Shown: positions 1 to 64,000 of the stretch, piece after piece
Layout: each line of letters starts with the position of its first letter
Position numbering within the stretch: position 1 is the stretch's first letter
Source: Nannocystis bainbridge
GTDB taxonomy: Bacteria > Myxococcota_A > Polyangia > Nannocystales > Nannocystaceae
Reading direction: 5' to 3'
Length of the DNA stretch: 64,000 bases
Assembly (NCBI RefSeq): GCF_028368995.1
Contig: NZ_JAQNDL010000001.1
Coordinates: 4,256,001-4,320,000 of the forward strand
The notes under the pieces: generated by a model
The model's database searches: none
What the model was told of the DNA's origin: nothing
The model's input: the letters and a program-made list of their open reading frames with translations, nothing else
Made by a program: the position numbers and the translations under genes

Positions 1-454
1 GACCCCCGTCATGCCGCACGATTTCCAGTCGGTCGTGCTGGTCGCCGACGGCACCGAGGTCCCGATGCAGTGGTACGGCGAGGCGCTGTGGCGCGGCGCC
101 CCGCGCGAGCCGTTCGGCCAGCTGTGCGCCGTCGATGCCGCGGGCAACGAGACCTGCGTGGAGTTCGGCGAGGACCCCGGCGAGACCGACACCGACGACG
201 GCGTCAACACCACCAACGACTCCGGCACCACCGAGGCCCCGACCACCGGCGACGACCCGACCACCGGCGGCCCCGGCACGACCACGGGCGACGGCGGCAC
301 CACTGACGCCACGGGCAGCGACGACACCGCCAGCACCGGGGACACCAGCGGCATCGACGACGACGGCGGCTGCGGCTGTCGCCAGCGTTCGCCGGGCCCT
401 GGCGGCCTGCTCGCCCTCGGTCTGCTCGCCCTGGTCCGCCGCCGCCGCCGCTGA
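1..454 (+). CDS. 3' part of a surface protein with Thr/Gly/Asp-rich linker and MYXO-CTERM sorting signal (5' truncated by window edge)
   Basis: Frame is open from the window edge; C-terminus DDDGGCGC...LLALGLLALVRRRRR matches the MYXO-CTERM pattern (GCGC, TM helix, basic tail). Confidence 0.85.
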   Translation, partial: TPVMPHDFQSVVLVADGTEVPMQWYGEALWRGAPREPFGQLCAVDAAGNETCVEFGEDPGETDTDDGVNTTNDSGTTEAPTTGDDPTTGGPGTTTGDGGTTDATGSDDTASTGDTSGIDDDGGCGCRQRSPGPGGLLALGLLALVRRRRR

Positions 455-457
455 GTC

Positions 458-755
458 CCTGCCCTTCGGGGCCTATCCCTTCGGACAGGCGCCATGCGTC
501 GCCGCGAGACCGCCTGCCCTTCGGGGCATGTCCCTTCAGCCAGGTGTCATGCGCCGCGAGACCGCCGCTCCGCCTGCCCTTCGGGGCATGTCCCTTCGGA
601 CGTGTGTCATTCGTCGCCGCGAGACCGCCGTTCGGCATGTCCTTCGGGGCATGTCTATTCGGCCAGGCGTCGTGCGTCGCCGCGAGCCGTCATTCCGCCT
701 GCCCTTCGGGGCATGTCCATTCGGCCAGGCGTCATGCGTCGCCGCGAGCCCGCCG
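458..755. repeat. Five tandem ~54-63-bp intergenic repeats, each with two adjacent 14-bp dyad units
   Basis: Unit about CCTGCCCTTCGGGGCATGTCCCTTCGGCCAGGCGTCATGCGTCGCCGCGAGACCG, starting near 458, 513, 573, 636, 698. Confidence 0.85.
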
Positions 756-1033
756 TTTCAGAGAGCTCGCTCGCGTGCCGCGCGTCGACCTGTCCCTTCA
801 GCCAGGCCATGGGCTCGATCCGCGGCCTGCCTCCCTCGAGCGTCCGTCGCGGCCTGCCCCTTCGGCCAGCCTCCCGCAGCGGGCCACCGGCCTCGACCGC
901 GCGGTCGTCGAGCGAGCCGCCGCTCACGCGGTCGCCCGGCGCGCGGGCCGCGGTCCTTCGGCTCCGTCCCGGGCGACTGATTTTCTCGGGAAAACGGACC
1001 CCGGGGGGCGCGAGGCCGGGGCCTCGCAGGTGA

Positions 1034-1107
1034 TGCGCTCGGCAGGATTCGAACCTGCGACCCTCGGGTTCGAAGCCCGATGCTCTATCCAGCTGAGCTA
1101 CGAACGC
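1034..1107 (-). tRNA. tRNA-Arg, anticodon UCG; CCA end not encoded
   Basis: Reverse complement GCGTTCG TAGCTCAGCTGGATAGAGCA TCGGG CT-TCG-AA CCCGA GGGTC GCAGG TTCGAAT CCTGC CGAGCGC A folds as a cloverleaf; followed by TCA rather than CCA. Confidence 0.95.
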
Positions 1108-1237
1108 GGCCCGGCCAGGATACCCGAACTCGCCCCGGGCGAAAAGCGCACGCACAGCGCGCCGTGCATGGGCCATGCCGGCCTTTTATAATGACGGACG
1201 AACTGACCGCCGGCCTCAGGCCCTCCCAGGAGCACCC

Positions 1238-3091
1238 ATGCGTCTCGTCTCGGCCCTCTCGCGTCACCGCACCCTCCTCTCGGCCTCAGGCCTCGCCGCT
1301 GCCAGCGTTTGGTTGGCCGTCGAACACCGCCCCGGCGACGACGGCGTGCGGGCCGCGGACATCACGCCCGTCGCCATCACCGACCTCGATCTCGCCGACA
1401 GCACCGGCGCCCTGCTGCTCGACCTCGTCGAACCCGAGGACGGCGAGGGCGGCAGCGAAGCCGAGCTGCGCGCGCTGCTCGACGGCCTCGGCCTCGCCTG
1501 GGAGCCGGCCGGCTTCTACAGCGAGGGCGAGCACCTCTTCCGCGTCGTCGGCGAGCCCGACCAGCTCGCCGAGCTGCAGACCACGCTCGCCGGCAACCCG
1601 CTCGTCGAGGTCGTCGAGCCCGAGCTCGTCTACTCGCTCGTCGGCGACGTCGCCATCGAGCCCGCCGACGAGCTCGAGCCGAGCAAGGAACGCCGCCCGC
1701 GCTTCGAGCCCGACGACCCGATGTACGCCCGCCAGTGGCACATGCAGATGATCCACACCCCCGAGGCGTGGGGCGTCACCAAGGGCGAGGGCGTCGTCGT
1801 CGCCGTCATCGACACCGGCGTCGCCTGGAAGGACCTGCCCGGCGTCGCCAAGCAGGCGCCCGACCTGGCCGGCACCGCCTTCACCCAGGGCGTCAGCTTC
1901 GTCCCCAACTCGCTGCCCGATGGCCTCGACGATCACCTGCACGGCACCCACGTCGCCGGCACGATCGCCCAGACCACCCACAACGCGCTCGGCGTGACCG
2001 GCGTCGCCTTCAAGAGCACGATCATGCCGCTCAAGGTGCTGAGCGGTGACGGCCGCGGGCAGATCCCCTGGATCGCCAACGCCATCCGCTACGCCGCCGA
2101 CAACGGCGCCCAGGTCATCAACATGAGCCTCGGCGGGCCGATGCCCTCGAGCGTGCTCGCCAAGGCGATCGACTACGCCAACAGCAAGGGCACCACCGTC
2201 GTCTGCGCCGCCGGCAACGAGAGCCGCGGCCGCGTCGGCTGGCCCGCCTCCAACAACGGCTCGGTCGCGGTCGCGGCGGTCGACGCGATGGGCGTGCGCA
2301 CCTGGTACTCGAATTGGGGCAAGGACCTCGACGTCTCGGCCCCCGGCGGCGACACCCGCGTCGACAAGAACGGCGACGGCTACCCCGACGGCGTGCTGCA
2401 GAACACGATCCTCCTGCAGGATCCGATGAAGAGCGATTACATGTGGCTGCAGGGCACCTCGATGGCCTCGCCGCACGCCGCCGGCGTCGCCGCCCTGGTC
2501 GTCTCGCGCGGCGTCAACAACCCGCCCGAGGTCGAGCGGATCTTGAAGAAGACCGCGAAGCACCCCAACAACATCGAGTGGGACAAGGAGTACGGCGCCG
2601 GTGTCATCGACGCCGTGGCCGCCGTCGACGCCTCGATCGAGAGCTACCAGGCCGAGCGCGGCGGCCTGCTCGGCCTGCTCGGGCTCGGCGGCCTCGCGGG
2701 CCTCGGCCTCGCCGGCCTCGCCGGTCGGCGCGCGCGCGTGGCTGCGCTCGGCAGCATGGTGCTCGGGGCAGGTCTCGCCGCGGGCGCGTTCGGCCTGACG
2801 CCGATCGCCTACGCCGCGGCCGATCTCGCCGGTGCGACCGCGATCGGCTCGCCGCTGTTCCTGTCGGCGCTGCTGCCGGTCCTGGCGACCCTGCTGCTGG
2901 TCGGCTTCCGCCCGCTCCGCAGCATCCTCGTCGGCCTCAACCTCGGCTACGCCGCCCTGCTCCTGCACGGCGCGATCGTCCTGCCGACGCTGCTCAACGG
3001 CCTCCCCGGCGGCCCGACGATCGACCGCCTGTGGCTCGCGGCGCACGCCCTCGTGGCCCTCGCGCTCGCCCGCCGCGTCTCGCGGATGTGA
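1238..3091 (+). CDS. S8 (subtilisin-like) serine protease with C-terminal multi-TM region
   Basis: Catalytic triad motifs VAVIDTG, HGTHVAG, GTSMASPH; AGGAG upstream of ATG 1238; hydrophobic C-terminal helices. Confidence 0.92.
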   Translation: MRLVSALSRHRTLLSASGLAAASVWLAVEHRPGDDGVRAADITPVAITDLDLADSTGALLLDLVEPEDGEGGSEAELRALLDGLGLAWEPAGFYSEGEHLFRVVGEPDQLAELQTTLAGNPLVEVVEPELVYSLVGDVAIEPADELEPSKERRPRFEPDDPMYARQWHMQMIHTPEAWGVTKGEGVVVAVIDTGVAWKDLPGVAKQAPDLAGTAFTQGVSFVPNSLPDGLDDHLHGTHVAGTIAQTTHNALGVTGVAFKSTIMPLKVLSGDGRGQIPWIANAIRYAADNGAQVINMSLGGPMPSSVLAKAIDYANSKGTTVVCAAGNESRGRVGWPASNNGSVAVAAVDAMGVRTWYSNWGKDLDVSAPGGDTRVDKNGDGYPDGVLQNTILLQDPMKSDYMWLQGTSMASPHAAGVAALVVSRGVNNPPEVERILKKTAKHPNNIEWDKEYGAGVIDAVAAVDASIESYQAERGGLLGLLGLGGLAGLGLAGLAGRRARVAALGSMVLGAGLAAGAFGLTPIAYAAADLAGATAIGSPLFLSALLPVLATLLLVGFRPLRSILVGLNLGYAALLLHGAIVLPTLLNGLPGGPTIDRLWLAAHALVALALARRVSRM

Positions 3092-3667
3092 TCCACGAGC
3101 TCGCCCGCACCCCGAGCCCGCGCCGGCCCACGCCCGCGCGGGCTTCGCTGTTTCTCGCACCGACTCGCGTCGGCCACGTCGCTCGCGGAAGCTGCATGCG
3201 CCCGGAGCACGCGTGAGCCACGAACGCCTCGCATCGCCCGCTGAAGCCGCATGCGCTGGGAGCTCTTTCAGGGCCCCGCACGACTCAAACGCCACGCGCC
3301 GGCGTGAGCCTCGCGGGTCAGACCACGACGCGAACGCGACCCCGTTCTTCGTCCCCGTGGCACGCCCTCGTGGCCCTCGCGCTCGCCCCCCGCGTCTCGC
3401 GGATGTGATCGGCGAGCTCGCCCGCACCCCAAGCCCGCGCCGGCCCACGCCTGCGCGGGCTTCGCTGTTTCTCGCGCCGACACGCGCCGGCCACGTCGCT
3501 CGCGGAAGCTGCATACGCCCGGAGCACGCGTGAGCCACGAACGCCCCGCATCGCCCGCCGAAGTCGCATGCACTGGGAGCTCTTTCAGGGCCCCGGGCGG
3601 TCACGCGCCGGCGTGAGCCTCGCGGTCAGGCCACGACGCGAACGCGACCCCGTTCCTCGTCGCCGTG
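3044..3667. repeat. 317-bp direct tandem duplication that includes the last 15 codons and stop of the S8 gene
   Basis: CACGCCCTCGTGGCCCTCGCGCTCGCC...GGATGTGATC occurs at 3044 and 3361; the downstream sequence also matches. Confidence 0.9.
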
Positions 3668-4066
3668 TGATGCACGCCTCTTCGTGCTGTGGACGACGGC
3701 CAGAACTGTTCGAAGCAGCTCGCTACCTCCTCGCTTCGGCGAGACCCATCGGAGGACGAAGCATGGCTGAGAGCGCCCCCGAATCGCCGCAACCCTTCGA
3801 CCTGTCCCGGAGGACATGTCATCACACGCGACCGGCACGCCGCGCGAGCGCGCAGCGATGCACGTTCACGAACAGGCATCGCTCGCATCCGCCCGCTCCG
3901 CGCGCCACGATCCGTCCGGTTGCGCGTGGCGTGAGCCAGGATCTCGGTCTCTCGGGGCGGACTCGTCCACCCGCCCAACAGCCCGCTGAAAGGCCCTGAC
4001 CGCCATTGCGCCCCCTGCGCACGGACGCGTGAACCGGCGCGCAGGCCGCGCGCGCGGGATCAATCC

Positions 4067-4081
4067 TGAAAATCACTTTCA
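4067..4081. promoter_or_regulatory. Fur-box-like 7-1-7 inverted repeat (distal)
   Basis: TGAAAAT-C-ACTTTCA compared with the Fur consensus TGATAAT-N-ATTATCA; AT-rich patch upstream of bfd. Confidence 0.7.
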
Positions 4082-4129
4082 AACTCCTTGCGATCCGACC
4101 TCGAGCTGGGCACCCTGAAGGAGTCATTT

Positions 4130-4144
4130 TGACAATGATTTTCA
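4130..4144. promoter_or_regulatory. Fur-box-like 7-1-7 inverted repeat (proximal), overlapping TTGACA
   Basis: TGACAAT-G-ATTTTCA, 34 bp upstream of the bfd ATG. Confidence 0.75.
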
Positions 4145-4178
4145 TCGCCATCCTCAGGACTCGGGACGCGTAGTCATC

Positions 4179-4391
4179 ATGATCGTCTGTCTGTGCAAGG
4201 GTGTTTCGTGTCGCACGATCCTCGCCGAGGCTCGCCGGGGGGCCTGCACGCTGAAGCAGATCCGGCAGACCTGTCAGGCGGGCACCGGCTGCGGGGCGTG
4301 CGTCCAGCAGATCCGGCAGCTGCTCGAGAGCGCCGCGCCGGCCCGGCACGAGCATCACAGCAGCAGCGTCGGCAGCGGCGAAGCGACCTGA
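4179..4391 (+). CDS. bfd: Bacterioferritin-associated ferredoxin (2Fe-2S)
   Basis: MIVCLC...GTGCGAC motif, 70 aa, directly upstream of bfr. Confidence 0.92.
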   Translation: MIVCLCKGVSCRTILAEARRGACTLKQIRQTCQAGTGCGACVQQIRQLLESAAPARHEHHSSSVGSGEAT

Positions 4392-4475
4392 AGCGCCGCG
4401 TCGAAGTTGAACGTCTTTTTCACCGCGGCGCTGCTGCCGGCGGTGCGCGTGGGCCCGTGCTAGCGTGCGCCCACG

Positions 4476-4940
4476 ATGAAGGGCAACGACAAGATCCTCA
4501 ACGCGCTCAATGAAGTACTGACAGCCGAGCTGACGGCGATCAATCAGTACTTCATCCACGCGAAGATGTGTAAGAACTGGGGCTATAGCAAGATCGCCTC
4601 GAAGATCCGCGCCGAGTCGATCGACGAGATGAAGCACGCGGACGACCTCATCGAGCGCATCCTGTTCCTCGAGGGCATCCCGAACGTCCAGCGCTACAAC
4701 AAGGTCAACGTCGGCGAGTCGGTCAAAGAGCAGTTCGAGCTCGACCTCAAGCTCGAGTACGACGCCGTGCAGCGCTTCAACAATGGCATCGCCATGTGTC
4801 GCGACCTCGGCGACAACGCCACCCGCGAGCTGCTCGAGCGCATGCTGATCTCCGAGGAAGAGCACGTCGACTGGCTCGAGACTCAGCTCGGCCTGATCCA
4901 GGCCCTCGGCGAGCCGATGTACTGCGCCCAGCAGCTCTGA
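4476..4940 (+). CDS. bfr: Bacterioferritin
   Basis: MKG...[11 protein letters not shown]...[10 protein letters not shown]...ERILFLEG...[12 protein letters not shown]; heme-ligand Met52 present. Confidence 0.97.
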
Positions 4941-5006
4941 ACGCCCCGCGATGCTCGTCTCTCGCGGCCAGCCGCCGCGAGCCGGGACGCGGCCGCTGTC
5001 CCGCCC

Positions 5007-5280
5007 CGACCTGCTCTACGGACAGAGTCTCTATCGAGCGAGCGGCTGACCTTCGGGACAGCCCTCGCGCTTCGCCGACCTGTCCTCGCGGACAGCCTCA
5101 ACCGAGCGAGCGGCGGACCTTCGGGACAGCCCTCGCGTTTCGCCGACCTGTCCTCGCGGACAGCCTCTATCGAGCGAGCGGCGGACCTCCGGGACAGCCC
5201 TCGCACTTCGCCGACCTGTCCTCACGGACAGCCTCTATTGAGCGAGCGGCTGGCCTTCGGGACAGCCCTCGCGCTTCGCC
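5007..5280. repeat. Four tandem ~68-bp intergenic repeats, each with two dyad units
   Basis: Unit CGACCTGTCCTCGCGGACAGCCTCTATCGAGCGAGCGGCGGACCTTCGGGACAGCCCTCGCGCTTCGC; perfect dyads at 5081, 5149, 5217. Lies between convergent genes. Confidence 0.9.
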
Positions 5281-5299
5281 GCGGCCTCGCGGGCAGCGC

Positions 5300-6184
5300 T
5301 CACTTCTTCGCGTCGGCCGGGCGCTTGGCGTCCGCCGGCGCCTCGGCCTTCGCATCGGCCGGCTTCGCCTCCGCGGGCGGCTCGGAGCCCGGCACGGCGA
5401 ACTTGGTCTCGTCGACCGGCACGTTGAGCTCGAGCTTGGTGGTCGTCGTCTTCAGCTTCTGCAGCTTCATGTCGGCGACCTGCTCGAACGCGAACCACAC
5501 CCCGTTCTGCTCGCGATAGTCGGACAGCGTCACCTCGACGGGGATCTCGCCCATCGAGCTGAACTGCTTGAGCCGCTGCGCCACCAGGCGGTGGTCGGCG
5601 AGGTCGATGCGCAGCGTCACGGAGTTGCCCGACTTGCTGGCGGTAAGCACGACCTCGGCGAACTTCTTGCCACCGACCTCCTCGACCTTGGTCGTCTCGG
5701 CCTTGTCGAAGAAGCGCTTCCAGTCGTGGGCGATGTTCAGCGACGTGCCCATCTCGGCCATCGCGGCCTCTTTGCCCGTCAGCTCGCGCAGGCCCTGGAT
5801 CGGGTCGAGCGTCCACAGCTTGCCCGCCTTGCCGCCGCCGGTGCTCACGCCCACGCCCGGCAGCGTGATCTCCAGATAAAAATCATCGCCCTTCGACCAG
5901 GTCTTGCCGACGCCGGAGATCCCCGCGCCGAGGATCTCGACCTGCATCTCCTGATAGAAGCTCTTGATCTCGTCGAGCTTGGCCGCGCCGCCGCCCGCCT
6001 CGACCACCTTCGCCAGCAGCTCCGCCGCGTCGGGCAGGGCGTTCGCCGCCGGCGCCGCCGCCTCGGCCGGCTTCGCCTCGGTCGCCGGCGTGGCCTTGGC
6101 CGCCTCGGCCTTCTTCGCCTCGCCGCCGTCGCACCCGCCGAGGGCCATCAGGGCGGTCAGACACAGGACTTGCAGGCGTCGCAT
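5300..6184 (-). CDS. Lipoprotein, possibly LolA-like/outer-membrane lipoprotein-sorting fold
   Basis: Lipobox LGGC after MRRLQVLCLTALMA; GGAG before ATG 6184; C-terminal SDYREQNGVWFAFE...ELNVPVDETKF resembles this family. Confidence 0.65.
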   Translation of the reverse strand: MRRLQVLCLTALMALGGCDGGEAKKAEAAKATPATEAKPAEAAAPAANALPDAAELLAKVVEAGGGAAKLDEIKSFYQEMQVEILGAGISGVGKTWSKGDDFYLEITLPGVGVSTGGGKAGKLWTLDPIQGLRELTGKEAAMAEMGTSLNIAHDWKRFFDKAETTKVEEVGGKKFAEVVLTASKSGNSVTLRIDLADHRLVAQRLKQFSSMGEIPVEVTLSDYREQNGVWFAFEQVADMKLQKLKTTTTKLELNVPVDETKFAVPGSEPPAEAKPADAKAEAPADAKRPADAKK

Positions 6185-6209
6185 GCGGGTAGCTCCTTGG
6201 GACATGTTC

Positions 6210-7631
6210 TCAGGGACTCTTGCTGTCGAAGGCCGCGACCGCGGCGGCCAGCACCGGGTCGCGCCCGGCGACGAAATCGGCCCGCGTCTCGACCGCGGTG
6301 ATGTCGGGGCTGACGCCGTCGCCCTCGGCGACCGTGCCCTTGGCCGAGTGGTAGTCGCCGACGACGTATTGCAGCAGCGCGCCGTTGTCGAGCCGCTCGA
6401 GCAGCGACGGCAGCGCCGCACCGGCCGAGGCGCGCGCCCCGGCCACCCGCACGCGCCCGAGGTCGCGCAGGCCCGCCGCGAAGATCTCCGAAGTGCTCGC
6501 CGTGCCCTCGTCGACCAGCACGATCACCGGCCCCGCGAACGCCCCGGGATCGCCGGCCACGTTGAACTCCTGGGCGAACTCGCGGAACTGCAGCTTGCCG
6601 AGGCTGCCCGACTCTCGGAGCAGCAGGCGCGCGACCGGGATCGACATCGCCCCCACGCCGCCCGGGTTGCCGCGCAGGTCGAGCACCAGCGCCTCCATGC
6701 CCTGGCCGCGCAGGTCGGTCATCGCCGCCTTCACGCGCTCGACCATCGGCAACATCCAGTAGTTGAACGCGATGTAGCCGATCTTCGGGCCGCTGCCCTC
6801 ACGCTCCAGCATGCGGTGCTCGACCGTGGTCGGCAGGTCGCGCAGGTTGCCGAGCGACACCAGCTCGCCGGGCGGCGTGACGCAGGCGACATCCTTCGTC
6901 ACCTCGGCGTCGCCGGCGCCCGGATCGAGGAAGGTCAAGCTGACCTTTTGGCCAGGTTGACACGACAGCGCCCGGCCCGCCTCGAAGGCCGCGTGATAGG
7001 CGACCTCGCCGGGGCGCATCGCCTCGCTGCGGGCGCGGGCGATCAGAGACTCGGCGGTCCGGTCGCCCAACTTCACCAGCGCCGCACCCGCTGGCACGCC
7101 GCTGACGGCCCCGCCGAGCGCCGGGTCGACGACCACCAGCTGCTCGCCGATCATGCGCACGCCCACCGGCACGCGCGCGGGCCCGCCGCTGCGCTCCTCC
7201 GGCTCGGCCCCGCTGAACGGCGGCACCACCTTGAAGTGGCTCTGCCCGAGCGTCTCGAGCAGGTCGTTCATCACCTTGTAGGCCGCCGGCCCGTCGGCGA
7301 CCGCCGTGAGCTTGGCGCCGTACTCGGCCCGCAGCGCCGGCCAGTCCTTGCAGGCCAGCGTCGGGTCGAAGTGCTTCTCCAGCACCGTCCGCCACACGCG
7401 CTCGAAGGTCGCCGAGTACGGCGTCTCGGGCAGCGGCGGCAGCGTCGCCGGGTCGAGGTCCGCCCAGCTGCGGCAGGTGTCGCCGGCCGGCCTCGCGGCG
7501 GGCGCGTCACTCGCCTGTGGGGCCGCGGGGCTGGCCTCGGCTGTCGGCGCCGTCTTCTCCGACGGCGCCGACTGGCCACACGCGCAGACGAGCGCCACGC
7601 ATGCGGCGCTCACCGACCTGGGGAAGCGCAT
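6210..7631 (-). CDS. S41 family peptidase lipoprotein
   Basis: Lipobox VCAC; IGYIAFNYW, LVLDLRGNPGG, TASTSEIFA, GVSPD motifs. Confidence 0.88.
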   Translation of the reverse strand: MRFPRSVSAACVALVCACGQSAPSEKTAPTAEASPAAPQASDAPAARPAGDTCRSWADLDPATLPPLPETPYSATFERVWRTVLEKHFDPTLACKDWPALRAEYGAKLTAVADGPAAYKVMNDLLETLGQSHFKVVPPFSGAEPEERSGGPARVPVGVRMIGEQLVVVDPALGGAVSGVPAGAALVKLGDRTAESLIARARSEAMRPGEVAYHAAFEAGRALSCQPGQKVSLTFLDPGAGDAEVTKDVACVTPPGELVSLGNLRDLPTTVEHRMLEREGSGPKIGYIAFNYWMLPMVERVKAAMTDLRGQGMEALVLDLRGNPGGVGAMSIPVARLLLRESGSLGKLQFREFAQEFNVAGDPGAFAGPVIVLVDEGTASTSEIFAAGLRDLGRVRVAGARASAGAALPSLLERLDNGALLQYVVGDYHSAKGTVAEGDGVSPDITAVETRADFVAGRDPVLAAAVAAFDSKSP

Positions 7632-7635
7632 CGGC

Positions 7636-8343
7636 TCACTCGTAGGTCACGCGCTCGAGGGCGTTGAGGTCGAGGACCACGATCTCCTGGCGGCTGAGGC
7701 TCAGGATCCCCTCGCGTTGCATCCGGTTGAGCGCGCGCGAGATCTCCTCGCGCACGGTCCCCAGACGCGCAGCAACGGTGTTCATGTCGAGCTGGCGGGG
7801 GATCACGCACGGCTTGCCCGCCTCGGCGCCGGCGCGCATCGCCAGCGACAGCAGGAAGGACGCGAGCCGGCGTTCGACTGACCGAAGGGACAGGTCGAGT
7901 ACGAGGTCGATCAGGCGGTTGGCCCGGAAGGCCATGTGCCGCATCAGCGCGAACGCCAGCGGCTGAGAACGCCCTATAAGGTTGATCACCGGGTCCGTCT
8001 CGAACTGCCAGGCCTCCGAGTCGAGCATGGCGAAGGCCGAGGCGGCGCACTGGACGTCCCGCGGCAAGAAACCCTCGCCGATCAGCTTCCCGGGCTCCGC
8101 GAGATAGAGGATCTGCTCGCGCCCCTCGGAGGAGATGAGGCTCAGCTTGAATTCGCCCGACTTCACCACGAACAAGCCGGGACCTGGCTCACCACGGCGG
8201 AAGACTGAGCGTTTGCGCTTCACCTCGACGAGGTTCGCGCCGAGACATAGCTCGGTCATGGTCTCTTCGGGGACCTGGTCCCAACCGGCGTAGCGCAGCA
8301 GCGCCTGGCGGACTTGTTCGACTTCCGCGCCCTCGATCGGCAT
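7636..8343 (-). CDS. Crp/Fnr family transcriptional regulator
   Basis: cNMP-binding fold (VFRRGEPGPGLFVVKSG...IGE) plus C-terminal HTH (VAARLGTVREEISRALNRM...EGIL). Confidence 0.92.
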   Translation of the reverse strand: MPIEGAEVEQVRQALLRYAGWDQVPEETMTELCLGANLVEVKRKRSVFRRGEPGPGLFVVKSGEFKLSLISSEGREQILYLAEPGKLIGEGFLPRDVQCAASAFAMLDSEAWQFETDPVINLIGRSQPLAFALMRHMAFRANRLIDLVLDLSLRSVERRLASFLLSLAMRAGAEAGKPCVIPRQLDMNTVAARLGTVREEISRALNRMQREGILSLSRQEIVVLDLNALERVTYE

Positions 8344-8540
8344 GGCGCAAGTGTAGCCGTTTTGCGCTCATGATGAGTCTCTCATTTGGTCCGGAGTGAG
8401 TTCATCCGGGGCCGTCAGCGGTTTTGCGTACCTGGCGCAACGCCTCGTGGGGCCCGAGTTCGCCGATTTTTAGGACGGCACACATGTAGGACATAAACTC
8501 GCCACCACTTACCACCCCGCGCCAGAGAACGGAGCCACCC

Positions 8541-8969
8541 ATGGAAACCCAGCAGATCGAGAAGCGCCCCCTGCGCCTGCCCCCCCTCCCGCGCCCCGGC
8601 AAGCCCCTCTACGAGCGCCGCCGCACCCGCTTCACCGACACCGGGTCGGCGCTGATCGCGGCCTTCGACGGCGCGGTCAACCGCGGCGAGCTCGACCTCA
8701 TCATCGTCGCTGACGAGAGCGGCTTCGTCGTCTCCCAGAGCACGACCGATCTCGACCTCACCATGCTCGCCGCCGTCGCTCCGCTCATCGGTCGCGGTCG
8801 TGCGCGCGCCACCGTCAAGCGCGACGGCCAGGAGCGTGGTCTCAGCGTCAAGACGATCGAGGTCCTCGGCGAGACCCTCTACGTCGCCTGCCTCGGCGGC
8901 AAGTTCGGCGCCCGCGAGCGCGAGCTCGCCTCCACCGCCAGCGCTGCCCGGCGGATCCTCCTCAGCTAG
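8541..8969 (+). CDS. Roadblock/LC7 (MglB-like) domain protein, tentative
   Basis: GGAG RBS; LDLIIVADESGFVVSQS followed by helix LAAVAP resembles the roadblock fold. Confidence 0.55.
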   Translation: METQQIEKRPLRLPPLPRPGKPLYERRRTRFTDTGSALIAAFDGAVNRGELDLIIVADESGFVVSQSTTDLDLTMLAAVAPLIGRGRARATVKRDGQERGLSVKTIEVLGETLYVACLGGKFGARERELASTASAARRILLS

Positions 8970-9131
8970 CGCGACGGCCGGGTGGCCTCCACCCCTCGCT
9001 CGCGCCGCGTCGCTCGCGCCCCGCAAATCGTCGGCCGGCGCGAGGGGTGAACCGCGGATTGAATTATCTTTAGAACATGTCTTGAACGACAGGGCCGAAA
9101 GACCCTGCCCTCTCGGACTTCTTATTTTGAA

Positions 9132-10304
9132 CTACAGGGCCGTGAGCGCCGCGCGCAGCGCGGCCTCCGGTTGCGTCGTCATGTCCGCGACCGCGACGTC
9201 CGGCTCGACGCCGGCGCCGTCGATCAGGCGGTCCTTCGGCGAGAAGTAGCGCGCGATCGTCAGCGTCAGCACCGAGCCGTCGTCGAGGCCGATGACATCT
9301 TGCACGGTGCCCTTGCCGTAGCTGCGCTCGCCGACCACCTTCGCGCGTCCGTGGTCCTGCAGCGCGCTCGCCAGCAGCTCCGATGCCGAGGCCGAGCGGT
9401 GGTCTTGCAGCACCACGACCTTCGTCGCGTCGTCGGTGGCCGCCAGCGTCGCTCGCTCCTCGCGGAGGATCTGCCCGCCGCGCCCGCGCGTCCGCACCAG
9501 CACGCCCTCGCCGACGAACGTGTCGGCGATCAGCACCGCCTCGCCGACGTCACCGCCCGGATTGCCGCGCACGTCGAGCACCACGCCGCCGATGCCACCG
9601 GCGCCGGCCGAGCGGCGCAGCTCCTTCAACGTGTTGCGCACGCTGTCGGCGACGCCCGAGCGGAACGCACGGATCCGTACATGGGCGAACTTGCGGCCGG
9701 CGTGCTCGAGGAGCGCGCCGCTGACGACCGGGAGCGACTGCCCCGAGAGCACCAGGCGGTGCGCCGTCGGGGCCGGATCGCTGCGCCGCTGCACGGTCAG
9801 GTCGATCGTCTCGCCGTCGCCGCCGAGCAGCAACACGTCGACCTCGGCACGCGACAGCATGAAGGCGACGTCCTGATCGCGAATCTTCAAGATCGAGTCG
9901 CCGGATTGGAGACCGATCTTCTCGGCCGGCGATCCAGGCAACACGGCCGAGACCTCGAGCCGCGCCGGCTTGCGCGAGCCCGGCTCGGCGCGCTGGAGAT
10001 CGACGATCATCCCGGTCGTGCCACCGCGGCTGCGTTGCTTGAGCAGCGTGCGCTCGTCGGCGGTGAGATAGTGACTGTGACGATCGAGCCCGCTGACGAT
10101 CCGCTTCAGCGACTCTGCCAGTACGCGGCTGGGCTCCACCGGGTCGACATAGCGATCGAGGACGGTGCGGAGCGCCTTGCCATAGGCGTCGGTGCCGAGG
10201 TTGTTGCCCGCCTGCGCGCTCGGGAGCGCCGACTGGACGCACCACATTGCCGCGGCGCCGAGCGAGAAGGCCAGGAACGAGCGCCAGCGGGACACGCGGT
10301 TCAT
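9132..10304 (-). CDS. C-terminal processing protease (S41A, PDZ domain)
   Basis: LDRHSHYL, VLPGSPAEKIGLQSGD (PDZ), DVRGNPGG, SASASE, SYGKGTVQ, TIARYFSP. Confidence 0.92.
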   Translation of the reverse strand: MNRVSRWRSFLAFSLGAAAMWCVQSALPSAQAGNNLGTDAYGKALRTVLDRYVDPVEPSRVLAESLKRIVSGLDRHSHYLTADERTLLKQRSRGGTTGMIVDLQRAEPGSRKPARLEVSAVLPGSPAEKIGLQSGDSILKIRDQDVAFMLSRAEVDVLLLGGDGETIDLTVQRRSDPAPTAHRLVLSGQSLPVVSGALLEHAGRKFAHVRIRAFRSGVADSVRNTLKELRRSAGAGGIGGVVLDVRGNPGGDVGEAVLIADTFVGEGVLVRTRGRGGQILREERATLAATDDATKVVVLQDHRSASASELLASALQDHGRAKVVGERSYGKGTVQDVIGLDDGSVLTLTIARYFSPKDRLIDGAGVEPDVAVADMTTQPEAALRAALTAL

Positions 10305-10371
10305 CGTGGCCGAAAGACGCGCGAGGATCCAGGTTGGTTCCCGTCCGGGCGCGAATAGGTCGTCTGCTGCG

Positions 10372-10527
10372 TCAGGCAGCCCGCGGCAGCTCCGCCGGCG
10401 CGGCCTGCTCGCGCGTCACGGGCTCGGCCGCGCGGCGCTGCTCCAGCAACTCTCGCAGCAGCGGGCGGGTGGTGACGGCATCGACGAATACGCGGGTGAA
10501 GAGGGCTGGGCGAGAGCGGAGGCGCAT
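10372..10527 (-). CDS. Possible 51-aa small protein (below the ORF-track cut-off)
   Basis: ATG 10527 to TGA 10372, MRLRSRPALFTRVFVDAVTTRPLLRELLEQRRAAEP...; mostly G/C-ending codons. Confidence 0.4.
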   Translation of the reverse strand: MRLRSRPALFTRVFVDAVTTRPLLRELLEQRRAAEPVTREQAAPAELPRAA

Positions 10528-10610
10528 GGTGCCGAACGTCTTGCACGTCGTGGGCCAGCGCGATGTCGAGGAGCTACGGGGGCACGAGGGGGACGGGAGC
10601 GCGGGGACCC

Positions 10611-10647
10611 AAGAAAAAATGGCAACGGCGCTTGGGAACCGTTGCCA
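10611..10647 (-). terminator. Intrinsic terminator after the XRE regulator
   Basis: Minus strand TGGCAACGG-(10-nt loop)-CCGTTGCCA followed by TTTTTTCTT. Confidence 0.7.
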
Positions 10648-10692
10648 ACTTGCGACTCGGTCCGCGGCCTGGACCGACGGGCCGCGTGGGAC

Positions 10693-11073
10693 TCAACCGC
10701 CTTCGAGCGTGCGCGCGACCTTGACGAGGTCGCGGATCTGCTTGGGCGACAACTGGGCCGAGACCGCGTAGAGCTCGTCGAGCAGCTCGCCCTTGGGACC
10801 GCTCTTCGCCTTGGTGCGGGGCAGCAGGTCGGTCGGCTCACAGCCGAACGCTTGCGCGAGGAGGAGCAGCGACTCGATGCGCGGAGCCTTGTAGCCGAGC
10901 TCGAGCTTGTTGACCGTGGTGACCGTCAGACCTGTCTGTTTGGCCAGCTCTTCGATCGTCAGGTGCGGCCGCCAACCGGTCTCGCCCTCACGCTTGCGGC
11001 GGGTCTTGGGCGGCGGAGTCGCGGTGCGCCACAGCCTGATCCGTCGTCCGATTTCCTGTGCAACTTCGTTCAT
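10693..11073 (-). CDS. XRE-family helix-turn-helix regulator
   Basis: IGRRIRLWR...LTIEELAKQTGLTVTTVNKLELG...PRIESLLLLAQAFGCEPTDLL. Confidence 0.9.
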   Translation of the reverse strand: MNEVAQEIGRRIRLWRTATPPPKTRRKREGETGWRPHLTIEELAKQTGLTVTTVNKLELGYKAPRIESLLLLAQAFGCEPTDLLPRTKAKSGPKGELLDELYAVSAQLSPKQIRDLVKVARTLEGG

Positions 11074-11205
11074 CTTGAGCTCCTCGGTCGGATGTCCCGA
11101 GCCGCATCATGACACAAGTTACCTGGCGCTTCGAACAGTCCGCCGTTGCGGATGCTCACACGGGCTGTCTCATAGGACTTGTCCTTCGGGGCTTGTGAGC
11201 CCCGT

Positions 11206-13563
11206 CTAAAACGCTCCACGAAGGCCCAGGGAGGGTAAAATGTATCTTAGGCCACGCGAGCCGCACGTCGTGTTGCTGACGATCGAGCCTGCTCCCGACA
11301 TCGCTGCATCCGAATTTCCTTGGAGCACGCAAGCGATGACTTCGCTCGAATACGTGGAGTTGAGCACGTCTGCGACGAAGTGCAGGCTCCAAGAGCGGAA
11401 GCGCCAAGTTCGTTCGGCGCGCAGGTCGAGCTGGAAGTAAGCGGGCAAGCGACGGTTGTTACGGTTGTAGAGAAGTGCCTCAGAAGCGGTCTGATCGCCG
11501 ATTTGGACGGTGTACGGGCGACCTGAATGAAAGTGCAGGCGACCGCCGAAGCTCCAGCGATCGCTGATGCGATAGCCGAGCACGACGTTGACGATGTGAC
11601 GCTGATCCCAGCTCGAGGGGGCGCGGCCGCCGTACTCGTACTCGCGGGTCGAGCGCGACAGCGTGTACGCGGCCCACCCGTACGCACGCTGACCGGGCAG
11701 CAGGCGCGCCATCGTCTCGATGCCGTACGACCAACCTTTGGCCGAGATCACGACGTCGTCGATCTCCTGCAGCTTGCCCGACGACAGCGACGCGAGGTCG
11801 TAGTCCTGCAGATTCGAAAGGCGGCCGAGGTAGACGTCTTGGGTGATCGCCAGCTTGTTGCCGAGCACCAGCTCGTAGCCGGCGCTACCCTGAATGTTGC
11901 GCTGCAGGCCGCGCTCGAAGCCGAAGCTCTCGAGCCCCGGGACCGGCACGGGGAAGCTCGGCGGCTGGTGGTAGACGCCGATGTTCTGGCGCAGCGTCCA
12001 GCGCTCGCCGACCTTCTCGCGCACGAGGATCCGCGGGTCGATGCCGAACGCGTGGGTCAGCGTGCGCGCCTGCGGCAGCACCGGCGAGTGACCGACCTGG
12101 GTGTAGAGATCGCCGCGCACGCCGGGGCGGATGTCGAACCGACCCTTGCGCCACAGCAGCTCGGCGTAGAGGCCCGTGGCCGAGACCACGCGGTCGCTGA
12201 ACAGCTGCGTGAGGCTCTCGAGCTGCCAGCCCTCGCCCGCCGTGGCCCCCGTCGTGCCGCGGAAGATCTGGACCTCCTGATCGATGCCGACCCCGAGCTC
12301 CGCGTTGCCGCTCTCACCGACGGGCACGCGCACGTCGACGCGCGGCGCGATCAACCATTCGTTGCTGCGCGTGCGCGACACACCCGTGCGATCGAGGCCG
12401 AGGCCGAGGCTGTAGGTTGCGACGCCGCCGCGCGGCAGCTCGTGGCGGATCTTCTGCACCAGCCGGTAGAACTCGAAGCGCACGAACGGGGTCGGGTTCG
12501 ACTTCTCACCCAGCTCGTCGAAGCTGCCGAGGGCGAACGCGGTGTACGTGGCGCGCTTGCCGAGCGCGTGGTCGAAGCGGGCCTGGTAGTCCCAGAAGCG
12601 CAGCTTGAGGTTGGCCTGGACCAGCGTCAGCACGCCCGCGGTGTAGCTGTAGCGCCCCGCCAGCGTCAGCGAGCCGCGCGCCGGCCCGCGCCGACAGTCC
12701 TCGCGCTTGATCCGACCTGTCCTTTTAGACCTGGCCTTTTTTCGCTGTTCTGCGAGACATGACCGATCGTGCTTGTAGTTGAGCGGGATCTCGACGAGGC
12801 CGCCGGCGTCCGTGAGGCGGATGTCGAACTCCCCGTAGGCGCGGTCGCGGCGAGCGGCGCGCGTGCGGCCCTCGATGATGCCGCTGGCGTAGCGTCCGAG
12901 CCGCACCGGCGCGCCGCTGGCATAAAAGTCGACCTGGTCGATGAAGTACGGGTGGATGACGGACGGCCCGAGCGCGACGTGGAACAGGATCGGCACGCGC
13001 ACGCCGTCGAGGTAGTAACCGGTGTTGCCGGGCGCCGCGCCGCGGACCACCACGTACGGCAGGAAGCCGGCCAGCTGCGACACCCCGGGCAGGCTCCCGA
13101 CCACGCGGAACGGATCGCCGAAGGTCCCCGGCACTGCGCGGATCTCCTCGTCGCGCAGCGTCGTGCTCGACACCGCCACCTCGCGTTGCTGCCGGACCAC
13201 CGTGCGGTACGGGTTGCCGGCGACATCGGGCGCGAGGCGGTACTCGTAGACCAGGTCTTGCCGATCTTCGAGCTTGATACTCACGGACAGGTCCTGAAAG
13301 CCAGCCGCGCGGATGAGCAGCTTGTGCTCGCCGGGCGGCAGCCACAGCTCGAAGTGCCCGGTCTTGTCGGTCTCGGTCGAGTTGTCGTCGCCGAGCAGAC
13401 GCGCGCCTGCCACTGGATCGCGGCTGCCGTACGCCATCACCCGACCGCGCAGGCGCGCTCGCCCGAGCCGCGCGGGCGCGACGGTCGTGGCCTCGGCTGT
13501 CTCGTTCGACGCGCTCGCCGGCACCGACGCTGGCGCGAGCGCGAGGAGGAGAGCGAGCACCAC
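11206..13563 (-). CDS. TonB-dependent receptor with N-terminal carboxypeptidase-regulatory-like domain
   Basis: Signal peptide; plug motifs VPGTFGDPFRVVGSLPGV and VVRGAAPGNTGYYLDG; barrel end RLPAYFQLDLR...LPSLGLRGAF. Confidence 0.9.
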   Translation of the reverse strand: MVLALLLALAPASVPASASNETAEATTVAPARLGRARLRGRVMAYGSRDPVAGARLLGDDNSTETDKTGHFELWLPPGEHKLLIRAAGFQDLSVSIKLEDRQDLVYEYRLAPDVAGNPYRTVVRQQREVAVSSTTLRDEEIRAVPGTFGDPFRVVGSLPGVSQLAGFLPYVVVRGAAPGNTGYYLDGVRVPILFHVALGPSVIHPYFIDQVDFYASGAPVRLGRYASGIIEGRTRAARRDRAYGEFDIRLTDAGGLVEIPLNYKHDRSCLAEQRKKARSKRTGRIKREDCRRGPARGSLTLAGRYSYTAGVLTLVQANLKLRFWDYQARFDHALGKRATYTAFALGSFDELGEKSNPTPFVRFEFYRLVQKIRHELPRGGVATYSLGLGLDRTGVSRTRSNEWLIAPRVDVRVPVGESGNAELGVGIDQEVQIFRGTTGATAGEGWQLESLTQLFSDRVVSATGLYAELLWRKGRFDIRPGVRGDLYTQVGHSPVLPQARTLTHAFGIDPRILVREKVGERWTLRQNIGVYHQPPSFPVPVPGLESFGFERGLQRNIQGSAGYELVLGNKLAITQDVYLGRLSNLQDYDLASLSSGKLQEIDDVVISAKGWSYGIETMARLLPGQRAYGWAAYTLSRSTREYEYGGRAPSSWDQRHIVNVVLGYRISDRWSFGGRLHFHSGRPYTVQIGDQTASEALLYNRNNRRLPAYFQLDLRAERTWRFRSWSLHFVADVLNSTYSSEVIACVLQGNSDAAMSGAGSIVSNTTCGSRGLRYILPSLGLRGAF

Positions 13564-13632
13564 GCGCCCAGGATATCGGAGGTCCGTGGCGTCGAGGTCG
13601 CGAATGCGCGCGAGCTCGAAAGACCTCGATGC

Positions 13633-14175
13633 TCAGGCCCCGTCGCGGCGCATCGCGGCCCGGCGCGCGCCCGGCAGGCGAGCATCGTCGGCGCTCGAGG
13701 GACCGCGACGCGGCGTCGTCATCCGCTCCGTGGCCGGCTCGGCGGGCGGGGCCGCTGGCGACGGTCGCGGCAGTGATTTGCGCCGCTCGCCCGGCGGCTC
13801 GGCGGGCGGGGCGGTGCGCATCGCCGCGGGTGACGGTCGCGGCAGTGATTTGCGCCGCTCGCCCGACGGCTCGACGGGCGGGGCGGTGCGCATCGCCGCG
13901 TGTGACGGTCGCGGCAGTGATTTGCGCCGCTCGCCCGGCGGCTCCTTCGTGGTCGTCGCGCGCGTCGGCGCCTCGACGTACTCGCCGAAGATCCGCTGCT
14001 TCATGTCCTCGAGCATCGGCGAGATCCGCCCGCGCGTCCCGTCGAGCAGGTCCTTCGCTTGCGGCGTCTCACCGATCCGGTCGACGTGCTCCGACAGCGT
14101 GAACGCGCCGAGCTTGACCGTGCAGCTCGCCCACAGGACCGCCACCAGGAACACGAGGCTGAGCAGGGTGCGCAT
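13633..14175 (-). CDS. Small membrane-anchored protein with three 24-aa Pro/Arg repeats
   Basis: N-terminal TM helix; 72-bp repeats (CAGTGATTTG at 13771, 13843, 13915) encode PPGERRKSLPRPS-AAMRTAPP. Confidence 0.6.
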   Translation of the reverse strand: MRTLLSLVFLVAVLWASCTVKLGAFTLSEHVDRIGETPQAKDLLDGTRGRISPMLEDMKQRIFGEYVEAPTRATTTKEPPGERRKSLPRPSHAAMRTAPPVEPSGERRKSLPRPSPAAMRTAPPAEPPGERRKSLPRPSPAAPPAEPATERMTTPRRGPSSADDARLPGARRAAMRRDGA

Positions 14176-14283
14176 GAAGCCGGGCGCGCGAGCCTCCCGA
14201 GGCGCGCGCGCGCGATCTTCGAGCCCGCCGCGCGCCGAGGCAAATTTTTGACCGGCGGCGCCGCGCGCCCACCGGGCGCGCCG

Positions 14284-15117
14284 TCACTTCTCCGCGCTGC
14301 TGTCGCGTCCGAGCTCGGAGGCGACCTTGGCGGCCTCCTGGATCGTGCGGGCGAGGACGGAGCGGATCCTGCCGTCCTCCATGGTCAGGATGCCGGCGAT
14401 CGTGCAACCGGCCGGCGTGGTGACTTGATCCTTGAGGGCGGCCGGGTGGAAGCCGGTCGACAGCACCATGCGCGCCGCGCCCTGGAACACCTGTGCCGCC
14501 ATCTGCAGCGCCACCGGGCGCGGCAGGCCCATCATCACGCCGCCGTCGGCCATCGCCTCGATCATCACGTAGACGAACGCCGGGCCGCTGGCGCCGAGGC
14601 TCGTCACCGCGTCCATCAATTTGTCCTCGACCTCGAGGCACAGGCCCACGGTGTCGAACAGCTGTTTCGCCAGGCCGACCTCGGCGTCGCCCGCTCGCTG
14701 GCCGCGCGCCAGCACCGTCATGCCCTGTCCGATGAGACATGGCGTATTGGGCATGGCCCGAATGACAGGGCTCGCCGGCAACCATCCCTGCAGCTGGGCG
14801 AGCGTGACCCCGGCGGCGATGCTGATGACCGGCTTGTCGACCAGCGCCGCCTGCACCCCGTCCTCGTGCAGCACCTTGCTGACGCGCTGGGGCTTGACCG
14901 CGAGCAGCACCGCGTCGGCCTCGCGCATCGCCTGCAGGTTGTCGGCGGCGATGCGGACGCCATGACGCTGACGGACGGCCTCGGCGGCCTCGTGCCTGCG
15001 CGTGGTCGCCACGATCTGCGTCGGCGCGAGCAGCCCCGCGCGCAGCAGGCCGGCGGCGATCGCCTCGCCCATGGTCCCGCAGCCGATGATCGCCAGAGTC
15101 CGCCCTGCCAGCAGCAT
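14284..15117 (-). CDS. proC: Pyrroline-5-carboxylate reductase
   Basis: IIGCGTMG, LAVKPQ, ISIAAGV, RAMPNTP, SGPAFVY, LKDQVTTPAGCTIAG; the start is most likely ATG 15117. Confidence 0.96.
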   Translation of the reverse strand: MLLAGRTLAIIGCGTMGEAIAAGLLRAGLLAPTQIVATTRRHEAAEAVRQRHGVRIAADNLQAMREADAVLLAVKPQRVSKVLHEDGVQAALVDKPVISIAAGVTLAQLQGWLPASPVIRAMPNTPCLIGQGMTVLARGQRAGDAEVGLAKQLFDTVGLCLEVEDKLMDAVTSLGASGPAFVYVMIEAMADGGVMMGLPRPVALQMAAQVFQGAARMVLSTGFHPAALKDQVTTPAGCTIAGILTMEDGRIRSVLARTIQEAAKVASELGRDSSAEK

Positions 15118-15152
15118 GGGCCGGCGCTTACCACAGGCCGCGGGCTCGCGCC

Positions 15153-15854
15153 TCAAATCGGGCGGGACGGCTGGTACACCCACGACACCGCGACGGGCTC
15201 GCGATCGACGGGCTCGCCCGGCTCGCGGCTCGGATCGGCGTCGTCCGTCCACGGATCGACGTCGTCTTCGATCGCCATCGCGTCGACCTCTCGCGGCGCC
15301 GCGGCCTCCATCGGCGCGGAGATCGCCGTCACCAGCATCTCCTTCGGGACGTCCGATCCGCGGGGCGGCCAGATCCCGCGGCCGATCGCCGCGATCTCCC
15401 CCAACACGTGGCCGCCGGCGATCGCCTCCTCGAGCCGCCGCTTGAGCGCCTGCACGGCCGGGAAGTAGTCCTTGCGCGAGTAGCGCTGATTGAGCACGCA
15501 GAACTCTTCGTTCTTGAGGCCGACGCAGGCGAAGCACTGCGTGCAGCCGAAGCAGTCGACGCAGAGCACGAGGTACTGCGAATCCTCACAACCTTCGCAG
15601 AATTCGAGGTGGCCCGAGCGGACGCACGAGCGGCTGAACCGCGAGCGGGTGCAGGCGCGGCAGTCGTGGCACAGCTCGCAGTTGCTGCAGTCGTTGCAGC
15701 GCACGCACTGGACGCAGAAGCGGCAGCGGTTGCAATCGAGGCAGCCGTCGCAGCGGAGGTTGCCATCGCCGGCGCGGCTCGGTGCGATCTCGGCGCGGTG
15801 GGCGTCGAGGAGCCCGCGGAACTGGGCCAGCAGTTCGTCGAGGGTCGGATGCAC
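15153..15854 (-). CDS. Cys-rich CxxCxxC-repeat protein (myxobacterial type)
   Basis: Run of CxxC repeats ending CFGCTQCFACVGLKNEEFCVLNQRYSRKDY. Confidence 0.75.
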   Translation of the reverse strand: MHPTLDELLAQFRGLLDAHRAEIAPSRAGDGNLRCDGCLDCNRCRFCVQCVRCNDCSNCELCHDCRACTRSRFSRSCVRSGHLEFCEGCEDSQYLVLCVDCFGCTQCFACVGLKNEEFCVLNQRYSRKDYFPAVQALKRRLEEAIAGGHVLGEIAAIGRGIWPPRGSDVPKEMLVTAISAPMEAAAPREVDAMAIEDDVDPWTDDADPSREPGEPVDREPVAVSWVYQPSRPI

Positions 15855-15923
15855 GGTCTACGAGGGTGCCACGGATCGCGGCGTGACCCAAAGTAGCGGG
15901 CCGTGTATGCTCCGCGCGCGCCC

Positions 15924-16535
15924 ATGGCCTCCAGCCGCCTCCTGATCGTCGTTGCGCTGCTTGCGCAAGCCCTCGCGCTCGGCGCTTGTCAGCGAAAGAT
16001 CGGCAGCGCGTGCCGGGTGAGCACCGACTGCAGCTTCCGCGGCGAGCGAATCTGCGACCTCTCGTACCTCGTCGACAGCAGCGGCAACCCCGACCCCAAC
16101 GGCAAGGGCGAATGCACCATCGAGGGCTGCACGCCCGGCTCGTGCCCAAAAGAGGGCGCCTGCATTCAGGTCTTCAACACCGAGTTCCTGAGCGTGGCGT
16201 GCGAACCCGACTGCGAAGACCGGCGCCCGGTCGGCGCCGACGACAAGCTGTCGCCCGACGACCCCCAGTACAAGTGCCGCGAGCTCGACGACCCCACGGT
16301 CTACAACCGCTGCACCGACCAGGAGCTGTGCCTGCCCGAGGGTCTGTGCGCCGACCTCTTCAGCGCGCGGATCTCCTGCCGCAAAGAGTGCAACAGCGAC
16401 CGCGGCTGCCGTGACGGCTACGAGTGCCGCGAGACCGGCGGCAACGGCGTCTACGTGGCGTTCTCGCCGACGAACCCGGACTCGCTGCCGATCGAGCGCA
16501 TCTGCATGCCGATCGAGCCCAAGGCCGGCGAGTAG
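15924..16535 (+). CDS. Cys-rich lipoprotein
   Basis: Lipobox LALGAC then QRKIGSAC..STDC; many Cys residues; high GC3. Confidence 0.8.
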   Translation: MASSRLLIVVALLAQALALGACQRKIGSACRVSTDCSFRGERICDLSYLVDSSGNPDPNGKGECTIEGCTPGSCPKEGACIQVFNTEFLSVACEPDCEDRRPVGADDKLSPDDPQYKCRELDDPTVYNRCTDQELCLPEGLCADLFSARISCRKECNSDRGCRDGYECRETGGNGVYVAFSPTNPDSLPIERICMPIEPKAGE

Positions 16536-16894
16536 ATCTCCGGGCCGATCCCCGGCGCGGCAGCGCGCATGCATCGTCGACGCGCGCGCAGGTGGCTGTC
16601 TCTCGGGACAGCTTCACCACTGCTCCGAGGCAAACGCTCTCTCGCCAGGCGTCGAGAGTCACCTGTCCTTCGAGATATATTATCGTGGCGCGCCCCGTGC
16701 TCACCTGTCCTTCTGGACATGCCACGATCGACCATCGAGCGCCCTCGCTGTCCCGCGGGCTGGCCGGGCGTCCCGCCGGCGGGCCACCTGGCGCCGGGGC
16801 CATGTCCGCAAGTGCTTGAAAAGCTTCGAACGGCGCCGCGGCGCTCCGCTTGCTCAATGGGATTCATCGGCGAGAGCGCCGAACGGAGTCACCC

Positions 16895-17233
16895 ATGTTC
16901 AAGCAGATCCGTACCTTCCTGTCCCTGTCCACCCTCGCGGCCGCGCTGTTGACGGCCACGCCGGCCTTCGCCGCGCCGACCCTCGAGGGCCAGGTCAACC
17001 TCAACACCGCGACCGTCGAGCAGCTCGAGCTGCTCCCGGGCATCGGTCCGGCGATGGCCAAGAAGATCGTCGACTACCGCGCCAGCAAGCCGTTCCAGGA
17101 GACCAACCACCTCGTCCGGATCAAGGGCATCGGGCCCAAGACCTTCGCCAAGCTCAAGCAGTACCTCGTGCTCAAGGGCGAGACCAACCTGCGCGAAGTC
17201 CCGAAGGACGAGTTGGCCACCAAGCAGCCCTGA
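16895..17233 (+). CDS. comEA: ComEA-family helix-hairpin-helix DNA-binding protein with signal peptide
   Basis: VNLNTATVEQLELLPGIGPAMAKKIVDYR...IKGIGPKTFAKLK; GGAG RBS. Confidence 0.9.
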   Translation: MFKQIRTFLSLSTLAAALLTATPAFAAPTLEGQVNLNTATVEQLELLPGIGPAMAKKIVDYRASKPFQETNHLVRIKGIGPKTFAKLKQYLVLKGETNLREVPKDELATKQP

Positions 17234-17414
17234 GCCGCTCGCTCTGGCCAGCCGGGGCACGAGCACGGGCGTGACGGGCGAGGGATTCTCCGTGGCCCGC
17301 TCATCGCGACGGTCTGCACTCCACCACGATGACGCTCGTCGCGCTCGTGCTCGTGCTCCGACCGGCCGGAGCAATGTCCTTCGCGACATGTCCCGAAGAA
17401 CACTTTAAAGAAAA

Positions 17415-17608
17415 GTGGGCTCCCCGGTGAGCCTTGGTTCCCCTCTCGCCTCGGAGGCCGCGACCGGCGCGCAGCGATCGGTGAGCGTCCCTCCTTCACC
17501 TCGCCCCGACGTCACGAAGCGCCGGCCCGCGGTCCTCCGAGCATTTCGCAGCATCATCACCACTTTTGTTTGCGAGCCATCAATGTGCTGGAACCCCTCG
17601 AAGCCCAC
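17415..17608 (-). ncRNA. Putative ~194-nt structured RNA (long irregular hairpin); family unidentified
   Basis: Nested pairs GTGGGCTTC/GGAGCCCAC, GGTTCC/GGAACC, CTCGGAGG/CCTCCGAG, CCGCG/CGCGG, CCGGCGC/GCGCCGG; G-U pairs favour the minus strand; followed by TTTTCTTT. Confidence 0.5.
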
Positions 17609-17680
17609 GCGCTGCTCGCCCGTCGCCCACCTGCGCTTCTCCCGTGCACGTCCCGCCGGGACGGGTTAAGGTTCCGGGGC

Positions 17681-18649
17681 GTGCGCTCGCGTCTCCTCGT
17701 TCCCGTCTTCGCTGCGCTCCTCGCCGCTGCTGCGGCCGGATGCCGACCGCCCGAGATCCTCCCGCCCTACGCGACGGGGCAGGCGCCCAGGTCCGACGCC
17801 TTGCTCGGCGCGGCGGCGCCGAAGATCTCCGCCCTTCAGGTCCCGGTCGCCAAGATCCGCATCGGTCGCGCGCCGAGCGGCAACCTCATGTTCCTGGCCC
17901 AAAAGCCAGGTCGATTCTCCGGCCAGATCCAGATCGCCGGCCACGAGTTCGTGTCGCTCGCCTTCAACGAGCGCGGCTACACCCTGCGCAACGTCGCCGC
18001 CGACAACCTCCCGGCCGGCTTCTTCGCCGGGCCCCCGGCTGACTGCGCGATCCAGCGGCTGCTCGGGGTCCCGTTCGCCGCGCGCGAGCTGGTGTCGCTG
18101 GTGCTGGGCGGCGCTCCGGTGCTCGCCCCGCCGTACGAGGTCGTGGCGCAGAGCTGGGATCCACGCCACGGCCACGAGGTCTTGCGCCTGCGCGCCCCCG
18201 GCTACGAGCAAGAGCTGCGGTTCGCCTTCGTCGACGGCGTGTGGTGGTCCGCGGGCGGCACGCTGTGGCAGCGCCGCGCCGACGGCCAGCTGGCGCGCAT
18301 GTGGTCGCTCCTGCACGAGGAGCTGCGCCCCGTCGACGGCACGGTGCTGCCGCGTCGCACCCGCCTCGCCGGTCCCAGCACCCGCCGCCAGGACCTCGTC
18401 ATCATCACCTACGGCGCCCAGGCCGTCGATCCCGACCTGGGTGGCAGCGCGGCCGTGGCCGGCGACGACGAGGCCGGCTGGGAGGACGAGGACACCGCCA
18501 GTCCGCCCGGCGATGGCGACGGCGACGAAGCACCTGTCCCCGGGGACACCTCCGCGACTCCGCCATCACCGCCCAGCGATGCAGCGATCCCCCCGCAGTT
18601 CACCCTCGACGGCGCCGGTCTGGCGCCGCGCGGCGAACTCTGCCGCTAG
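17681..18649 (+). CDS. Lipoprotein (LolB/DUF4292-like, tentative)
   Basis: GTG 17681, lipobox AAAGC; beta-rich body, acidic linker. Confidence 0.65.
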   Translation: MRSRLLVPVFAALLAAAAAGCRPPEILPPYATGQAPRSDALLGAAAPKISALQVPVAKIRIGRAPSGNLMFLAQKPGRFSGQIQIAGHEFVSLAFNERGYTLRNVAADNLPAGFFAGPPADCAIQRLLGVPFAARELVSLVLGGAPVLAPPYEVVAQSWDPRHGHEVLRLRAPGYEQELRFAFVDGVWWSAGGTLWQRRADGQLARMWSLLHEELRPVDGTVLPRRTRLAGPSTRRQDLVIITYGAQAVDPDLGGSAAVAGDDEAGWEDEDTASPPGDGDGDEAPVPGDTSATPPSPPSDAAIPPQFTLDGAGLAPRGELCR

Positions 18650-18842
18650 CCGACCCGCGGCCGGCTCGCTACCTGATCACGCCCCGCAGTTCAGCCTCGA
18701 CGGCGCCGATCTGGCGCCGCGCGGCGAACTCTGCCGCTAGCCGACCCGGGACCGGCTCGCTGCCGATCGCGCCCCCGCAATTCACCCTCGACGGCGCCGG
18801 TCTGGCCCCGCGCGACGAAATCTGCCGCTAGCCGACCCGCGG
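18591..18842. repeat. Three 91-bp tandem copies of the lipoprotein gene 3' end
   Basis: Stops end at 18649, 18740, 18831; peptides PQFTLDGAGLAPRGELCR*, PQFSLDGADLAPRGELCR*, PQFTLDGAGLAPRDEICR*. Confidence 0.92.
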
Positions 18843-18924
18843 CCCGATCAAGGGGTAGCCCCGCGAGCTGTCTCTCGGCGCATGCTCCGAAGGGCATGTC
18901 CTTCGGAGCATGTCCCTTCGGCCA

Positions 18925-20115
<1,191 letters not shown>

Positions 20116-20311
20116 GGGCTCTACTATACGCAGATCGCGTCGCGCGCGGCAAAACTGCTGCCGTCTTCAGGCCCCACCCGCAGCGCGATTTCGCACACAT
20201 TCCGCGCGCGGCTCACGCGGGTCGGCGAGCGAGCGAACCACGTTTCACGAGGATCGCCTGACCATGACGACATGGTCTTTGCGCCCGGCGGCTCGCCGGC
20301 TTGCGAGTGGT

Positions 20312-21067
20312 TCAGCGCGAAACGACGGCGCGCGCCGGCTCGTCCGGTTCGTCGAGGAACTCGCGGACCGCGGCATAGAACGGCTGGGCGATGACCAGCG
20401 AAGAGTGACCGCCCGGTAACACGACGTAATCGTTCTCGCGGTCGACGCCCTCGATCGGCCCGGGGTCAGGGCACAGCGCGTCGGCGTCGGCGTGGATCTG
20501 CCGCAGCCGCACGCCCGCCGGCAGCGGGGCCCCGCGCAGGTCCTTGAGGAACCGGCTGCCGGGACGGACCTGCCACACCGAAGCGCTGACGAGCCCGATC
20601 GTCGCCATGCCCGCGAGCGACATCCACGTCCCGCCGAGCGGCGTGCCCATCAACGCCAGCCGGCGCACGTGCCGGTGCGCTTGCAGGAACTTGACCGCGT
20701 GCAGCGAGACCAGCCCACCCATGCTGAAGCCGACCACGTCGACGCGATCGATCTCGAGGCTCTCCGTCAGCCCGCGCAGCTTGACCGCCAGCTCCTCGGC
20801 CGACCGCGTCAGCGAACCGAGCTGCAACATCCCGTGGTGGTAGCTGAACACCACCTTGCCGTCCGACTGCAGGCGCCGGGTCAGCGGCAACATCGTCCCG
20901 CGCGTGCCGAGGAACCCGTGCACCAGCACCACCGGCCGGCTGCCGGGCTCGACCCAGGACATGTCTCCGGCGACCCGATTGCCGCGCAGGAGGTGACGCG
21001 CGTAGCCAAAGCCGTGGCTGATCGTCTCCGTCGCGTGCTGGATCATCCCTCGCTGTCGCTTCGCCAC
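20312..21067 (-). CDS. Alpha/beta-hydrolase (lipase/esterase)
   Basis: VVLVHGF, VGFSMGG nucleophile elbow, GTPLGGT, GGHSSL. Confidence 0.88.
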   Translation of the reverse strand: MAKRQRGMIQHATETISHGFGYARHLLRGNRVAGDMSWVEPGSRPVVLVHGFLGTRGTMLPLTRRLQSDGKVVFSYHHGMLQLGSLTRSAEELAVKLRGLTESLEIDRVDVVGFSMGGLVSLHAVKFLQAHRHVRRLALMGTPLGGTWMSLAGMATIGLVSASVWQVRPGSRFLKDLRGAPLPAGVRLRQIHADADALCPDPGPIEGVDRENDYVVLPGGHSSLVIAQPFYAAVREFLDEPDEPARAVVSR

Positions 21068-21153
21068 TGCTTCCTACCTTAGCAGCACGAGGGGGCCGGA
21101 CCGCAAGACTCGGCGCCGCGCGCGGAGGTCGTACACGTGTCCGCCGCTCGGGC

Positions 21154-22002
21154 TCAGCGCGAGCGATCGGGGCGCGACAGGGCCAGCGCGGGCGTCGGCG
21201 ACTCGGGCAGCATGCCGCGGAACACCTCGTCGCGCCCGCCGGTCCCGAGCGCCAGGCAGCGGGCGCGCGCCTCACTGGCCAGGCGCGTGCCCGGGAACGA
21301 CTGCATCGCCTGCTCGTAGCGCGCGACCGCCTGCTTGCGCTCGCCCACCTGCTCGTACGCCTGCCCGAGGTGGAACAGGTAGACCACGCGCGCAGGGTTG
21401 TAGCCGAGCGACTCGAGCCCGTGCTCGAGCAGCGCCGCCGCCTCGCCGGCCCGACCCATGCGGGCCAGGCACAGGCCCTCGAGCGCGTTCCAGGCCTGGG
21501 CCACGGTCGGCTGGTAGGCCGGCGGGACGAAGCGCAGGCAGGCGTCGCGGTCGCCGCGGATCTTCGCCAACAACTCGGCCGAGGCCGGTTCGGCGACGCA
21601 GGCGATCTCGTGCCGACCGAACGCCGCGAGCGCCTGCAGATGCGGCGACAGCTTGGTCGAGCTGTCGTCGTAGAGCGCACCGGCTTCTTCGAGCCGCCAC
21701 TCGGCCACCAGCAGCCCGCCGAGCTGCGCCCGCGCCAGCCACTGCCGCTCCACGCTCACCGCCTCGCCCGCGGCCGCCAGCGCGAGCTCGCGCCGCAGGT
21801 GTTGCTCGATCTCTCGGTGCCGCCCGGTAGCGATCGCGCGCCGCAGCACCTCCGCCTCCAGCATCGCTCGCCGTCGCCGGTCGCGCCCCACCAGCCACGC
21901 GCCGAGCGACATGCTGAACACCAGCGCCGCGATCGCCGTGACCTCGCCGGAGCAGCCGGGCAGCAGCACCAGGGTCGGCAGGAAGAACCACGCGCCTCGC
22001 AC
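21154..22002 (-). CDS. Membrane-anchored TPR protein
   Basis: Likely GTG start 22002; TM helix; C-terminal TPR (YLFHLGQAYEQVGERKQAVARYEQAMQSFPGT). Confidence 0.7.
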   Translation of the reverse strand: MRGAWFFLPTLVLLPGCSGEVTAIAALVFSMSLGAWLVGRDRRRRAMLEAEVLRRAIATGRHREIEQHLRRELALAAAGEAVSVERQWLARAQLGGLLVAEWRLEEAGALYDDSSTKLSPHLQALAAFGRHEIACVAEPASAELLAKIRGDRDACLRFVPPAYQPTVAQAWNALEGLCLARMGRAGEAAALLEHGLESLGYNPARVVYLFHLGQAYEQVGERKQAVARYEQAMQSFPGTRLASEARARCLALGTGGRDEVFRGMLPESPTPALALSRPDRSR

Positions 22003-22101
22003 CTCTTCACCATAGCGCGACGCGACCGCCTCGCGCAGGCGTGCGAATTTTTTTGCCCGCCGTGCAAAAGAAGGCCGGCTCGCATCGACCTCAGGGGGAC
22101 C

Positions 22102-23274
22102 ATGTCGCACGTCCCGCCTGATCTTGCCTCACGCCCGCGCCGGTCGGCGTCGCTCTCGACCCGTTCGCCCGCACCTGCCGCCGGCCCCTCCTCGCTCGCA
22201 GTCGGCCCTCTGCCCGCGCCGCCGGAGGCGCGAGCCTCGGCCCCGGCCTCGCGGAGATCGGCCGGCCTCGCAGCGACCTCGACCTCCCGCGCGCGACGGC
22301 TCGCTGCGCGCTCGCTCGTCCACGCGCGACGGTCTGCCGCGGGCGCCTCGACGCGAGCCACGACCTCGGCTCGATGCCTCGCTGCCGCCCCCGCGCGCGT
22401 CGCCTCCGCGCGTGCCGTCACAGAACGGGCCGACGCGAAATCACCACTCGCCAGCTCTCCCGCCTCGCGCTCGCGACCTGCTCGCCTCTCGAGCGCCTCG
22501 CCTGCCGCCAACACCACGCCTCCCACCGGCTTGCTCTCATCGACGCATCCCGGCGTCGCCGCCCCGCCAACGCGCCTCGCCGGCGTGCGGTCGCGGCCCG
22601 CCAGGCCCGACTGCGCCGTCCCGGCCTTGCGCGCCTTGCTCGTCGATCCTGGCCAGTGTGCCCGTCATCCTGGCGCTCTCGCCCGCGAGCTCGCCCCCGG
22701 GTTGTGCGAGCTCGTCGCCTGTATCGCGCCGGACGGTCGCTGCGAGATCGCCGATCGCCGTGACCTCGCCGCCACCGGGCTCGGTCCTGCCGGTCTGTTT
22801 CATCGCGCGCGCCTCGGCACCTGCAGCGAGCGCCTCGAGTTCGCGCTCGCGGCTCCCTCCGAAGGTGTCCATGCGTACATGCTCGGAGGGCCAGGTCGGG
22901 TCGACACCGCCGCCGCCGTGCTCGAGCTCGAGGCGCTGCTCGGACAGCCGCCTGGGCCGGTGGGCACCGTCGTCGCCTTCCCCGCCCGCGGCACCGCCCT
23001 GTTCATCGCCCCTGGCGCCCGCCGCCTGCGGCGCTCGCTGGTCGCCTGGGGCCTGCGACAGTTCTGGTGCGCCGAGCCCGAGGCCGCCCCGGTCAGCGTC
23101 GGCGACACCCTCCGCTTCATGGCCGGCTGGGCCCGCGACGCCTATCGCACCCTCCCCGGCCCGATCTCCCCTCTGCTCTACTGGCACCATCAGGGCAAGC
23201 TCAGCGTGCTCGGCGACCTCGGCCTCTCGCACCTGCCCCGCGAGCTGGCCCGGCTGGTCCTCGCCAGCGCCTGA
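22102..23274 (+). CDS. Hypothetical protein with low-complexity N-terminus
   Basis: GGGGGA before ATG 22102; C-terminal half looks globular (PGPISPLLYWHHQGKL); start uncertain. Confidence 0.5.
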   Translation: MSHVPPDLASRPRRSASLSTRSPAPAAGPSSLAVGPLPAPPEARASAPASRRSAGLAATSTSRARRLAARSLVHARRSAAGASTRATTSARCLAAAPARVASARAVTERADAKSPLASSPASRSRPARLSSASPAANTTPPTGLLSSTHPGVAAPPTRLAGVRSRPARPDCAVPALRALLVDPGQCARHPGALARELAPGLCELVACIAPDGRCEIADRRDLAATGLGPAGLFHRARLGTCSERLEFALAAPSEGVHAYMLGGPGRVDTAAAVLELEALLGQPPGPVGTVVAFPARGTALFIAPGARRLRRSLVAWGLRQFWCAEPEAAPVSVGDTLRFMAGWARDAYRTLPGPISPLLYWHHQGKLSVLGDLGLSHLPRELARLVLASA

Positions 23275-23532
23275 GTCGGTGCGAGACTTGTTACACATTC
23301 GCCACGCCATCATCTGTCCTTCGGGACATCTCTTGCCAGCGATGATTCCGCGTCCTCGCAAGCGCGGATCGTCCGCTCTGCATCGAGCAGTCGCCTCACT
23401 CGCATCGGGTCTCGCAAGCCGAGCACGTTCATCGGCATCAACCCTCCGGGGGTGCGCTCACGGCAGCGGCGGTCCGCGCGCCGCCCCGTCTCCTCCTGCC
23501 GCACCGGCCTTCGCCTGCTAGGCTCCTCGCCC

Positions 23533-24576
23533 GTGCCGCGTCCCGTCGACAACCCGCCGAACCCGTGGCTATCGACCCACGTCGAGTACTTCGGCGAGCC
23601 CCCGCCTGCGGGCCTCGAGGTGTTCGAGGAGGAAGCGCGCAGCGTCGTCGCCAGCAACGACAGCCCGGACATCCCGTTTCGCCACAGCGTCAACCCTTAC
23701 CGTGGCTGCTATCACGGCTGCGCCTATTGTTACGCCCGGCCCTCGCACCAGTACCTCGGCTGGGGCGCCGGCACCGACTTCGAGCGCAAGATCGTCGTCA
23801 AGGTCAACGCCCCTACCCTGCTGCGGCAGTTCCTCGCCCGCCCCAAATGGAACCGCGACCTGCTCGCCTTCAGCGGCGTCACCGACTGTTATCAACCGCT
23901 CGAGGCCCACTACGGCCTCACCCGCGGCTGCCTCGAGGCTTGCCTCGAGTTCGCCAACCCGGTCGGCATCATCACCAAGGGCCCGCTGGTCGCCCGCGAC
24001 GTCGACCTCCTCGTCGAGCTGAACCGCCGCGCCAGCGTCTCGGTCACGATCAGCATCCCCTTCATCGACGACGCCATGGCCCGGCGGATCGAGCCCTCGG
24101 TCGCGCGGCCGTCGAAGCGACTCCAGGCGCTCGCCACCCTGAGCGCTGCCGGGATCCGCACCGGCGTCGGCGTCGCCCCCGTGATCCCCGGCCTCAACGA
24201 CAGCCAGATCCCCCAGATCCTCGCGCGCGCCCGCGAGTGCGGCGCGCAGAACGCCTTCCTCACCCTGCTGCGCCTCCCGGCCGAGGTCTTGCCGGTGTTC
24301 GACGCTCGCCTCAAAGAGGCCGAGCCGCTGCGTCACGCCCATGTGCTCTCGGCCATCCGCGACGTCCGCCGCGGCGCCATGAACAGCGCCCAGTTCGGCC
24401 AGCGCATGCAGGGCGAGGGCCCGCGCTGGCAGGCCATCGAGCAGCTGTTCACGGTCCACGCCCGCCGCCTCGGTTTTAATATCGATCCGCCGCAGATGCC
24501 GGCCCAGGCCACCATGCGCGCCGAACCTGTCCCCAAGGTCAGGCCCCGGCAGCGCTCCCTCTTCGGCGACGACTGA
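23533..24576 (+). CDS. PA0069/Rv2578c-type radical SAM protein (SPL-like)
   Basis: SVNPYRGCYHGCAYCYARP (CxxxCxxC), SGVTDCYQPLE, IITKG, APVIPGLND; C-terminal QRSLF. Confidence 0.93.
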   Translation: MPRPVDNPPNPWLSTHVEYFGEPPPAGLEVFEEEARSVVASNDSPDIPFRHSVNPYRGCYHGCAYCYARPSHQYLGWGAGTDFERKIVVKVNAPTLLRQFLARPKWNRDLLAFSGVTDCYQPLEAHYGLTRGCLEACLEFANPVGIITKGPLVARDVDLLVELNRRASVSVTISIPFIDDAMARRIEPSVARPSKRLQALATLSAAGIRTGVGVAPVIPGLNDSQIPQILARARECGAQNAFLTLLRLPAEVLPVFDARLKEAEPLRHAHVLSAIRDVRRGAMNSAQFGQRMQGEGPRWQAIEQLFTVHARRLGFNIDPPQMPAQATMRAEPVPKVRPRQRSLFGDD

Positions 24577-24849
24577 CTCGCCGGGAGCGCCGCACCACCT
24601 GTCCCGAAGGTCAGGCCGCGACGCTCTTACTTCGATCACCATCGGTCCGCGCACGACCTGCCCCCGAGGACAGGCTCATCGATCGCTCGGCGATGACCTG
24701 CCTTTCGCCTTACCTGTCCCCAGAGACATACACGTGGATCACCGCTCTGGGCGACGTCCACCCTGCTCCGGCGAAGTCATCAACCTCGAGGACAGGCAGA
24801 CCTCTTTGGTGCGCCTTTTTATAAGCGTCCCGAGCACAGGTCGCGCGCA

Positions 24850-25890
24850 TCAGCCCCAGCGGGCTCGCACGATCCAGAACCCTGGCACCTCGTGCGTCTC
24901 GATCTGCGCGCGCATGTCCTTCAGCACCTGCACCAGCCGACCCGAGCGGTTGACCACGAACCACGCCTCTCCGCCCGGGCGCAGCCAGTGCGGCAGCGGC
25001 TTCACCAGCGCCGCGAACGCCTCGGGCGGCGCGTGCGTCGGCGGATTGACCAGCGCCAGCTCGACCGTCCCGCGCCACGGGTGACTCGCCGGCAGCCCGT
25101 CCGACACCAGCGCCTCCACGCGCTCGCAGCCGAGGCGCCTCGCGTTCTCGCGGACCAGGTCCGCCGCGATCACGTTGCTCTCGACCGCCAGCACATGCGC
25201 TTTCGGCCAGGTCTTGGCCGCCCACAGCCCCAGCGGACCGATGCCTGCTCCGAGGTCGAGCACCCGGCGCGGCATCGCTGGTTCGGCCGCCGCCAGCGCC
25301 GTCAGCAGCGCGCGCGTGCCGTCGTCGAGGTGTTTGCGGCAGAACACCCCCGGCGCCGAGACCAGCGGCACCTCGCCGAGCAGTGGTTCGGCGATCTCGT
25401 GGCGCACTGCCAGCAGCTCGGCGGCTGCCTGCGCGTCGAACCGCTCGGTCTTCTCGGCCGCCAGCAGGTGGTAGCCGCGGTCGCGCTCCACCGTCTCGCA
25501 CGAGCCGAGCAGCGCCGCGATCGTGCGGGCCAGCGAGGCCGCGCCTTTGTCCTTGCGGACGGCGCACAGCAGGCGTCCGCCGGGCAGCAGCACCGAAGCT
25601 GCGAGGGCCAGGCAGGCCTCGGAGAAGTCCTTGCCGAGGTGCGCGCGCGGCCACACCACGGCGGCGCGGAAGCGCGGCGTGATGTCGACCGCCCACGGTG
25701 CGACGAGCGCCGCCGGTTCTTCCGCAGACTGCTCGCGGACATCGAGGGCCCAGCGCGTCGCCCCCGGGCGCAGACCGGGCAGCGGCCCGCCGTACACCAG
25801 CGCCAGCGCTTGCGGCGGCAGGTCTTGAACTGCCTGGGCGAGCAGGCGCACGCCCGGGTCCGAGGGATTAAAGAGGTTCTCGCCCTGCAC
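24850..25890 (-). CDS. RsmC/RlmG-like class I SAM methyltransferase
   Basis: PGVFCRKHLDDGTRALL, VLDLGAGIG, VNPPTH; two-domain layout. Confidence 0.8.
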   Translation of the reverse strand: MQGENLFNPSDPGVRLLAQAVQDLPPQALALVYGGPLPGLRPGATRWALDVREQSAEEPAALVAPWAVDITPRFRAAVVWPRAHLGKDFSEACLALAASVLLPGGRLLCAVRKDKGAASLARTIAALLGSCETVERDRGYHLLAAEKTERFDAQAAAELLAVRHEIAEPLLGEVPLVSAPGVFCRKHLDDGTRALLTALAAAEPAMPRRVLDLGAGIGPLGLWAAKTWPKAHVLAVESNVIAADLVRENARRLGCERVEALVSDGLPASHPWRGTVELALVNPPTHAPPEAFAALVKPLPHWLRPGGEAWFVVNRSGRLVQVLKDMRAQIETHEVPGFWIVRARWG

Positions 25891-26288
25891 GGCGCGGAGG
25901 GATAACAGCGGGGCGCCTGGCGCGCAATTCAGCTCATGTGATGCGCGTCGTCCCGGGCTTCGCCCGCGTCAGCGCACGCCCGACCGCGCCCCTCACGAAA
26001 CGGCCCTGGAGCGGCCCTTGAAGGACCGTTGCCGGCGCCTGCGGTCGTCATTGATCGCGGGCTCCCTGGCAAATCCGGCCGATTGCGCGATTGGGGGTGG
26101 ACCCGCGAAACGCCCCGTGTTAAAGCACCTGCGGACCCTCCGCCGGCCTGGCGTGTATTCGCCGCGGTCGTCGTGGGGCCCATGTGCTTGTTGGAGCTCT
26201 CGGCGACCCCCTTCCGCGGGTTGTCGCGCGGGTCCGGCTACCGAGGCGTGGCCGACCGTGTCTGCCCCGTCATCGTCCCAGGATCTGC

Positions 26289-29200
26289 GTGTCCACACTC
26301 GAAGCGTTCCTCCCCCTGTTCGAGCCGGAGTCGCTGGCGAAAATTGCCAGCAAGAAGGCCTACGCCGCCGGCGTCGAGCTGTTCGAGGCCAAGGCCGTCA
26401 GCGACATCGTGTTCGCCGGCAACTGTCTCAAGGGCAAGATCAAGGGCACGCACTCGCAGCCGCACGCGGCCACCATCAAGCTGCTCGAGTCGGGCGCGGT
26501 CGAGGCCGTTTGTGACTGCCCGACCTTCACGGACGGCTGGGAGAGGTTCTGCCACCACGCGGTCGCGCTGGCGCTCGCGCTGCGCAAGCAGTACCAGGCC
26601 GGCGGCGAGATCACGCTGACGCAGAACCCGTGGACCGCCGACGTCGCGGGCACCGGCGCCAACGCGCAGCGCTACACCATCGAGGCCCGGCGCGGCAATT
26701 GGCACGTCATGGCCTTCCGCGGCGGCGGCACGCCCGTCGTCAGCCGGCGCCGCTACGAGGGCATGAGCCCGGCCGACCGCGTCATCCATCATTACCTCTC
26801 GCAGGAGGTCGACGACGCCGACGACGGCGGCCACGTCATCGACGACATGGCGCTCTCGGGCCTCCTCTACTTCGCCCGCGGCGGCAGCACCGTCAGCCTC
26901 AAGGGCGTCGGCAAGCTGCAGTTCGCCGCCGAGCCGCTGACCCTGCGCGTGCGCGCCGAGCCGCGCCCCGGCGACAACAGCGTCGTCCTCCACGCCTTCC
27001 TCGAGCAGCGCAGCACCGGCCGCGACCTCGAGGTCCCTTCCGGTCGCGTCATCGTCGGCGCGCCGACCTGGTTCCTCCTGCACGAGACCGCCGAGGTCTT
27101 CCTCGTCCCCGACACTCCGCCGTGGGTGCTCGAGGCCGTCGCCAAGCAGCCGCGCATCGTCATGGACGCCCGCGTCAGCGCCCAGGCCATGGACGACCTC
27201 AGCGAGTCGCTCAAGACCGCCGGCGTCCCCCACCAGGACCTGTTCGCCCTCGCCTCCGACTCGCGCAAGATCGACGCCATCATCGCCACCGTCGAGGGCG
27301 ATGCCACGCAGATCAAGGTCGCGCTGGCCGCCCGCTACGGCAACGCCACCATCGGCATCACCGGCAGCGAGCCCGAGTCGGCCCGCTACACCATCAACCT
27401 CGGCGACCAGCCGCTCAGCTTCTACCGCGACCTCGAGGGCGAGGCCGCCGCGCGCAAGACGCTGACCGACCTCAACCTCAAGTACAACCCCGACGCCGAC
27501 GGCTTCATCGCCACCGGCGACGCCGCCGTCGAGTTTACGATCGTCGGCATCCCGCTGCTGCCCGAGACCTGGGAGAAGCGCGTGCCGCAGCTCCCGCGCG
27601 TGCGCAGCAAGTCGCCGACCCCGCGGCTGGCCGTGCGCAGCAAGGAGGGCAGCGTGCTCGACCTCGACGCGATCGTCGACGTCGAGGGCGAGGACGACCT
27701 GATCTCCTTCCGCGACCTCCTGCGCTGGCTGCACGAGGGTCGGCGGTGGATCACCCTCGCCGACGGCTCGGTCGCCAAGCTCGACCCGCAGATCCTCCAG
27801 CCGATCGCCGACGCCGCCGGCGCGATCGAGTTCGACAAGAAGGGCCACGCCGAGATCAGCACGCTCGAGCTCGGCACCTTGACCCGCCTGCTCGGCGCCG
27901 TGCCCTCGGCCGACGTCGCCAAGGAGGTCAAGCGCCTGATGGAGAACATGACCGGCGAGCGCTCGGCCAAGGCGCCCAAGCGGGCCAAGACGCTCACCGC
28001 CAAGCTGCGCGAGTACCAGCGCTCCGGCTTCGCGTGGTTGTGGCAGCTCCACGAGAACCAGATGACCGGCATCCTGGCCGACGACATGGGCCTCGGAAAG
28101 ACGGTCCAGGCGCTGGCGCTGCTGACGAAGGCCAAGGAGGAGGAGGGCGACCAGCCGACGCTGATCGTCTGCCCGACCTCGGTGCTCAGCGTGTGGAAGC
28201 AGGAGGTCGAGAAGTGGGCCCCGAGCCTGCGCCTCACCACCTGGCACGGCGCTGACCGGGCCGAGAACCGGCGCATGCTCAAGAAGGCGGACATCGTCGT
28301 CACCACCTACGCCATCTTGCGCCGCGACATCGACGAGCTGAGCAAGATCCGCTGGCGCTACGCCATCCTCGACGAGGCGCAGTACATCAAGAACTGGGCC
28401 ACCACCACCGCCAAGAGCGCCAAGCAGCTGACCGCCGACCACCGCCTCGCGCTGTCGGGCACCCCGGTCGAGAATCACCTGGCCGACCTGTGGGCCATCT
28501 TCGATTTCCTCGCGCCCAACTTCCTCGGCAAGCTGTCCGACTTCCAGAAGAACTACGTCCGCCCGATCGAGGAGAACGACGGCAAGACGCTCGAGGCCCT
28601 GCGCGCGCGCATCCGGCCGTTCGTCATGCGCCGCAAGAAAGAGGACGTGGCCCAGGAGCTGCCGCCGAAGACCGAGCAGACGCTGTTCGTGCAGTTCAGC
28701 CGCAGCCAGCTCGGCCTCTACAACCGGATCCTCAAGACCGCCAAGGACGAGATCAAGGGCCGCATCGAGGAGGTCGGGCTCGAGAAGTCGCAGATGACGA
28801 TCCTCGCCGCGCTCACGCGCCTGCGCCAGGTCTGCTGCGACCCGCGCCTGCTCGGCCTGCCCGACGCCTCGACCTTGCCGCCGTCGGCCAAGCTCGAGGC
28901 CTTCAAGGAGCTCATGGCCGACTGCGTCGGCTCGGGCCGCAAGGTCCTGGTGTTCTCACAGTTCGTCGAGATGCAGAAGCTGCTCGGCGACGCCCTCAAC
29001 GAGCTGAAGATCCCCTACCTCTGGCTGCACGGCGGGACCAAGAACCGCGAGGAGCTGGTCCTGCAGTTCCAGACCAAGTCCGGCCCGCCCGTGTTCCTCA
29101 TCTCGCTCAAGGCCGGCGGCTCCGGCCTCACCCTCACCGAAGCGGACACCGTCGTCCACTTCGACCCGTGGTGGAACCCCGCCGTCGAGGACCAGGCCAC

Positions 29201-29417
29201 CGACCGCGCCCACCGCATCGGCCAGGACAAGCCCGTCATGGTCTACCGGCTGGTCTGCGAGGACACCGTCGAGCAGAAGATGGTCGAGCTCGGGGCCCGC
29301 AAGCGCGAGGTCGCCGAGAGCGCGCTCGGCCGCGACGTGACCGCCGGCAAGAAGCTGACGATCGAAGACGTCGAGGCGCTGCTCGAGACCCCGAGCGCTG
29401 CCACCTGGGATCAGTGA
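26289..29417 (+). CDS. SWIM zinc-finger + SNF2-family helicase
   Basis: CDCP...FCHH SWIM; LADDMGLGKT, LDEAQ, LSGTPVEN, LISLKAGGSGL, QATDRAHRIGQ. Confidence 0.95.
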   Translation: MSTLEAFLPLFEPESLAKIASKKAYAAGVELFEAKAVSDIVFAGNCLKGKIKGTHSQPHAATIKLLESGAVEAVCDCPTFTDGWERFCHHAVALALALRKQYQAGGEITLTQNPWTADVAGTGANAQRYTIEARRGNWHVMAFRGGGTPVVSRRRYEGMSPADRVIHHYLSQEVDDADDGGHVIDDMALSGLLYFARGGSTVSLKGVGKLQFAAEPLTLRVRAEPRPGDNSVVLHAFLEQRSTGRDLEVPSGRVIVGAPTWFLLHETAEVFLVPDTPPWVLEAVAKQPRIVMDARVSAQAMDDLSESLKTAGVPHQDLFALASDSRKIDAIIATVEGDATQIKVALAARYGNATIGITGSEPESARYTINLGDQPLSFYRDLEGEAAARKTLTDLNLKYNPDADGFIATGDAAVEFTIVGIPLLPETWEKRVPQLPRVRSKSPTPRLAVRSKEGSVLDLDAIVDVEGEDDLISFRDLLRWLHEGRRWITLADGSVAKLDPQILQPIADAAGAIEFDKKGHAEISTLELGTLTRLLGAVPSADVAKEVKRLMENMTGERSAKAPKRAKTLTAKLREYQRSGFAWLWQLHENQMTGILADDMGLGKTVQALALLTKAKEEEGDQPTLIVCPTSVLSVWKQEVEKWAPSLRLTTWHGADRAENRRMLKKADIVVTTYAILRRDIDELSKIRWRYAILDEAQYIKNWATTTAKSAKQLTADHRLALSGTPVENHLADLWAIFDFLAPNFLGKLSDFQKNYVRPIEENDGKTLEALRARIRPFVMRRKKEDVAQELPPKTEQTLFVQFSRSQLGLYNRILKTAKDEIKGRIEEVGLEKSQMTILAALTRLRQVCCDPRLLGLPDASTLPPSAKLEAFKELMADCVGSGRKVLVFSQFVEMQKLLGDALNELKIPYLWLHGGTKNREELVLQFQTKSGPPVFLISLKAGGSGLTLTEADTVVHFDPWWNPAVEDQATDRAHRIGQDKPVMVYRLVCEDTVEQKMVELGARKREVAESALGRDVTAGKKLTIEDVEALLETPSAATWDQ

Positions 29418-29424
29418 GGACACC

Positions 29425-30948
29425 ATGGCCGGCGACCCCGACGCGATCGTCATCGGCTCCGGCCCCAACGGCCTCGTGGCCGCCTGCATGCTCGCGCGCG
29501 CCGGCATGCGCGTGCTCGTGTGCGAGGCGAACCCGCGGCGCTGGGGCGGCGCGCTCGGCTCGGAGGAGGCGACCCTGCCCGGCTTCGTCCACGACGTCGG
29601 CGCCGCGCTGTTCCCGTTCCCGCGCATCAGCCCGGCCTTCCGCGCGCTCGACCTCGAGAAGCAGGGCGTCGAGCTGTGCTTCGCCGAGTTCGACAGCTGT
29701 CACCCCGCGCCCGACGGTTCGGTCGCGTGCATCAGCCGCGACCTCGAGCTCGCCTCGCGTCACTTCGGCGACCCGCGCGACGGCGAGACCTTCGCCGCGC
29801 TGGCCCGCTGGTACCGCGGCGTCGAGCCGGCGGTGCTGGGGATCCTCCTCAACACGCTGCCGACGCTCGCGCCGGTCCTGAAGCTGCTGCCGTTCGGGAT
29901 CTTCAAGCTCGCGCGGATCTTGCTGTCCTCGGGGGCAGGTCTGTCGCGCCGGCTGTTCCGCGGCGAGGCGGCCCGGCGCGTCATGCCGGGGCTGGCGCTG
30001 CACGTCGACGTCGGCCCGCGCGACCCGCTCGGCGCGGCGCTGGGCTTCATGCTCGGCATGACCGCGACCACCGGCGGTTACTCGATCCCGCGCGGCGGGG
30101 CGCAGGTGCTGGCCGACGCCATGGTCGCCGACCTGCGCCGTCATGGCGGCGAGATCCGCCTCGCCAGCCGCGTCGAACGGATCCTCACGGAAGGTCGCCG
30201 CGCCGTCGGCGTCCGCCTCGCCGACGGCACCGAGCTGCGCGCCGCTCGCCGCGCCGTGATCGCCGACACCGCCGTCGCCTCGCTGATGCTCGACCTCGTC
30301 GCGCGCGACCTCGTGCCCCGCCGCGTGGTCCGCTTCATGGAGAAGTTCCCGCAGGGTTGGGGCACCTTCAAGGTCGACTGGGCCCTGTCGGCGCCGGTCC
30401 CGTGGGCTGTCCCCGAGGCCAGGCGCGCCGCGGTCGTGCACGCCGGCGACAGCCTCGACGACCTCGAGCGCTTCACCGCCCAGGTCCGCCGCGGCGAGCT
30501 GCCCGACAACCCGTATCTGGTCATCGGTCAACAGAGCCTGTTCGACCCGACGCGCGCCCCGGCCGGCCAGCACACGCTGTGGGCGTACTCGCGCGTGCCG
30601 AGCCGGCCCGCGGGCGGCTGGTCGGCCCACGCCGCGGCCTTCGCCGACCGCGTCGACGCCCGCATCGAGGGCCTCGCGCCCGGCTTCCGCAGCACCGTGC
30701 TCGCGCGCCGGGTCGTCGCCCCACCTGACCTCGAGGCCATGGACGCCAACCTCGTCGGCGGCGACCTTGGCGGCGGCTCGAATGCCTGGCACCGCCAGCT
30801 CATCTTCCGCCCGCTGTTCCCCTACTTCCGCCACCGCATGCCGGTCGAGGGTCTCTACCTGTGCTCGAGCTACGCACATCCGGGCGCGGGTGTGCACGGC
30901 ATGTGCGGCTACAACGCGGCGCAGATCGTCCTGCGCGACCTCGGCTGA
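29425..30948 (+). CDS. Phytoene-dehydrogenase-like FAD oxidoreductase
   Basis: IGSGPNGL, LPGFVHD, GLYLCSSYAHPGAGVHGMCGYNAA. Confidence 0.9.
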   Translation: MAGDPDAIVIGSGPNGLVAACMLARAGMRVLVCEANPRRWGGALGSEEATLPGFVHDVGAALFPFPRISPAFRALDLEKQGVELCFAEFDSCHPAPDGSVACISRDLELASRHFGDPRDGETFAALARWYRGVEPAVLGILLNTLPTLAPVLKLLPFGIFKLARILLSSGAGLSRRLFRGEAARRVMPGLALHVDVGPRDPLGAALGFMLGMTATTGGYSIPRGGAQVLADAMVADLRRHGGEIRLASRVERILTEGRRAVGVRLADGTELRAARRAVIADTAVASLMLDLVARDLVPRRVVRFMEKFPQGWGTFKVDWALSAPVPWAVPEARRAAVVHAGDSLDDLERFTAQVRRGELPDNPYLVIGQQSLFDPTRAPAGQHTLWAYSRVPSRPAGGWSAHAAAFADRVDARIEGLAPGFRSTVLARRVVAPPDLEAMDANLVGGDLGGGSNAWHRQLIFRPLFPYFRHRMPVEGLYLCSSYAHPGAGVHGMCGYNAAQIVLRDLG

Positions 30949-31297
30949 GCGACGCGAGGGCCGCCCCGGCGCCACCTCTGCTTCGCCGGACGACGTCCAC
31001 CGCGACGTCACCTCGGCATCGCCCTGTTCTGCACCGAGGGTGTCGCATGACCCTCGCCGTCGCGCGAACTCGATTGTTGTCTCCGCCTGTCCCGAAGTAC
31101 ATGTAATACCCTCGACGACCGTCGCTACCGCCGCGCGTGAGACAAGCGTTCAGCCGCCGCCCTGGGTCCACGTCCACCGGCGATCGTCACGCGAAAACCT
31201 GTGCGCGACGCCGCGGTGCAACCTCCTCCCACGAGGTGAGCGCGCGCCGACGCGCCAGCGCATCGATCGCAACGCGGCGACACACTCGCTACCATCG

Positions 31298-32458
31298 ATG
31301 CGCATGACAACCTGGTTTGGTCTCTCCTCCGCGCTGCTCGGCTCGCTCGTCCTCGCCACCCTGGGCTGCGGTGACCCGCCCTCCAATAACGTCAGCGCGT
31401 CGAACGGCGACAGCGACAGCGACTCGACCTCCGCCACCGGCGTCACCGCCACCGACGGCACGGTCACCGCGGGCGGCAGCGACAGCGACAGCGGCGAGAC
31501 CGACGGCACCGGCTCGGCCAGCATGACCTCGTTGCCGACCACCGGCGAGCCGACCTCGACCAGCAACGGCTCGGCGACCTCGTCGACGACCGCCGACACC
31601 GAGGCCACCGCGACGACCAGCCCCGTCACCGACTCGGGCGCCACCGACACCGACACCACCGTCGGCCCCGGCACCACCCTCGATCCGGAGACCTCGAGCA
31701 CCACCGACAGCAGCACGACCGGCCCCGACTGCATCCCCACCGAAGAGATCTGCAACGACCTCGACGACGACTGCAACGGCATCGTCGACGACGTCGACGT
31801 CGGCGGCGACGGCATCTGCGACTGTCTCAACATCGCCATCTTCGGCAACGAGGGCGCCAACCCCTCCGCCGAGTTCCAGGGCTGGCTCGAAGCCCAGGGC
31901 ACCCAGGTCGACCGGATCTCCCTCGACGGCACCCCGATCGACGCCGTCACCCTCGAGAAGTACGACATCGTCATCCTCGACTGGCTGGTCCGCAACTACA
32001 GCGCCGAGGAGGCCGCGACGATCAGGACCTGGGTCGAGGGCGGCGGCGGTCTGATGTCGATGACCGGCCACACCAACAACAACACCGTCGTCGATCGCCC
32101 CAACTCGATCATCGCGCCGATGGGCCTGGCCTACAACCAGAGCAAGGGCTTCTTCGGCGGGCCGGTGACGCAGTGGACGCCGCACCCGATCACCGAGGGC
32201 ATCACCTCGGTGTCGTTCTACGGCGGCCTCTACGTCGACATCGTCGAGGACGGCGTCGCGCTCAACGAGGTGATCGGCACGCTGCCGCAGGGCCCCGTCG
32301 CGGTCGGCCAGACCCGCCTCGACGGCAAGCTCTTCATCTTCGGCGACGAGTGGATCGAGTTCGACTCGGAGTGGCAGCAGATCCCGCAGATCAAGCAGTT
32401 CTGGGTCAACATCCTCGCGTGGCTGTCGCCGCAGAACTTCTGCACGATCCCGCAGTGA
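31298..32458 (+). CDS. Thr/Ser-rich lipoprotein with acidic Cys motif and C-terminal GATase-like/DUF4350-like domain
   Basis: Lipobox TLGC; EEICNDLDDDCNGIVDD metal-binding-type motif; YDIVIL...WVEGGGGL. Start 31298 or 31304. Confidence 0.8.
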   Translation: MRMTTWFGLSSALLGSLVLATLGCGDPPSNNVSASNGDSDSDSTSATGVTATDGTVTAGGSDSDSGETDGTGSASMTSLPTTGEPTSTSNGSATSSTTADTEATATTSPVTDSGATDTDTTVGPGTTLDPETSSTTDSSTTGPDCIPTEEICNDLDDDCNGIVDDVDVGGDGICDCLNIAIFGNEGANPSAEFQGWLEAQGTQVDRISLDGTPIDAVTLEKYDIVILDWLVRNYSAEEAATIRTWVEGGGGLMSMTGHTNNNTVVDRPNSIIAPMGLAYNQSKGFFGGPVTQWTPHPITEGITSVSFYGGLYVDIVEDGVALNEVIGTLPQGPVAVGQTRLDGKLFIFGDEWIEFDSEWQQIPQIKQFWVNILAWLSPQNFCTIPQ

Positions 32459-32516
32459 TGGGCGACTCGCTCCTCCCCCGGCCGCGAGGGAGGAGCTCGC
32501 TGGGTCGGCGCACGGC

Positions 32517-34301
32517 TCAGCGCAATTCGAAGGTCCGCAGCACCGCTCGCCCCGCGAGCGTGCGCAGCCCGGGCGCCAGGCACCACGGGTACAGCCACCA
32601 GAAGCCCGGCAGGATCGGCACCAGCGCCCGACCGGCCGCGGCCCCGGCGTGACGCGTCGCATCGCCCGGCGCGGTCACGACCAGCGCCCCCGCGGGCACC
32701 GACGGATCGGCCGCGAATTGCAGGCGCGCGCCGAGGTCCCACATGCGAAGCAGGGCCACCCGGCGGATCGACGCCTCGTCGGCCGCGTGGTGCACGACGT
32801 ACGGCGCTCGCGGCCCGCGGTAGCGCAGGCGGTCGAGCGGGCGCAGCAGCGACGCCTTCCACCCCGGCTTGCGCCGCGGCCGGGCGCCCTCGCCTTCTGC
32901 CAGCGGGCGCGACATCAGCGTCCGCCACACCGCCTCGACCTCGGCGCCCGACAGCCACGCGATGTAGACCGCCAGCATCACCTGCACGAACGTGCCGACG
33001 TTCATCGCCACGTCGATCACCAGGTGCATGATCACGCCGACGCCGAGCCACAGCCGCTTGCCGCACAGCCACCGCAGCACCCACGCGTGCGCGCGCGGAC
33101 GGCGGGCCCGCAGCCACAGGTACGAGCCCACCAGCAGGGCCGGGAACGCCAGCACGCCGGCGACCACGAGCGCCTGCGCCTGCGCGCGCGACAGCTGCAC
33201 CGGGCCCTCGCCCGGGCTGTAGTAGTACCAGGCGGTCAGGCCGCCGACGTAGGCCAGCGCGCCGACGATCGCGGCGATCAGCGCGTACGAGCTCCAGCGC
33301 CGCCACGCCTGCACTTTCGGCCATGTCCCTTCGGACAGCTCGCGCTCGCACCGGCGCAGCGCCAGCCCGACCAGCGCCAGCGGGAACAGGGTCTCCCACG
33401 CCTTGGTGACCCACGTCGAGAGCGGCAGGAAGCCGATCATGTGCAGGAACGTGGCGACCTGGATCTGGAACGGGTGGCGGTAGAAGTGGTCGAGGCTGAG
33501 CGCGTAGAACAGCGCGGTGCCGTCGAACCACGTCAGGCCGCTCTTGAGCGCCCCGGTGGCGCAGTAGATGATGGCGAGCTGCAGCATCATCAGCCGCAGC
33601 GGCCACGCGGGGATCTGCCGCAGCGCGGGCACGACGACGCTGCCGGCCAGCAGCTCGCGCCGCCGTCGCCACCAGGTGTCGAGCGCGTAGGCCTCGCCCC
33701 AGCGGGTCAAGACGCCGAGGAACAGGAACACCCGCAGGACCGTGTCGCCGCCGCTGTAGAAGACGGGGCTGTAGCTGTAGAAGGTGTTGACGAGGAACCA
33801 GCTCAGCAGGGTGCTGAGGCGCGTCTTGATCCCGAGGATCATCGCCGTGACGCTGGCGCAGGTCAGGCCGAACACCGCCCACACGAAGGCCGGGTCGGCG
33901 CGCAGGTGGAACAGCGAGAACTTGGCCCACAGCGCCTGGACCACGCTCCACCAGCTCTCGAAGCCGTGCTCCGGGTCCCACAGCCGCCGCAGCTCGCCGC
34001 CGTAGTTCTTGCGCGCCATCGCCGGCAGCCACAGGCCCTCGTCGGTGAACAAGAACCGCAGCAGCGGGATCAGGTCGAGCAGCGTCCACAGCACGACCAC
34101 GCCGTAGACGATGCGCAGCAGCCCCGCCGGCCGCGGGTCGACCCGCTCGAGCCACAGTCGCCGCCACAGCTCGGGGCGCACCAAGAAGAACGCGAGCGCG
34201 CAGCCGAGGCCGAGCCACAGCGCACCTGTCGCAAGGGACATGTGCGCCGAGAGGTCGATCGCGGGCCCCTTGGCGGCCGGAGCGAGCAGCGCGGCCAGCA
34301 T
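32517..34301 (-). CDS. HTTM-domain membrane protein with degenerate DCC1/DUF393-like tail
   Basis: LRIVYG, FTDEG, YSGGDTVLR, YALD, WPLRLMMLQLAIIYCATGALKSG..WFDGTAL; TGATG overlap with the upstream gene. Confidence 0.85.
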   Translation of the reverse strand: MLAALLAPAAKGPAIDLSAHMSLATGALWLGLGCALAFFLVRPELWRRLWLERVDPRPAGLLRIVYGVVVLWTLLDLIPLLRFLFTDEGLWLPAMARKNYGGELRRLWDPEHGFESWWSVVQALWAKFSLFHLRADPAFVWAVFGLTCASVTAMILGIKTRLSTLLSWFLVNTFYSYSPVFYSGGDTVLRVFLFLGVLTRWGEAYALDTWWRRRRELLAGSVVVPALRQIPAWPLRLMMLQLAIIYCATGALKSGLTWFDGTALFYALSLDHFYRHPFQIQVATFLHMIGFLPLSTWVTKAWETLFPLALVGLALRRCERELSEGTWPKVQAWRRWSSYALIAAIVGALAYVGGLTAWYYYSPGEGPVQLSRAQAQALVVAGVLAFPALLVGSYLWLRARRPRAHAWVLRWLCGKRLWLGVGVIMHLVIDVAMNVGTFVQVMLAVYIAWLSGAEVEAVWRTLMSRPLAEGEGARPRRKPGWKASLLRPLDRLRYRGPRAPYVVHHAADEASIRRVALLRMWDLGARLQFAADPSVPAGALVVTAPGDATRHAGAAAGRALVPILPGFWWLYPWCLAPGLRTLAGRAVLRTFELR

Positions 34302-35203
34302 CAATCACCCCCCCCGTCGGCCCCGCCGACCTCGGCCCCGCCCTCGTTGCCGCCGCCCTCGGCCGGCAGCGCCGGCTCGTCGCCGTCCTCGACCGGGGCC
34401 ACGTCGCGCTTGCGCTTGCCGTCGACGGCCCGTCGCCGCTCGAGGATCTTGGCCCGCGCCGCGGCCCGCTCGCGCCAGCTCGTGGTGTCGACCTCGACGA
34501 AGCTGCCGGCCGGCAGCGGCGCGAACCCGTAGCGGGCGCGGATCTGGTCGGGAAGCTGCGCGTGCGGGGTGGTCGCGCAGTCGAAGCCCTTGAGGTCCTC
34601 CTTGTAGAGCTTGAGCTCGAACGGGTCGAAGCCCATGGTCTCGATCGCCTTCGACGGGTGCGGCACCTTCGTCCACATCTTCGTGAAGTTGACCCGCACC
34701 GGCGGCTCGCCGCCGTGGGTGCGCGCCCACTCGCGGCAGACCCACGCGGCGTACGGCGACTGGTAGCGCTCCTGCTCGAGCAGCCGCCGGTTGATCTTGC
34801 CCATGCGGTCGTAGAAGAAGTACGGGTAGTCGCGCCGGCCGTAGATGTCGTGCAGCAGGTCGATCTCCTCGCCGGCCTGCGTCACCACCCGCACCTGCAA
34901 GAACATGTTGGTGCGGTGCGGGTTGGGGGCGAACATCGCCCAGCTCTGCACGCTCGAGGTGGCCCGCATGTAGGCGCCGGAGCGCAGCAGCTCGGCCAGC
35001 CGGCGGTTGAACCGCTCCGACAGCCCGCTCGCCGGGGTGGTGTGCTGCAGCAGCGCGACCGTGTGATAGAGGACGAACAGGCTGACCAGCAGCGCCGCCC
35101 ACCCGCGGTAGGCCCACGGCCCGTCGCCCACGTCCTCGGCCGGCGGCGCCCGCAGCAGCGCGTCGGCCAGCCTCGTCGTGCCGTCGTGGGATGGCCGACT
35201 CAC
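34301..35203 (-). CDS. SdpA/DUF5819-like single-TM partner of HTTM proteins
   Basis: GAGGAG before GTG 35203; TM helix then QSWAMFAPNP, YDRMGKINRR, AAWVCREW. Confidence 0.75.
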   Translation of the reverse strand: MSRPSHDGTTRLADALLRAPPAEDVGDGPWAYRGWAALLVSLFVLYHTVALLQHTTPASGLSERFNRRLAELLRSGAYMRATSSVQSWAMFAPNPHRTNMFLQVRVVTQAGEEIDLLHDIYGRRDYPYFFYDRMGKINRRLLEQERYQSPYAAWVCREWARTHGGEPPVRVNFTKMWTKVPHPSKAIETMGFDPFELKLYKEDLKGFDCATTPHAQLPDQIRARYGFAPLPAGSFVEVDTTSWRERAAARAKILERRRAVDGKRKRDVAPVEDGDEPALPAEGGGNEGGAEVGGADGGGD

Positions 35204-35356
35204 GGGACATGCTCCTCGGGACATGTCGCTTTGGCCATCAATACAAGGCACCCCACGTGTCCCTCATGACATGTCCCATGCGCCAGCTTCAAAGATAACG
35301 AGGTTCCCACGCCGGACGGCCCCGGCGGCCCGGCGCCGTGCGGGGCCAGCCGCGGT

Positions 35357-37921
35357 CTACTCGCCATCGCCGCCTCCCTCGTCCTCGGCCCCGCGCGCCG
35401 GCTCGGCCGCGGGCTCGGGCGCCGCGGCGGGGCGCGGCGAGGTGACGCTGGCGGCGCGCGGCTGCGGGTTGCCGCCCCAGTCGCGGCGGGTGGCCCAGCT
35501 GCGGCGGCGCTGGTCGGCCTGGCGGGCCTGCTTCTCCGCGGCCGCCTCGAGCTCGCGCTGGTCGGCCTCGTCGAGCGGGACCCCGTAGCGCTGCTTCATG
35601 AAGGCGGGCAGCTGGCCCTGCTTGAGGCAGCTATGGGTCTCGAGCAGCTCGTAGGTGGCCTTGAGGTCGGCCGGGCGGTACCAGCCCTTGTCGCGGACCT
35701 GCTCGGGCGTGGGGATCTTCGTGGTGATCCGCCAGGTCTCGACCTTGGCCGCGGGCTCGCCGTACTCGATGAACCAGTTGCGACAGACGAAGAACGACCA
35801 CGGCCGCAGGTACGACTTGCCCTTGCCGATCATGCGCCGATGCATCTTGCGCATGCGGTCGTTGTAGATCCACGGGAACGGCCGGTAGCTGTAGCTGTTG
35901 TAGCCGATGTCCCAGCGGGTCCCGTCGGGCAAGACCACCACCGTCTTCATGAAGGTGTTGGCCCGCGGCGGGTTGGGCGCGAACATGTTCCAGCTCTGCG
36001 AGGTGCCGGTGACGGTGAGGTAGCTGCCGAACACCCCGCGCGCGGCCGACCGCCACTGGCTGAACACGTTGCTGCTGGGGAACAGCGCCAGCGCGACGGC
36101 GCTGAAGTGCCACGTTATGAGGCCGAGCACGACCGCCCGGAACAGCGCCCCGCCAGCCAGCCCCGGCGTGCCCCCGGGTGCGGCGTCGGCTGGCACTCCG
36201 GACATGCCCTTGAAGACATGTCTCAAGGGCCTTGTGAACAGACGAAACACCAGCGCGACCGCGGCGACCAGGCCGAGCCAGGCGTAGACGAGGCCGCCGA
36301 CGTCGCGGTCGCCGCCGATGCGCTTGTAGATGATGGCGAGCAGCAGCGCGCCGAGGACCACGACGATCGCGTCGGGGATGGTCCGGCCGCGCGCGGGCAG
36401 GTCCTCGGGCCGCTGGGCCGGGCCGAACAGGCGCTCGCCGCCGGCCGGCAAGACCCGCCGCAGGCCGGTGCGCCGGGCCTGCCGCCACAGCCAGTGCAGC
36501 GCCGCGGCGATCTCCTCGCCGCGCAGCCAGGCGACGTAGACCATCAGCATGATGAACGGGAACATGCCGATGTTCATGAACAGGATCAGGAAGCCGTGGA
36601 AGAGCAGCCCGAGGCCGAGCCACAGCCGGCGCCCGAGCAGCCACCGCTGCACGAACGACTGATCGATCGTCCACCCGCGCACCCGCAGCGGCCAGCGCCC
36701 GAGCGCGAACCAGGCGACGATGAGCAGCGGCACGATCACGCCCAGCACGAGGTGCACGTGGCCGACGCCGGTGGCGACCAGCGCCCGCGCCTGCTCCGGC
36801 TGGTTCTTCGGCAGCTCGACCACGTACGGATACGCGAGCACGCTGACGCGGTAGAGCGCGGCGTAGCCGAGCAGCAGGGCCAGGCGGCCGAGCCAGCGGC
36901 GCCACGGGCGGTCCTGGGCGATGAACCACGGCTGGTCGCGGTGGCGCAGCTGGAACCCGAGGATCGCGCCGAGGATCGCGATCGCGAAGTGCTCCTCCCA
37001 CCAGCGCGTCACCCACGTCATCAACCGGAACAGGTTGGTGCCGAACACCGCCGAGACCTGCTGGGTCCAGTCCTCGAAGCGGTAGAAGTGGTCCATGTTG
37101 AGGGCGTAGTACAGCGCGTCGCCCTGCATCCACACGTTGCCGGTCTTGACGATCCCGGTGGCGGTGTAGATCGCCGCCAGCTGGGCCATGATGAGGTAGC
37201 GCGGCCAGCTCGGGATCAGGCGATAGACCGGCTGCTTGCCCGGCTGGGCCGGCTCACCGACCTCCTGCAGCTTGCCGGCGCGGCGCAGCAGCTTGCAGCG
37301 GACCCAGTTGTCGAAGCTCCACGCGTCGCCGGTGCGGGCGAAGATCAGCACCCACCACAGCGTGCGGTACACCGTGTCGGTGCCCTCGAGGTAGAGCCCG
37401 TTGTGGTTGTAGACGCTGCACACCAGCAGCCACGAGAGCACGCCGGTGAGCCGCGAGAACACCCCGGCGGCGTACAGCAGCAGCACGCCGAAGATCGCGT
37501 ACATCACCCACTCGACGCCGTCGGGCGCCGACCAGAAGTAGAACAGCGAGTGCTTGCCCCACAGGAACTTGAAGACGCCCCAATGATCGAGGAAGCCGTC
37601 CTCCGGGGTCCAGCCCATCAGCGCCGAGCTGCCGAACCGCGAGCGCGTCTCGTCGAGGTCGTAGAGGCCCTCGTCGCTCCACAACATGCGCCAGTACGGG
37701 TGCAGGTTCCAGAAGCACTGGATCGTCATCAGCGCGGTGCCGATGCGCAGGGTCGCGAACATGCGCGGGTCCTCGAGCGCGAGCAGGCTGCGCCGCACCG
37801 ACTCCATCCGCGTGGCCGCCCACGCCAGCGTCGCCACCACCACCGCCAGACAGAGCCAGCCGACGTGGCTGCCGAGCTCGGGGGGGACGCGGCTGAAGTC
37901 GAGCGCCTCGGGTGCCAACAT
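35357..37921 (-). CDS. HTTM-domain protein fused to a C-terminal SdpA/DUF5819-like domain
   Basis: WSDEG, EGTDTVYR, WSFD, QLAAIYTATGIVKTG..WMQGDALYYA; C-terminal QSWNMFAPNP, NDRMRKMHRR, FVCRNW. Confidence 0.85.
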   Translation of the reverse strand: MLAPEALDFSRVPPELGSHVGWLCLAVVVATLAWAATRMESVRRSLLALEDPRMFATLRIGTALMTIQCFWNLHPYWRMLWSDEGLYDLDETRSRFGSSALMGWTPEDGFLDHWGVFKFLWGKHSLFYFWSAPDGVEWVMYAIFGVLLLYAAGVFSRLTGVLSWLLVCSVYNHNGLYLEGTDTVYRTLWWVLIFARTGDAWSFDNWVRCKLLRRAGKLQEVGEPAQPGKQPVYRLIPSWPRYLIMAQLAAIYTATGIVKTGNVWMQGDALYYALNMDHFYRFEDWTQQVSAVFGTNLFRLMTWVTRWWEEHFAIAILGAILGFQLRHRDQPWFIAQDRPWRRWLGRLALLLGYAALYRVSVLAYPYVVELPKNQPEQARALVATGVGHVHLVLGVIVPLLIVAWFALGRWPLRVRGWTIDQSFVQRWLLGRRLWLGLGLLFHGFLILFMNIGMFPFIMLMVYVAWLRGEEIAAALHWLWRQARRTGLRRVLPAGGERLFGPAQRPEDLPARGRTIPDAIVVVLGALLLAIIYKRIGGDRDVGGLVYAWLGLVAAVALVFRLFTRPLRHVFKGMSGVPADAAPGGTPGLAGGALFRAVVLGLITWHFSAVALALFPSSNVFSQWRSAARGVFGSYLTVTGTSQSWNMFAPNPPRANTFMKTVVVLPDGTRWDIGYNSYSYRPFPWIYNDRMRKMHRRMIGKGKSYLRPWSFFVCRNWFIEYGEPAAKVETWRITTKIPTPEQVRDKGWYRPADLKATYELLETHSCLKQGQLPAFMKQRYGVPLDEADQRELEAAAEKQARQADQRRRSWATRRDWGGNPQPRAASVTSPRPAAAPEPAAEPARGAEDEGGGDGE

Positions 37922-38158
37922 GCGGGTGAGGCCGCCGACACTAGCACGGCGCAGACCTTCCTCAGCGCCCGCGGGCCACGCGCATATTTTGCGTGACTGG
38001 CGATCTAGAGGCTACTGGCGCGGCCTGGGCCGGGGAATCCGGCGGGCGCTCGAGATCGGGCACGGCCGCCCGGGAGCTGTCCCGAGAGACATCTCGCCGA
38101 GGCGGATCCGCCGTCGCCTCGACTATCGCGGCCGGGCGGGTTCGCGGTAGAGGAGAGC

Positions 38159-38668
38159 GTGCCTTGGAGCAGGCGGCGGGTGCTGGGGCTGGTGGCGGTG
38201 GCCGCCGGCTGTCGGCCGCCGGAGCTGCCGCCGTCGGCGCCCACCAGCCTGCTCGGCGAGGCTGCGCCGCAGTTCTCGCGGCGGGGCCTCGACGGGCGCA
38301 CCGTCGACCTCGCGGCGCTGCGCGACCGGGTCGTGGTGGTCGAGTTCTTCGCCCGCTACTGCGAGCCGTGCTGGAAGCACCTGCCGAAGGTCCAGCGCTG
38401 GGCCGCGCGGCAGCGCGACGTCGTGGTCATCGGCATCGGCGCCGACGAGTTCGCGGGCGACACCCTGGCGATGGTGCGCGCGCTCGGGGTCGGATTCCCG
38501 GTCGTGCACGACAGCGGCCTCGTGCTCACCGCCCGCTTTCGCGTCGACAAGATCCCCGCGACCCTCGTTTTGGACCGCGGCGGGCGGGTCCGCTGGCGCT
38601 CGCTCCCCGGCGACGGCGTCGGGGCGATGGACCGCGCCGTCGAGGCCATCCGCCGCGCGCGCGATTGA
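38159..38668 (+). CDS. TlpA/ResA-like thiol-disulfide oxidoreductase lipoprotein
   Basis: Lipobox AAGC; VVVEFFARYCEPC; IPATLVLDRGG. Confidence 0.88.
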   Translation: MPWSRRRVLGLVAVAAGCRPPELPPSAPTSLLGEAAPQFSRRGLDGRTVDLAALRDRVVVVEFFARYCEPCWKHLPKVQRWAARQRDVVVIGIGADEFAGDTLAMVRALGVGFPVVHDSGLVLTARFRVDKIPATLVLDRGGRVRWRSLPGDGVGAMDRAVEAIRRARD

Positions 38669-38682
38669 GGTACTCTGGCAGG

Positions 38683-40263
38683 GTGACCGCCCCCCGTCCG
38701 GCCGCGCTCGCGCTCGGGTTCGCCGCGCTCCTGTCCGCAGAGACAGGTTGCCGCAACGCCAACCTCGCCAGCGTCATGGCCCAGACGCCGAGCTACGAGC
38801 CCGAGGGCCAGACCCGCTGCGGCGTCGCGCGCAGCCACGCGCGGCCGCTGATCATCGAGTGGCCGGCGCACGACCGCAGCGAGCTCGAGACGCTGGTGGC
38901 CGAGGGCGAGCGCATGATCGCGGTCCGCTTCGCCGGCTGCGAGATGGAGCTGCTGCGCGGCTGCTCGGCCGCCGGCAGCTACCGCTACCAGGGCGTGCAG
39001 CCGAAGCGCGAGGACTACGTGTTCAAGCGGGCCGACGACCTCTACGCCAAGATCCCGCTCGGCGCGGCCAACCTCGAGGCGGAGCTCGAGCGCCACGGCG
39101 CGCTGACGCTCGGCATGACGGTGGTGGGCCGCTGGCAGGGCGGCCACGGGCGGCCGGCGCGGATCGATCTGCGCGGCGACTGCGATCAGGCGACGCACGT
39201 GATCTCGGGGCTGTCGGTCGGGGCGTTCCGCCTGTCCTCCGAGGCAGGTGCGGAGATCCGCGGCGAGGTCGGGTGGATGCAGGTGGGCGCCGGGGCCGGA
39301 TCATCTGCGGCGCGCGGGCTGGTGCGCAGCGACGGCGACCTCGCGGCCTGCGGCGACGCCGGCGGCGACGGCCCGCCGCACCGCTGCCGCGCGCTGCTGC
39401 GGGTCGAGGTCACGGCGATCCGCGAGCCGGCGGAGGTGGCGGCGGCGCGGGCTCGCCAGGTGTGCCCGCGCGACGCGGCGCTGGTCGAGGGCGGCCGCTT
39501 CCGCGCCAGCGTCGGCGGTCAGGTCGAGCTGGCCGATTTCTGCCTCGACCGCGAAGAGGTACGGGTGGCCGACTACGCCGCCTGCGCGGCCAAGGGGCCG
39601 TGCTCCGAGGCGGCCACGAGCGCCCGCTACAAGGGCGCGGACGAGGAGCTCGCGTGGGCCAACGGGCAGTGCAACGGCGACCGCGCCGGCCGGCGGCGCC
39701 ACCCGATCAACTGCATCAGCTGGAACCAGGCCGCGGCCTACTGCCAGTGGGCCGGCGGGCGCCTGCCGACCGAGGTCGAGTGGGAGTGGGCGGCCCGCGG
39801 CGGCGAGCAGGAGCGGACCTACGCGTGGGGCGAGCAGGAGCCGGGGCCGCGGCTGGTCAACGCCTGCGGGGAGGAGTGCGCGCGGGCGCGGGCCCGGCTG
39901 CAGCCGGCGCTCAAACATGGCCTTCAGGACATGCCCCCGGAGACATGGCTCAAGTTGCACGGCAAGAGCGACGGCGAGGTCGGCACGGCGCGGGTCGGCA
40001 GCTACGCCGCCGGGCGCGGCCGCGGGCAGGTCGCCGACCTGGCGGGCAACGTGTGGGAGTGGACCGCGAGCCAGGAGATCTCGTATCAGACCGGCGAGGA
40101 GCAGAACGTCGGCTGGGGCGGGCCTGACACCGGCCGCCGCGCCACTCGCGGTGGCGGCTTCCTCTCGACCGACGACAACGACGTGCGCACCACGGCCCGA
40201 CGCCTGCGCGACGTGAAGGACCGGCGGCCCGACCTCGGCTTCCGCTGCGCCTACGACCCGTGA
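38683..40263 (+). CDS. Lipoprotein with C-terminal FGE-sulfatase (SUMF1) domain
   Basis: HPINCISW, RLPTEVEWEWAARG, DLAGNVWEW, GFRCA. Confidence 0.87.
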   Translation: MTAPRPAALALGFAALLSAETGCRNANLASVMAQTPSYEPEGQTRCGVARSHARPLIIEWPAHDRSELETLVAEGERMIAVRFAGCEMELLRGCSAAGSYRYQGVQPKREDYVFKRADDLYAKIPLGAANLEAELERHGALTLGMTVVGRWQGGHGRPARIDLRGDCDQATHVISGLSVGAFRLSSEAGAEIRGEVGWMQVGAGAGSSAARGLVRSDGDLAACGDAGGDGPPHRCRALLRVEVTAIREPAEVAAARARQVCPRDAALVEGGRFRASVGGQVELADFCLDREEVRVADYAACAAKGPCSEAATSARYKGADEELAWANGQCNGDRAGRRRHPINCISWNQAAAYCQWAGGRLPTEVEWEWAARGGEQERTYAWGEQEPGPRLVNACGEECARARARLQPALKHGLQDMPPETWLKLHGKSDGEVGTARVGSYAAGRGRGQVADLAGNVWEWTASQEISYQTGEEQNVGWGGPDTGRRATRGGGFLSTDDNDVRTTARRLRDVKDRRPDLGFRCAYDP

Positions 40264-40350
40264 TCGCAGCATGTCCCTCGGGACGGTTTAATAAGGTGTC
40301 CTCGGGGACAGGTGATGCGAGGGGCCTTTACCTGTCCGAAGGGTCAGCTT

Positions 40351-40935
40351 TCAGCCCCACGCGCACAGCGGGCGGCAGGTCGCGGCGAGGCAGTCGGACA
40401 TCGGCTTCCACAGGTTCCACGACGGGCCGCCCATCAGGCCGTAGAGGTTGATGACGGACTCGCACGGGGCCTGGCAGTCGAGGCCGTAGCAGAGGCTGGA
40501 CTGCGCGCACTGCTGGATCGCCGCGCAGCCCTCGTCGGCGTGGCAGGCGTCCCACAGCGCCATGCAGTCGGTGCAGATGCAGGCGGCGCACTCGTTGCCG
40601 GGGTCGACCTCGGCCAGGCACGCCTCGATCGGGTCGGGCGCGGTCGTGCTGCTCGCATCGCCGGTCGTCGTCTCGCCCGTCGTCGTCGTCGTCGACGTCG
40701 TGCTGCTCGACGTCGTGCTCGTGGACGGCTCGCCCGTCGTGGTGGTCGTCGTCGGGTCGCCGCTGCTGCCCGTGCTGCTGGTGCTGCTCGAAGTCGAGCT
40801 GCCGGTGGTGTCGGGCGCGGCGCTGGTGACGGCGCTGGTGGTGCTGGCGACATCGGCCGTCGCGCCGCCTCCACCATCGCCGCAGGCGGCCAGAGCGAGC
40901 ACCGAGGCGAGGACCGCAGGGGGGAGGCGGGGCAT
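40351..40935 (-). CDS. Thr-rich lipoprotein with 14-Cys C-terminal domain (paralog A)
   Basis: Lipobox LAAC, Thr/Ser stalk, 14 Cys with the same spacing as 41213..41866. Confidence 0.85.
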   Translation of the reverse strand: MPRLPPAVLASVLALAACGDGGGGATADVASTTSAVTSAAPDTTGSSTSSSTSSTGSSGDPTTTTTTGEPSTSTTSSSTTSTTTTTGETTTGDASSTTAPDPIEACLAEVDPGNECAACICTDCMALWDACHADEGCAAIQQCAQSSLCYGLDCQAPCESVINLYGLMGGPSWNLWKPMSDCLAATCRPLCAWG

Positions 40936-41212
40936 GGCGCCGACGATAGCCGCTCGCTTGCGCGCCGGTCAAAATCGCGCAGCAGGCGCGAATGTGACCT
41001 CGCCCGGGGTCCGCAAGCTGGACTCGCGATCGCGACGATGCCGGCGCGGAGCGGTGCGGGCCCGCCCCAGGCGTCCGTCGCGGAGCCCCCCTCGCAGCGG
41101 CTGCGACCGACGCCTGTTCCCGGCGGCAGGTCGCGAAGACGCCGACGCAGGGGCTGCGCCGGCGTGGAGCACCGGTGGGTTCAGGGCCGGTGCGAGGCGT
41201 GCGGGTCGGGGC

Positions 41213-41866
41213 TCAGCACTGGCCCTGGCACTGCGTGTCGACGCAGGTGCCGATGGCCTGGGCCTTCATGCCGGCGGGGCCGAACGGGCCGCCGTTCATC
41301 TGGATGACGGTGCCGCACGGCCCGAGGCAGTCGATGCCGCCGCAGCCGGACTCCTGCGCGCAGTCGCGGATCGCCTGGCAGCCGGCATCCGCCGCGCAGA
41401 TCTGCAGCTCCTCGAGGCACTCGGTGCAGGCGCACTCGCCACACGGGTCGCCCGGGTTGACGCTGTCGAGGCACTGCATCAGCGGGTCGTCGGTGGTGGT
41501 GCCGGGATCGGTGGTGCTGGTGTCCTCGGTCGTCGTGCCGGGGTCGGTCGTCGACGTCGTGCCCGGGTTCTCGGTGGTCTCGGGCTCGGTGGTCGTGTCG
41601 ATCGGGCCCTCGGTCGTCGTCGTCGAAGTCGTGGTCGTCGTCGTCGCCGGCGTCGTGGTCGTCGGGTCGTCGCTGGTGATCGAGGTGCCGGTGCCCTCGG
41701 TGGTGTCGGTCGTGGCGGGCTCGGTGGAGCCGTTCGAGGTGCCGGTGTCGGTGGTCGCCTCGGTCGCCTGGACGTTGGTCTCGCTGGTCTTGCCGTCGTC
41801 GCCGCAAGCGCCGAGCGAGAGCAGGCCGAGGGCCGTCATCGAGCTGAAGAAGAAGTTGCGAATCAT
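41213..41866 (-). CDS. Thr-rich lipoprotein with 14-Cys C-terminal domain (paralog B)
   Basis: GGAGG RBS; lipobox LGAC, Thr stalk, 14 Cys. Confidence 0.85.
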   Translation of the reverse strand: MIRNFFFSSMTALGLLSLGACGDDGKTSETNVQATEATTDTGTSNGSTEPATTDTTEGTGTSITSDDPTTTTPATTTTTTSTTTTEGPIDTTTEPETTENPGTTSTTDPGTTTEDTSTTDPGTTTDDPLMQCLDSVNPGDPCGECACTECLEELQICAADAGCQAIRDCAQESGCGGIDCLGPCGTVIQMNGGPFGPAGMKAQAIGTCVDTQCQGQC

Positions 41867-42012
41867 AGGTCAGTGCCTCCTGATGGGGCGCCGCGCGCCC
41901 TTTCCGCCGCACCCTAACACGCCCCCCCGACCGGTGGGCCAGAAACGGGCGGAAAGGCCCATGCGCGCGCCCCACAGTGACGCGCTCCACAACGAAATAG
42001 CGGGCCCGTGAA

Positions 42013-44046
42013 TCAAGGCCCGGCCGCGCTCGCGGCCACCTGTTGCAGCAGGTCGAAGCGCGCCTGATAGAGCTCGGCGATCCGCCCCAGGCCCTCGATG
42101 TGATGGCCCTGGCCGGCGAATTCGACGAGCGTGACCGGCTTGCCGAGCGCGCGCGCCCTGTCGTGGAAAGCGCGCGACTCGCCGACCGGCACGCGCCAGT
42201 CGTTGCTGCCGTGGGTGAGGAGCAGCGGGGCGGCGAGCAGGTCGACGTGCGAGAGCGGACTGCGATCCTTCATGCGCGCCAGGTCCTCGGGGCGGCTCGG
42301 ATCGCCGCTCTCCAGCACCACCCAGTCGGGGATGTTGCACTGGTCGTGGAAGCTCTTGATGTCGGAGAAGCCGGCGTGGGCCAGGCCGAAGCCGAACTCG
42401 TAGCGCTCGGCATGTCCCTTGGTACCTGGCGGAAAGGTCAGAGCCCGCATGGTCGCGTAGCCGCCGTGGCTGCCGCCGAACACGCCGATCTGCGCCGGCT
42501 TCAGGCCGAGCGTGCGCTCGGTCCAGCGGGCGACGTGGAACAGGTCGACGATCTCGTCGCCGCCGAGGTCGCGGTCGTTGAGGGCCGCGAACGCCTTGCC
42601 GAAGCCGTCGCCGCCGCGCACCGTCGGCGACACGACGGTCAGGCCGGCCGCGCACATGACGTTGGCGAAGGTGCTGTAGTGGTTCTCGCCGCCGTAGAAC
42701 GCCTCGACGAGGGCGAGCCGGTGGCCGGGGTCCGCGGGCGGACGGCGCGGGGTGAGGACAAAGGCGTGCAGCTCGCGCGGCTTGCCGGTGGCCTTGTCGC
42801 GGTCGAAGGTCGGGATCTTGACCCGCTCGGCGCGGCACTGGGCGACGGCCTCGCGCACGGCGGGCGCGGGCCCGAGGCTGAAGCCGGGGCCGAACGCGGG
42901 GCCCTGGGCGTCGGCGTGGACCGGCTGGACGTTGAGCTCGAAGTACTGGTCGGGCGCCTCGTGGGTCCAGATCACCCGGCCGTCGCGGCCCTCGAGCACG
43001 TCGGCCGCGCCCGGCAGCGGGCGCGCGGCCAGGACCTTGCCGGTGCGCGGATCGATCACCGCCAGCGACGAGCCGAGCGGGCTGCGGTGCACGCCGACCA
43101 CGCCGATGGCGGTGATGAAGGCCGAGGTCAGGTCCTCGGTGAAGCGCGTGAGCTGCTTGATCGCACCTGTCTTGCGGGACAGGCTGTAGAGGTTGCGGTA
43201 GCCGTCGTCGTTGGCGAGCAGCAGCGCGGTGTCGGCGTCGAGCCAGCCCTCGAGCAGCTCGGCGTCGGTGCGCGTGACCTTGGGGTCGGTGAGCACGCGG
43301 ACGACCGGGCGCGCGGCCGTGAGGTCGACCGCGACGAGCTGGGTCCGGTTGCGATCGCCGTCGACCTGGGCGGCGAAGAACACCTCGCGGCCGTCGGGTG
43401 AGAACCGCGGCGACGACCACGTGAAGGTCAGGGCCGGCGTGTCGCAGACGACCTCGCGCGCCGCCTTGCTGGCGATGTCCAGGACGCGCAGGCAGGTGCG
43501 GTACGGCGGCGCCTCACCGGCGCGCGGGAGGTAGGCGATCTGCGATTCAGCGTCGTCGAGGCCGAATCCGTAGACGTAATCGTGGTCGGTGACCTGCTCG
43601 AGCGCCCCTGTCTTGAGATTCAGGGTCCATAGATTCATGCGCTCGTCATTGCGAGCATCGGCGTGCAGCCACAGCGTCGCGCTGGCGGCGTGGTGGTGCA
43701 GGCGCCACAGGCTGCGCTGGGACCAATCGACGTCCGAGACCTTGGTGGCCTGGATCGGGTCGCGGATCGAGTCGTCGGCGAGGTCGAGCACCTGCAGCTC
43801 GTAGCGCTCGCCGGTCTTCAGCACGAACAGCTTGCCGGTGCGCAGGCTCGGCATCCATTGCGTATACGGGAAGCCGGTGAGGAACGGCGCGAGGTCGACG
43901 GCGCGGTCGAAATAGCGGACCACGCCGACCTCGGCCTCGGGCTTGGCCGCGCCCGCGGGCGGCTCGCTGTTCGGATACGGTTTGGCCGCCCTCGGGGGGG
44001 CGCAGGCGGCCAGCAGGGTGAGCGTCGCGACGAGGGGAGTGCGCAC
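42013..44046 (-). CDS. S9 prolyl-oligopeptidase-family lipoprotein
   Basis: Lipobox LAAC; beta-propeller; GGSHGG, HGSNDWRVP, GQGH. Confidence 0.9.
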   Translation of the reverse strand: MRTPLVATLTLLAACAPPRAAKPYPNSEPPAGAAKPEAEVGVVRYFDRAVDLAPFLTGFPYTQWMPSLRTGKLFVLKTGERYELQVLDLADDSIRDPIQATKVSDVDWSQRSLWRLHHHAASATLWLHADARNDERMNLWTLNLKTGALEQVTDHDYVYGFGLDDAESQIAYLPRAGEAPPYRTCLRVLDIASKAAREVVCDTPALTFTWSSPRFSPDGREVFFAAQVDGDRNRTQLVAVDLTAARPVVRVLTDPKVTRTDAELLEGWLDADTALLLANDDGYRNLYSLSRKTGAIKQLTRFTEDLTSAFITAIGVVGVHRSPLGSSLAVIDPRTGKVLAARPLPGAADVLEGRDGRVIWTHEAPDQYFELNVQPVHADAQGPAFGPGFSLGPAPAVREAVAQCRAERVKIPTFDRDKATGKPRELHAFVLTPRRPPADPGHRLALVEAFYGGENHYSTFANVMCAAGLTVVSPTVRGGDGFGKAFAALNDRDLGGDEIVDLFHVARWTERTLGLKPAQIGVFGGSHGGYATMRALTFPPGTKGHAERYEFGFGLAHAGFSDIKSFHDQCNIPDWVVLESGDPSRPEDLARMKDRSPLSHVDLLAAPLLLTHGSNDWRVPVGESRAFHDRARALGKPVTLVEFAGQGHHIEGLGRIAELYQARFDLLQQVAASAAGP

Positions 44047-44109
44047 GGCCCTACCCTGCTAGCAGCCCGCCCGCGCCGGGTGCAAGGGGGGCGCGGGCGG
44101 CGGCGCGGG

Positions 44110-45093
44110 TCAGAGCGCCTGGGTCTGGGTCATCAACAGGCCGCCGTTCTCGGACGGGCTGGTGGTGCTGCAGGTCGGCAGGACGCCCTTGCCGGCGGCC
44201 ACACACTCGGCGATCACCGCGGCGCGCGTCCACGACAGCCGGCGCGGAGTGTTGAGGCAGACCGCGCCGTCGGGGCCCCACTTGGCCTCGACCGGCCAGG
44301 CGGTCCCGGGCTGCTGGATGCCCCACTTGTCGCTCACGTCGATCGGGTTGCCGTTGACGGTGTGGCTCGCGCCCGTGCCGCAGTAGTCGGCCCGGATCAT
44401 GCGCACCGCGGCCTGGTGGGCGTCCTTCAGCGAGGTCGCGCCGACGCTGCGCCACGGCGCGTAGCCCCACTCGACCGCCTTGGCCAGGGCGGCGCCGCGA
44501 CAGGCCCAGGTGAACGCGTCGGCGTACTCGATGCGCGAGCCGGTGCGCTCGTCCCAGGCGAAGTTGAGGGCGATCGCCTCGGTCGGGTTGCTGGCGCCGT
44601 CGCGGCACAGATACTCCCAGGTGGTGGCGTCGACCTGGTAGCGCACGTCGTTGAAGTAGATGTCGTCGTCGGAGCCGCTCTGCACGACGCTGAAGATCTT
44701 GAGCCGCTTGTTCTCGAAGCTGCCGGGCGAGATCTCGTAGTCGAACTCGTACTCGGCGTCGACGAGCTCGGCGCCCGAGCGCTGGATCGAGTCGAGCAGC
44801 GCAGTGATGAGGCTGCCCGACGTGATGGCGAAGCTGTCGAGCTCGGAGGTGTTCATGCGCATCCCGTTCATGCGCATCCCGTTCATCACCTCGCCGTTCA
44901 TCCGCATGCCGTTCATCCGCATGCCGTTGACGAGCGGTCCGTTGACCTGGACGCCGTTGTCGATGACGGTGCGAAACGTGACGCCGTCGTCGATCGGCGT
45001 GCCGACCTGGGCGTGCTCGGCCACCTCGTCACATCCGACGAGCCCGATGCTCAAAGCCGCGACCACCAAAGTATGCTTATGAACCGAAAACAT
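44110..45093 (-). CDS. ADYC-domain lipoprotein with NGMRM pentapeptide repeats
   Basis: GGAGG RBS, lipobox LVGC; NGxxx repeats; FTWACRGAALAKAVEWGYAPW, RMIRADYCG, EAKWGPDGAVCL. Confidence 0.88.
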   Translation of the reverse strand: MFSVHKHTLVVAALSIGLVGCDEVAEHAQVGTPIDDGVTFRTVIDNGVQVNGPLVNGMRMNGMRMNGEVMNGMRMNGMRMNTSELDSFAITSGSLITALLDSIQRSGAELVDAEYEFDYEISPGSFENKRLKIFSVVQSGSDDDIYFNDVRYQVDATTWEYLCRDGASNPTEAIALNFAWDERTGSRIEYADAFTWACRGAALAKAVEWGYAPWRSVGATSLKDAHQAAVRMIRADYCGTGASHTVNGNPIDVSDKWGIQQPGTAWPVEAKWGPDGAVCLNTPRRLSWTRAAVIAECVAAGKGVLPTCSTTSPSENGGLLMTQTQAL

Positions 45094-45273
45094 GGCTTCC
45101 CCCTCCAAGGGCCGAAAAACCGGCCTCACCATCTTTCATATCGCGGGTGATCCGATTTTACGAGTGACAGCACACCGCGAAATATTCGCAGTCGCCGTCG
45201 GGCGCCCGCCCGGCGCCCGCCCGCGCGTGTGGTCTGCGAATCGCCGCTCCGCGACTGACGACTGACGGCCTCT

Positions 45274-48200
45274 TCACGATCCGCCGGTCGGCCTCGCGGG
45301 CGCGACCGAGGCGCAAACACGCAACCCCAGCGTCGAATCACGGGTGTCCGGCGACCACGGATAGCGGTTCACGGAGCGACAGGTCACCTCGTCGTAATAA
45401 TAAGCCCCGCCGCGGATGATGCCCTCGTTCGGCGCGAGGGACGAAGTCGTCCACTCCCAGACGTTGCCGACCAGATCGTCGACGCCGAACGGGCTGCGCG
45501 AGGCCGGGTGGGCGCCGCCGACGTCAGGCCCGCCGTGCTCGGGGACGCGGGCGTAGGTCTCGTCGTAGTTGGCGTCGGCGCGCGTGATCGAGTCGGCGTG
45601 GGGGAAGTTGCGGGCATCGGCGCCGCGGGCCGCTCGCTCCCACTCCCATTCGGAGCAAAGCCGGGCGCCCGGGACCCGCCCGGAGCGATCGAGCCAGCGG
45701 AGGTACGCGTTCGCGTCGTCCCACGAGATGGCCGAGACCGGCATGTCGAGCCAGTCCTGCTCGGCCAGCGCGTCGCGCCCGGCGTAGCGCAGCGGCTCGC
45801 CCATGCGCGCGGCGTAGGTGGCCTCGCCGGCCTTCATCACCAGCCGCCAGCCGCGCTCGACCGGCTCGAGGCGGACGCCGACGTGGAACTTGTCGGCCTC
45901 GACGCCGGGGGTCCTCAGCGCGCGCTCGGCCGCGGGCAGGTCGTCGAGGAAGGCGATCCATTCGCGCCAGGTGGTCTCGCGCCGGGCGATCGCGTAGCTG
46001 CCGGTGGTGACCTCGTGCTGCGGGGCGGCGAAGAAGAACTTGCGGCGGATCGTGTCCTCGTCGGCGCTGCCGAACAGCGCGGCGCCGGCGGCCACGAACG
46101 CGAAGCCGGGCGGGATCGACGAGGCCAGGGGGATGTCGAGCGCGAGCTGCTTCGCCTCGCCGCGCCCCAGCAGCACGGGATAGAAGATCGGCTCGCGACC
46201 GTCGATCGCGAGCTCGAGCAAGTACGAGCCGGGCGCCAGCTCGAGCGGCGCGACCGGGGCGAGGCCGAGCTCGCGCGGCTCGACCAGAGCGTAGCGGTGG
46301 TCGTCGTCGCGCTCGTAGCGGGCCAGCTTGACCGTGGCGGCGTCGGGCCCGACCGCGACCGAGAGCGTCGCCGGGGCGCTCCAGCGAGCCTGGCGCGTGC
46401 CGTCGTCGTAGAGCCTCACGCGCGCGACCAGCTCCTCGGCCAGCTCGGGCCTGTAGCGCACCTCGGCCAGCGCGGCCCGCTCGTACAGCGCGTCGGCGAT
46501 CAGCTGCTTGGCCTCGGGGTGCGCGGGGTCGAAGCCGAGAGCCACCTCCGAGGCCGAGATCGCCTCCTTGTAGGTGCGGTCGGCCTCGTCGAAGCGGTGC
46601 AGCGTGCGCGCCCACTCCTCCTCGCCGCCCGGGACGTCGCGGCCGTCGAACTTGCGCAGCGCGTGGGCCCGGCTGGTCCGCGCCTCCTGGTCGTGCGCGT
46701 GGGCGGCCGCGAACGCCTCGCGCGCGCGCGTGAGCTGGTCGTCGACCTTGCCCGCCAGCGCTCGCGCCTCCTGGACCTTCACCCCGGCGAACGCGAGCCC
46801 GGCGACCAGCGGCAGGGTCGCGATCGCCACCCCGCGCAGCCAGCGACGGCGCCGCAGCTCGGCCGCGCTGGCGGCCAGGAACTCGCGCTCGCGCGCCCGC
46901 AGGCTCGCGGCCTCGAGCTTGTCGGACTCGACCAGCTGTTCGGCCGTCCACAGGCCCACCTGGCCCTGCCCGAGGCGCTGCCACTCGACCGCCGCCTGCT
47001 CGAGGCGATGACGGATCTCCCGCGACTCGCGCTCCTCGTTGATCCACCGCTGCAGGGCGCTCCAGTTGCGGATCAGCGCCTCGTGGGCGATCTCGTGGAC
47101 GGTGCCGTCCTGGGCCTCGCGCGCGACCACGAGGCGGCCGCGGACCAGGGCCTCGAGCGCGGCTTCGCTGGCCGGGTCGCCGCTGACGAGGTCCTCGACC
47201 GGCAGGCTCGCGCGCGTGTCCTCGATGGTGACGAGGCGCATCAGCAGCCGGCGCACGGCGATCCGCTGCGACGGCGGCAGGCCGGCGACGACGTTGTCGG
47301 CGTGGCGCGCGAGCGCCCCGGTGACGCGACCGATCCGCTCGAGATCGGCGGCGGTGATGATCTTGCTGCCGGCCTCGCGCGCCTCCCACAGCTCGGCCAG
47401 CGCGAACTGCAAGAGCGGCAGGCTGCCCTCGACGCCGGCCTGGATCAGCTCGTCGACGAGGCCCTCCGAGCCGAAGTGCACGCCCTGCAGCGCCGCCGGG
47501 CCGACGATCGCCTCGCGCATGCCCTCGCGCGTGAGCGGCGTGAGCAGGTAGACGGCGGGGTTGATGAACGGCCCGAGCTGCGGCAGCGCGGCCGCGCGGG
47601 TCAAGAAGTCGCCGCGCACGCTGGCGAGCAGGCGCAGGCTCGGCACGCCGGAGGCGAAGGCGGTGAGGAAGCGGCCGAACGGCTCGACCTGCGGCGCCTC
47701 GCTGAGGGTGACGAGCTCCTCGAGCTGGTCGATGAACAGGACGAACCCGCGGTCCTTGCCCTGGCGGCGCGCGAGCAGGCGCACCAGGCCCTCGGGCTCG
47801 CCCATGAGCAGGGTGCGCAGGGCCTCCTCCTTGAGCGTGAAGTGCGAAGCGAGCGCGGACACCAGGGTCTGCAGCGGGCGCCGGCCGGGGATCATCGCCA
47901 GGCTGCTCCACGTGCGGCCGCCGACCCCGGGAGGTTGGCTCGCCTGCGGCAGCACGCCGGCGCGGCACAGCGACGACTTGCCGACGCCCGAGTCGCCGGC
48001 CACCAGCACGAACGACTGCACGCGCAGGCGATCGACGACGGTGCGGATCTCCGCGACCCGGCCGAAGAACACGGCGCGGTGGCGGGCCTCGAACGCCTGC
48101 AGGCCGCGGTACGGGTTGCCGTGGATGACCTCGGCGATCGGTCCGGTGGTCAGCAGCAGCTCGAGCGCGGTGCACAGCTCGTCGGCCGAGGCGAACCGGG

Positions 48201-49113
48201 CCGAGGACGCGCGCTGCAGGCAGCGGTCGATCAGCGCCGCGAACCGGCTGTCGACCGCGGGCGCGACCTCCTGCAGCGGCCGCGGAGATGTCTCTTGGGA
48301 CAGGCGGGCCAGCTCGAGCGTGCTGGTCGCCTCGAGCGGCGGATGCCCGGCGCAGAGGATGTAGAGCAGCGCGCCGAGGGCGTAGATGTCGGAGCTGCGG
48401 GTGGCCGGCTCGGCGCGCCACAGCTCGGGCGCCATGTAATACGGCGTGCCGACGATCACCTCGTCGTCGGCGTCCTCTCCCGACGCCCGGCCCGCCATCG
48501 TGCTGTCGAGCGGCGCGACGATGTCGACGCGCGGGATCCCGAACTCGGCCGTGTCGCCGATATGGTTGTCGACCCCGAGCATCACCGGCGCCGGCGTCTT
48601 GATGTCGGGCCGCCGCGCGGCCCCCTGCGGCACCAGCTTGGCCAGCCCGAAGTCGAGCAGCTTGACCTCGCCGAGCTCGTTGCGGACCACGTTGGCGAGC
48701 TTGATGTCGCGGTGCAGCACGCCCTGGCGGTGCGCCGCCGCCAGCCCGCGGGCGAGGCCGACGCCGATCGTCAGCGCCTCCTGCCACGGCAAGGCGCTCT
48801 TGATGTCCGACAGCGGCTGGCCGCGGACGTACTCGGAGATGATGTAGAGCCGCCCCTCGAGCTCGCCGATGCGGTGGATCGCCATCACGTTCGGGTGGGC
48901 GATCCGGGCCGCGGCGCGGGCCTCGGTGACGAACCGCTCGCGCGTGCGCGGATTCGCGTCGCGGGCGTTGATGAACTTGATCGCTACCGGCCGGTCCAGG
49001 ATCGTGTCGTGACCCAGGAACACGACGCCCATGCTGCCGCTGCCGAGCCCGCGGACGAGGCGGTACTCATCGAACTGTTGTGGAAGGGTCCATTCGCCGC
49101 CGGCCGACATCAT
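45274..49113 (-). CDS. Ser/Thr kinase - nSTAND1-like NTPase - TM - PEGA-like - FGE-sulfatase multidomain receptor
   Basis: LGSGSMG, VAIK, HRDIKLAN, DFG, GTPYYMAPE; NPYRGL..F, GDSGVGKSS, IDQLEE, EIAHEAL; TM helix; GNVWEW, GLRVC. Confidence 0.92.
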   Translation of the reverse strand: MMSAGGEWTLPQQFDEYRLVRGLGSGSMGVVFLGHDTILDRPVAIKFINARDANPRTRERFVTEARAAARIAHPNVMAIHRIGELEGRLYIISEYVRGQPLSDIKSALPWQEALTIGVGLARGLAAAHRQGVLHRDIKLANVVRNELGEVKLLDFGLAKLVPQGAARRPDIKTPAPVMLGVDNHIGDTAEFGIPRVDIVAPLDSTMAGRASGEDADDEVIVGTPYYMAPELWRAEPATRSSDIYALGALLYILCAGHPPLEATSTLELARLSQETSPRPLQEVAPAVDSRFAALIDRCLQRASSARFASADELCTALELLLTTGPIAEVIHGNPYRGLQAFEARHRAVFFGRVAEIRTVVDRLRVQSFVLVAGDSGVGKSSLCRAGVLPQASQPPGVGGRTWSSLAMIPGRRPLQTLVSALASHFTLKEEALRTLLMGEPEGLVRLLARRQGKDRGFVLFIDQLEELVTLSEAPQVEPFGRFLTAFASGVPSLRLLASVRGDFLTRAAALPQLGPFINPAVYLLTPLTREGMREAIVGPAALQGVHFGSEGLVDELIQAGVEGSLPLLQFALAELWEAREAGSKIITAADLERIGRVTGALARHADNVVAGLPPSQRIAVRRLLMRLVTIEDTRASLPVEDLVSGDPASEAALEALVRGRLVVAREAQDGTVHEIAHEALIRNWSALQRWINEERESREIRHRLEQAAVEWQRLGQGQVGLWTAEQLVESDKLEAASLRAREREFLAASAAELRRRRWLRGVAIATLPLVAGLAFAGVKVQEARALAGKVDDQLTRAREAFAAAHAHDQEARTSRAHALRKFDGRDVPGGEEEWARTLHRFDEADRTYKEAISASEVALGFDPAHPEAKQLIADALYERAALAEVRYRPELAEELVARVRLYDDGTRQARWSAPATLSVAVGPDAATVKLARYERDDDHRYALVEPRELGLAPVAPLELAPGSYLLELAIDGREPIFYPVLLGRGEAKQLALDIPLASSIPPGFAFVAAGAALFGSADEDTIRRKFFFAAPQHEVTTGSYAIARRETTWREWIAFLDDLPAAERALRTPGVEADKFHVGVRLEPVERGWRLVMKAGEATYAARMGEPLRYAGRDALAEQDWLDMPVSAISWDDANAYLRWLDRSGRVPGARLCSEWEWERAARGADARNFPHADSITRADANYDETYARVPEHGGPDVGGAHPASRSPFGVDDLVGNVWEWTTSSLAPNEGIIRGGAYYYDEVTCRSVNRYPWSPDTRDSTLGLRVCASVAPARPTGGS

Positions 49114-49221
49114 TCCCGCGTCGACCCCTCCTTTTATCGTCTCCTGGATGGCCGCAAGTATATACGGCGGAGGGGGCGCGCCGCGGCCCGGTCGTTCGTC
49201 CCACGGCCCCGTCCGCCCCGG

Positions 49222-49686
49222 TCATGCGCCGCTCGCGGAGGCTCCGCTGCGGGCGTCGGCGTCGGGCCCGTGCACCAGCCGCCTGTCCTCGACCTGGTAC
49301 AGGAACTCGACCGCTGCGTCGACGCTGGCCCCCTCGCCCACGACCTGCACCACGATCGTGCCAGTCCCCGCCCCGATCTCGAGCACGAGCCGGCGCGAGG
49401 TGCCGTAGAGCAGCATGAGCAGCAGCGCCACGCCGAACAGCCCATACGTGATCGTGCGGTCGTACTCGAGGGCGGCGATCCCGAGCACCGCGGTCACGGC
49501 CGCGAGCCACAGCAGCCACGGCAGATGGTGACGTCCCAATCGGACCCACTGCACCGCGGCGACGGGGATCGAAGTCAGCGCCGCCGACGAGCCCTCGCGC
49601 GCGCTCTGCCAGACCCGGTGGGATGTCAGCGTGATGTCCCGCCAGGTGGAGACCACGTGCTCGCCGCGCAACAGCTTGCGGTTCAT
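49222..49686 (-). CDS. Small two-TM hypothetical protein
   Basis: LLRGEHV..ITLTSHRV (PH-like start) then two hydrophobic helices. Confidence 0.65.
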   Translation of the reverse strand: MNRKLLRGEHVVSTWRDITLTSHRVWQSAREGSSAALTSIPVAAVQWVRLGRHHLPWLLWLAAVTAVLGIAALEYDRTITYGLFGVALLLMLLYGTSRRLVLEIGAGTGTIVVQVVGEGASVDAAVEFLYQVEDRRLVHGPDADARSGASASGA

Positions 49687-49774
49687 AACGCTCGCAGCAT
49701 GCTACCGCCGCCGCGAGGAGCGAGAAAGCGCGGCGTCCGGCCCATGGGCCACGGGTTATCCTCGCCGCTTGTCG

Positions 49775-50974
49775 GTGCGTGGACTGTTGACCCTGGTGGC
49801 CGGCGGATGGCTGGTGAACGCCGGCTGCGACGCCTCTGCGGGCCCTCGCGCGCGCGCTGCCGAGCAGCCGCCCCGGGTCGCGTCCGCGGGGCCTCCGGCG
49901 TCCTTGCGGGTTGCAGCTACACCGGACGGCGGGGCGTCCGCAGACACCGATCGGGGCCAGCCGCCAGCCCCCACCGGGCCCGCGCCGCTGTCACCCGAGC
50001 AGCGGGCGACGCTGGAGCGGGTGCGGGCCGAGCGGATCTTCGTCACCCCGCCCCTGCACTTCACGGCCAGCAACGAATACCGCCACGCGCTGTGGTTCCC
50101 GTTCGTGCAAGGGCTCGGCGGGGCCTACGTCGGCGTGGCCTCCGACCAGAACTACACGCTGCTGGCGGCGGCCCGCAGCGAGGTCGCGTTCATCGTCGAC
50201 ATCGACCGCAAGGTCGTCGACCTCCACCAGATCTACGCGGCGCTGATCGCCGCGGCCCCCGAGCCCGCGGGGTTCCTGGCGCTGTTCGAGCCCGGAGCCG
50301 GCGAGGCCGCGCGCCAGGCGATCGCGGCCGGGCTGGCGCACCAGCCTCGCGACCAGCAGGGCCGCGTGCAGGCGCTGTTCGCGGGCGAACGCGCGGCGCT
50401 GGCGGTGTACCTGCAACGGGTGCGCGACCAACAGATCGGCTCGTGGCTGGCCGATCCCGCGGCATACACCTATGTCCGCGAGATGTTCGCGGCCGGACGG
50501 ATCCGCGTGCTCCAGGGCAACCTCACCGGCAAAACGACGATGGCCGACATCGCCGCGGCGACTCGCGCGCTCGCGTTGCCGGTGACGGTCCTCTACCTCA
50601 GCAACGCCGAAGACTATCTGTTCTACACCGACCGCTTCGCCGCCAACGTGGCAGCGCTGCCGAGCTCCCCGCGCAGCGCGCTGCTGCGGACGATCCACGA
50701 CCGCTTCCCGACGTGGGAGAGCGCCGGCGAGGGCGATCCGCGCTGGCACTACCAGGTCCAGGCGCTCCCTGACTTCCAGCGAAGACTCGGGGACCGCTCC
50801 CACGGCCGCAACCAAGATCGTGCTTCGATGTTGACGACGGCGGTCGCCGTCGGCGCAGTCGAGCGCAAGTCTCGCGGGCTGAGCACGATCGCCCTGAACA
50901 CCACAGAACCGGCCGGAGAAGGAGATCTCCTCATCGCGCGCGCGGACGAGGCCGCAGCGCCACGCCGAGACTGA
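49775..50974 (+). CDS. Hypothetical lipoprotein, possibly a SAM-methyltransferase-like fold
   Basis: GTG 49775, NAGC lipobox-like; ASNE, GGAYVGVASDQNY, LYLSNAEDY. Confidence 0.65.
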   Translation: MRGLLTLVAGGWLVNAGCDASAGPRARAAEQPPRVASAGPPASLRVAATPDGGASADTDRGQPPAPTGPAPLSPEQRATLERVRAERIFVTPPLHFTASNEYRHALWFPFVQGLGGAYVGVASDQNYTLLAAARSEVAFIVDIDRKVVDLHQIYAALIAAAPEPAGFLALFEPGAGEAARQAIAAGLAHQPRDQQGRVQALFAGERAALAVYLQRVRDQQIGSWLADPAAYTYVREMFAAGRIRVLQGNLTGKTTMADIAAATRALALPVTVLYLSNAEDYLFYTDRFAANVAALPSSPRSALLRTIHDRFPTWESAGEGDPRWHYQVQALPDFQRRLGDRSHGRNQDRASMLTTAVAVGAVERKSRGLSTIALNTTEPAGEGDLLIARADEAAAPRRD

Positions 50975-51032
50975 CGCCCCGGCAGCTCGGCGATCGCAGA
51001 GCCCCTTTAAAAGTTTGTCACGCTCGCTCGCA

Positions 51033-51116
51033 GGGCCCGATAGACATGTTTAAAGAATCATGTCTTTAAAGACATGTCTGATTCGACATGCCCTTCACAA
51101 CATGTCCCATAGACGT
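51033..51116. repeat. Array of six 14-bp dyad units in exact phase
   Basis: Units start at 51033, 51047, 51061 (TGTCTTTAAAGACA), 51075 (TGTCTGATTCGACA), 51089, 51103. Confidence 0.85.
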
Positions 51117-51443
51117 TGCGCCGTCGCATCCGCAGGTACGACCTCGCGGCTCGCCGCGTCGGACGCGTCCTGCAGCCGGTCTCCAGCGGTTGCTGTCGTG
51201 CTGACGGAGAGACGCCAGCGGACTGGGTGCCCGGCTTCATGCTGCGCTCGGCCGCCCCCAGCACGACGTCGACCGCGGGCAGCAGCACCGCTTCGACCTG
51301 CTCGATCGGCTGCTGACGCTCGGTCGCTGCGGCTCGAGCTTCGCGCCGCCAGCCGCGGAGATCGACATGGACCCTGACGCTTGCCGCCTGGCCTTCGAGG
51401 CATGTCCCTTCGGGCATGCCCCCGCATCCGCCGCGCGAGCGCG

Positions 51444-54400
51444 TCACACCGCCAGCACGACGTCGGCCGCGGGGAACAGCAGCACCGCCTCGACCTGCTT
51501 GCGCTCGAGGCCGGCCTGCTCGGCCGCGGCCGCGCGCCAGGCGGTCACCGCGTCGCGGTAGAGGCGGGCCCGCTCCTCGGCCTCGGACTGCTTCTCGATG
51601 TTGTCGAGGCAGAGGCCGTAGACGACGGCCTTTTGCACATGGCCCTCGAGACCTGTCGCATCGACCTCGTCGAGGCCGAGCTCGAGGTTGGGGTCGAGGT
51701 CGAGCACGAGCCGGGCGATCTCGCCGGTCTGGAGGGCGCCGCTGCCGTCGAGGCGGGCGAACGGGACCTGCCGCTCGACCCGCGTCGCGGACGGGTCGCG
51801 CGCGCCGCGACTCAGCGCGGCGCGCAGGTTGGGGCCCTCGAGCACGCGCAAGAACTCCTGCACCCGCGCCCGCACCCACGTCTCGTCGCGGCTCGGCGCG
51901 GCGGCCCGCACGATCGCCTCGAGGCTCGGGGTGCTCGGGTTGAACTCCTCGAACCAGGCGATCTCGGCGAACAGGGCCCGCATCGCCGCGCCCCAGTGCG
52001 ACAGCGGCGTGTCCGCCAGGTGCATGTGGTCGGCGACGGTGCGGCCCGGGTCCTGCGCGAGCACGGCGGCGCGCACCAGCGGGCCCTGCGAGGGCAAGAA
52101 GCTGAGGCTCGTCGGCTCGCTCACCGGCACCGCCGCCGGCCGCTCACCCGCTCCCGCCGGCGCCGACTCGAGGTGCGGCGCCGAGGGGTCGACGGGGCCG
52201 GGCTCGACGTAGGCGTGCGGCGCCAGCCAGCTGCGGTCGCCGTGCTCGAACAGCACGCTGTCGGGCTCGACCGGGCCCTCGTGCAGCGCGTGGATCACCA
52301 GCGCCGCGGCCTTGGCCGGCGCGCCGCGGCTGCCCTCGCTCGGCGGGTCGACGAGGATGAACAGGCCCTCGCGCGCGCGCGTGACGGCGACGTAGAGGAG
52401 GCACAGGCTCTCGTGCGCCAGCCGGTCGATGTGCTGCTCGAAGATCGGGCGCAGGTCGTCGAACTGCTGCCACATGTCCTTCGAGACATGGCGGGCGATC
52501 CGGATCACCGGGCCGGCGTCGCCGTCGCGCTCGTAGACGACCTTGAGCGTGCGCGTCGAGGCCAGCTCGGTCTCGAGCTCGGGCAGGATGACGATGTCGA
52601 ACTCGAGGCCCTTCGACTGGTGGACCGTCATCACCTGGACCGCGGAGGCGGCCGGGTCGGCGACGGGCCGCGTCTCGACCATGGCGACGAACTGGTCGCA
52701 GCGGAGGGTCCGCCGCTCGTCCCACACCTGCGCCAGCTGGATGAGCTGCATGCAGCGCCGGTACTGCCGCTCGTCGACCTGGCCGGCGATCGCCCGCACC
52801 CACTGCTGCAGGGTCGGCGCCAGGCCGTCGCTGGCGATCTGCCGCCGCACCCGCGCGGCGACGCGGCGCTGCAGGTTGCGGTCGTCCTTGTCGAAGCCGA
52901 CCACCTGTCCCAAAGGACTGGCGAACACGTTGAAGCCGGCGATCGAGTGATCGGGGTGGTCGGCGAGGCGCAGCAGGTCGAGGATCGCGTTGACCGCGGG
53001 GGCGTCGGTGAGCGGGCCGCCGCCGCGGCCGGTCGCGGGGATCTTGAGGCGGGTCGGGCCGAGCTCGTAGAGGACGCGGCCGACGGCGCCGTTGGTCCGC
53101 AGCAGCACGCCGATCGTCTTGCCGGGGTGGCGGTGGTACAGCTCGGCGACCAGCGCCGCGGCCTCCTGCAGGCGCAGCTGCTGCCGCTTGCCCTGGTCCT
53201 CGCAGCGGCCGACCGCGCGCACCTGCACGTAGCCGGGCAGCTTGCGGGTGGTGGTGTGCTGCTCGAACTCGGAGTCCCAGCGGCGCGCGGCGTACGGGTA
53301 GCGCAGCAGCGTCGGGTTGTCCTTGAGGTTGGTGAAGATCTTGTTGACGACCTCGATCACCGCCGGCGACGAGCGGTAGCTGGTGGCGAGGGTCTCCTTG
53401 TGCAGCACCTGACCACCTGGCCGATGGAGCAGGTCGTCGAGACGCGAGAGGATCTCGGGGCAGGCGTTGCGCCAGCCGTAGATCGACTGCTTGACGTCGC
53501 CGACGCAGAAGAAGCTGCGCTCGTCGGTCGAGTACGACACGGTCTCGTCGACGATCGGCCGCAGGGCGTTCCACTGCTGGATGCTGGTGTCCTGCATCTC
53601 GTCGAGCAGGACGTGGCGCAGGCGGGCGTCGATGCGGAAGCAGATCTCGTCGAGGTGGCCGGAGAGGTCGGCCTGCGCCAGCGCGACGGTGAGGTCGGCG
53701 AAGGTGATGACCTTGTGCTCGCGCTTGACCCGGCGATAACAGCTGTCGAACAGCTGCAGCAGGGTGCAGGTGGCCCGGGTCTGCTCGATGACGCGGCGGC
53801 GGAACACCCCGCGCGCGTGGCCGAGCAGGCGCCGGTAGGCGAACACGGTGCCCGGCGCGATCGGCTTGTTGTAGTAGACGAGCTCGTTCTCGGCGACCTT
53901 CTTGGCCAGACCGGTGGTGAAGAACTCCATCCAGTCGTCGGAGCTGCCGCCGCGGCACTGCTCGGCGCGCTGACAGTCCTTCTGGTGGGCCTCGATGCCG
54001 CGCTTGCCGAGGTCGGTCGGCACGGCGAAGCGCAGGGTCGCGATCGCGTCGTCGAGCTCCTGCTCGCCGAGCGTCGGCTCGGGCGCGATCGCCTCCCACG
54101 CGGAGGTGTCGTGGGCCTCGCGGTAGAGGTCGTAGAGCGAGCTGACGGTGTTGTCGATGGTGTCGGTGACGGCCCGCTCGGAGCTGCCCTCGGTCAGCGA
54201 CGCCAGCAGCTCGATGATCGCCTCGGTGTCGCCCTCCTCGAGCATGAGCCCGATCGCCTCGCGGCGCAGGCGGAAGGCCTCGTCCTCGTCGACGATCCGG
54301 GCGTCGGTCGGCAGCCCGAGCTCGAGCGAGAAGCAGCGCACGATCGTGCCGAAGAAGCTGTCGAGCGTGCGGATCTGCAGGCGGTGGAGGTTGTTGGCCA

Positions 54401-56174
54401 GGCTGGCCAGGAGGTCGAGCACGCGGGTGCGCGCGAGGTCGCGGTGGAGCCGGTGGCCGAGCTCCTCGCGCTTGGCGCCGTCGTCGGCGGCCTCGGCGAG
54501 GGTGCGCAAGATTCGGTCGCGGATCTCGCCGGCAGCGGCGCGGGTGAAGGTGCTGGCGAGGATCGAGTAGGGGAAGGCGCCCCGACTCAAGATCTGCAAG
54601 TAGCGGTTGGTGAGCTGGTAGGTCTTGCCCGAGCCGGCCGAGGCCAGGATCCGCATGTGCTCGAGCCGGTGCCCGCCGGTGAGCCGCGGGTCGGGCGGGA
54701 GGTCGAACGCGGCCTCGGCGACCCGCTCGGCCTCGGCGATCACGGCGAGGACGTCCTGCCGCGGGGCGGGCGGCATGTCCTCGGGGACATACGACCTGAC
54801 CTTGGCACCAGGTCGCTTGCGCGCGTGCGGCGGGTCGAGCACGACGGCCTCGGCGAGGGCGATCGCGTCGGCGAGGTTGTCGGCCGGGCCCGGGAGATCG
54901 GTGGCGTGCGCGAGGGCGTCGATCTCGTCCGGGACGAAGCGCCGGGTCCGTGGCGGCTCGACGGCGACCTGGCTCGCGTGCAGCTCGCCGTCCCCGGGCT
55001 CGAGCCACTCGGCGTCGGCGGGCGAGATGTCCTCTTGAACAGGCTCGGACGGGACTTGGTCGCGGCTGTCCTCGCGGACAGGTCGCTCGACGAGGGTCTC
55101 TGCGCGACGCGAGGGCTCGCCGGGGGCGTTGCGGCCCGTCGCGCCCGCGCGGTCGGCTCCTTCGCGGTCGTCCGGGCCACCGTCCGAAAGGACAGGCGAT
55201 TCGTCGCGCGCACGGTCGCTGACGGCGCGCGCGCGCCTGCTCGAAGCGACGGAGGCCTCGACTTCGGCGACGCGCGCTGGCGCTTCCCCGTCCAGGACAT
55301 GGAACGTCCTGTCCGAAGAGACATGTACCGAGCTCACGCTCTGTCTCTGCTCCTCGGCGGCGGCGTCGCTCTCGAGGACAGGCTCATCGGACAGGGCATC
55401 GTTCGCGTGGCGAGATGTCCTGACCGACGGGACAGGCGCGCCTGCCCGCGGCTCACTCGCGCCGCGCGCCATGTCCTTCGGGACAGGTCTTCCCGCCTGT
55501 GGCTCACTCGCACCGCGCGCCTCACCGCGCGCCTCACCGCTCGTCGGCGGCTCACTCGCGCTGCGAGGCTTCCTGTCCGCGAGGCCAGGTTCTCTCGTCG
55601 GCGGCTCGCTCACACCACGGGACCTCCTGTCCGTCGGGACAGGTCCGCTCGCCTGCGCCTCACTCGCGCCGCGAGGCTTCCTGTCCGCAGGGCCAGGTTC
55701 TCTCGTCGGCGGCTCGCTCGCGCTGCGAGGCTTCCTGTCCGTGGGGACAGGTCCGCCCGCCTGCGTCTCGCTCGCGCCGCCGGGCCTCCTGTTCGAAGGA
55801 GTAGAGGACGCCTCGCCCATCCGGTCGCCGGTGTCGCGGGCTCTCCTGTCCGTCGGGACAGGTCCGCCCGCTTCGGTCTCGCTCGCACCGCCGGCTTTCG
55901 AGATCGTCGGCGGCTCGCCGCGGTCGCCCTTGCGGCCGCGCCGGCGCGGCTCGGCGGCGGGCTCCGGTTGCGGGGCCGGGCGCGCGGCTGCTTCGGCGCT
56001 GCGGGCGAAGGCGCCGGCGACCGCGTTGAAAAGGTCGCGCGCGGGGCGGGCGACCTGACGCGGGGCGGTGCGGTTGCGCCTGGCCTTGCGGACAGGTGGT
56101 GGCGCCGCCGCGGCATCGGGCTCGCCGAACAGCCACAGCGACTCCGGGCGCGGCGGCTTCTCGGGGTCGCTCAC
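51444..56174 (-). CDS. addA: AddA/UvrD-type helicase subunit with long N-terminal extension and degenerate C-terminal nuclease
   Basis: ASAGSGKT, TFTRAAAGE, LDEMQDT, VGDVKQSIYGWR, SYRSS, MTVHQSKGLEF, LLYVAVTRA; GTGA overlap with the upstream stop. Confidence 0.88.
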   Translation of the reverse strand: MSDPEKPPRPESLWLFGEPDAAAAPPPVRKARRNRTAPRQVARPARDLFNAVAGAFARSAEAAARPAPQPEPAAEPRRRGRKGDRGEPPTISKAGGASETEAGGPVPTDRRARDTGDRMGEASSTPSNRRPGGASETQAGGPVPTDRKPRSASEPPTREPGPADRKPRGASEAQASGPVPTDRRSRGVSEPPTREPGLADRKPRSASEPPTSGEARGEARGASEPQAGRPVPKDMARGASEPRAGAPVPSVRTSRHANDALSDEPVLESDAAAEEQRQSVSSVHVSSDRTFHVLDGEAPARVAEVEASVASSRRARAVSDRARDESPVLSDGGPDDREGADRAGATGRNAPGEPSRRAETLVERPVREDSRDQVPSEPVQEDISPADAEWLEPGDGELHASQVAVEPPRTRRFVPDEIDALAHATDLPGPADNLADAIALAEAVVLDPPHARKRPGAKVRSYVPEDMPPAPRQDVLAVIAEAERVAEAAFDLPPDPRLTGGHRLEHMRILASAGSGKTYQLTNRYLQILSRGAFPYSILASTFTRAAAGEIRDRILRTLAEAADDGAKREELGHRLHRDLARTRVLDLLASLANNLHRLQIRTLDSFFGTIVRCFSLELGLPTDARIVDEDEAFRLRREAIGLMLEEGDTEAIIELLASLTEGSSERAVTDTIDNTVSSLYDLYREAHDTSAWEAIAPEPTLGEQELDDAIATLRFAVPTDLGKRGIEAHQKDCQRAEQCRGGSSDDWMEFFTTGLAKKVAENELVYYNKPIAPGTVFAYRRLLGHARGVFRRRVIEQTRATCTLLQLFDSCYRRVKREHKVITFADLTVALAQADLSGHLDEICFRIDARLRHVLLDEMQDTSIQQWNALRPIVDETVSYSTDERSFFCVGDVKQSIYGWRNACPEILSRLDDLLHRPGGQVLHKETLATSYRSSPAVIEVVNKIFTNLKDNPTLLRYPYAARRWDSEFEQHTTTRKLPGYVQVRAVGRCEDQGKRQQLRLQEAAALVAELYHRHPGKTIGVLLRTNGAVGRVLYELGPTRLKIPATGRGGGPLTDAPAVNAILDLLRLADHPDHSIAGFNVFASPLGQVVGFDKDDRNLQRRVAARVRRQIASDGLAPTLQQWVRAIAGQVDERQYRRCMQLIQLAQVWDERRTLRCDQFVAMVETRPVADPAASAVQVMTVHQSKGLEFDIVILPELETELASTRTLKVVYERDGDAGPVIRIARHVSKDMWQQFDDLRPIFEQHIDRLAHESLCLLYVAVTRAREGLFILVDPPSEGSRGAPAKAAALVIHALHEGPVEPDSVLFEHGDRSWLAPHAYVEPGPVDPSAPHLESAPAGAGERPAAVPVSEPTSLSFLPSQGPLVRAAVLAQDPGRTVADHMHLADTPLSHWGAAMRALFAEIAWFEEFNPSTPSLEAIVRAAAPSRDETWVRARVQEFLRVLEGPNLRAALSRGARDPSATRVERQVPFARLDGSGALQTGEIARLVLDLDPNLELGLDEVDATGLEGHVQKAVVYGLCLDNIEKQSEAEERARLYRDAVTAWRAAAAEQAGLERKQVEAVLLFPAADVVLAV
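55500..55890. repeat. 54-bp (18-aa) tandem repeats inside the AddA N-terminal extension
   Basis: Dyad-type units at 55574, 55628, 55682, 55736 (54-bp period) and 55847; peptides such as GPVPTDRKPRSASEPPTRE. Confidence 0.8.
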
Positions 56175-59122
56175 GCCTCGGCCTCCAGGTCGTCGGCGCC
56201 GCCGAACACGCGGGTCTGGCAGATGTTGGCGAAGTCGTCCTGGTAGCGGGCGGCGAAGTCGCCCATGATGTCGAAGCGGCCGGCGCGGATGCTGCGGACG
56301 ATGTCCCGCGCGGTGCCGACGGCGTCATCGAGGTCGGCCGGGGTCCAGCGGGCGATGTGCAGCGCCTCCTGCTCCGGCTTCTTCGGCAAGTTCATGTAAG
56401 CCAGCTGGACCGGCCCGGAGTAGCCGTGCTGGGCCGCGAGGTGGTGGTAGAGCGGCAGCTGCAGGTCGCTCCACTGGCTCGCCGAACCCCGGGCCGCCCG
56501 GTGCGTCTTGTCGGGGCTGTGGCCCGACTCGCTGGTCTTGTAGTCGATGATCATCCACGAGCCGTCGCGGACGTTTTGATCGATGCGATCGATCTTCCCC
56601 TTGATCCGCATCTTCGGCTGATCGGGAATTTGCAGGTAGGTCTCCTCGGGCAGCTCGAACTCGCAGCGGCGGATCTTCCAGCCGTCGGCGCGGCGGCGGG
56701 CCTGGTGCGGCGCGAACGAGGCGAGGCGCTGGCGGAGGCGCGAGATCTGGATCCGGATCGCCGGCAGCGGGCGGGCGCCGAAGGTCTCGCGCGCGCGGTC
56801 GTCGAGCACGCCGTCGAGGTACTTGGCGATCGCCTCGGGGTCGACGCTGTCGGCGATCGCCGGGTCCTCGCCGAAGCGCTGCAGGACGTCGTGGGTCAGG
56901 TTGCCGAACTGCAGCGCGTCGAGCTCGACGGCGCTGTCGTCGATCAGGCGCAGGCGGCGGACGTACTTGAGGTAGTAGCGGAACGGGCAGCGCAGGTAGA
57001 GGCCGAACTCGGTGACCGTCATGGCCGGCGGCTCGATCGGCGGGCCGGGTTCGGGGATCCGGAAGCCGGAGGTCGCGCTAGAGGGCGGGGCGCCGTACGG
57101 CAGGGCCCAGCGGCGGGCATGGTTCGGATCGCAGAGCCGGAGGATCCGCGCCGGCAGCAGCTCGAGGTCGCCGGCGAGCAGCAAGCGCGAAGGCGTGAGC
57201 GGCTCGCCGTCGGCGGCCTGGCGCCCGGCGATGAAGGTGCACTTGACGCGGCTGCGGCGGATCGCCTCGATGAGGTAGGCGTCGCGGGCGTAGCGGCGGC
57301 CGTTGCTGAGCACGCCGAGGTGCTCACGCAGGCCGTCGGGCAGGAACGCGTCGGCGGTGACGGCCTGCGGCACGGCGCCGTCGTTGCAACCGGCGAGCAC
57401 CAGCACCGGCGCCGGATCGTGGTGCAGCTCGAGCCAGCCGAGCATCTCGATCTGGCCCGAGCGCGGGTCCTCGGGCACGCGCAGGCCGGCAAGCTGCGCG
57501 AGCACGAGGCGCAGCGCGGTCGGGCCGTCGACGTCGGGCTGGAGCCCGGGCGCGGCGCCGGTCAGGTTGCCGAGGTTCTTGGCGATCTCGATGCAGGTGT
57601 TGGCGACCCGCTGGTCGCTGATCGCCCGCGCGTGGACGTCGAGGTGGCCGTAGGCGTTGCGCAGGACCTCGAGGATCGGCTCGAACCACTGCGTCAGCGG
57701 CCGGCGGTCGCCCACCAGCGGCGAGTACAGCTTGGCGACGATGTCGTGGAGGATCTGCATCCGCCGCGCGACCTTCTCGTCGCCGAGCCACGCGCTACCG
57801 AGGTTGTCCTGCAGGTGCTCGGTGTGATAGCGGTCGAGCACCGTCAACCACTCGACGATCGTGTGGTCGTCGGCGGCGACGTCGTCCTTGCTGTCCTTTG
57901 GGACCTGTCCTTCGAGACCTGCGCTGAAGGGCACGTCCTCGGGGACCTGTTCGGCGGGCTTGGCCTCGGCCCACTCGGGCGCGGGGCCGGCCGGCGGCTT
58001 GGCCTTGCCGAGCAGGCGGCGGACGAAGCCCTCGACGTCGGGGTGGCGGATCAGCGCGGCGAACGGGAAGAACCGCGAGTCGCGGACCCACTCGAGCCCG
58101 GCCTGCAGCAGGCGGAACGGGCGGCCGTGGAGGGCCAGGAGGCCGCGCGGGTCGTGCACGCCGATGTCGGCCCACTGCCCGGCCTGGGTCATGGTCGGCG
58201 CGAGCTTCTCGTCGCCGAGGCCGATCGTGACCTCTTCGGGGCGGTAGGCGCCGCCGAGGTCGGCGAGGCAGCGGATGACGGCCTGGGCCTGGTCGGCGGG
58301 GCGGTCGGCGATGATGAGCTGGTCGTCGGGGATCTCGATCGGGCGACCGGACCAGAAGTTGCGCTCGACGCAGCCGTCGGCGTCGAAGCCGGAATAGAGC
58401 TGCTCGGGGGCGTGGATCAGGGCGGTGGCGCGGTCGCCGTAGGCGCGGACGATGGCGCGGTGGACCCGGGCGAGGTCGACGACGCCGACGAGCACGAGCT
58501 GGTGGTCCGGGTCGACCGGGGTGGCGCCGTCGACGAGGGCGGCGATGACCTCGCGCCGGCGCTCGTGCGGGCAGACGCGGTCCTCGCGGCCGAGGCGCTC
58601 GCGGTAGCGGCCCTCGAGGCGCTCGAGCACGGCCCAGCGCTCGGCCTCGCGGTCCATGCTCATGCGGGCGGCGACGCGGGCGACGTCGCGGAGCGCCAGC
58701 AGCTCGGCCGACAGCTCGTCGACGACGCCGGCGACGGTGCCCGCGAGCTCGTGCCAGGCCGGCCAGTCGTAGAAGTCGGGGCGGGTCGGCAGCAGCGGCG
58801 AGATGTGCTCGGGGCGGGCCTCCCGCAGCACGTGCATCCACGCGAGGGTGCACTCCAGGGGCGAAGCGGTGCGGGCGTCGCCGGGGACCAGCAGCTCGGC
58901 GAGGGCCCCAGGGGTCAGGACCTGCGGCGGGACCAGGCGGAGGCCGCGCTCGGCGCACTGGCGGAGCAGCAGGTGCAGCAGGACCCGGCCGGCGCGGGCG
59001 CCAGGCAGCACGCAGCGGACCGCCCGCAGGTCGCAGCGACGACCTTCGGCGTGGCGCTCGATGAGCCAGGCGGCGGCCGCGGGGAGCAGCGGCCCTTGCC
59101 AGTCCAACCATTGACGCTGCAT
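56171..59122 (-). CDS. addB: AddB-like subunit with C-terminal PD-(D/E)xK nuclease
   Basis: VLPGARAGRVL, YLRCPFRYYL, FGNLTHDVL, GKIDRID, IIDYKT, QLPLY. Confidence 0.85.
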   Translation of the reverse strand: MQRQWLDWQGPLLPAAAAWLIERHAEGRRCDLRAVRCVLPGARAGRVLLHLLLRQCAERGLRLVPPQVLTPGALAELLVPGDARTASPLECTLAWMHVLREARPEHISPLLPTRPDFYDWPAWHELAGTVAGVVDELSAELLALRDVARVAARMSMDREAERWAVLERLEGRYRERLGREDRVCPHERRREVIAALVDGATPVDPDHQLVLVGVVDLARVHRAIVRAYGDRATALIHAPEQLYSGFDADGCVERNFWSGRPIEIPDDQLIIADRPADQAQAVIRCLADLGGAYRPEEVTIGLGDEKLAPTMTQAGQWADIGVHDPRGLLALHGRPFRLLQAGLEWVRDSRFFPFAALIRHPDVEGFVRRLLGKAKPPAGPAPEWAEAKPAEQVPEDVPFSAGLEGQVPKDSKDDVAADDHTIVEWLTVLDRYHTEHLQDNLGSAWLGDEKVARRMQILHDIVAKLYSPLVGDRRPLTQWFEPILEVLRNAYGHLDVHARAISDQRVANTCIEIAKNLGNLTGAAPGLQPDVDGPTALRLVLAQLAGLRVPEDPRSGQIEMLGWLELHHDPAPVLVLAGCNDGAVPQAVTADAFLPDGLREHLGVLSNGRRYARDAYLIEAIRRSRVKCTFIAGRQAADGEPLTPSRLLLAGDLELLPARILRLCDPNHARRWALPYGAPPSSATSGFRIPEPGPPIEPPAMTVTEFGLYLRCPFRYYLKYVRRLRLIDDSAVELDALQFGNLTHDVLQRFGEDPAIADSVDPEAIAKYLDGVLDDRARETFGARPLPAIRIQISRLRQRLASFAPHQARRRADGWKIRRCEFELPEETYLQIPDQPKMRIKGKIDRIDQNVRDGSWMIIDYKTSESGHSPDKTHRAARGSASQWSDLQLPLYHHLAAQHGYSGPVQLAYMNLPKKPEQEALHIARWTPADLDDAVGTARDIVRSIRAGRFDIMGDFAARYQDDFANICQTRVFGGADDLEAEA

Positions 59123-59409
59123 GGGCCGCTCGCGGAGACAGGCAACCTACGAAACGAAAAGGGGCCATGCAAGGCCCGCGGCGCGCCGGAGATCGCTCGA
59201 GCGGGCCGTGGGGATTGCTAGATCCACCACGTGCCCCGGGAGGGGCAGAGCGGGCGGGTACTGCGGCCGATCGCCGGAAATTCGCGGCGCTGCGTGGCCC
59301 CGGCGAAAATCGCCGAAAATTTGACAGGCCCGTCCGCGGCCTCGTGACGGCCCCTCACGCCTGTCGGGGTCGGTGTCCGGCGGGGTCGGCGTGGTAGCGT
59401 GAGGACCGG

Positions 59410-60528
59410 GTGTTCACGACGGTCTTCGCCGCGGCCGCCATGGTCCTGACCCTGGCCCTGCCGCCCTTCCCGCAGGGCCTGACGATCCCGATCACGATGT
59501 ACCTGCTGCTGGTGGTGCTGGCGGGCTTCGGCGGGTTCCTGCGCTCGTCCGCGGCCCGGGCGCAGGTCACCCTGCTGCTGCCGTGGGTGCTGGCGCTGAT
59601 CGTCGGCCTCGCCGTCGGCACGATCGGCGGCAACTCGCTCGGGCAGTCGCTGGAGGACGCCCTCTCGTACGTGCTGTTCGCGCTCGGGCTGTGCGCCGGG
59701 CGAGCCGCGTACCGGCCGCTGTGGCTGTTCGCGGCGGTGCTGCTGGTCGCGGTGGTCGACGGCGTGGCCTCGCTGTACTTGATGCCGACGTGGGACCTCA
59801 GCCGTTACCGCTCGGTCTACAACTACTTTAAGATGGCGATCGGGCACCCGCTGGTCGGGCTGTTCTGCGCCGCGTTCCTGCTGCATTTCGTGCGCAACCG
59901 GACCCTGCGGCGGGTCTGTTCGCTTTCGCACGCGGTGCTGATCGTCGTCGTCGTCGCCACGGTGAGCCGCGGCATGGTGCTCGGCATGACGCTCGGTTGG
60001 TTGACGAGCCTGACGGTCCGCTCGCCGCGAAAGGGCGCGCTGGTGGTCGGGCTCGGGGTGATCGGGGCGGTGGTGTTCGCCACGGTGCTGTCGGACTTCG
60101 CGGTGACGTACCTGCGCCTGGGGCAGCAGGGCACGGTCGACGCGCGGGTGCGAGAGATCGAGGAGTGCCTGCACATCTTCGCCGAGAACCCGATCTTCGG
60201 CGCCGGCCTCGGGGCGGAACTCGAGGTCGACGGCCATCATGCCAGTTACGTGCACAACATGGTCGCGTACCACCTGTGGAAGTTCGGGCTGGTCGGCTCG
60301 GCGCTGTTCGCCCTGCCGGTGTTCTCGCTGGCGCGCCAGGCGATGCGGGCGCCGCAGCACCTGCGCGCGACGATCTTCGCCGGGGCGGCGGCCGTGATGC
60401 TGTACGTGGTCACGGCCGCGTCGTACAAGAGCTACATCCTCGTGCCGATGGTCGGCATCGTGGTCGGCGCGGCGCTGCAGGTCTCGCTGCCGGCGCGGCA
60501 ACAACATGTCTCGAAGGCCAGCTCATGA
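59410..60528 (+). CDS. O-antigen ligase/Wzy-like membrane protein
   Basis: About 10 TM helices; TVSRG, NPIFGAGLG, YVHN. Confidence 0.8.
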   Translation: MFTTVFAAAAMVLTLALPPFPQGLTIPITMYLLLVVLAGFGGFLRSSAARAQVTLLLPWVLALIVGLAVGTIGGNSLGQSLEDALSYVLFALGLCAGRAAYRPLWLFAAVLLVAVVDGVASLYLMPTWDLSRYRSVYNYFKMAIGHPLVGLFCAAFLLHFVRNRTLRRVCSLSHAVLIVVVVATVSRGMVLGMTLGWLTSLTVRSPRKGALVVGLGVIGAVVFATVLSDFAVTYLRLGQQGTVDARVREIEECLHIFAENPIFGAGLGAELEVDGHHASYVHNMVAYHLWKFGLVGSALFALPVFSLARQAMRAPQHLRATIFAGAAAVMLYVVTAASYKSYILVPMVGIVVGAALQVSLPARQQHVSKASS

Positions 60529-61394
60529 CACCGTTCGCCGTCGTCATCCTCACGCGTGACGAGGAGCTCAACCTGCCGAAGGCGCTGGCGTCGATCGCGG
60601 GCCGCTGCCCGGTGCTGATCGTCGACTCGAACTCGGTCGACCGCACCGAGGCGGTCGCGGGCGAGTACAAGGCCGAGTTCGTGGTCCACAAGTTCGAGGA
60701 CTACTCGAAGCAGCGCAACTGGGCGCTGGAGCAGGTCGAGGACCGGTTCGAGTGGATCTACTTCCTCGACGCCGACGAGGAGTTCACGCCGGCGCTGTGG
60801 GACGAGGTCCAGGCGACGATCCGGCGCGACGACCTCGACGGCGCCTATGTCCGCTGGGACGTGCGCATCCTCGGCCGCAAGCTCAAGCACGGCGAGTTCA
60901 CCCACGCGATGATGCTGCGGCTGATGCGGCCCAAGGTGGCCCGCTTCAGCCGCGGGATCAACGAGCGCGTCGACGACAAGGACCTGCGGATCACCGTGCT
61001 CAAGGCGCGCATGATCCACCGCGACGCCAAGCCGATGTCCGAGCTGTTCCGCAAGCACGTCGGCTACGCCGCGCGCGAGGCCAGGGTCTACGTCGACGGC
61101 CTGAGCCAGCAGCAGCGGCTCGCCGAGCTGCACCTGCGCACCAAGGCCGGGCGGGTGGCGGTGCTGCGGCGGGTCTACAACAAGCTGCCGCTGTTCGTGC
61201 GGCCGTTCATCAACTTCAGCCGGGCCATGGGCCTCGGCGCCTGGCGCGACGGGATCCCCGGGGTCCTGCACGCCGGCATGCACGCGCTGTGGTACCCGAT
61301 GCTGATCGACCTGCTGATCCACGAGGAGCTGCTGCGCCGGGCCGGCAAGCTCGACGAGGAGTTCGCGCCTCGCTGGGGCGGGGAGGACGCGTAG
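60525..61394 (+). CDS. Family 2 glycosyltransferase
   Basis: VILTRDEELNL, VDSNSVDRT, QRNWAL, FLDADE; ATGA overlap with the upstream gene. Confidence 0.92.
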   Translation: MTPFAVVILTRDEELNLPKALASIAGRCPVLIVDSNSVDRTEAVAGEYKAEFVVHKFEDYSKQRNWALEQVEDRFEWIYFLDADEEFTPALWDEVQATIRRDDLDGAYVRWDVRILGRKLKHGEFTHAMMLRLMRPKVARFSRGINERVDDKDLRITVLKARMIHRDAKPMSELFRKHVGYAAREARVYVDGLSQQQRLAELHLRTKAGRVAVLRRVYNKLPLFVRPFINFSRAMGLGAWRDGIPGVLHAGMHALWYPMLIDLLIHEELLRRAGKLDEEFAPRWGGEDA

Positions 61395-62077
61395 TGGCGG
61401 CGCGCTTCTTCAAGGGGCTGCTGACGCGGATCGGCGCGCGCCTGTCCTCGCGGACAGTTCACAAATTCAACGCGGCGCTCAACTACGTCGAGGTCGGGCG
61501 GTGGATGGCGGCCCGCGGGTTCGACACGTCGCGCCGCGCGGCCCACCGCTTCGAGATCTACGAGCAGATCGCGCGCGAGCTCGGCGAGGCGCGGGTGCTC
61601 TACCTCGAGTTCGGCGTGCACCGCGGCGAGTCGATCGCGCGCTGGTCCGAGCTGCTCCAGGGTCCAGGTTGCCGGCTGGTCGGCTTCGACAGCTTCGAGG
61701 GCCTGCCCGAGGACTGGACCGCGATCGACCGCAAGGGCACGTTCTCGACCGGGGGCGCGGCGCCGGCGTTGAGCGACCCGCGGGTGTCGTTCGTCAAGGG
61801 CTGGTTCGACGCGACGCTGCCGGCCTTCGAAGTGCCGCCGCACGAGCGGCTGGTGCTGCACTTCGACGCCGACCTCTACAGCTCGACGCGCACGGCCCTG
61901 CAGGCGTTCGAGCCGCACATGTCCGTCGGGACATATTTGATCTTCGACGAGTTCGCCGACCGCAACCACGAGCTGCGCGCGTTCGAGGAGTTCTGGGCGA
62001 CGCACCCGGAGTGGGGCTTCCGCCTGGTCGGCTGCGACTCGATCCTCGCGCGCGTGGCCTTCGAGAGGGTGCGGTAG
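61394..62077 (+). CDS. TylF/MycF-type O-methyltransferase
   Basis: YLEFGVHRG, GFDSFEGLPEDW, VKGWFDATL, HFDADLYSST, IFDE. Confidence 0.88.
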   Translation: MAARFFKGLLTRIGARLSSRTVHKFNAALNYVEVGRWMAARGFDTSRRAAHRFEIYEQIARELGEARVLYLEFGVHRGESIARWSELLQGPGCRLVGFDSFEGLPEDWTAIDRKGTFSTGGAAPALSDPRVSFVKGWFDATLPAFEVPPHERLVLHFDADLYSSTRTALQAFEPHMSVGTYLIFDEFADRNHELRAFEEFWATHPEWGFRLVGCDSILARVAFERVR

Positions 62078-62102
62078 TGGGCGAGCGAGCGAGCGGCGCG
62101 CG

Positions 62103-63317
62103 GTGAGCGAGCGGCGACAGCCGGCTCCGCGCGGGCACAGGTCGGCGTTCGCGTGGATGGCCGGGCTGTCGGTCGTGACGCTGCTGCTCGGGGCCACGCG
62201 CGAGTTCCTGATCGCCCGCGAGCTGCGGGCCAGCGGCGCGGCCGACCTGTTCTTCCGCGGCCTGGTCGCGATCTCGGCGGCCCGCATGGTCGGCCTGTCG
62301 CTGTATCGGTCGCGGTGGTTCCCCGCGCCGCGCGAGCTGCTCGGGACCGCGCTCCTGCGACAGGAGCGATGGGTCAGCCTGGCGATGGCCGCGGCCGGCG
62401 TGGCCGCGCTGCTGGCGATCGTCGGGCCGCACGCGTGGGCCGACCCCACCGTGTGGGTGTTCGCGGTCGGCGTGGGCCTCGCGGTCCACGGCTCGGCGCT
62501 GCGCGCCCTGGCCGAGCGGGCCGGACGGGAGCGCCGCGGGTTCGCGCTCGAGTGGGGCATCCCGCTCGGGACCATCGCCGGGGCGACGCTGCTGCCGGGC
62601 GGGGCGCTGGGACCTTCGCTCGGGCTGGTCGCGGGGCTGGCGGTCGGCGTCGCGGGGGTGTGGCCTGCTGCGCGCTGTCCCGGAGGACATGACACAAAGG
62701 ACATGCCCCATGAGACACCCGGGCGGACGCGGGCGCTGCTGATCGACGCCCTGGTGTACGCCAACCTCGGGCTGCTCGACGCGGCGCTGTCGCACCTGTT
62801 CGTGGTCGGCGGGTTCGCGCGGCTGAACTACGCCTACCTGTTCGTCAACGCCGCGATCATGGTGCCGTCGGCCGCGGCGACGGTGGTGGCGTTGCGGGCC
62901 TCGGCCGGCGACCCGGCACGCGCCCACGCGGCGCTGCGGCGCTGGGCGGTGCTCGGCGGGTTCACCGGCGCAGGGGCGGTCGCGGCGGTGGGGCTGCTGT
63001 TCACGTGGCAGCCGGCGGCGACGGTGGTCGATCGGGCGATCGGCTGGGACGTGGCGGCACAGACGGGCTTGCTGATCCTGTGGAGCGCGCCGTTCGCCGG
63101 GCTGCGCCTCGCCAACACGATCGGCAGGCAGTCACAGGTCGCCGCCGACCCGCGCGGGCTGCTGGCGTGGGACCTCGGCGGGATCGCCGGTCGCGCGCTC
63201 ATCCTCGGGTTCGGCGCGAGCCTCGTGGGGCTGGTCGCGTCGCCGATCGGGCTGGCCTTCGCCGAAGCGGTGCAGCTCGGCGCGTGGTGGCACGGGCCGC
63301 GACGCAAGGGCGAGTGA
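62103..63317 (+). CDS. MurJ/Wzx-like flippase (divergent)
   Basis: LLGATREFLIA...AADLFF (MurJ-type start), ARLNYA; multiple TM helices. Confidence 0.65.
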   Translation: MSERRQPAPRGHRSAFAWMAGLSVVTLLLGATREFLIARELRASGAADLFFRGLVAISAARMVGLSLYRSRWFPAPRELLGTALLRQERWVSLAMAAAGVAALLAIVGPHAWADPTVWVFAVGVGLAVHGSALRALAERAGRERRGFALEWGIPLGTIAGATLLPGGALGPSLGLVAGLAVGVAGVWPAARCPGGHDTKDMPHETPGRTRALLIDALVYANLGLLDAALSHLFVVGGFARLNYAYLFVNAAIMVPSAAATVVALRASAGDPARAHAALRRWAVLGGFTGAGAVAAVGLLFTWQPAATVVDRAIGWDVAAQTGLLILWSAPFAGLRLANTIGRQSQVAADPRGLLAWDLGGIAGRALILGFGASLVGLVASPIGLAFAEAVQLGAWWHGPRRKGE

Positions 63318-63411
63318 CTCTCACGGCGACGTACGTCGCGCGGCTGACGGTGCGTGGCGCCGCAGCGTCTGCCAGCGCGACGCCCGGGCCCACCACGAAG
63401 CGCCGAGGTTT

Positions 63412-64000
63412 CTAGCGGGCCACCGCGTAGACCTCGAAGCCGGTGCCGAGGCCGGCGCGGTCGACCAGGCGGGCGACCGGTTCGGCGGCGAGAGCGAGGC
63501 CCGCCGACACCGCGCGGGCGGGCAGCGAGCTGCCGAGGGCGAAGCGCTGGAAGCCGCGGCTGAGGGCCGCGCGGTCGAGGCCGGAGAAGCTGGTCCAGCG
63601 GACCGGGTCGAAATCGGCGGCGCCGAGCAGGGTCTGCAGGCCGCGGCGGCTGAACAGCGACAGGTGGTCGGGCGGGATCACCATCGGGAAGCGGGGCCCG
63701 AGCGCGCGCGCCGGCAGGCCCGAGCTCGACGGGGTCGAGAGCGCCAAAAAGCCGCCAGGACGCAGCCACTTGCGGGCCTGCAGCAAGATGTCCTTGGGGA
63801 CAGCCACGTGCTCGACGACCTCCCACAGCGCCACCGCGTCGAAGCGCGGCGCCGGCGGGCCGAAGTCGGAGAACCACAGCTCGTGCACGACGTGACCGCG
63901 GCGGCGCGGGCCCTCGGCCGTGCGAGCGCGGTCGACGCCCTCGACCTGCATGCCGAGGTCGCGGCAGGCGTCGAGGAAATGACCCGGGCCGCAGCCGACC
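63412..64000 (-). CDS. Class I SAM methyltransferase (5' truncated by window edge)
   Basis: VGCGPGHFL at the window edge; FDAVALWEVVEHV, LRPGG..ALSTP, PPDHL. Confidence 0.85.
   Translation of the reverse strand, partial: VGCGPGHFLDACRDLGMQVEGVDRARTAEGPRRRGHVVHELWFSDFGPPAPRFDAVALWEVVEHVAVPKDILLQARKWLRPGGFLALSTPSSSGLPARALGPRFPMVIPPDHLSLFSRRGLQTLLGAADFDPVRWTSFSGLDRAALSRGFQRFALGSSLPARAVSAGLALAAEPVARLVDRAGLGTGFEVYAVAR

Follow-up and report, generated by a model that had tools for sequence, protein, structure and literature searches.

HIP1, the highly iterated palindrome of cyanobacteria, is a contiguous 8-mer (GCGATCGC) that is over-represented tens-fold genome-wide, within and between genes; it is lineage-confined and conserved beyond neutral expectation, has no associated transposase, and its function is unsettled. 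The uptake sequences of Neisseriaceae (DUS) and Pasteurellaceae (USS) number thousands of copies per genome, of which the intragenic ones shape codons and residues. They are evenly spread, come in genus dialects, are enriched behind genes, and may be maintained directionally. The REP/BIME elements of gamma-proteobacteria, mobilized by Y1 (RAYT) transposases, are extragenic, lineage-specific short palindromic units clustered at gene 3′ ends or between convergent genes, with cluster sizes that differ between relatives. The neisserial dRS3 element is an interrupted palindrome with a spacer of fixed length and variable sequence, which punctuates longer intergenic repeat arrays (NIME) and serves as the integration site of a phage recombinase. 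In ribbon-helix-helix operator arrays (MetJ met-boxes, omega heptads), short units abut in strict register and in direct or inverted orientation, and neighboring dimers are thought to touch; only a handful of such arrays occur per genome, at promoters.

Here, we describe an interrupted palindrome, TGTCC-4 bases-GGACA (the dyad), in Nannocystis bainbridge, using a 64-kb window (the whole stretch of DNA analyzed, 64,000 nucleotides, to which all coordinates refer) and the 11-Mb genome around it. Our analysis confirmed the dyad as a real, genome-wide feature of the Nannocystis genome, and we found no published description of it in the literature. The dyad has the properties listed above for HIP1 but differs in being interrupted (5-N4-5, extended 8-N4-8) with a free spacer, in forming 14-bp-phased arrays, in piling up behind stop codons, and in belonging to the phylum Myxococcota. 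It likewise has the copy number, codon effects, even spread, dialects, and 3′ enrichment of DUS and USS, which, in contrast, are asymmetric words without variable spacers and are not known to form phased arrays. The best reading appears to be a double-stranded DNA site of a symmetric protein, maintained by selection or drive and akin to HIP1 or uptake sequences; uptake bias is demonstrated for DUS and USS and would be hypothetical for the dyad. Clustering behind genes and lineage specificity recall REPs, but 40% of dyads lie in open reading frames (ORFs). The spacer, fixed in length but variable in sequence, recalls dRS3, and Nannocystis has 54- to 78-bp repeats with one dyad per unit; however, the dyad is often intragenic and no phage recombinase element was seen. 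The strict register, the direct or inverted unit orientation, and possible contacts between neighboring dimers recall MetJ and omega operators, but arrays with three or more units number about 950 here, and they lie behind genes.

The motif TGTC-N6-GACA occurs 3,663 times in the genome, whereas every other spacing from k = 0 to 19 yields 29 to 175 copies. With 5-base arms the contrast is sharper, at 1,987 copies of TGTCC-N4-GGACA versus 0 to 16 at every other spacing from N0 to N12. A sequence-only reading of the window had listed 34 perfect copies by eye, and all 34 coordinates were verified; each other k from 0 to 20 has 0 to 3 copies in the window, where the chance expectation at k = 6 is 0.74 (maximum of 3 in 100 dinucleotide-preserving shuffles). 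That reading also held that its proposal would fail if no specific excess at k = 6 survived a codon-aware null. In 7,826 coding sequences (9.19 Mb), called by a crude GC3-based heuristic rather than taken from real annotation, we counted 1,479 dyads at k = 6, compared with 105 to 119 in five synonymous-codon shuffles. Counts at k = 3, 4, 7, and 8 fell within or near the shuffled range, while k = 5 reached roughly double and k = 9 roughly half the null. The codon-aware expectation is higher at k = 6 (about 110, versus 12 to 94 for other spacings) because the frame xxT GTC Cnn nnG GAC Axx is built from common codons. The excess specific to k = 6 therefore stands. The peptide contexts of intragenic dyads are diverse. 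The features of the window are as follows, "lattice" denoting units in the 14-bp register described below.

440-757: 62-bp tandem repeat with near-dyads GCATGTCC-N4-GGMCAGG in its units; includes a lattice pair at 631-658
3803-3816: dyad TGTCCCGGAGGACA, then TGTC; outside crude ORFs
5029-5281: 3.7 copies of a 68-bp tandem repeat within convergent gap 4941-5299; CCTGTCC-N4-GGACAGC recurs in every unit, with dyads at 5081, 5149, and 5217; the orthologous gap has 5 and 3 dyads in two other species
8336-8377: weak chain of two CATGs at 28-bp spacing, possibly chance
9078-9091: dyad in the convergent gap before an S41 peptidase gene (9132-10304, minus strand)
14726-14760: dyad at 14726 and 2-unit CATG lattice at 14733-14760, intergenic
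16597-16719: dyads at 16597 and 16706 in the gap past the stop of ORF 15903-16535
17375-17388: dyad abutting a second near-unit, intergenic (17234-17569)
18535-18548: dyad near the 3′ end within ORF 17570-18649 (plus strand, no Pfam match)
18876-18917: 3-unit CATG lattice array between ORFs 17570-18649 (plus) and 18925-20115 (minus)
23315-23328: dyad 124 bp upstream of a radical-SAM gene (23452-24576, plus strand)
24715-24728: dyad in convergent gap 24577-24849
33324-33337: dyad CTG TCC GAA GGG ACA within ORF 32517-34304 (minus strand); missing from five outgroup orthologues, with no indel relative to four of them
34227-34240: dyad within the same ORF, 32517-34304 (minus strand); sister-genus genome G013 has a perfect dyad at the aligned codons
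35203-35271: 2-unit lattice (35203-35230) and dyad (35258), past the end of gene 35357-37921 and at the start of gene 34301-35251 or immediately before it; both genes are on the minus strand
36198-36225: 2-unit lattice within ORF 35357-37921 (minus strand)
38078-38091: dyad within an FGE-sulfatase-domain gene (37993-40263, plus strand)
38732-38745: dyad within the same FGE-sulfatase-domain gene; missing from two outgroup orthologues
39911-39952: 3-unit lattice within the same gene; its near-dyad (GGCCA arm) is kept in five species and perfect in a sixth
40297-40310: dyad 34 bp past the stop of the same gene; here a ~78-bp repeat in N. punicea carries 6 dyads, and four other species have a near-dyad
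43168-43181: dyad within an S9 peptidase gene (42013-44046, minus strand); kept in 6/6 aligned Nannocystis sequences (the window and five species), while more distant orthologues read TAC TCG CGC AAG ACC
48289-48302: dyad within a kinase-STAND-FGE gene (45274-49113, minus strand), between the kinase and nSTAND1 domains
51040-51109: 5-unit 14-bp lattice array with A+T-rich spacers in convergent gap 50975-51443; abutting dyads at 51061 and 51075
51396-51423: 2-unit lattice in convergent gap 50975-51443
52468-52495: dyad at 52475 with CATG flanks in the UvrD_C region of an AddA-like gene (CAT GTC TCG AAG GAC ATG); three sister-genus (g2) genomes also have a perfect dyad
54776-55860: seven dyads (54776, 55067, 55310, 55472, 55628, 55736, and 55847) in the 5′ 1.4 kb of ORF 51444-56174; weak coding signal and 54/108-bp tandem repeats, with dyads 55628-55847 inside the repeat at 55537-55894; outgroup AddA genes lack this stretch
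61443-61456: dyad within a TylF-like methyltransferase gene (60752-62077, plus strand)
61920-61933: dyad ATG TCC GTC GGG ACA within the TylF domain; the single outgroup orthologue reads CTT CTC CCG GGA AGC
62676-62710: dyad at 62676 and 2-unit lattice at 62683-62710, where crude ORFs overlap each other
63789-63802: dyad within ORF 63412-66132 (minus strand), whose start lies beyond the window

The full consensus, ACATGTCC-N4-GGACATGT, is a site of about 20 bp; the extended arms ACATGTCC and GGACATGT had been overlooked by the sequence-only reading. Conservation of the flanks ends within ±3 bases of the dyad. Position 1 (G) and position 12 (C) are nearly invariant (1 to 25 variant sites versus 1,987 perfect ones), whereas positions 2/11 and 4/9 tolerate substitution in a mirror-symmetric manner, and each single-substitution variant is N4-specific relative to N3 and N5 controls. 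As had been claimed, the spacer varies and is not self-complementary: its central pairs are Watson-Crick in 0.27 to 0.33 of sites, the expectation under independence. Observed and independent Watson-Crick frequencies at variable mirror positions were 0.591/0.571, 0.330/0.333, and 0.409/0.392, and among 3,032 non-coding CATG-anchored pairs they were 0.496/0.443, 0.633/0.590, and 0.581/0.565, a small pairing excess of 3 to 5 percentage points across the spacer with mutual information of at most 0.02 bit. Neither of the two site sets contained compensatory covariation between mirror positions; the arm sequence is conserved, not just its ability to pair.

We also oriented 1,046 dyads in tandem 3′ regions by transcription and observed mirror-symmetric composition, UUCG and CGAA loops in similar numbers (30 and 36), and neither a T-tract after the dyad nor a strand asymmetry. 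The rigid spacer, lack of covariation, mirror-symmetric tolerance, and lack of transcribed-strand asymmetry favor a dimeric-protein site over a hairpin, in line with the preference voiced from the sequence. When both arms match the consensus, a perfect 8- to 10-bp hairpin or cruciform is automatically possible, so the site could also act structurally, as single-stranded DNA or as RNA. As RNA, the array at 51025-51125 folds with −28.8 kcal/mol (z = −2.85). Folding energies of array-bearing convergent gaps do not stand out, however: the median best 44-nt window has −25.4 kcal/mol in convergent gaps with arrays, −24.2 in those without, and −22.1 in divergent gaps.

Dyad units tile in a strict 14-bp register, forming 954 arrays of at least three units in the genome, with CATG autocorrelation peaks at 14, 28, 42, 56, and 70 bp. 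The units of one array have diverged from each other, with the register nonetheless intact, and at orthologous gaps of three species the presence of arrays persists while unit number differs. That some copies derive from tandem repeats, as had been noted, is true of the 68-bp, 54/108-bp, and 62-bp repeats in the window; tandem repeats hold only a minority of copies. Dyad density per kb is 2.6 in convergent gaps, 1.0 in tandem gaps, 0.37 in divergent gaps, and 0.16 in coding sequence. Arrays of at least three units number 371 in 346 kb of convergent gaps and 25 in 514 kb of divergent gaps, a ~20- to 22-fold difference in density, and at least three lattice units are present in 377 of 937 convergent gaps of 60 to 400 bp. 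The median distance from array to facing stop codon is 24 bp; in 255 tandem regions, arrays lie a median of 25 bp from the stop and 209 bp from the next start. Simple promoter avoidance would not require arrays to lie so close to stops, a hint of some role at the 3′ ends of transcripts. The phased arrays behind stop codons had not been anticipated by the sequence-only reading.

The earlier estimate that about half of the copies are intragenic is roughly true: 19 of the 34 window dyads lie in crudely called ORFs (7 of them in the stretch with weak coding signal), as do 1,477 of 3,663 genome-wide. Only 701 of 1,261 testable ORF dyads (56%) have a strong local coding context, compared with 79% of random coding positions, and some dyads counted as intragenic, such as the seven at 54776-55860, may sit in non-coding or disordered stretches. 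A proposed occlusion or macrodomain role of the Noc, SlmA, or MatP type was not borne out, as 0 of 219 50-kb bins lack a dyad and density is ordinary near both turning points of cumulative GC skew.

All six intragenic dyads that we examined align to outgroup codons, and none lies on an inserted 14-mer; a single-codon gap flanks one dyad in one outgroup. Several substitutions separate these sites from the outgroups (e.g., Tyr to Met/Leu), including a change to ACA, whose final A is unusual at a GC3 of about 0.9 or more. These alignments indicate that intragenic dyads arose in place by substitution. Across 49 aligned intragenic dyads from one 460-kb region, compared with two congeners 90% identical to the genome of the window, core identity was 0.962 and 0.964, spacer identity 0.854 and 0.850, and flank identity 0.81 and 0.83. 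At third codon positions, core bases were identical in 0.937 and 0.965 of cases, compared with 0.848 and 0.853 when every third position is counted (average identity at positions 1, 2, and 3 was 0.93, 0.95, and 0.85), and the perfect dyad was kept in 41/49 and 38/49. Aligned non-coding dyads had core identities of 0.856 to 0.883 versus 0.556 to 0.656 for the spacer. The alignments thus indicate a core under constraint at synonymous positions while the spacer drifts. Constraint at synonymous sites is a further aspect that the sequence-only reading did not foresee.

A lineage-specific motif had been predicted, and the survey of related genomes agrees: the dyad is massive only in the genus Nannocystis. 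Two sister genera have ~70 to 170 copies, and 11 other sampled genera of the family (38 genomes, 4.3 to 15 Mb) have 0 to 20, i.e., background. In the sister-genus genome G013, just 2 of 161 core copies have CATG flanks. Lattice arrays number 0 to 8 per sister-genus genome and have A+T-rich spacers; 9 of 16 examined lie in a divergent gap or just upstream of a gene start, beside genes for secreted or surface proteins (IgGFc_binding three times, FG-GAP twice, DUF4215, VWA, peptidases). Another genome, G011, has three perfect 20-mers, each standing alone in A+T-rich DNA between genes. Two lie at or immediately before ORFs encoding DUF4215 and CAP domains, and the third precedes a beta-lactamase gene by ~520 bp.

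Taken together, we consider it somewhat more likely than not that a sequence-specific protein recognizes the dyad, reading it symmetrically in double-stranded DNA, and that a genome-wide directional force keeps it. A special case, with drive as the force and an uptake receptor as the reader, would be a DNA-uptake or "self" signal like DUS or USS, in which a transformation receptor prefers dyad DNA and homologous recombination after uptake brings the motif to high density wherever it is tolerated. The excess (~13-fold in genes, ~40-fold relative to neighboring spacings) is of the size known for uptake sequences, and genic sites made by substitution, including amino acid changes, in less conserved protein parts (flanks at 0.81 to 0.83), the absence of empty bins, dialects such as the mostly CATG-less core of G013, and the pile-up behind genes, as in inverted DUS/USS pairs, would all fit. 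Although ComEC and DprA are present, they are near-universal (matched in 10 to 11 of 14 control genomes); moreover, known uptake sequences are asymmetric and are not known to form phased arrays, the few operator-like sister-genus arrays at gene starts are not predicted by uptake, and we found no documentation of natural Nannocystis transformation in the literature. We regard this special case as fairly unlikely.

Unlikely, too, is a REP/BIME-like structured element whose arms pair in single-stranded DNA or RNA and which spreads by a mobilizing enzyme or slippage, its arrays acting as bidirectional terminators, mRNA 3′-end stabilizers, or gyrase/topology sites between convergent genes. The ~22-fold convergent-over-divergent array density, the 24-bp distance to facing stops, the 377 occupied convergent gaps, the varying unit number at orthologous gaps, the fold at 51025-51125, and the local N. 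punicea expansion (6 dyads versus one in the window) are what it would predict. It would not predict that 40% of dyads lie in ORFs and, where examined, arose by substitution rather than insertion, nor a loop fixed at 4, which hairpins do not require; compensatory covariation, a U-tract, and G-U strand asymmetry are absent, and the folding energy of array gaps is like that of array-free and divergent gaps. A Y1 (RAYT) transposase was not found in 5/5 Nannocystis genomes by a search that matched 6 of 14 control genomes. An origin as REP or MITE remnants, which the sequence-only reading had named as an outcome that would count against it, was rejected on this last result, the unconserved flanks beyond ±3 bases, and the 6/6 copies without insertion. 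The sister-genus arrays, few, with A+T-rich spacers, and in 9 of 16 cases at divergent gaps or gene starts, beside genes for secreted or surface proteins, would fit an ordinary transcription factor operator with a small regulon, as would the single G011 20-mers, two of them at or upstream of ORFs, and the relative abundance in divergent gaps of A+T-rich-spacer arrays (12/95, versus 10/614 for G+C-rich ones, in the genome of the window). However, that the dyad is such an operator and its thousands of extra Nannocystis copies are neutral by-products, e.g., of tandem-repeat slippage, is quite improbable: neutral copies would lack synonymous-site conservation and core-over-spacer retention and would not form by several concordant substitutions within genes, and tandem repeats hold only a minority of them. 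That base composition, codon usage, or a handful of repeated genes merely produced the dyad is hardly credible and was rejected; the common-codon frame lifts the expectation at k = 6 to only ~110, against which stand the codon and dinucleotide nulls (1,479 versus 105 to 119; 34 versus 0.74), the spacing counts, the background copy numbers in 11 other genera, and the diverse peptide contexts.

Returning to a symmetrically reading protein, we infer the reader, its symmetric-dimer nature, and the maintaining force from sequence statistics. The reader would most simply be a homodimer contacting arms TGnCC and GGnCA, which are separated by exactly 4 bp. Because ACATGT, the outermost 6 bp, is itself a palindrome, neighboring sites can overlap and tile in the 14-bp register. 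New sites would arise by point substitutions in place, not by insertion, and be held genome-wide by selection for binding or by biased conversion or uptake drive; selection and drive appear to fit the data alike, and either could be the maintaining force. Sites would build up where the local sequence can accommodate them: at low density within genes, in fitting reading frames and less conserved protein parts; at higher density in promoter-free DNA; and to the point of saturation, as phased arrays, immediately after stop codons and between convergent genes. The system would be old in the clade, with ~100 sites and few operator-like arrays beside gene starts in the sister genera, and would have expanded 10- to 20-fold in Nannocystis. 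Our results point to the Nannocystis dyad as an undescribed DNA signal, apparently read by a protein.

The sequence-only reading had listed 34 perfect copies of the dyad TGTC-N6-GACA in the window, and a perfect match begins at all 34 of its start coordinates. Dinucleotide-preserving shuffles of the window gave a mean of 0.74 copies and a maximum of 3. Across the genome assembly (11.05 Mb in 5 contigs, 71.5% G+C), in which the window occupies C1:4256001-4320000, we counted 3663 copies with a spacer (k) of 6, or one perfect dyad per 3 kb, compared with 29 to 175 copies at each other spacer length from 0 to 19. When the arms are lengthened to five bases, 1987 copies of TGTCC-N4-GGACA are found, and at most 16 at any other spacing between N0 and N12. 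The claimed excess at k=6 also withstood the codon-aware null that had been named beforehand as its refutation test: five synonymous-codon shuffles of 7826 crudely called coding sequences contained 105 to 119 such dyads, compared with 1479 observed. For k=3, 4, 7, and 8, observed counts fell within or near the shuffled range; k=5 was observed at about twice, and k=9 at about half, the null. Genes were called with our own heuristic (long ORFs with GC3 >0.8 and GC1 > GC2), which is adequate for bulk statistics and unreliable for single genes; identity of these crude ORFs to congeners is 0.85 at third codon positions and 0.93 to 0.95 at first and second positions. A compositional artefact is thus ruled out by the dinucleotide null, the codon-aware null, and the near-absence of the motif in other genera.

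That near-absence emerged from a survey of 51 Nannocystaceae genomes with a completeness of 85% or more, which bore out the expectation of a lineage-specific motif: thousands of copies are confined to Nannocystis, with about 100 in the sister genera g2 and g4.

Copies of TGTCC-N4-GGACA per genome in Nannocystaceae
Large Nannocystis genomes: 1550-2090 each
6.6-Mb Nannocystis MAG: 333
Sister genus g2 (4/4 genomes): 87-169
Sister genus g4 (3/3 genomes): 67-161
Genus g22: 6-20
All other genera: 0-11
Reversed-pattern control, all genomes: 0-10

Alignment of all 3663 sites yielded the extended consensus (A/G)C(A/C)-TGTC-C-ynnr-G-GACA-(T/G)G(T/C), or ACATGTCC-N4-GGACATGT. Beyond three flanking bases on either side, information drops to at most 0.2 bit, solely a faint echo of a 14-bp period. 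The autocorrelation of CATG peaks at 14 bp (3736 pairs), 28 bp (2073), 42 bp (1586), 56 bp (751), and 70 bp (383) over a background of about 80 to 300 pairs, and thus the 14-bp echo around the dyads is real. CATG chains with 14- or 28-bp steps number 2074, of which 954 contain at least three CATGs, and the arrays range from 2 units to the 20 of the longest chain. The unit of this lattice is w-r-GGACATGTCC-y-w, and the dyad first noted is the inward-facing junction between two units. Of the arrangements in the lattice, the inward dyad is primary: it is about twice as frequent as the contiguous decamer of identical base content (1987 versus 956), and inside ORFs there are 1477 inward copies versus 258 outward copies, with 456 and 491 in the direct arrangements. 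The outer ACATGT is a palindrome in its own right, which lets neighboring 20-bp sites share 6 bp and so produces the 14-bp register. Units within an array are mutually diverged and retain this register; hence, the arrays are not recent duplications.

A minority of dyads form the cores of longer tandem repeats of 54 to 78 bp. In the N. punicea sequence L001 (alignment columns 7494-7886, orthologous to window position ~40300), a ~78-bp tandem repeat with six dyads, its units alternating between CCTGTCC...GGACAAGG and CATGTCC...GGACATGC, forms an insertion at the place of a single dyad or near-dyad in the window and in four other species. Two tandem repeats in the window lack the dyad and are listed here with the other window features mentioned below.

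Features of the window
1034-1107, minus strand: tRNA gene (Rfam, 73 bits)
13751-13944: tandem repeat, 72 bp, 95% matches, without dyad
18590-18844: tandem repeat, 91 bp, 89% matches, without dyad
37993-40263, plus strand: second FGE-sulfatase-domain protein, near the kinase gene
42013-44046, minus strand: S9 peptidase gene
45274-49113, minus strand: Ser/Thr kinase fused to nSTAND1 NTPase and FGE-sulfatase domain
51444-56174, minus strand: AddA-like ORF (1576 aa)

ADYC-domain and DUF7790 proteins are encoded near the two FGE-sulfatase-domain genes. The 5' ~1.4 kb of the AddA-like ORF (54700-56174, minus strand) is weakly coding (GC2 0.65-0.77, GC3 0.73-0.85) and carries 54/108-bp repeats whose translation would give GPVPTDR-like units. 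AddA frames in the outgroups span just 1056 to 1177 aa, and the true start of the ORF may lie further downstream, or the extra segment may be a genus-specific disordered extension.

The dyads are distributed unevenly with respect to genes.

Dyad density and arrays of at least three units by genomic context
Convergent gaps: 2.6 dyads per kb; 371 arrays in 346 kb
Tandem gaps: 1.0 dyads per kb; 255 arrays in 1009 kb
Divergent gaps: 0.37 dyads per kb; 25 arrays in 514 kb
ORFs: 0.16 dyads per kb

Arrays lie a median of 24 bp from the facing stop codon and 209 bp from the facing start, and the upstream stop is their nearer neighbor in 215 of 255 tandem gaps. At least three lattice units occur in 377 of the 937 convergent gaps of 60 to 400 bp, or about 40% of them. 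The order convergent, tandem, divergent, coding is one of decreasing tolerance, and a function at gene 3' ends is thus not required to account for it; the arrays are closer to stop codons than promoter avoidance needs, and such a function is therefore possible. Copies inside genes had been put at about half, which is roughly right; genome-wide, 1477 of 3663 lie in crude ORFs. Strong coding context surrounds 701 of the 1261 ORF dyads that were testable, and two window dyads fall inside protein domains, one in UvrD_C and one in TylF. ORF dyads favor frames that fit common codons (727 as xxT GTC Cnn nnG GAC Axx, 609 as xTG TCC nnn nGG ACA, and 143 as TGT CCn nnn GGA CAx) and are scattered along genes with a modest 5' excess.

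On the scale of the chromosome, none of 219 50-kb bins lacks a dyad. Cumulative GC skew has its minimum on contig C1 at ~4,433,507, roughly 115 to 180 kb past the window, and its maximum on contig C3 at ~1,471,158; these points are possibly the replication origin and terminus, which would place the window near the origin. Around these two turning points, density is 92 to 105 dyads per 250 kb within a genome range of 33 to 130, and we found no origin/terminus polarity genome-wide, origin and terminus being taken from the GC-skew extremes. The proposed occlusion or macrodomain role of the Noc/SlmA/MatP type was consequently not borne out, since density at the turning points is ordinary and no bin is empty; a site of this type is unlikely, given the missing polarity.

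Lattices are more narrowly distributed than the core. Three-unit lattices number 1005 to 1670 per genome in Nannocystis, 0 to 8 in g2 and g4, and 0 to 4 elsewhere, apart from one genome with 17; in g4 the core is present and CATG flanks are rare (2/161). In g2 and g4, the spacers of the lattice arrays are A+T-rich; of 16 arrays inspected, 9 occupy divergent gaps or positions directly before a gene start, and their neighbors encode secreted or surface proteins. Three perfect 20-mers in genome G011 resemble these arrays, and in N. bainbridge, A+T-rich-spacer arrays are relatively commoner in divergent gaps. These comparisons, drawn from small samples of related and hence non-independent genomes, suggest an ancestral operator-like use followed by a later expansion. 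In g22, one conserved locus in 5/5 genomes (G031:C6:39318, G032:C14:236297, G033:C42:8435, G034:C10:33326, and G035:C31:436550) has a three-CATG lattice with A+T-rich filling (CATGTCAATATATACATGACATTGAGTTCATG and variants) and may represent a single-copy operator akin to the unit of Nannocystis.

We examined the history of individual sites among congeners, whose orthologues of one window gene share 89 to 90% protein identity (N. punicea, N. pusilla, N. exedens, and Nannocystis sp.) or 84% (N. radixulma). The dyad at 43168 in the S9 peptidase gene is present in 6/6 aligned Nannocystis sequences (the window and five species), where it reads (A/C)TG TCC CG(A/C) AAG ACA, compared with TAC TCG CGC AAG ACC in distant orthologues. 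At least four substitutions toward the motif separate them, among them those that replace Tyr by Met/Leu and one that creates ACA, a codon ending in A. Of five further intragenic dyads compared with sister-genus orthologues, three are Nannocystis-only and several substitutions away from the outgroups, and two also occur in some sister-genus genomes. In comparison with outgroup orthologues, none of these six dyads lies on an inserted 14-mer; in one outgroup, a single-codon gap adjoins one of the five.

Conservation was quantified over 460 kb aligned to two congeners.

Identity of dyads and reference positions (congener 1; congener 2)
Core of the 49 intragenic dyads: 0.962; 0.964
Spacer of the 49 intragenic dyads: 0.854; 0.850
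Flanks of the 49 intragenic dyads: 0.81; 0.83
Intragenic-dyad core bases at codon position 3: 0.937; 0.965
Third codon positions overall: 0.848; 0.853
Non-coding dyads, core: 0.856; 0.883
Non-coding dyads, spacer: 0.556; 0.656

At codon position 3, the core of intragenic dyads carries 9 and 5 mismatches versus ~21 expected (P ~0.002 and 0.0001, normal approximation). Between 92 and 97 of the 176 dyads in the region lie in DNA without any alignment. Among intragenic sites aligned in all three species, the dyad is perfect in three species at 34, in two at 16, and in one at 12; turnover is bidirectional. Spacers are almost wholly replaced between species, even within ORFs. In orthologous convergent gaps, arrays are present in all three species in 14 cases, in none in 19, and mixed in 13, and arrays that persist differ in unit number (e.g., 5/12/7 and 5/10/4).

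We considered whether the dyad is read as double-stranded DNA or as a hairpin. Where mirror positions vary, pairing frequency equals that predicted by independent choice, and among 3032 non-coding CATG-anchored pairs the pairing excess is 2 to 5 percentage points with mutual information of at most 0.02 bit. Loop lengths other than N4 are at background. The 1046 dyads of tandem 3' regions, oriented by transcription, have no downstream T-tract, are mirror-symmetric in composition, and show no tetraloop preference; some spacer words are skewed ~2:1 with respect to transcription direction, with no consistent preference for a loop. Tolerance of single substitutions is likewise mirror-symmetric, with dyad positions G1 and C12 nearly untouchable and positions 2/11 and 4/9 loose, and each single-substitution variant is specific to N4 spacing; perfect and one-off sites together number ~6900. 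Median RNA folding energies are -25.4 kcal/mol for convergent gaps with arrays, -24.2 for those without, and -22.1 for divergent gaps, energies that overlap in a test that high G+C renders uninformative. The preference of the sequence-only reading for a dimeric-protein site over a hairpin is thus upheld by the missing covariation, the fixed N4, the mirror-symmetric tolerance, and the lack of a strand signature. Such features are what would be expected of double-stranded DNA read by a symmetric protein, and from the sequence patterns the dyad is most likely the site of such a protein.

Known element classes share some of these properties. Nannocystis arrays resemble REP/BIME elements in clustering at gene 3' ends and between convergent genes, but REP/BIME elements are strictly extragenic, whereas the dyad is often in ORFs. 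A search for the Y1 (RAYT) transposase (PF01797) found no match in N. bainbridge and four congeners (~90% complete) and matched 6/14 controls; this absence from 5/5 genomes and the copies inside genes rule out a REP/RAYT element. A MITE is ruled out by the lack of conserved ends, the variable array size, and the origin in place of the six intragenic sites compared, and so the dyads are not REP or MITE remnants. An intrinsic (Rho-independent) terminator is ruled out because there is no U-tract and no enrichment in a terminator consensus scan of window 40000-56000 (2 sites, one at 51059-51076, versus 3.4 expected). Rfam matched nothing in the window besides the tRNA gene, so that the dyad is no Rfam family, and no compensatory covariation marks it as another structured RNA. 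The fixed-geometry dyad and its mirror-symmetric base preferences recall CRP/FNR-type operators, but it has 3663 copies and its lowest intergenic density is in divergent gaps; promoter-proximal placement and regulon-sized copy number are found only in the sister genera, in small samples.

The closest likenesses are to words iterated over whole genomes. HIP1 is a contiguous 8-mer, GCGATCGC, of cyanobacterial hosts and, to our knowledge, is unexplained after decades. Like it, the dyad is a palindromic word over-represented tens-fold in both coding and non-coding DNA of a lineage, although the motif here is TGTCC-N4-GGACA and the host belongs to Myxococcota. High, even density that includes genes, and lineage dialects (the core without CATG flanks in the sister genera), recall the uptake sequences DUS/USS. 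ComEC and DprA are present in Nannocystis, and both also match 10 to 11 of 14 control genomes. Both the magnitude of the excess and the manner in which sites enter genes resemble uptake sequences and HIP1 more than any regulon. No earlier description of the motif or of Nannocystis repeat families was found in the titles and abstract beginnings of the literature consulted.

One lead to a reader is a family of standalone Fis-type HTH (HTH_8) proteins of ~80 to 100 residues (e.g., G045 L086:2864-3133), some in longer open frames. One member, of 89 residues, is encoded in a g4 genome at a distance of 330 bp from an array. N. bainbridge has copies at C5:53559-53804 and 10 further places. Copy number parallels dyad abundance across genera (large Nannocystis genomes have 10 to 14, the small MAG 6, g2 and g4 5 to 7, and the other 11 genera 1 to 3, usually 1), although the expansion may go back to as few as one or two events among related lineages. 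The family's recognition helix, LLGITRHALKRRI(I/V)K, hardly varies, and against this candidate, an identical helix occurs in a genus without the motif. No dyad lies within 300 bp upstream of any of the 11 N. bainbridge copies, and NCBIfam and PDB gave only weak Fis/NtrC matches. A search for an autoregulated binder through CATG-flanked dyads at most 200 bp from gene starts returned 191 gene-site pairs, too many to single out a candidate.

The feature is real, strong, and genus-wide, and belongs to the class of genome-wide iterated motifs. We envision that dyads are created through substitution and then held by a directional force, filling all sequence that tolerates them; this force could be selection, through a protein of the nucleoid or of boundaries, or a drive that stems from uptake or from biased conversion. 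A more specific proposal, which we consider unlikely though worth stating, is a chromosome-wide signal system in which either a symmetric protein, maybe the standalone Fis-type HTH, polymerizes on arrays as transcription-unit boundaries, or the dyad is an uptake signal. As a boundary protein, it would polymerize in 14-bp register on the arrays behind ~40% of convergent pairs and also bind single dyads in genes, with the arrays serving as roadblock terminators or as topological insulators. If instead the dyad serves DNA uptake, it would be the first uptake signal with dyad symmetry and also the first from Myxococcota.

Chi, KOPS, DUS/USS, HIP1, and REP each opened a piece of chromosome biology. 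Here, the recognition code TGnCC-N4-GGnCA is bipartite, simple, and testable in a genus that is cultivable and non-pathogenic; thousands of copies make evolutionary constraint measurable at synonymous sites, and graded relatives with ~5, ~100, and ~2000 copies should let comparison find the responsible protein. In repeat-rich stretches, among them the 5' part of the AddA-like ORF, the motif leads to inflated ORF predictions, and it biases codon choice and amino-acid sequence at ~1500 gene positions. The phased arrays at gene ends suggest a protein-based marking of transcription-unit ends in a high-GC genome.

Follow-up and report, generated by a model that had tools for sequence, protein, structure and literature searches.

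Palindromic units phased at 14 bp form a Nannocystis-specific array family that extends into protein-coding genes

Six patches of coding sequence in the window (the 64,000-nucleotide stretch of Nannocystis bainbridge DNA analysed here) are intragenic members of a Nannocystis-specific, genome-wide set of phased sites which has been laid over coding sequence and is, on balance, probably bound by a protein. The repeating unit consists of the palindrome GGACATGTCC plus four variable bases, and its period is exactly 14 bp genome-wide. Arrays were called by a position-weight chain scan at a fixed period, with other periods serving as controls, and the 11-Mb genome yielded 3,852 arrays at period 14 compared to 131 to 302 at periods 11 to 13, 15 to 18, and 21. 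Pairs of the hexamer GACATG number 808 at a distance of 14 bp, 2 at 13 bp, and 8 at 15 bp, while GGACATGTCC itself occurs 956 times (approximately 9.5 expected), with 85% of occurrences located in arrays. Array size ranges from two to more than eight units, two-unit arrays being the commonest class both in genes and between genes, and the distribution of arrays over the chromosome is clustered (CV 1.44), whereas a structural scaffold might be evenly spaced.

The host is a soil myxobacterium of the genus Nannocystis. Comparisons were made with a close relative, G005 (91% nucleotide identity to the genome under study, G000), the distant Nannocystis genomes G009 and G002, the sister-genus genomes G011 and G013, and G014, which lacks motif pairs. 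GACATG-N8-GACATG is present 808 and 819 times on the two strands of G000, 429 to 595 times per strand in five close relatives, 9 to 78 times per strand in five distant congeners, and 5 to 16 times per strand in two sister genera; the remaining 18 genomes searched harbor 0 to 2 occurrences. Two of the comparison genomes were sampled over only approximately 0.8 Mb each. A stricter array pattern with 223 occurrences in G000 had no match in a sample of 300 further genomes from the phylum. The array family is specific to Nannocystis.

Table 1. Arrays of the 14-bp unit in the window
Feature	Position	Gene and strand	Remarks
TonB-dependent receptor array	12713..12764	11206-13440, minus	Encodes DRSCLAEQRKKARSKRTGR
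ProC array, three units	14721..14758	14284-15117, minus	Over conserved peptide RAMPNTPCLIGQGM
Two-unit intragenic array	34222..34245	32517-34304, minus	15.7 bits
"HTTM fusion" array, two strong units	36200..36223	35357-37921, minus, 854 aa	Peptide RPLRHVFKGMSGVP
FGE-sulfatase-domain protein array, three units	39913..39950	38683-40263, plus	Peptide KHGLQDMPPETWLK
Two-unit intragenic array	42408..42431	42013-44046, minus	Threshold scan
Two-unit intragenic array	43163..43186	42013-44046, minus	14.3 bits, marginal
Five-unit intergenic array, the strongest in the window	51042..51107	Between convergent genes	75 bits
AddA-like helicase-nuclease, C-terminal two-unit array	51635..51658	51444-55337, minus	Peptide TGLEGHV
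AddA-like gene, two-unit array	52470..52493	Minus	Peptide HVSKDM
AddA-like N-terminal extension, two-unit array	54771..54794	Minus	Threshold scan
AddA-like N-terminal extension, two-unit array	55023..55046	Minus	Threshold scan
AddA-like gene, two units near called start (start codon uncertain)	55305..55328	Minus	Threshold scan
AddB-like nuclease array, four threshold units (five counted by eye)	57887..57952	56171-59107, minus	Peptide KPAEQVPEDVPFSAGLEGQVPKDS
Two-unit intragenic array	61915..61938	61394-62077, plus	Threshold scan
"Flippase" array, two strong units	62685..62708	Membrane-protein gene 62157-63317, plus, 386 aa	Peptide CPGGHDTKDMPHET

The first-pass annotation had described phased arrays in six genes, often as 42-bp blocks of three units, an observation which is partly confirmed: units are present at all six sites, each within a called gene (Table 1), but the sites contain 2, 2, 3, 2, 4, and 2 units at threshold, and weak flanking units, as judged by eye, lift some of them to four or five. 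Nor does coding sequence favor multiples of three units, as had been suggested, these representing 392 of 1,210 arrays in genes (32.4%) and 659 of 2,145 between genes (30.7%). A small 42-bp signal is nonetheless apparent, with 73 in-gene exact-hexamer pairs at a distance of 42 bp and 58 at 28 bp, and with a 42-bp self-identity of 0.71 to 1.00 in six intragenic arrays of at least five units.

Pfam domains were assigned to four of the six products (TonB-receptor Plug, FGE-sulfatase, UvrD-helicase in the AddA-like protein, and PD-(D/E)XK nuclease in the AddB-like protein), while the "HTTM fusion" and "flippase" returned no Pfam match. None of the six arrays is missing from four close relatives wherever the region is alignable. 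In the TonB-dependent receptor, the units at 12713 and 12727 exceed the threshold, that at 12741 is weak, and that at 12755 is good; this array is conserved in the four close relatives and is located in a Cys-Cys loop that differs in length from genus to genus. At the HTTM-like site, the G000 clade carries 15 additional amino acids relative to G009 and G002 and 10 relative to G013 and G011, and the FGE site carries 10 to 11 additional residues. The FGE array lies in the interval separating the two blocks that align with PDB 2q17, and residues 411 to 428 have a pLDDT below 50 in a model whose mean pLDDT is only 67. The segment between anchor residues 399 and 430 comprises 12, 21 to 22, 26 to 30, or 32 residues across 52 homologues, and the loop grew in steps of 12, 21, 27, and 32 residues. 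The AddA C-terminal array is also present in G009 and G002 (TGPEGQV), and approximately 21 residues are absent from this position in G011 and G013; the AddB array occupies a hypervariable, unalignable linker. The claim that the encoded peptides are loop insertions is borne out to the extent that each of the six patches falls in a variable loop or linker and three represent net insertions; the flippase loop, however, is 5 to 9 residues shorter than its counterparts in G009 and G011, and in G009 a different array, 15 bp longer, occupies the same place.

Among the other arrays in the window, that of ProC is ambiguous, as G014 possesses the same CCA TGT CTC codons. The array beginning at 34222 belongs to a low-score class in which control periods yield approximately 10% as many arrays, and that at 42408 drops out in G005, where a point change without an indel takes it below threshold. 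The AddA peptide HVSKDM is common to G009 and gap-free; the array at 54771 has no aligned sequence in G009 and is not an array in G005.

Gene calls were obtained with a homemade codon-usage caller, without annotation, which defined 7,834 genes covering 82% of the genome. Wholly within these genes lie 1,210 arrays, 431 of which have at least three units, compared to 28, 36, 33, and 50 arrays (0 to 2 with at least three units) at control periods 11, 17, 20, and 23, which share with 14 the same residue modulo 3; even in the lowest score bin, period 14 yields 214 intragenic arrays and the control periods 13 to 28. The density is approximately 134 arrays/Mb in genes and 1,080/Mb between genes, i.e., about 8-fold higher in the latter. 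The use of A/T-ending codons unlike those of the flanks, which the first-pass annotation had pointed out, is evident from a GC3 of 0.660 in intragenic arrays (12,815 third positions) versus 0.932 in flanks (42,566 third positions). Unrelated proteins harbor identical phase-exact 14-bp units, the codon phase deciding whether a GHV-, DMS-, or TGP-type peptide is encoded, and the tripeptide DMS occurs 412 times versus 151 expected (2.7-fold), with 219 of the 412 located within arrays. Protein-level counter-selection is visible in a Cys-avoiding core variant which dominates one codon phase, the CAGG center (Thr-Gly) accounting for 43% of units in the Thr-Cys codon phase versus 6% between genes. 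Orthologue identity is 0.41 over array spans and 0.53 in controls. The sequence of the core shows that none of its six reading frames contains a stop codon, and it can thus always be read through. The proposal that protein sequence is shaped by a signal at the DNA level holds, given the same units in unrelated proteins, the drop in GC3, the DMS excess, and the avoidance of Cys.

Alignment to orthologues, which had been suggested as a check for insertions, revealed residue gains at some arrays and an unchanged length at about half. Over the array span with a margin of 6 residues on either side, the length difference is zero for 37 of 75 arrays relative to G009 and for 37 of 74 relative to G011, a neutrality which alone does not separate a gain in Nannocystis from a loss in the outgroup; among the arrays of at least three units listed for the G011 comparison, 12 of 29 are length-neutral by our own tally. 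Gains of at least 3 residues are associated with 24% (G009) and 22% (G011) of arrays and with 6% of controls, and 15 further arrays fall at alignment breaks in the G011 comparison. Net gains are scattered over 3 to 31 residues, and of those of at least 5 residues, only 2 of 14 and 2 of 13 measure 13 to 15. Relative to G005, 37 of 39 intragenic arrays are free of indels, gains and losses being clustered point changes. Residues 230 to 242 of PheT are encoded in a gap-free codon alignment of seven genomes from four genera, in which only the G000 clade has the array. Residues 239 to 256 of a ferredoxin-reductase-type protein are similarly free of gaps over seven genomes in four genera; here, G009 already possesses one unit (GAC ATG TCC) and the sister genera none, and the segment measures 34 residues in 59 of 76 homologues, the query included. 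Predicted structures had also been proposed as a check, and the reductase array encodes a helix (235 to 245) and a strand (248 to 254) in a model of mean pLDDT 93. These alignments show that in PheT and the reductase the motif overwrote existing codons, those of the reductase helix and strand included.

The motif, its phase and abundance, its restriction to one lineage, the length-neutral origin, the unshared spacers, and the footprint in the proteome are established by these data; the cause of the arrays is inferred, the likeliest being that they represent cooperative protein-binding sites. Each palindrome would bind a dimer of a sequence-specific DNA-binding protein, and the cooperative assembly of such dimers along the array would be the pressure which keeps the pattern; each 14-bp step would rotate the dimer by approximately 120 degrees, so that three units would span four helical turns. 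About half of the intragenic arrays were written into existing codons by base substitution, leaving protein length unchanged and reaching essential and well-folded domains too, while about a quarter coincide with in-frame residue gains in tolerant loops, a number of which arose by duplication of 42 bp (three units). Protein-level selection then trims the arrays, with Cys avoided and poorly conserved positions occupied. As in operator and iteron arrays, palindromic sites recur at a fixed center-to-center spacing with free spacers, and positions vary independently (mutual information within and between units is below 0.06, adjacent spacer bases excepted), as would be expected of direct read-out by a protein. 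The spacers' lack of strand bias and the unremarkable RNA folding of intragenic arrays likewise suit a symmetric signal that acts as DNA. Operators and iterons are few per replicon and located in control regions; the Nannocystis sites, in contrast, number thousands and are situated mostly after genes and also within them.

An uptake-sequence-like molecular drive, whereby biased uptake and recombination or repair would convert near-matches without benefit to the cell, is an unlikely alternative. Known uptake sequences are single asymmetric words rather than palindromes at an exact 14-bp phase, and phase would not result from a drive on isolated words. The Nannocystis unit, unlike USS (Pasteurellaceae) and DUS (Neisseria), is a perfect palindrome at such a phase, and its far greater density between genes likewise argues against drive. 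A short word repeated hundreds-fold across one lineage, in genes and between them, is nevertheless common to these systems, and uptake sequences are often arranged as inverted pairs downstream of genes. The parts of PMC2817400 that bear on the matter describe uptake sequences which accumulate in place in coding regions, raise the encoded tripeptides about twofold, and occur in genes and at positions of poor conservation; the DMS excess, the less conserved array spans, and the gap-free overwriting of codons match this behavior, and the differences from G005 take the form of clusters of several changed bases that either approach or depart from the motif.

The main home of the array family is just downstream of genes: intergenic density is 2.38/kb in convergent, 1.0/kb in tandem, and 0.47/kb in divergent gaps (5-fold higher in convergent than in divergent gaps), arrays in tandem gaps lie at a median of 70 nt past the upstream stop codon, and 367 arrays straddle 3' gene ends versus 167 at 5' ends. 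Such placement would suit a function as terminator or RNA end no less than protein binding. It is, however, distinctly improbable that the arrays are RNA-level elements, i.e., hairpin runs (TGTCC-N4-GGACA) which end or protect mRNAs, with intragenic copies as spill-over. In favor of this, the strong intergenic array at 51042 folds with z values of -5.0 on one strand and -5.5 on the other, and sense-strand mismatches are slightly more often G-U than A-C (844 versus 699). Putative stem pairs nevertheless lack covariation, many combinations being non-pairing, the spacers show no strand bias relative to transcription, loops have no orientation bias (TTCG 79, CGAA 67), and the folding of intragenic arrays does not surpass that of shuffled sequence (z of -0.84 for AddB and +1.24), while a search of Rfam returned no family match and the model leaves unexplained the more than 1,000 arrays that lie in genes with exact phase. 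REP units measure 20 to 40 bp and carry a GTAG or CGTC head. The arrays resemble REP/BIME as short, high-copy, mostly extragenic palindromes at gene 3' ends, and differ from them in their 10-bp headless unit, strict 14-bp phase, and more than 1,000 intragenic copies. Roles described for REP/BIME in parts of PMC3733652 include supercoiling, termination, and mRNA stability.

A mobile palindromic element inserting in frame into loops, as the first-pass annotation proposed on the precedent of Rickettsia, is very improbable for the family as a whole. In the sections of PMC10969869 concerned with them, Rickettsia palindromic elements are discrete, approximately 150 bp in length, divided into ten families each with a conserved peptide, and inserted and read in frame in unrelated proteins compatibly with folding. 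Reading in frame in unrelated proteins, which intragenic MITEs share, applies here also, and the residue gains, the net insertions at three of the six sites, the stop-free core, and the few arrays that grew by 42-bp duplication are in keeping with insertion. Nevertheless, half of the arrays are length-neutral, net gains have no fixed size, FGE loop lengths are stepped, and the six arrays are never absent from the alignable regions of the four close relatives. Comparison of array spacers identified no family of full-length copies, and no Y1 (RAYT) transposase was found in the genome, which is 90% complete. Runs of three consecutive spacers are common to 46 array pairs (13.4 in shuffles) and runs of four to 15 pairs (0.1 in shuffles); among the matches listed, the runs of three are mostly from duplicated or tandemly repeated regions. 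The arrays have in common only the 10-bp core and the phase, not the spacers, and are thus formed locally; they are not copies of one element. Mobile insertion as a general rule is largely refuted by the length-neutral arrays and the absence of shared full-length copies, and the Rickettsia-type reading is only partly right. Chance or a codon-usage artefact, which may explain some low-scoring two-unit calls in conserved peptides, such as that of ProC or those of the lowest score bin, has next to no credibility for the family, being refuted by the control periods of the same residue modulo 3.

The persistence of the arrays favors the protein-binding reading, although less so under a fairer control. 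All four close relatives have the identical base at 24 of 38 third-position A/T sites in arrays versus 279 of 841 in the background (p = 3e-4), and the persistence of such bases relative to G005 is 0.83 in arrays (n = 94) and 0.42 in the background (n = 3,653). When restricted to positions that are also A/T in another relative, as an ancestral proxy, persistence is 0.80 to 0.97 in arrays and 0.80 to 0.91 in the background, the arrays being higher in 11 of 12 ordered pairs, none significantly (n of about 30). As this difference is not significant, the arrays may have formed in a burst before these species split and decayed neutrally thereafter. Because arrays in genes often overwrite codons rather than insert, the DNA-level pattern leaves a recurring peptide signature across the proteins of Nannocystis.

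Phased units were present at all six of the places highlighted by the first-pass annotation (in the genes for a TonB receptor and for HTTM-like, FGE, AddA-like, AddB-like and flippase-like proteins), in the form GGACATGTCC or near variants such as GACCTGTCC and AGACATGGCT, and with a spacing of exactly 14 bp. Across G000, the 11.05-Mb genome (71.5% GC) which holds the window, pairs of the hexamer GACATG occur 808 times at a distance of 14, compared to twice at 13 and eight times at 15, with harmonics at 28, 42, 56, 70, and 84. When aligned, the cores form GGACATGTCC, a perfect palindrome of 10 bp, with the four bases after it being variable and richer in A/T, and the core decamer was counted 956 times where ~9.5 occurrences are expected from base composition. 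Scanning for chains with a position-weight model (two or more units, each of 2 bits or more, summing to 14 bits or more) recovered 3,852 arrays at period 14, compared to 131 to 302 at periods 11 to 13, 15 to 18, and 21, the largest arrays reaching 21 units. The spacers of adjacent units are unlike in 96% of pairs, identical neighbors making up 4.0% of intergenic pairs (1.3% by chance) and 1.6% of intragenic pairs. The array family is defined solely by its palindromic core and phase. Along the chromosome, the arrays are clustered (CV 1.44), no regular spacing being seen, and eight array-free stretches of 35 to 76 kb each were observed despite a mean spacing of 2.9 kb.

Relative to gene calls made with a purpose-built codon-usage caller rather than a standard annotation (7,834 genes, representing 82% of the genome), 2,145 arrays are intergenic, 497 lie across a gene end, and 1,210 (31%) are located wholly inside one open called gene and are hence read through. 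The core GGACATGTCC, as read from its sequence, contains no stop codon in any of the six frames. At control periods of 11, 17, 20, and 23, which were chosen to have the same residue modulo 3 as period 14, the corresponding number of intragenic arrays was 28 to 50, while intragenic arrays of at least three units numbered 431 at period 14 versus 0 to 2 at the control periods. Genes are a disfavored location, since array density is ~8-fold greater between them, although very many arrays are still intragenic. All six cited sites fall within called genes, four of which are backed by Pfam, and all six arrays are located in segments that are poorly conserved and vary in length; for these sites, the impression of loops conveyed by the first-pass annotation was thus a fair one. 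In the case of FGE, the loop has a pLDDT of <50 in a weak structure model (mean pLDDT of 67), because of which its reading as a disordered loop is soft. The accompanying observation of A/T-ending codons was borne out, GC3 being 0.66 within arrays versus 0.93 in their flanks.

Features of the window, and sites of the motif in a sister genus
Feature	Position	Strand	Description
Array in TonB receptor			Located in a Cys-Cys loop of variable length
Array in HTTM-like protein			Protein 10-15 residues longer than in four relatives
Array in FGE protein			Loop lengths step through 12, 21-22, 26-30, and 32 residues; falls between blocks aligned to the solved FGE structure
Array in AddA			Array common across the genus; ~21 residues absent in two sister genera
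Array in AddB			Located in an unalignable linker
Array in flippase-like protein			Loop shorter than in outgroups; different array at that spot in G009 (distant Nannocystis)
Tandem repeat at a gene end	440-757		62-63 bp, about 4-5 copies, beginning shortly ahead of the stop codon of a gene (end at 454) and continuing past it; copies each hold two or three motif units (CCTGCCCTTCGGGGCATGTCCCTTCGG...), arrays being nested in the larger repeat
tRNA gene	1034-1107	minus	Rfam, 73 bits
Intergenic tandem repeats	5029-5281, 13751-13944, 18590-18844		Periods of 68, 72, and 91 bp; 2.7-3.7 copies, 89-95% matches; 5029-5281 holds GACCTGTCC...GGACAGC dyads
Tandem repeats, AddB-like/AddA-like gap	55537-55894		54/108 bp, each with a CCTGTCC-N4/5-GGACAGG dyad, a 'CCTG/CAGG' variant of the unit pair
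Sites in G011 (sister genus, 61% GC)	C24 (L153-L192), e.g., 34494, 228962, 550436, 773396		Period 14

The description of the arrays as often being in-frame blocks of 3 x 14 = 42 bp proved to be wrong. At threshold, the six sites contain 2, 2, 3, 2, 4, and 2 units, none of them representing a clean 42-bp insertion, and multiples of three units account for 32.4% of intragenic and 30.7% of intergenic arrays when these are extended through weak units (29.9% and 29.7%, respectively, at a stricter cut). As these shares are nearly equal within and between genes, there is no frame selection for three-unit blocks. A codon-phase echo is apparent among exact hexamer pairs in genes, of which 73 occur at distance 42 versus 58 at distance 28. 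Real 42-bp tandem duplications are few, being represented by six intragenic arrays (of at least five units) with a self-identity of 0.71 to 1.00 at a shift of 42. The 11-unit intragenic array G000:C3:1347899, in which a three-unit (42-bp, 14-residue) block is present three times in tandem, is the clearest example of in-frame array growth.

The six cited arrays are kept in all four close relatives (~91% nucleotide identity) wherever these can be aligned. In a comparison with one such relative, G005, 247 kb was aligned (52% of the 480 kb tried, with 33 intragenic and 58 intergenic arrays falling outside the scoring); of the 40 intragenic arrays that could be scored, 31 are common to both genomes, 37 of the 39 that are comparable in length show zero length difference, and the differences between intragenic arrays are clustered point changes. 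Intergenic arrays are far more fluid in the same comparison, with 58 of 84 being unalignable and only 9 of 21 comparable arrays being of equal length. Relative to the distant Nannocystis genome G009 (an 831-kb contig with 448 reciprocal-best pairs at a median identity of 67%), zero length difference was found for 37 of 75 intragenic arrays, assessed across the array span +/- 6 residues, while at least three extra residues were present in 24% of arrays versus 6% of 1,325 control spans and at least three fewer in 7% versus 4%. An array is carried at the same place in G009 for 12 of the 75. Relative to G011, a member of a sister genus (800 kb, reciprocal-best tblastn, with 74 of 89 arrays covered by alignments and the other 15 outside them), 37 of 74 arrays show zero length difference, compared to 72% of 1,320 controls, and gains of at least three residues occur in 22% of arrays versus 6% of controls; among arrays of at least three units, according to our own tally of the listed rows, 12 of 29 are length neutral and 7 of 29 gain at least three residues. 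The net gains are spread over 3 to 31 residues, small clusters being visible near 7 and 14. Presence of an array corresponds to an insertion relative to array-less orthologues at only ~22 to 24% of arrays, and the proposal that the arrays are insertions is thus sustained for this minority but not for the half that is length neutral.

Two genes exemplify the length-neutral class. The array of PheT is located in the B3_4 domain, where 13 codons are gap-free over seven genomes from four genera; the codons GGA TAT GTC CTC GAG GAC ATG TCC are confined to the G000 clade, and the site is occupied by unrelated G/C-ending codons in G009 and three other genera. In a reductase with Fer2, FAD-binding, and NAD-binding domains, four units extend over a gap-free stretch, which contains one unit in G009 and none in the outgroups. 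Of 76 aligned sequences, 59, the query among them, have 34 residues in this segment, and in the predicted model the segment forms a helix (235-245) and a strand (248-254), with a mean pLDDT of 93. These gap-free cases, coupled with the length-neutral counts, argue that many intragenic arrays overwrote existing codons, and, on the basis of the predicted structure, intragenic arrays reach beyond loops. ProC, considered as a showcase of synonymous "writing," was dropped, as a motif-less outgroup possesses identical codons.

Units occupy the three codon phases 1,203, 1,020, and 868 times, with encoded peptides of the GHV, DMS, and TGP/TCP type. The DMS tripeptide was observed 412 times versus 151 expected (2.7-fold), 219 of the 412 being located within arrays. 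In the Thr-Cys phase, the center CATG is replaced by CAGG in 43% of cases, compared to 6% between genes, which indicates that cysteine is avoided. Conservation is lower in array spans than in control spans, with identities of 0.41 versus 0.53 to G011 and 0.52 versus 0.62 to G009. The suggestion that a signal at the DNA level shapes protein sequence was right, and its reach is greater than had been proposed, taking in folded regions of essential proteins.

Third-position A/T bases are identical in G005 at a frequency of 0.83 within arrays versus 0.42 in the background and are identical in all four relatives in 24 of 38 versus 279 of 841 cases. When the comparison is restricted to bases that another relative also carries, the values are 0.80 to 0.97 for arrays and 0.80 to 0.91 for the background, arrays being higher in 11 of 12 comparisons, none of them significant. 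As this control indicates that the unconditioned gap is owed mostly to the young age of A/T third positions in the background, the gap was withdrawn as proof of purifying selection and is taken to denote persistence only. Ongoing purifying selection on the arrays is suggested, and a burst of arrays before the species split, followed by neutral decay, is still a viable alternative. In G000 (C1 3.85-4.33 Mb and the window), A/T third positions in general are conserved at 0.42 to 0.47 at 91% identity and G/C third positions at 0.88; since more than half of the A/T third positions are unshared, synonymous A/T turnover appears to be very fast, under strong GC pressure.

The motif family is restricted to one genus. 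Motif-pair counts per strand are 429 to 595 in five large close relatives, 9 to 78 in five smaller distant congeners, 5 to 16 in two sister genera, and 0 to 2 in the remaining 18 genomes searched, while a stricter motif pair, present 223 times in G000, was found in none of a phylum-wide sample of 300 further genomes from 208 other genera. Within the 800 kb of G011, 95 sites were detected at period 14 versus 30 to 39 at control periods, most of them consisting of two units with A/T-rich spacers. These may represent an ancestral, operator-like state of the motif which predates its expansion in Nannocystis.

As the cause of the phased arrays, we favor putative cooperative protein binding. Definition by a palindromic core and phase alone is expected from independent half-site read-out by a cooperatively binding dimeric protein, and known arrays of cooperative protein-binding sites share with those of Nannocystis their dyad-symmetric sites, fixed spacing, and free spacers. 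A putative dimeric DNA-binding protein would bind the arrays cooperatively, with its half-sites read independently, and 3 x 14 bp would, by standard helix geometry, equal four turns of B-DNA. Independently of the arrays, a figure legend in one report (10.1101/2023.02.26.530074) lists homologues of bacterial histones for Nannocystis exedens, Plesiocystis, and Enhygromyxa, so that unusual chromatin proteins are present in the Nannocystis family.

A rival to protein binding is a sequence-directed drive. Among known systems, DNA uptake sequences within coding regions behave most similarly; as described in PMC2817400, they accumulate in place at poorly conserved positions and are associated with enrichment of the encoded tripeptides. 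The Nannocystis motif matches these traits and is likewise a lineage-specific word that is hugely overrepresented within and between genes; however, an uptake sequence is a single asymmetric word, whereas the Nannocystis core is a perfect palindrome in exactly phased 14-bp arrays. An RNA role is a further rival; no Rfam family matches the arrays, a tRNA being the only Rfam match of the window, and, relative to shuffles, a strong intergenic array folds better while intragenic arrays fold no better.

Mobile insertion is the rival for which the first-pass annotation had offered Rickettsia palindromic elements as a precedent. These are described (PMC10969869) as discrete insertions of ~150 bp, each with a conserved encoded peptide. 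The analogy stands in that the arrays, as in Rickettsia palindromic elements or an intragenic MITE, are read through in frame without a stop and a minority are insertions, but it fails for a discrete copied element, copies of which are alike along their whole length, and for insertion as the general origin. Runs of three spacers are common to 46 array pairs (13.4 in shuffles) and runs of four to 15 (0.1 in shuffles), the listed three-spacer examples being mostly in duplicated or tandemly repeated regions. With regard to the terminal inverted repeats and target-site duplications of such elements, arrays built from 14-bp units have no definable ends. REP/BIME elements resemble the arrays in being mostly extragenic and at 3' gene ends, although nearly a third of the arrays are intragenic, and differ in being imperfect 20- to 40-bp hairpins maintained as structures, whereas the Nannocystis unit consists of 10 bp plus 4, without stem covariation. 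A Y1 (IS200/IS605-type) transposase (PF01797) was absent from G000 (completeness of 90.5%) in a search that was positive in 6 of 14 control genomes, and a REP/RAYT identity fails on this absence and on the structure.

An RNA hairpin, a minor rival favored by the 3'-end placement of arrays (intergenic densities per kb of 2.38 in convergent, 1.0 in tandem, and 0.47 in divergent regions, a median of 70 nt separating arrays from the preceding stop codon, and 367 straddling arrays on 3' versus 167 on 5' gene ends), was rejected as the main explanation by the folding tests and by covariation and loop-orientation tests, which revealed neither covariation within or between units, stem positions included, nor a spacer orientation bias relative to transcription.

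No description of this repeat was found in the literature searched, the coverage of which lay outside subscription journals. We know of no described repeat class which combines exact phasing, a palindromic core, a local length-neutral origin, and large-scale intragenic spread. It is tentatively proposed, as a possibility about which we are more doubtful than confident, that a lineage-specific, sequence-directed process keeps writing phased 14-bp palindromes in Nannocystis, even in folded domains encoded by essential genes, of which the PheT gene is an example, and that DNA grammar, not protein function, dictates the 14-residue pattern GHV..DMS..TGP in ~940 proteins. The writing process could be a putative cooperative DNA-binding or chromatin protein with selected sites or a drive through biased repair or recombination. 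The motif would then be the second genome-wide DNA word, after uptake sequences, which measurably rewrites a proteome and would be mechanistically distinct from them. Its presence in the PheT B3_4 domain as well as in the reductase helix and strand provides a tractable test of the DNA-level pressure that folded proteins tolerate. Because the low-GC3 patches resemble "foreign" inserts or insertions in loops, annotation, scans for horizontal transfer, and inference from alignments could be led astray in Nannocystis, which is mined for natural products. With regard to putative cooperative binding, the exact 14-bp phase represents a spatial grammar pointing to cooperative recognition, and identification of the array reader could reveal a new chromosome-organizing or termination system in Myxococcota.

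Follow-up and report, generated by a model that had tools for sequence, protein, structure and literature searches.

A selected 14-bp lattice of dyads behind the genes of Nannocystis, with a candidate XRE-family reader and a testable termination hypothesis

Results

Gene ends in Nannocystis carry rows of a 14-bp dyad placed head to tail in exact register. This gene-end lattice is real and selected, and it is undescribed: a literature search, with most subscription papers outside its coverage, returned no description of the motif, of the XRE protein presented below or of the loss of Rho in the Nannocystaceae. The lattice now has a named candidate protein and a testable termination hypothesis. 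We propose that dimers of the XRE protein bind side by side along the arrays, cooperatively, and thereby block polymerases from both directions behind genes, a model to which we give, as a whole, a probability of roughly 0.4.

The window analysed is a stretch of 64,000 nucleotides (G000:C1:4256001-4320000). G000, as we call the genome that carries it, belongs to a soil myxobacterium and comprises 11.0 Mb in five contigs with 71.5% GC; dnaA lies 33 kb past the window end. Genes were called with our own dicodon model (8269 genes in G000), in which stops are reliable and starts less so, and units were scored with a matrix built on neighbouring units. The family sample consisted of 73 genomes: 23 are motif-bearing (11 from g1, the genus of G000, and 5 and 7 from the sister genera g2 and g4) and 50, from 14 genera, are motif-free.

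The dyad and its phase

The dyad TGYCY-N4-RGRCA was found in 4173 strict copies genome-wide, compared with 41–172 copies for each of 12 other spacers (0–12 bp). There are 683 distinct strict 14-mers, and TTCG/CGAA is the most frequent spacer. Altogether, about 15,000 units are present at even density on all five contigs, with no bias towards origin or terminus. Strict tandem pairs at 14 bp number 275, against 0 for the reversed pattern. An earlier note on this DNA had expected a genome-wide autocorrelation with peaks at 14, 28 and 42 bp; all three appeared and the series went on, the distances of strict pairs peaking at 14 (275), 28 (161), 42 (145), 56 (80) and 70 bp (29). Among strict intergenic units, 28.4% had a neighbour at ±14 bp, 18.8% at 28, 14.5% at 42, 9.0% at 56 and 3.6% at 70 bp, whereas out-of-phase neighbours were nearly absent (0–0.1% at 15–20 bp, at most 1.3% at other offsets).

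Three units, equal to 42 bp, had been given a special role in the earlier note, but the signal falls smoothly from 14 through 28 and 42 to 56 bp and the preferred array length is five to six units. Intergenic arrays of one to seven units number 2312, 776, 420, 156, 321, 202 and 58, respectively. Geometric decay would give 227, 123, 67 and 36 arrays of four, five, six and seven units, so the lengths are not geometric; the mode holds when half-sites are counted (peak 10–13). As only 99 of 2424 junction palindromes stand alone, the unit and not the junction is the site. On its left flank the unit favours (A/G)C(A/C), mirrored on its right flank, and a neighbouring unit ends in the same way.

The note had also argued that recent slippage does not explain the rows, and this was confirmed: among 3212 pairs of neighbouring units, 4.3% have identical spacers (expected, 1.2%), thus slippage accounts for a small minority only. 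Stepwise addition of units, which it had allowed for, found no support as an enzymatic process, nor did transposition: of 861 long arrays, 13 have a near-identical copy elsewhere, and shuffled arrays give the same nearest-neighbour median. The same counts bear on a reading of the rows as selfish or enzyme-written repeats without host function (REPIN- or MITE-like, retron-derived or produced by slippage). Although the gaps turn over fast, a few arrays have repeated units, and msDNA-like repeats are reported for Nannocystis exedens in titles cited in PMC6868368, such repeats would have to accommodate 683 distinct 14-mers, thousands of in-gene units in all three frames, the length mode and the adjacency to stop codons, and we consider them very improbable indeed.

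Arrays in the window

All eight stretches listed in the earlier note were found where it had placed them and in exact 14-bp register; some unit numbers had to be corrected. The array at 51033..51116, credited with six units, consists of five (5.5–18.7 bits) and the left half only of a sixth (2.2 bits). It lies in a convergent gap, 58 bp behind the stop of the left partner, a plus-strand DUF7790 gene (50021..50974; PF25046, E 1.2e-83; start by our own gene caller). The right partner is a minus-strand UvrD/REP-family helicase gene (51444..56174; PF00580, PF13361) with several single units inside, and two units and a half (51389..51430) are located 13–27 bp behind its stop. Judged from its sequence, the helicase may be AddA-like, and it forms with a PD-(D/E)XK nuclease a gene pair (51444-59122) that would be AddAB-like. 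A degenerate copy of the 3' end of the helicase gene lies in the intergenic region at 51250-51330, and genome G001 has extra copies at the same place.

The claim of four units was correct for 18869..18924, where four good units in a convergent gap run up to 18925, the stop of a minus-strand gene; at 9064..9119, in a convergent gap 12 bp from the stop at 9132, three units are good and one, in register, is weak (−0.4). The doubles starting at 11166, 17375, 35210 and 35258 are good. Two tandem gaps hold such rows, one the double 17375..17402 and the other (35196..35285) a triple (35196-35237) and a double (35258-35285) that are mutually out of register. The double at 11166..11193 is upstream of the XRE gene and also 12 bp behind the stop of a TonB-dependent receptor gene, whose last codons contain a single unit (11241..11254); the double may thus serve as a gene-end array, as an operator or in both ways.

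Several local repeats were seen as well. Downstream of a minus-strand tRNA-Arg gene (1034-1107), the stretch 460-870 contains a repeat of about 60 bp five times over, with one double unit per copy, and then two singles. Single units at regular 34/68-bp spacing (5047-5264) and at about 54-bp spacing (55421-55860) are local repeats with one unit each. Elsewhere in the genome, one Fur-like sequence is present in three copies near contig ends (G000:C1:4523238, C1:4524714 and C2:3020724), possibly an assembly duplication.

Position at gene ends

Genome-wide, an array of at least two units was present in 685 of 1413 convergent gaps, 770 of 4022 tandem gaps and 142 of 1535 divergent gaps. For arrays of at least four units, the median distance to the nearest stop is 4 bp in convergent gaps; in tandem gaps the medians are 10 bp for the upstream stop and 165 bp for the following start. 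Of 750 long arrays, 86 start exactly on a stop codon. When gaps of at least 100 bp were considered, an array of at least three units was found within 40 bp of 430 of 1778 convergent (24%) and 272 of 2677 tandem (10%) gene ends, and within the same distance of 7 of 2698 gene starts (0.3%) and, in tandem gaps, 51 of 2677 (1.9%). About three quarters of convergent gene ends are without an array of at least three units. The earlier note placed the longest arrays between convergent genes, which is true of 51033, 18869 and 9064, but the main positional fact is stop-codon adjacency, seen in tandem gaps also, and not convergence as such.

Thousands of units lie within genes, in all three frames. In the top 100 genes by high-expression codon use, which are also the most constrained, the density of in-gene sites is 3.1 per 100 kb (3 in 98 kb), and in deciles 1–9 of codon use it is 26–53 per 100 kb.

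The distribution could be architectural. The same protein lattice, its reader acting as a sequence-specific nucleoid protein, might insulate supercoiling or anchor domains by its rows, which would gather behind stop codons since promoters and coding sequence tolerate rows least. The even spread of about 15,000 units without origin or terminus bias and the fast turnover of convergent gaps agree with this, and a precedent exists in Myxococcus, whose nucleoid protein CdbA is sequence-specific and has little effect on transcription (PMC7156744). Tolerance alone, however, leaves three facts unexplained: the closeness of arrays to the stop (median, 4 bp), their asymmetry between the 3' and 5' sides of tandem gaps and the mode of five to six units. 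We regard the architectural reading as a strong rival to the barrier model, if rather unlikely on the whole.

Conservation between species

The gap orthologous to that of the 51033 array carries five units of different sequence in both G010 and G005. Across 400-kb syntenic stretches, long arrays were shared at orthologous convergent gaps in 7 of 18 cases for G000/G010, 11 of 21 for G000/G005 and 7 of 13 for G010/G005, the denominator being convergent gaps with a long array in either genome. In shared arrays the TG/CA positions diverged by 3–11%, a low value partly built in by the scoring matrix, compared with 30–59% for other positions and 13–18% for four-fold sites. Convergent gaps turn over fast, with a median alignable cover between species of 0–0.13 versus 0.8–1.0 in other gaps. 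As far as these alignments tell, the lattice property is kept, or rebuilt, while the letters drift.

The form TGTCT-WWWW-AGACA (at most one mismatch) has 72–156 copies in g2, 10–40 in g4 and 0–2 in the 50 genomes of 14 other genera, and phased doubles in the sister genera number 17, 12, 8 and 6 versus 0 in the control. The motif-bearing genera g1, g2 and g4 form one clade, with a support of 99 in a quick tree of 25 RpoB rows (5 outgroup loci of 30 were omitted, and three motif-free genera had no RpoB match). In public records, 64 of 80 among the matches listed for the strict double unit came from Nannocystis/Nannocystaceae; viral contigs gave one match. Selection for cooperative binding had been suggested in the earlier note. 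Selection of the phase stands, given the near-absence of out-of-phase neighbours, the non-geometric lengths (321 and 202 arrays of five and six units, against 123 and 67), the arrays of new sequence at orthologous gaps and the phased doubles in two sister genera; it fits cooperative protein binding, which itself is a prediction.

Related dyads were seen elsewhere. The G011 sample (L139-L148) has over-represented dyads of its own, TGTA-N2-TACA and TGCA-N2-TGCA. Mesorhizobium records (L269, L280, L287, L299, L311) have a near-perfect inverted repeat, about 50 bp long, with a double unit in its middle; some of these repeats fall inside reading frames, and they are a different element. In five alphaproteobacterial genomes (L352-L368), the Nannocystis dyad occurs in promoters as a small number of A/T-rich doubles; these precede luxR-type genes and an XRE gene with a sigma-54-like promoter, and form a small regulon.

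Reading as DNA or RNA

The units are very probably protein sites on double-stranded DNA. Covariation between half-sites is weak in every pairing scheme (ratios 0.7–1.8). On the sense strand, U.G and C.A mismatches stand at 426:123 in leading-strand genes and 334:434 in lagging-strand genes; because this asymmetry follows replication and not transcription, the signal is read as double-stranded DNA. Unit centres are 52% A+T in GC-rich genomes. By analogy, the pattern is the signature of a dimeric protein, which would contact five outer bases on each side and read the A/T-rich centre by shape, as 434 repressor does on its 14-bp operator with 5+5 contacted bases and four central ones recognised by indirect readout (PMC1636474).

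An RNA-level element resembling REP or TRIT, in which hairpins formed by the transcribed rows would terminate transcription or shield 3' ends, seems quite improbable. It is true that 300 arrays folded better (mean, −38 kcal/mol) than base shuffles (−22 kcal/mol), that TTCG/CGAA is the top spacer and that TRIT likewise sits at stop codons (PMC3152330), but shuffling the order or orientation of units barely altered the folding (−36.6 and −36.9 kcal/mol), and pairing does not need a strict 14-bp phase with nearly empty offsets at 15–20 bp. Covariation is weak, the wobble bias tracks replication, and stable tetraloops show no sense preference (TTCG, i.e. UUCG, 48 sense versus 46 antisense; GNRA, 44:42). 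When Rfam models were run against the window, the sole match was the tRNA and the arrays stayed unmatched. Single units behind stops have a stem extended by at least 4 bp in 12–16% of cases versus 5–8% for shuffled partners, so that some units act, or arose, as hairpins.

Candidate reader

The best candidate for coating the rows is an XRE/Cro-C1 helix-turn-helix protein of 126 aa, encoded on the minus strand at 10693..11073; it and its paralogue (C3:1091678-1092052) probably bind the units. It matches PF01381 (HTH_3) with 47.7 bits (cut-off 23; E 1.6e-12) and contains the five-helix HTH_3 domain. The route to it led from the alphaproteobacterial doubles before an XRE gene to three small G000 XRE genes with upstream sites, one of them family-wide (70/73) and the other two being the paralogues; the alphaproteobacterial XRE protein, only 23% identical to that of the window, was for this reason used as a hint only. 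The predicted structure (pLDDT 83, pTM 0.59) has a five-helix XRE domain and two C-terminal helices; the protein has a basic insertion of 21 residues, and a basic loop appears between helices 1 and 2 of the model. A fold search gave SinR, C.AhdI, C.BclI, BldD and DdrO as the nearest, while a sequence search for a solved structure matched none. The homodimer prediction scored 0.25 against a mark of 0.42. The recognition helix TVTTVNK is invariant in 29 aligned sequences.

Orthologues (E ≤ 4.8e-55) were found in 11 of 11 g1 genomes (two copies each), 4 of 5 in g2, 5 of 7 in g4 and 0 of 50 others, that is, in 20 of 23 motif-bearing and no motif-free family genomes, the same split as for the motif; six of the 50 yielded weak matches only (E ≥ 1.7e-5). 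The three motif-bearing genomes without the gene are 60–67% complete, two of them with a contig end inside the upstream gene and the third without that gene, and these misses look like assembly gaps. A control XRE gene at C1:4374331 was found in 70 of 73 family genomes. Because the motif-bearing genera form one clade, the co-occurrence of motif and XRE gene is a single event, and further genes may have been gained on the same branch. In a search of five genomes for motif and XRE together in an independent lineage, four had 4–26 sites and no homologue. The fifth, G098, had 1175 sites and no XRE homologue, but its matches are those of G061, and in both genomes the contig breaks off at the same place ahead of the gene. 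Distant full-length homologues are P0036-P0043.

A single unit (11124..11137) covers a putative −35 region 64 bp upstream of the XRE start, and a unit at a similar position precedes the paralogue and some g4 orthologues. An upstream 7-bit site was present for 25 of 25 homologues examined, but also for 25–43% of genes, and part of these are gene-end sites of the upstream gene. Two or more such sites precede 9 of 9 g2/g4 orthologues compared with 3–6% of genes in 200-kb samples; these sites are orthologous and not independent, some of them score low, and at 11166 the double counts as a gene-end array too. By a codon-use proxy the XRE gene is at the 96.8th percentile and the paralogue, on a shortened gene call, at the 41st. 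Cross-genus identity of the XRE protein is 68–79%; identity of at least 70% was also seen in 12 of 79 and 16 of 110 sampled genes, so it is high but not unique.

That another DNA-binding protein reads the lattice, and that the XRE gene merely arose on the same branch or is a target, appears unlikely. Motif and XRE gene do share one branch, only eight candidate families were examined, and similar doubles in the five alphaproteobacterial genomes precede luxR-type genes besides the 23%-identical XRE gene. The PadR operator of B. subtilis, C-N-T-G-N10-C-A-N-G with two dimers per 28 bp in the crystal, has a geometry that the unit flanks match (PMC5728393). PadR, however, was unmatched in G000 and 6 of 10 congeners, RHH_1 was not found in G000, and the Fis-like, winged-helix, histone and second XRE families are all family-wide.

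The rejected candidates are as follows. PadR, a winged-helix protein with one local operator, gave no match over cut-off in G000 and is scattered, also in motif-free genera; RHH_1 is missing from G000; and the second XRE gene (C1:4374331) occurs in 70 of 73 family genomes. Stand-alone Fis-like (HTH_8) genes, of 66–82 aa (L009-L017), have 11 matches in G000 and are expanded in motif-bearing genera (3–15 per genome in 13 motif-bearing versus 1–3 in 12 motif-free), but their recognition helix is the same in both groups, and we keep them as a minor possibility. A family with an N-terminal helical, oligomer-type domain, an A/P/K-rich linker and a C-terminal winged helix (L006:1527-2075, L005:1510-2145, L167, L168, L007) occurs in 23 of 24 genomes of the family but in none of 16 others, and is thus family-wide; it has several paralogues with strong high-expression codon use, its two main members are unmatched in Pfam, and its build recalls nucleoid proteins of the H-NS/Rok type. 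A bacterial histone of 65 aa (G000:C1:1377114-1377311, L248), with a four-unit array in the convergent gap behind its gene, is near-identical across the whole family. A CdbA homologue, present in G000, was dropped from the list of readers as well. The neighbours of the longest arrays and of promoter arrays include no common regulator.

Transcription termination

No rho gene over cut-off was detected in any of 25 family genomes, those of 12–15 Mb included, whereas 12 of 16 other genomes of the class have one, and none was found in G000 by tblastn either; mfd is present in G000. U-tailed terminators occur in 8–12% of convergent gaps, and they are not rarer beside arrays (12% in gaps with arrays, 8% without). 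Strong stems were found in 11% of gaps with and 27% without arrays at 40–100 free bases, and in 29% and 30% above 100; in motif-free genera they were seen in 1 of 10 and 2 of 15 convergent gaps. The arrays do not clearly exclude hairpins.

With no rho found, mfd present and U-tailed terminators scarce, a barrier role is favoured, and given a protein reader we would put it slightly ahead of an even chance. The unit would be an operator of 14 bp, built 5-4-5 (TGTCC-N4-GGACA, or TGTCT-WWWW-AGACA in its best form from the sister genera). A helix-turn-helix dimer with two-fold symmetry would read it as double-stranded DNA, the likeliest candidates being the clade-specific XRE protein and the paralogue of that protein. 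Adjacent dimers would meet across the CA|TG junction, so that only the 14-bp step is favoured and weak units are tolerated in rows. C.Esp1396I shows cooperative binding of dimers spaced 15 bp apart, with a weak site occupied only if its neighbour is strong (PMC2504287). Degenerate units within exact rows need cooperativity of this kind, and for the rows studied here we infer it. Five or six dimers (70–84 bp) would make a sheath directly behind the stop codon, which in this Rho-less lineage would act as a two-way barrier. With a ribosome pushing it, RNA polymerase would pass the single in-gene sites; once the ribosome leaves at the stop, the polymerase would stall in the row and then be released, for example by Mfd. 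Mfd releases polymerase stalled at roadblocks. Where the barrier begins at the stop, polymerase would be held up close to the stop codon, and the model needs the presumed push for this; co-directional ribosomes can promote roadblock bypass (PMC13082048).

The barrier model has to live with the fact that most gene ends are without a long array. The loss of Rho spans the 14 motif-free genera too and is older than the motif, therefore the lattice is not needed for life without Rho, and the 12 motif-free genomes among the 25 must end transcripts in some other way. It is conceivable, but doubtful, that Nannocystis recruited an ordinary XRE repressor after the family had lost Rho and made of it a genome-wide, DNA-encoded functional substitute for Rho, in which rows of five to six dimers would stop ribosome-less polymerases and single in-gene sites would damp untranslated or antisense transcription. 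Relating the mode of five to six units to the Rho hexamer was rejected, as there is no rho.

Discussion

Bacterial termination is taught as intrinsic, Rho-dependent or caused by Mfd at chance obstacles. The question addressed here is how large GC-rich genomes without Rho end their transcripts. In a survey of 12 myxobacteria, Haliangium ochraceum was the sole Rho-less one, with the reasons for the loss given as unknown (PMC11347177). If the barrier model is true, a programmed protein lattice at gene ends is a further termination route; even if the role is architectural, a testable protein has been named for the commonest sequence signal of the genus. The host bacteria are culturable and rich in natural products, and the array is a short, length-tunable, two-way part.

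By analogy, the lattice would work like a tandem XRE operator multiplied chromosome-wide, perhaps like the Reb1/mTERF roadblocks. It resembles the operator of 434 repressor in its 14-bp 5-4-5 dyad with an indirectly read centre (PMC1636474), and would resemble those of C.Esp1396I and C.AhdI in its cooperative adjacent dimers (PMC2504287), the candidate XRE protein having that fold. XRE/Cro-C1 operators are few, lie at promoters and bind two dimers 15 bp apart, whereas the lattice has thousands of units in rows of five to six at 14 bp behind genes. DNA-bound proteins end transcription at Reb1/TTF-I and mTERF sites and at local bacterial roadblocks released by Mfd; our model likewise has such a protein behind the gene, where its role is inferred. 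To our knowledge, a genome-wide bacterial counterpart of these protein-roadblock terminators has no precedent.

With REP/BIME/REPIN elements, which are short palindromes in hundreds of copies behind genes and enriched between convergent genes, the lattice shares all these features. It differs in that it has no near-identical copy families (13/861) and no long conserved covarying stem, tiles at exactly 14 bp, has many coding copies and shows a strand bias that tracks replication. Mycobacterium, the host of TRIT, has Rho. TRIT is, similarly, a genus-restricted two-way palindrome tied to stop codons, for which its authors suspected a binding factor; it consists of 147 copies of one RNA stem (PMC3152330), while the lattice is degenerate DNA in a family without detectable rho. 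The arrays show neither the order-dependent stem-loop nor the U tail or Rfam model of an intrinsic terminator or TRIT, and Rho utilisation sites do not fit units that are strand-symmetric relative to transcription in a genome with no rho.

MatP/matS, SlmA, Noc and RacA/ram have many sites, tied to origin or terminus. The lattice, on the contrary, has the same density all along the chromosome and is bound up with gene ends, and a concentration at origin or terminus of the matS, parS or ram type is not seen on its five evenly dense contigs. It is like CdbA in having many chromosomal sites in and between genes, though CdbA reads a direct repeat (PMC7156744). G000 also has a ribbon-helix-helix protein (C3:1086862-1087071, L018) with weak RHH Pfam matches. 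From its sequence likeness, we take L018 to be CdbA-like.
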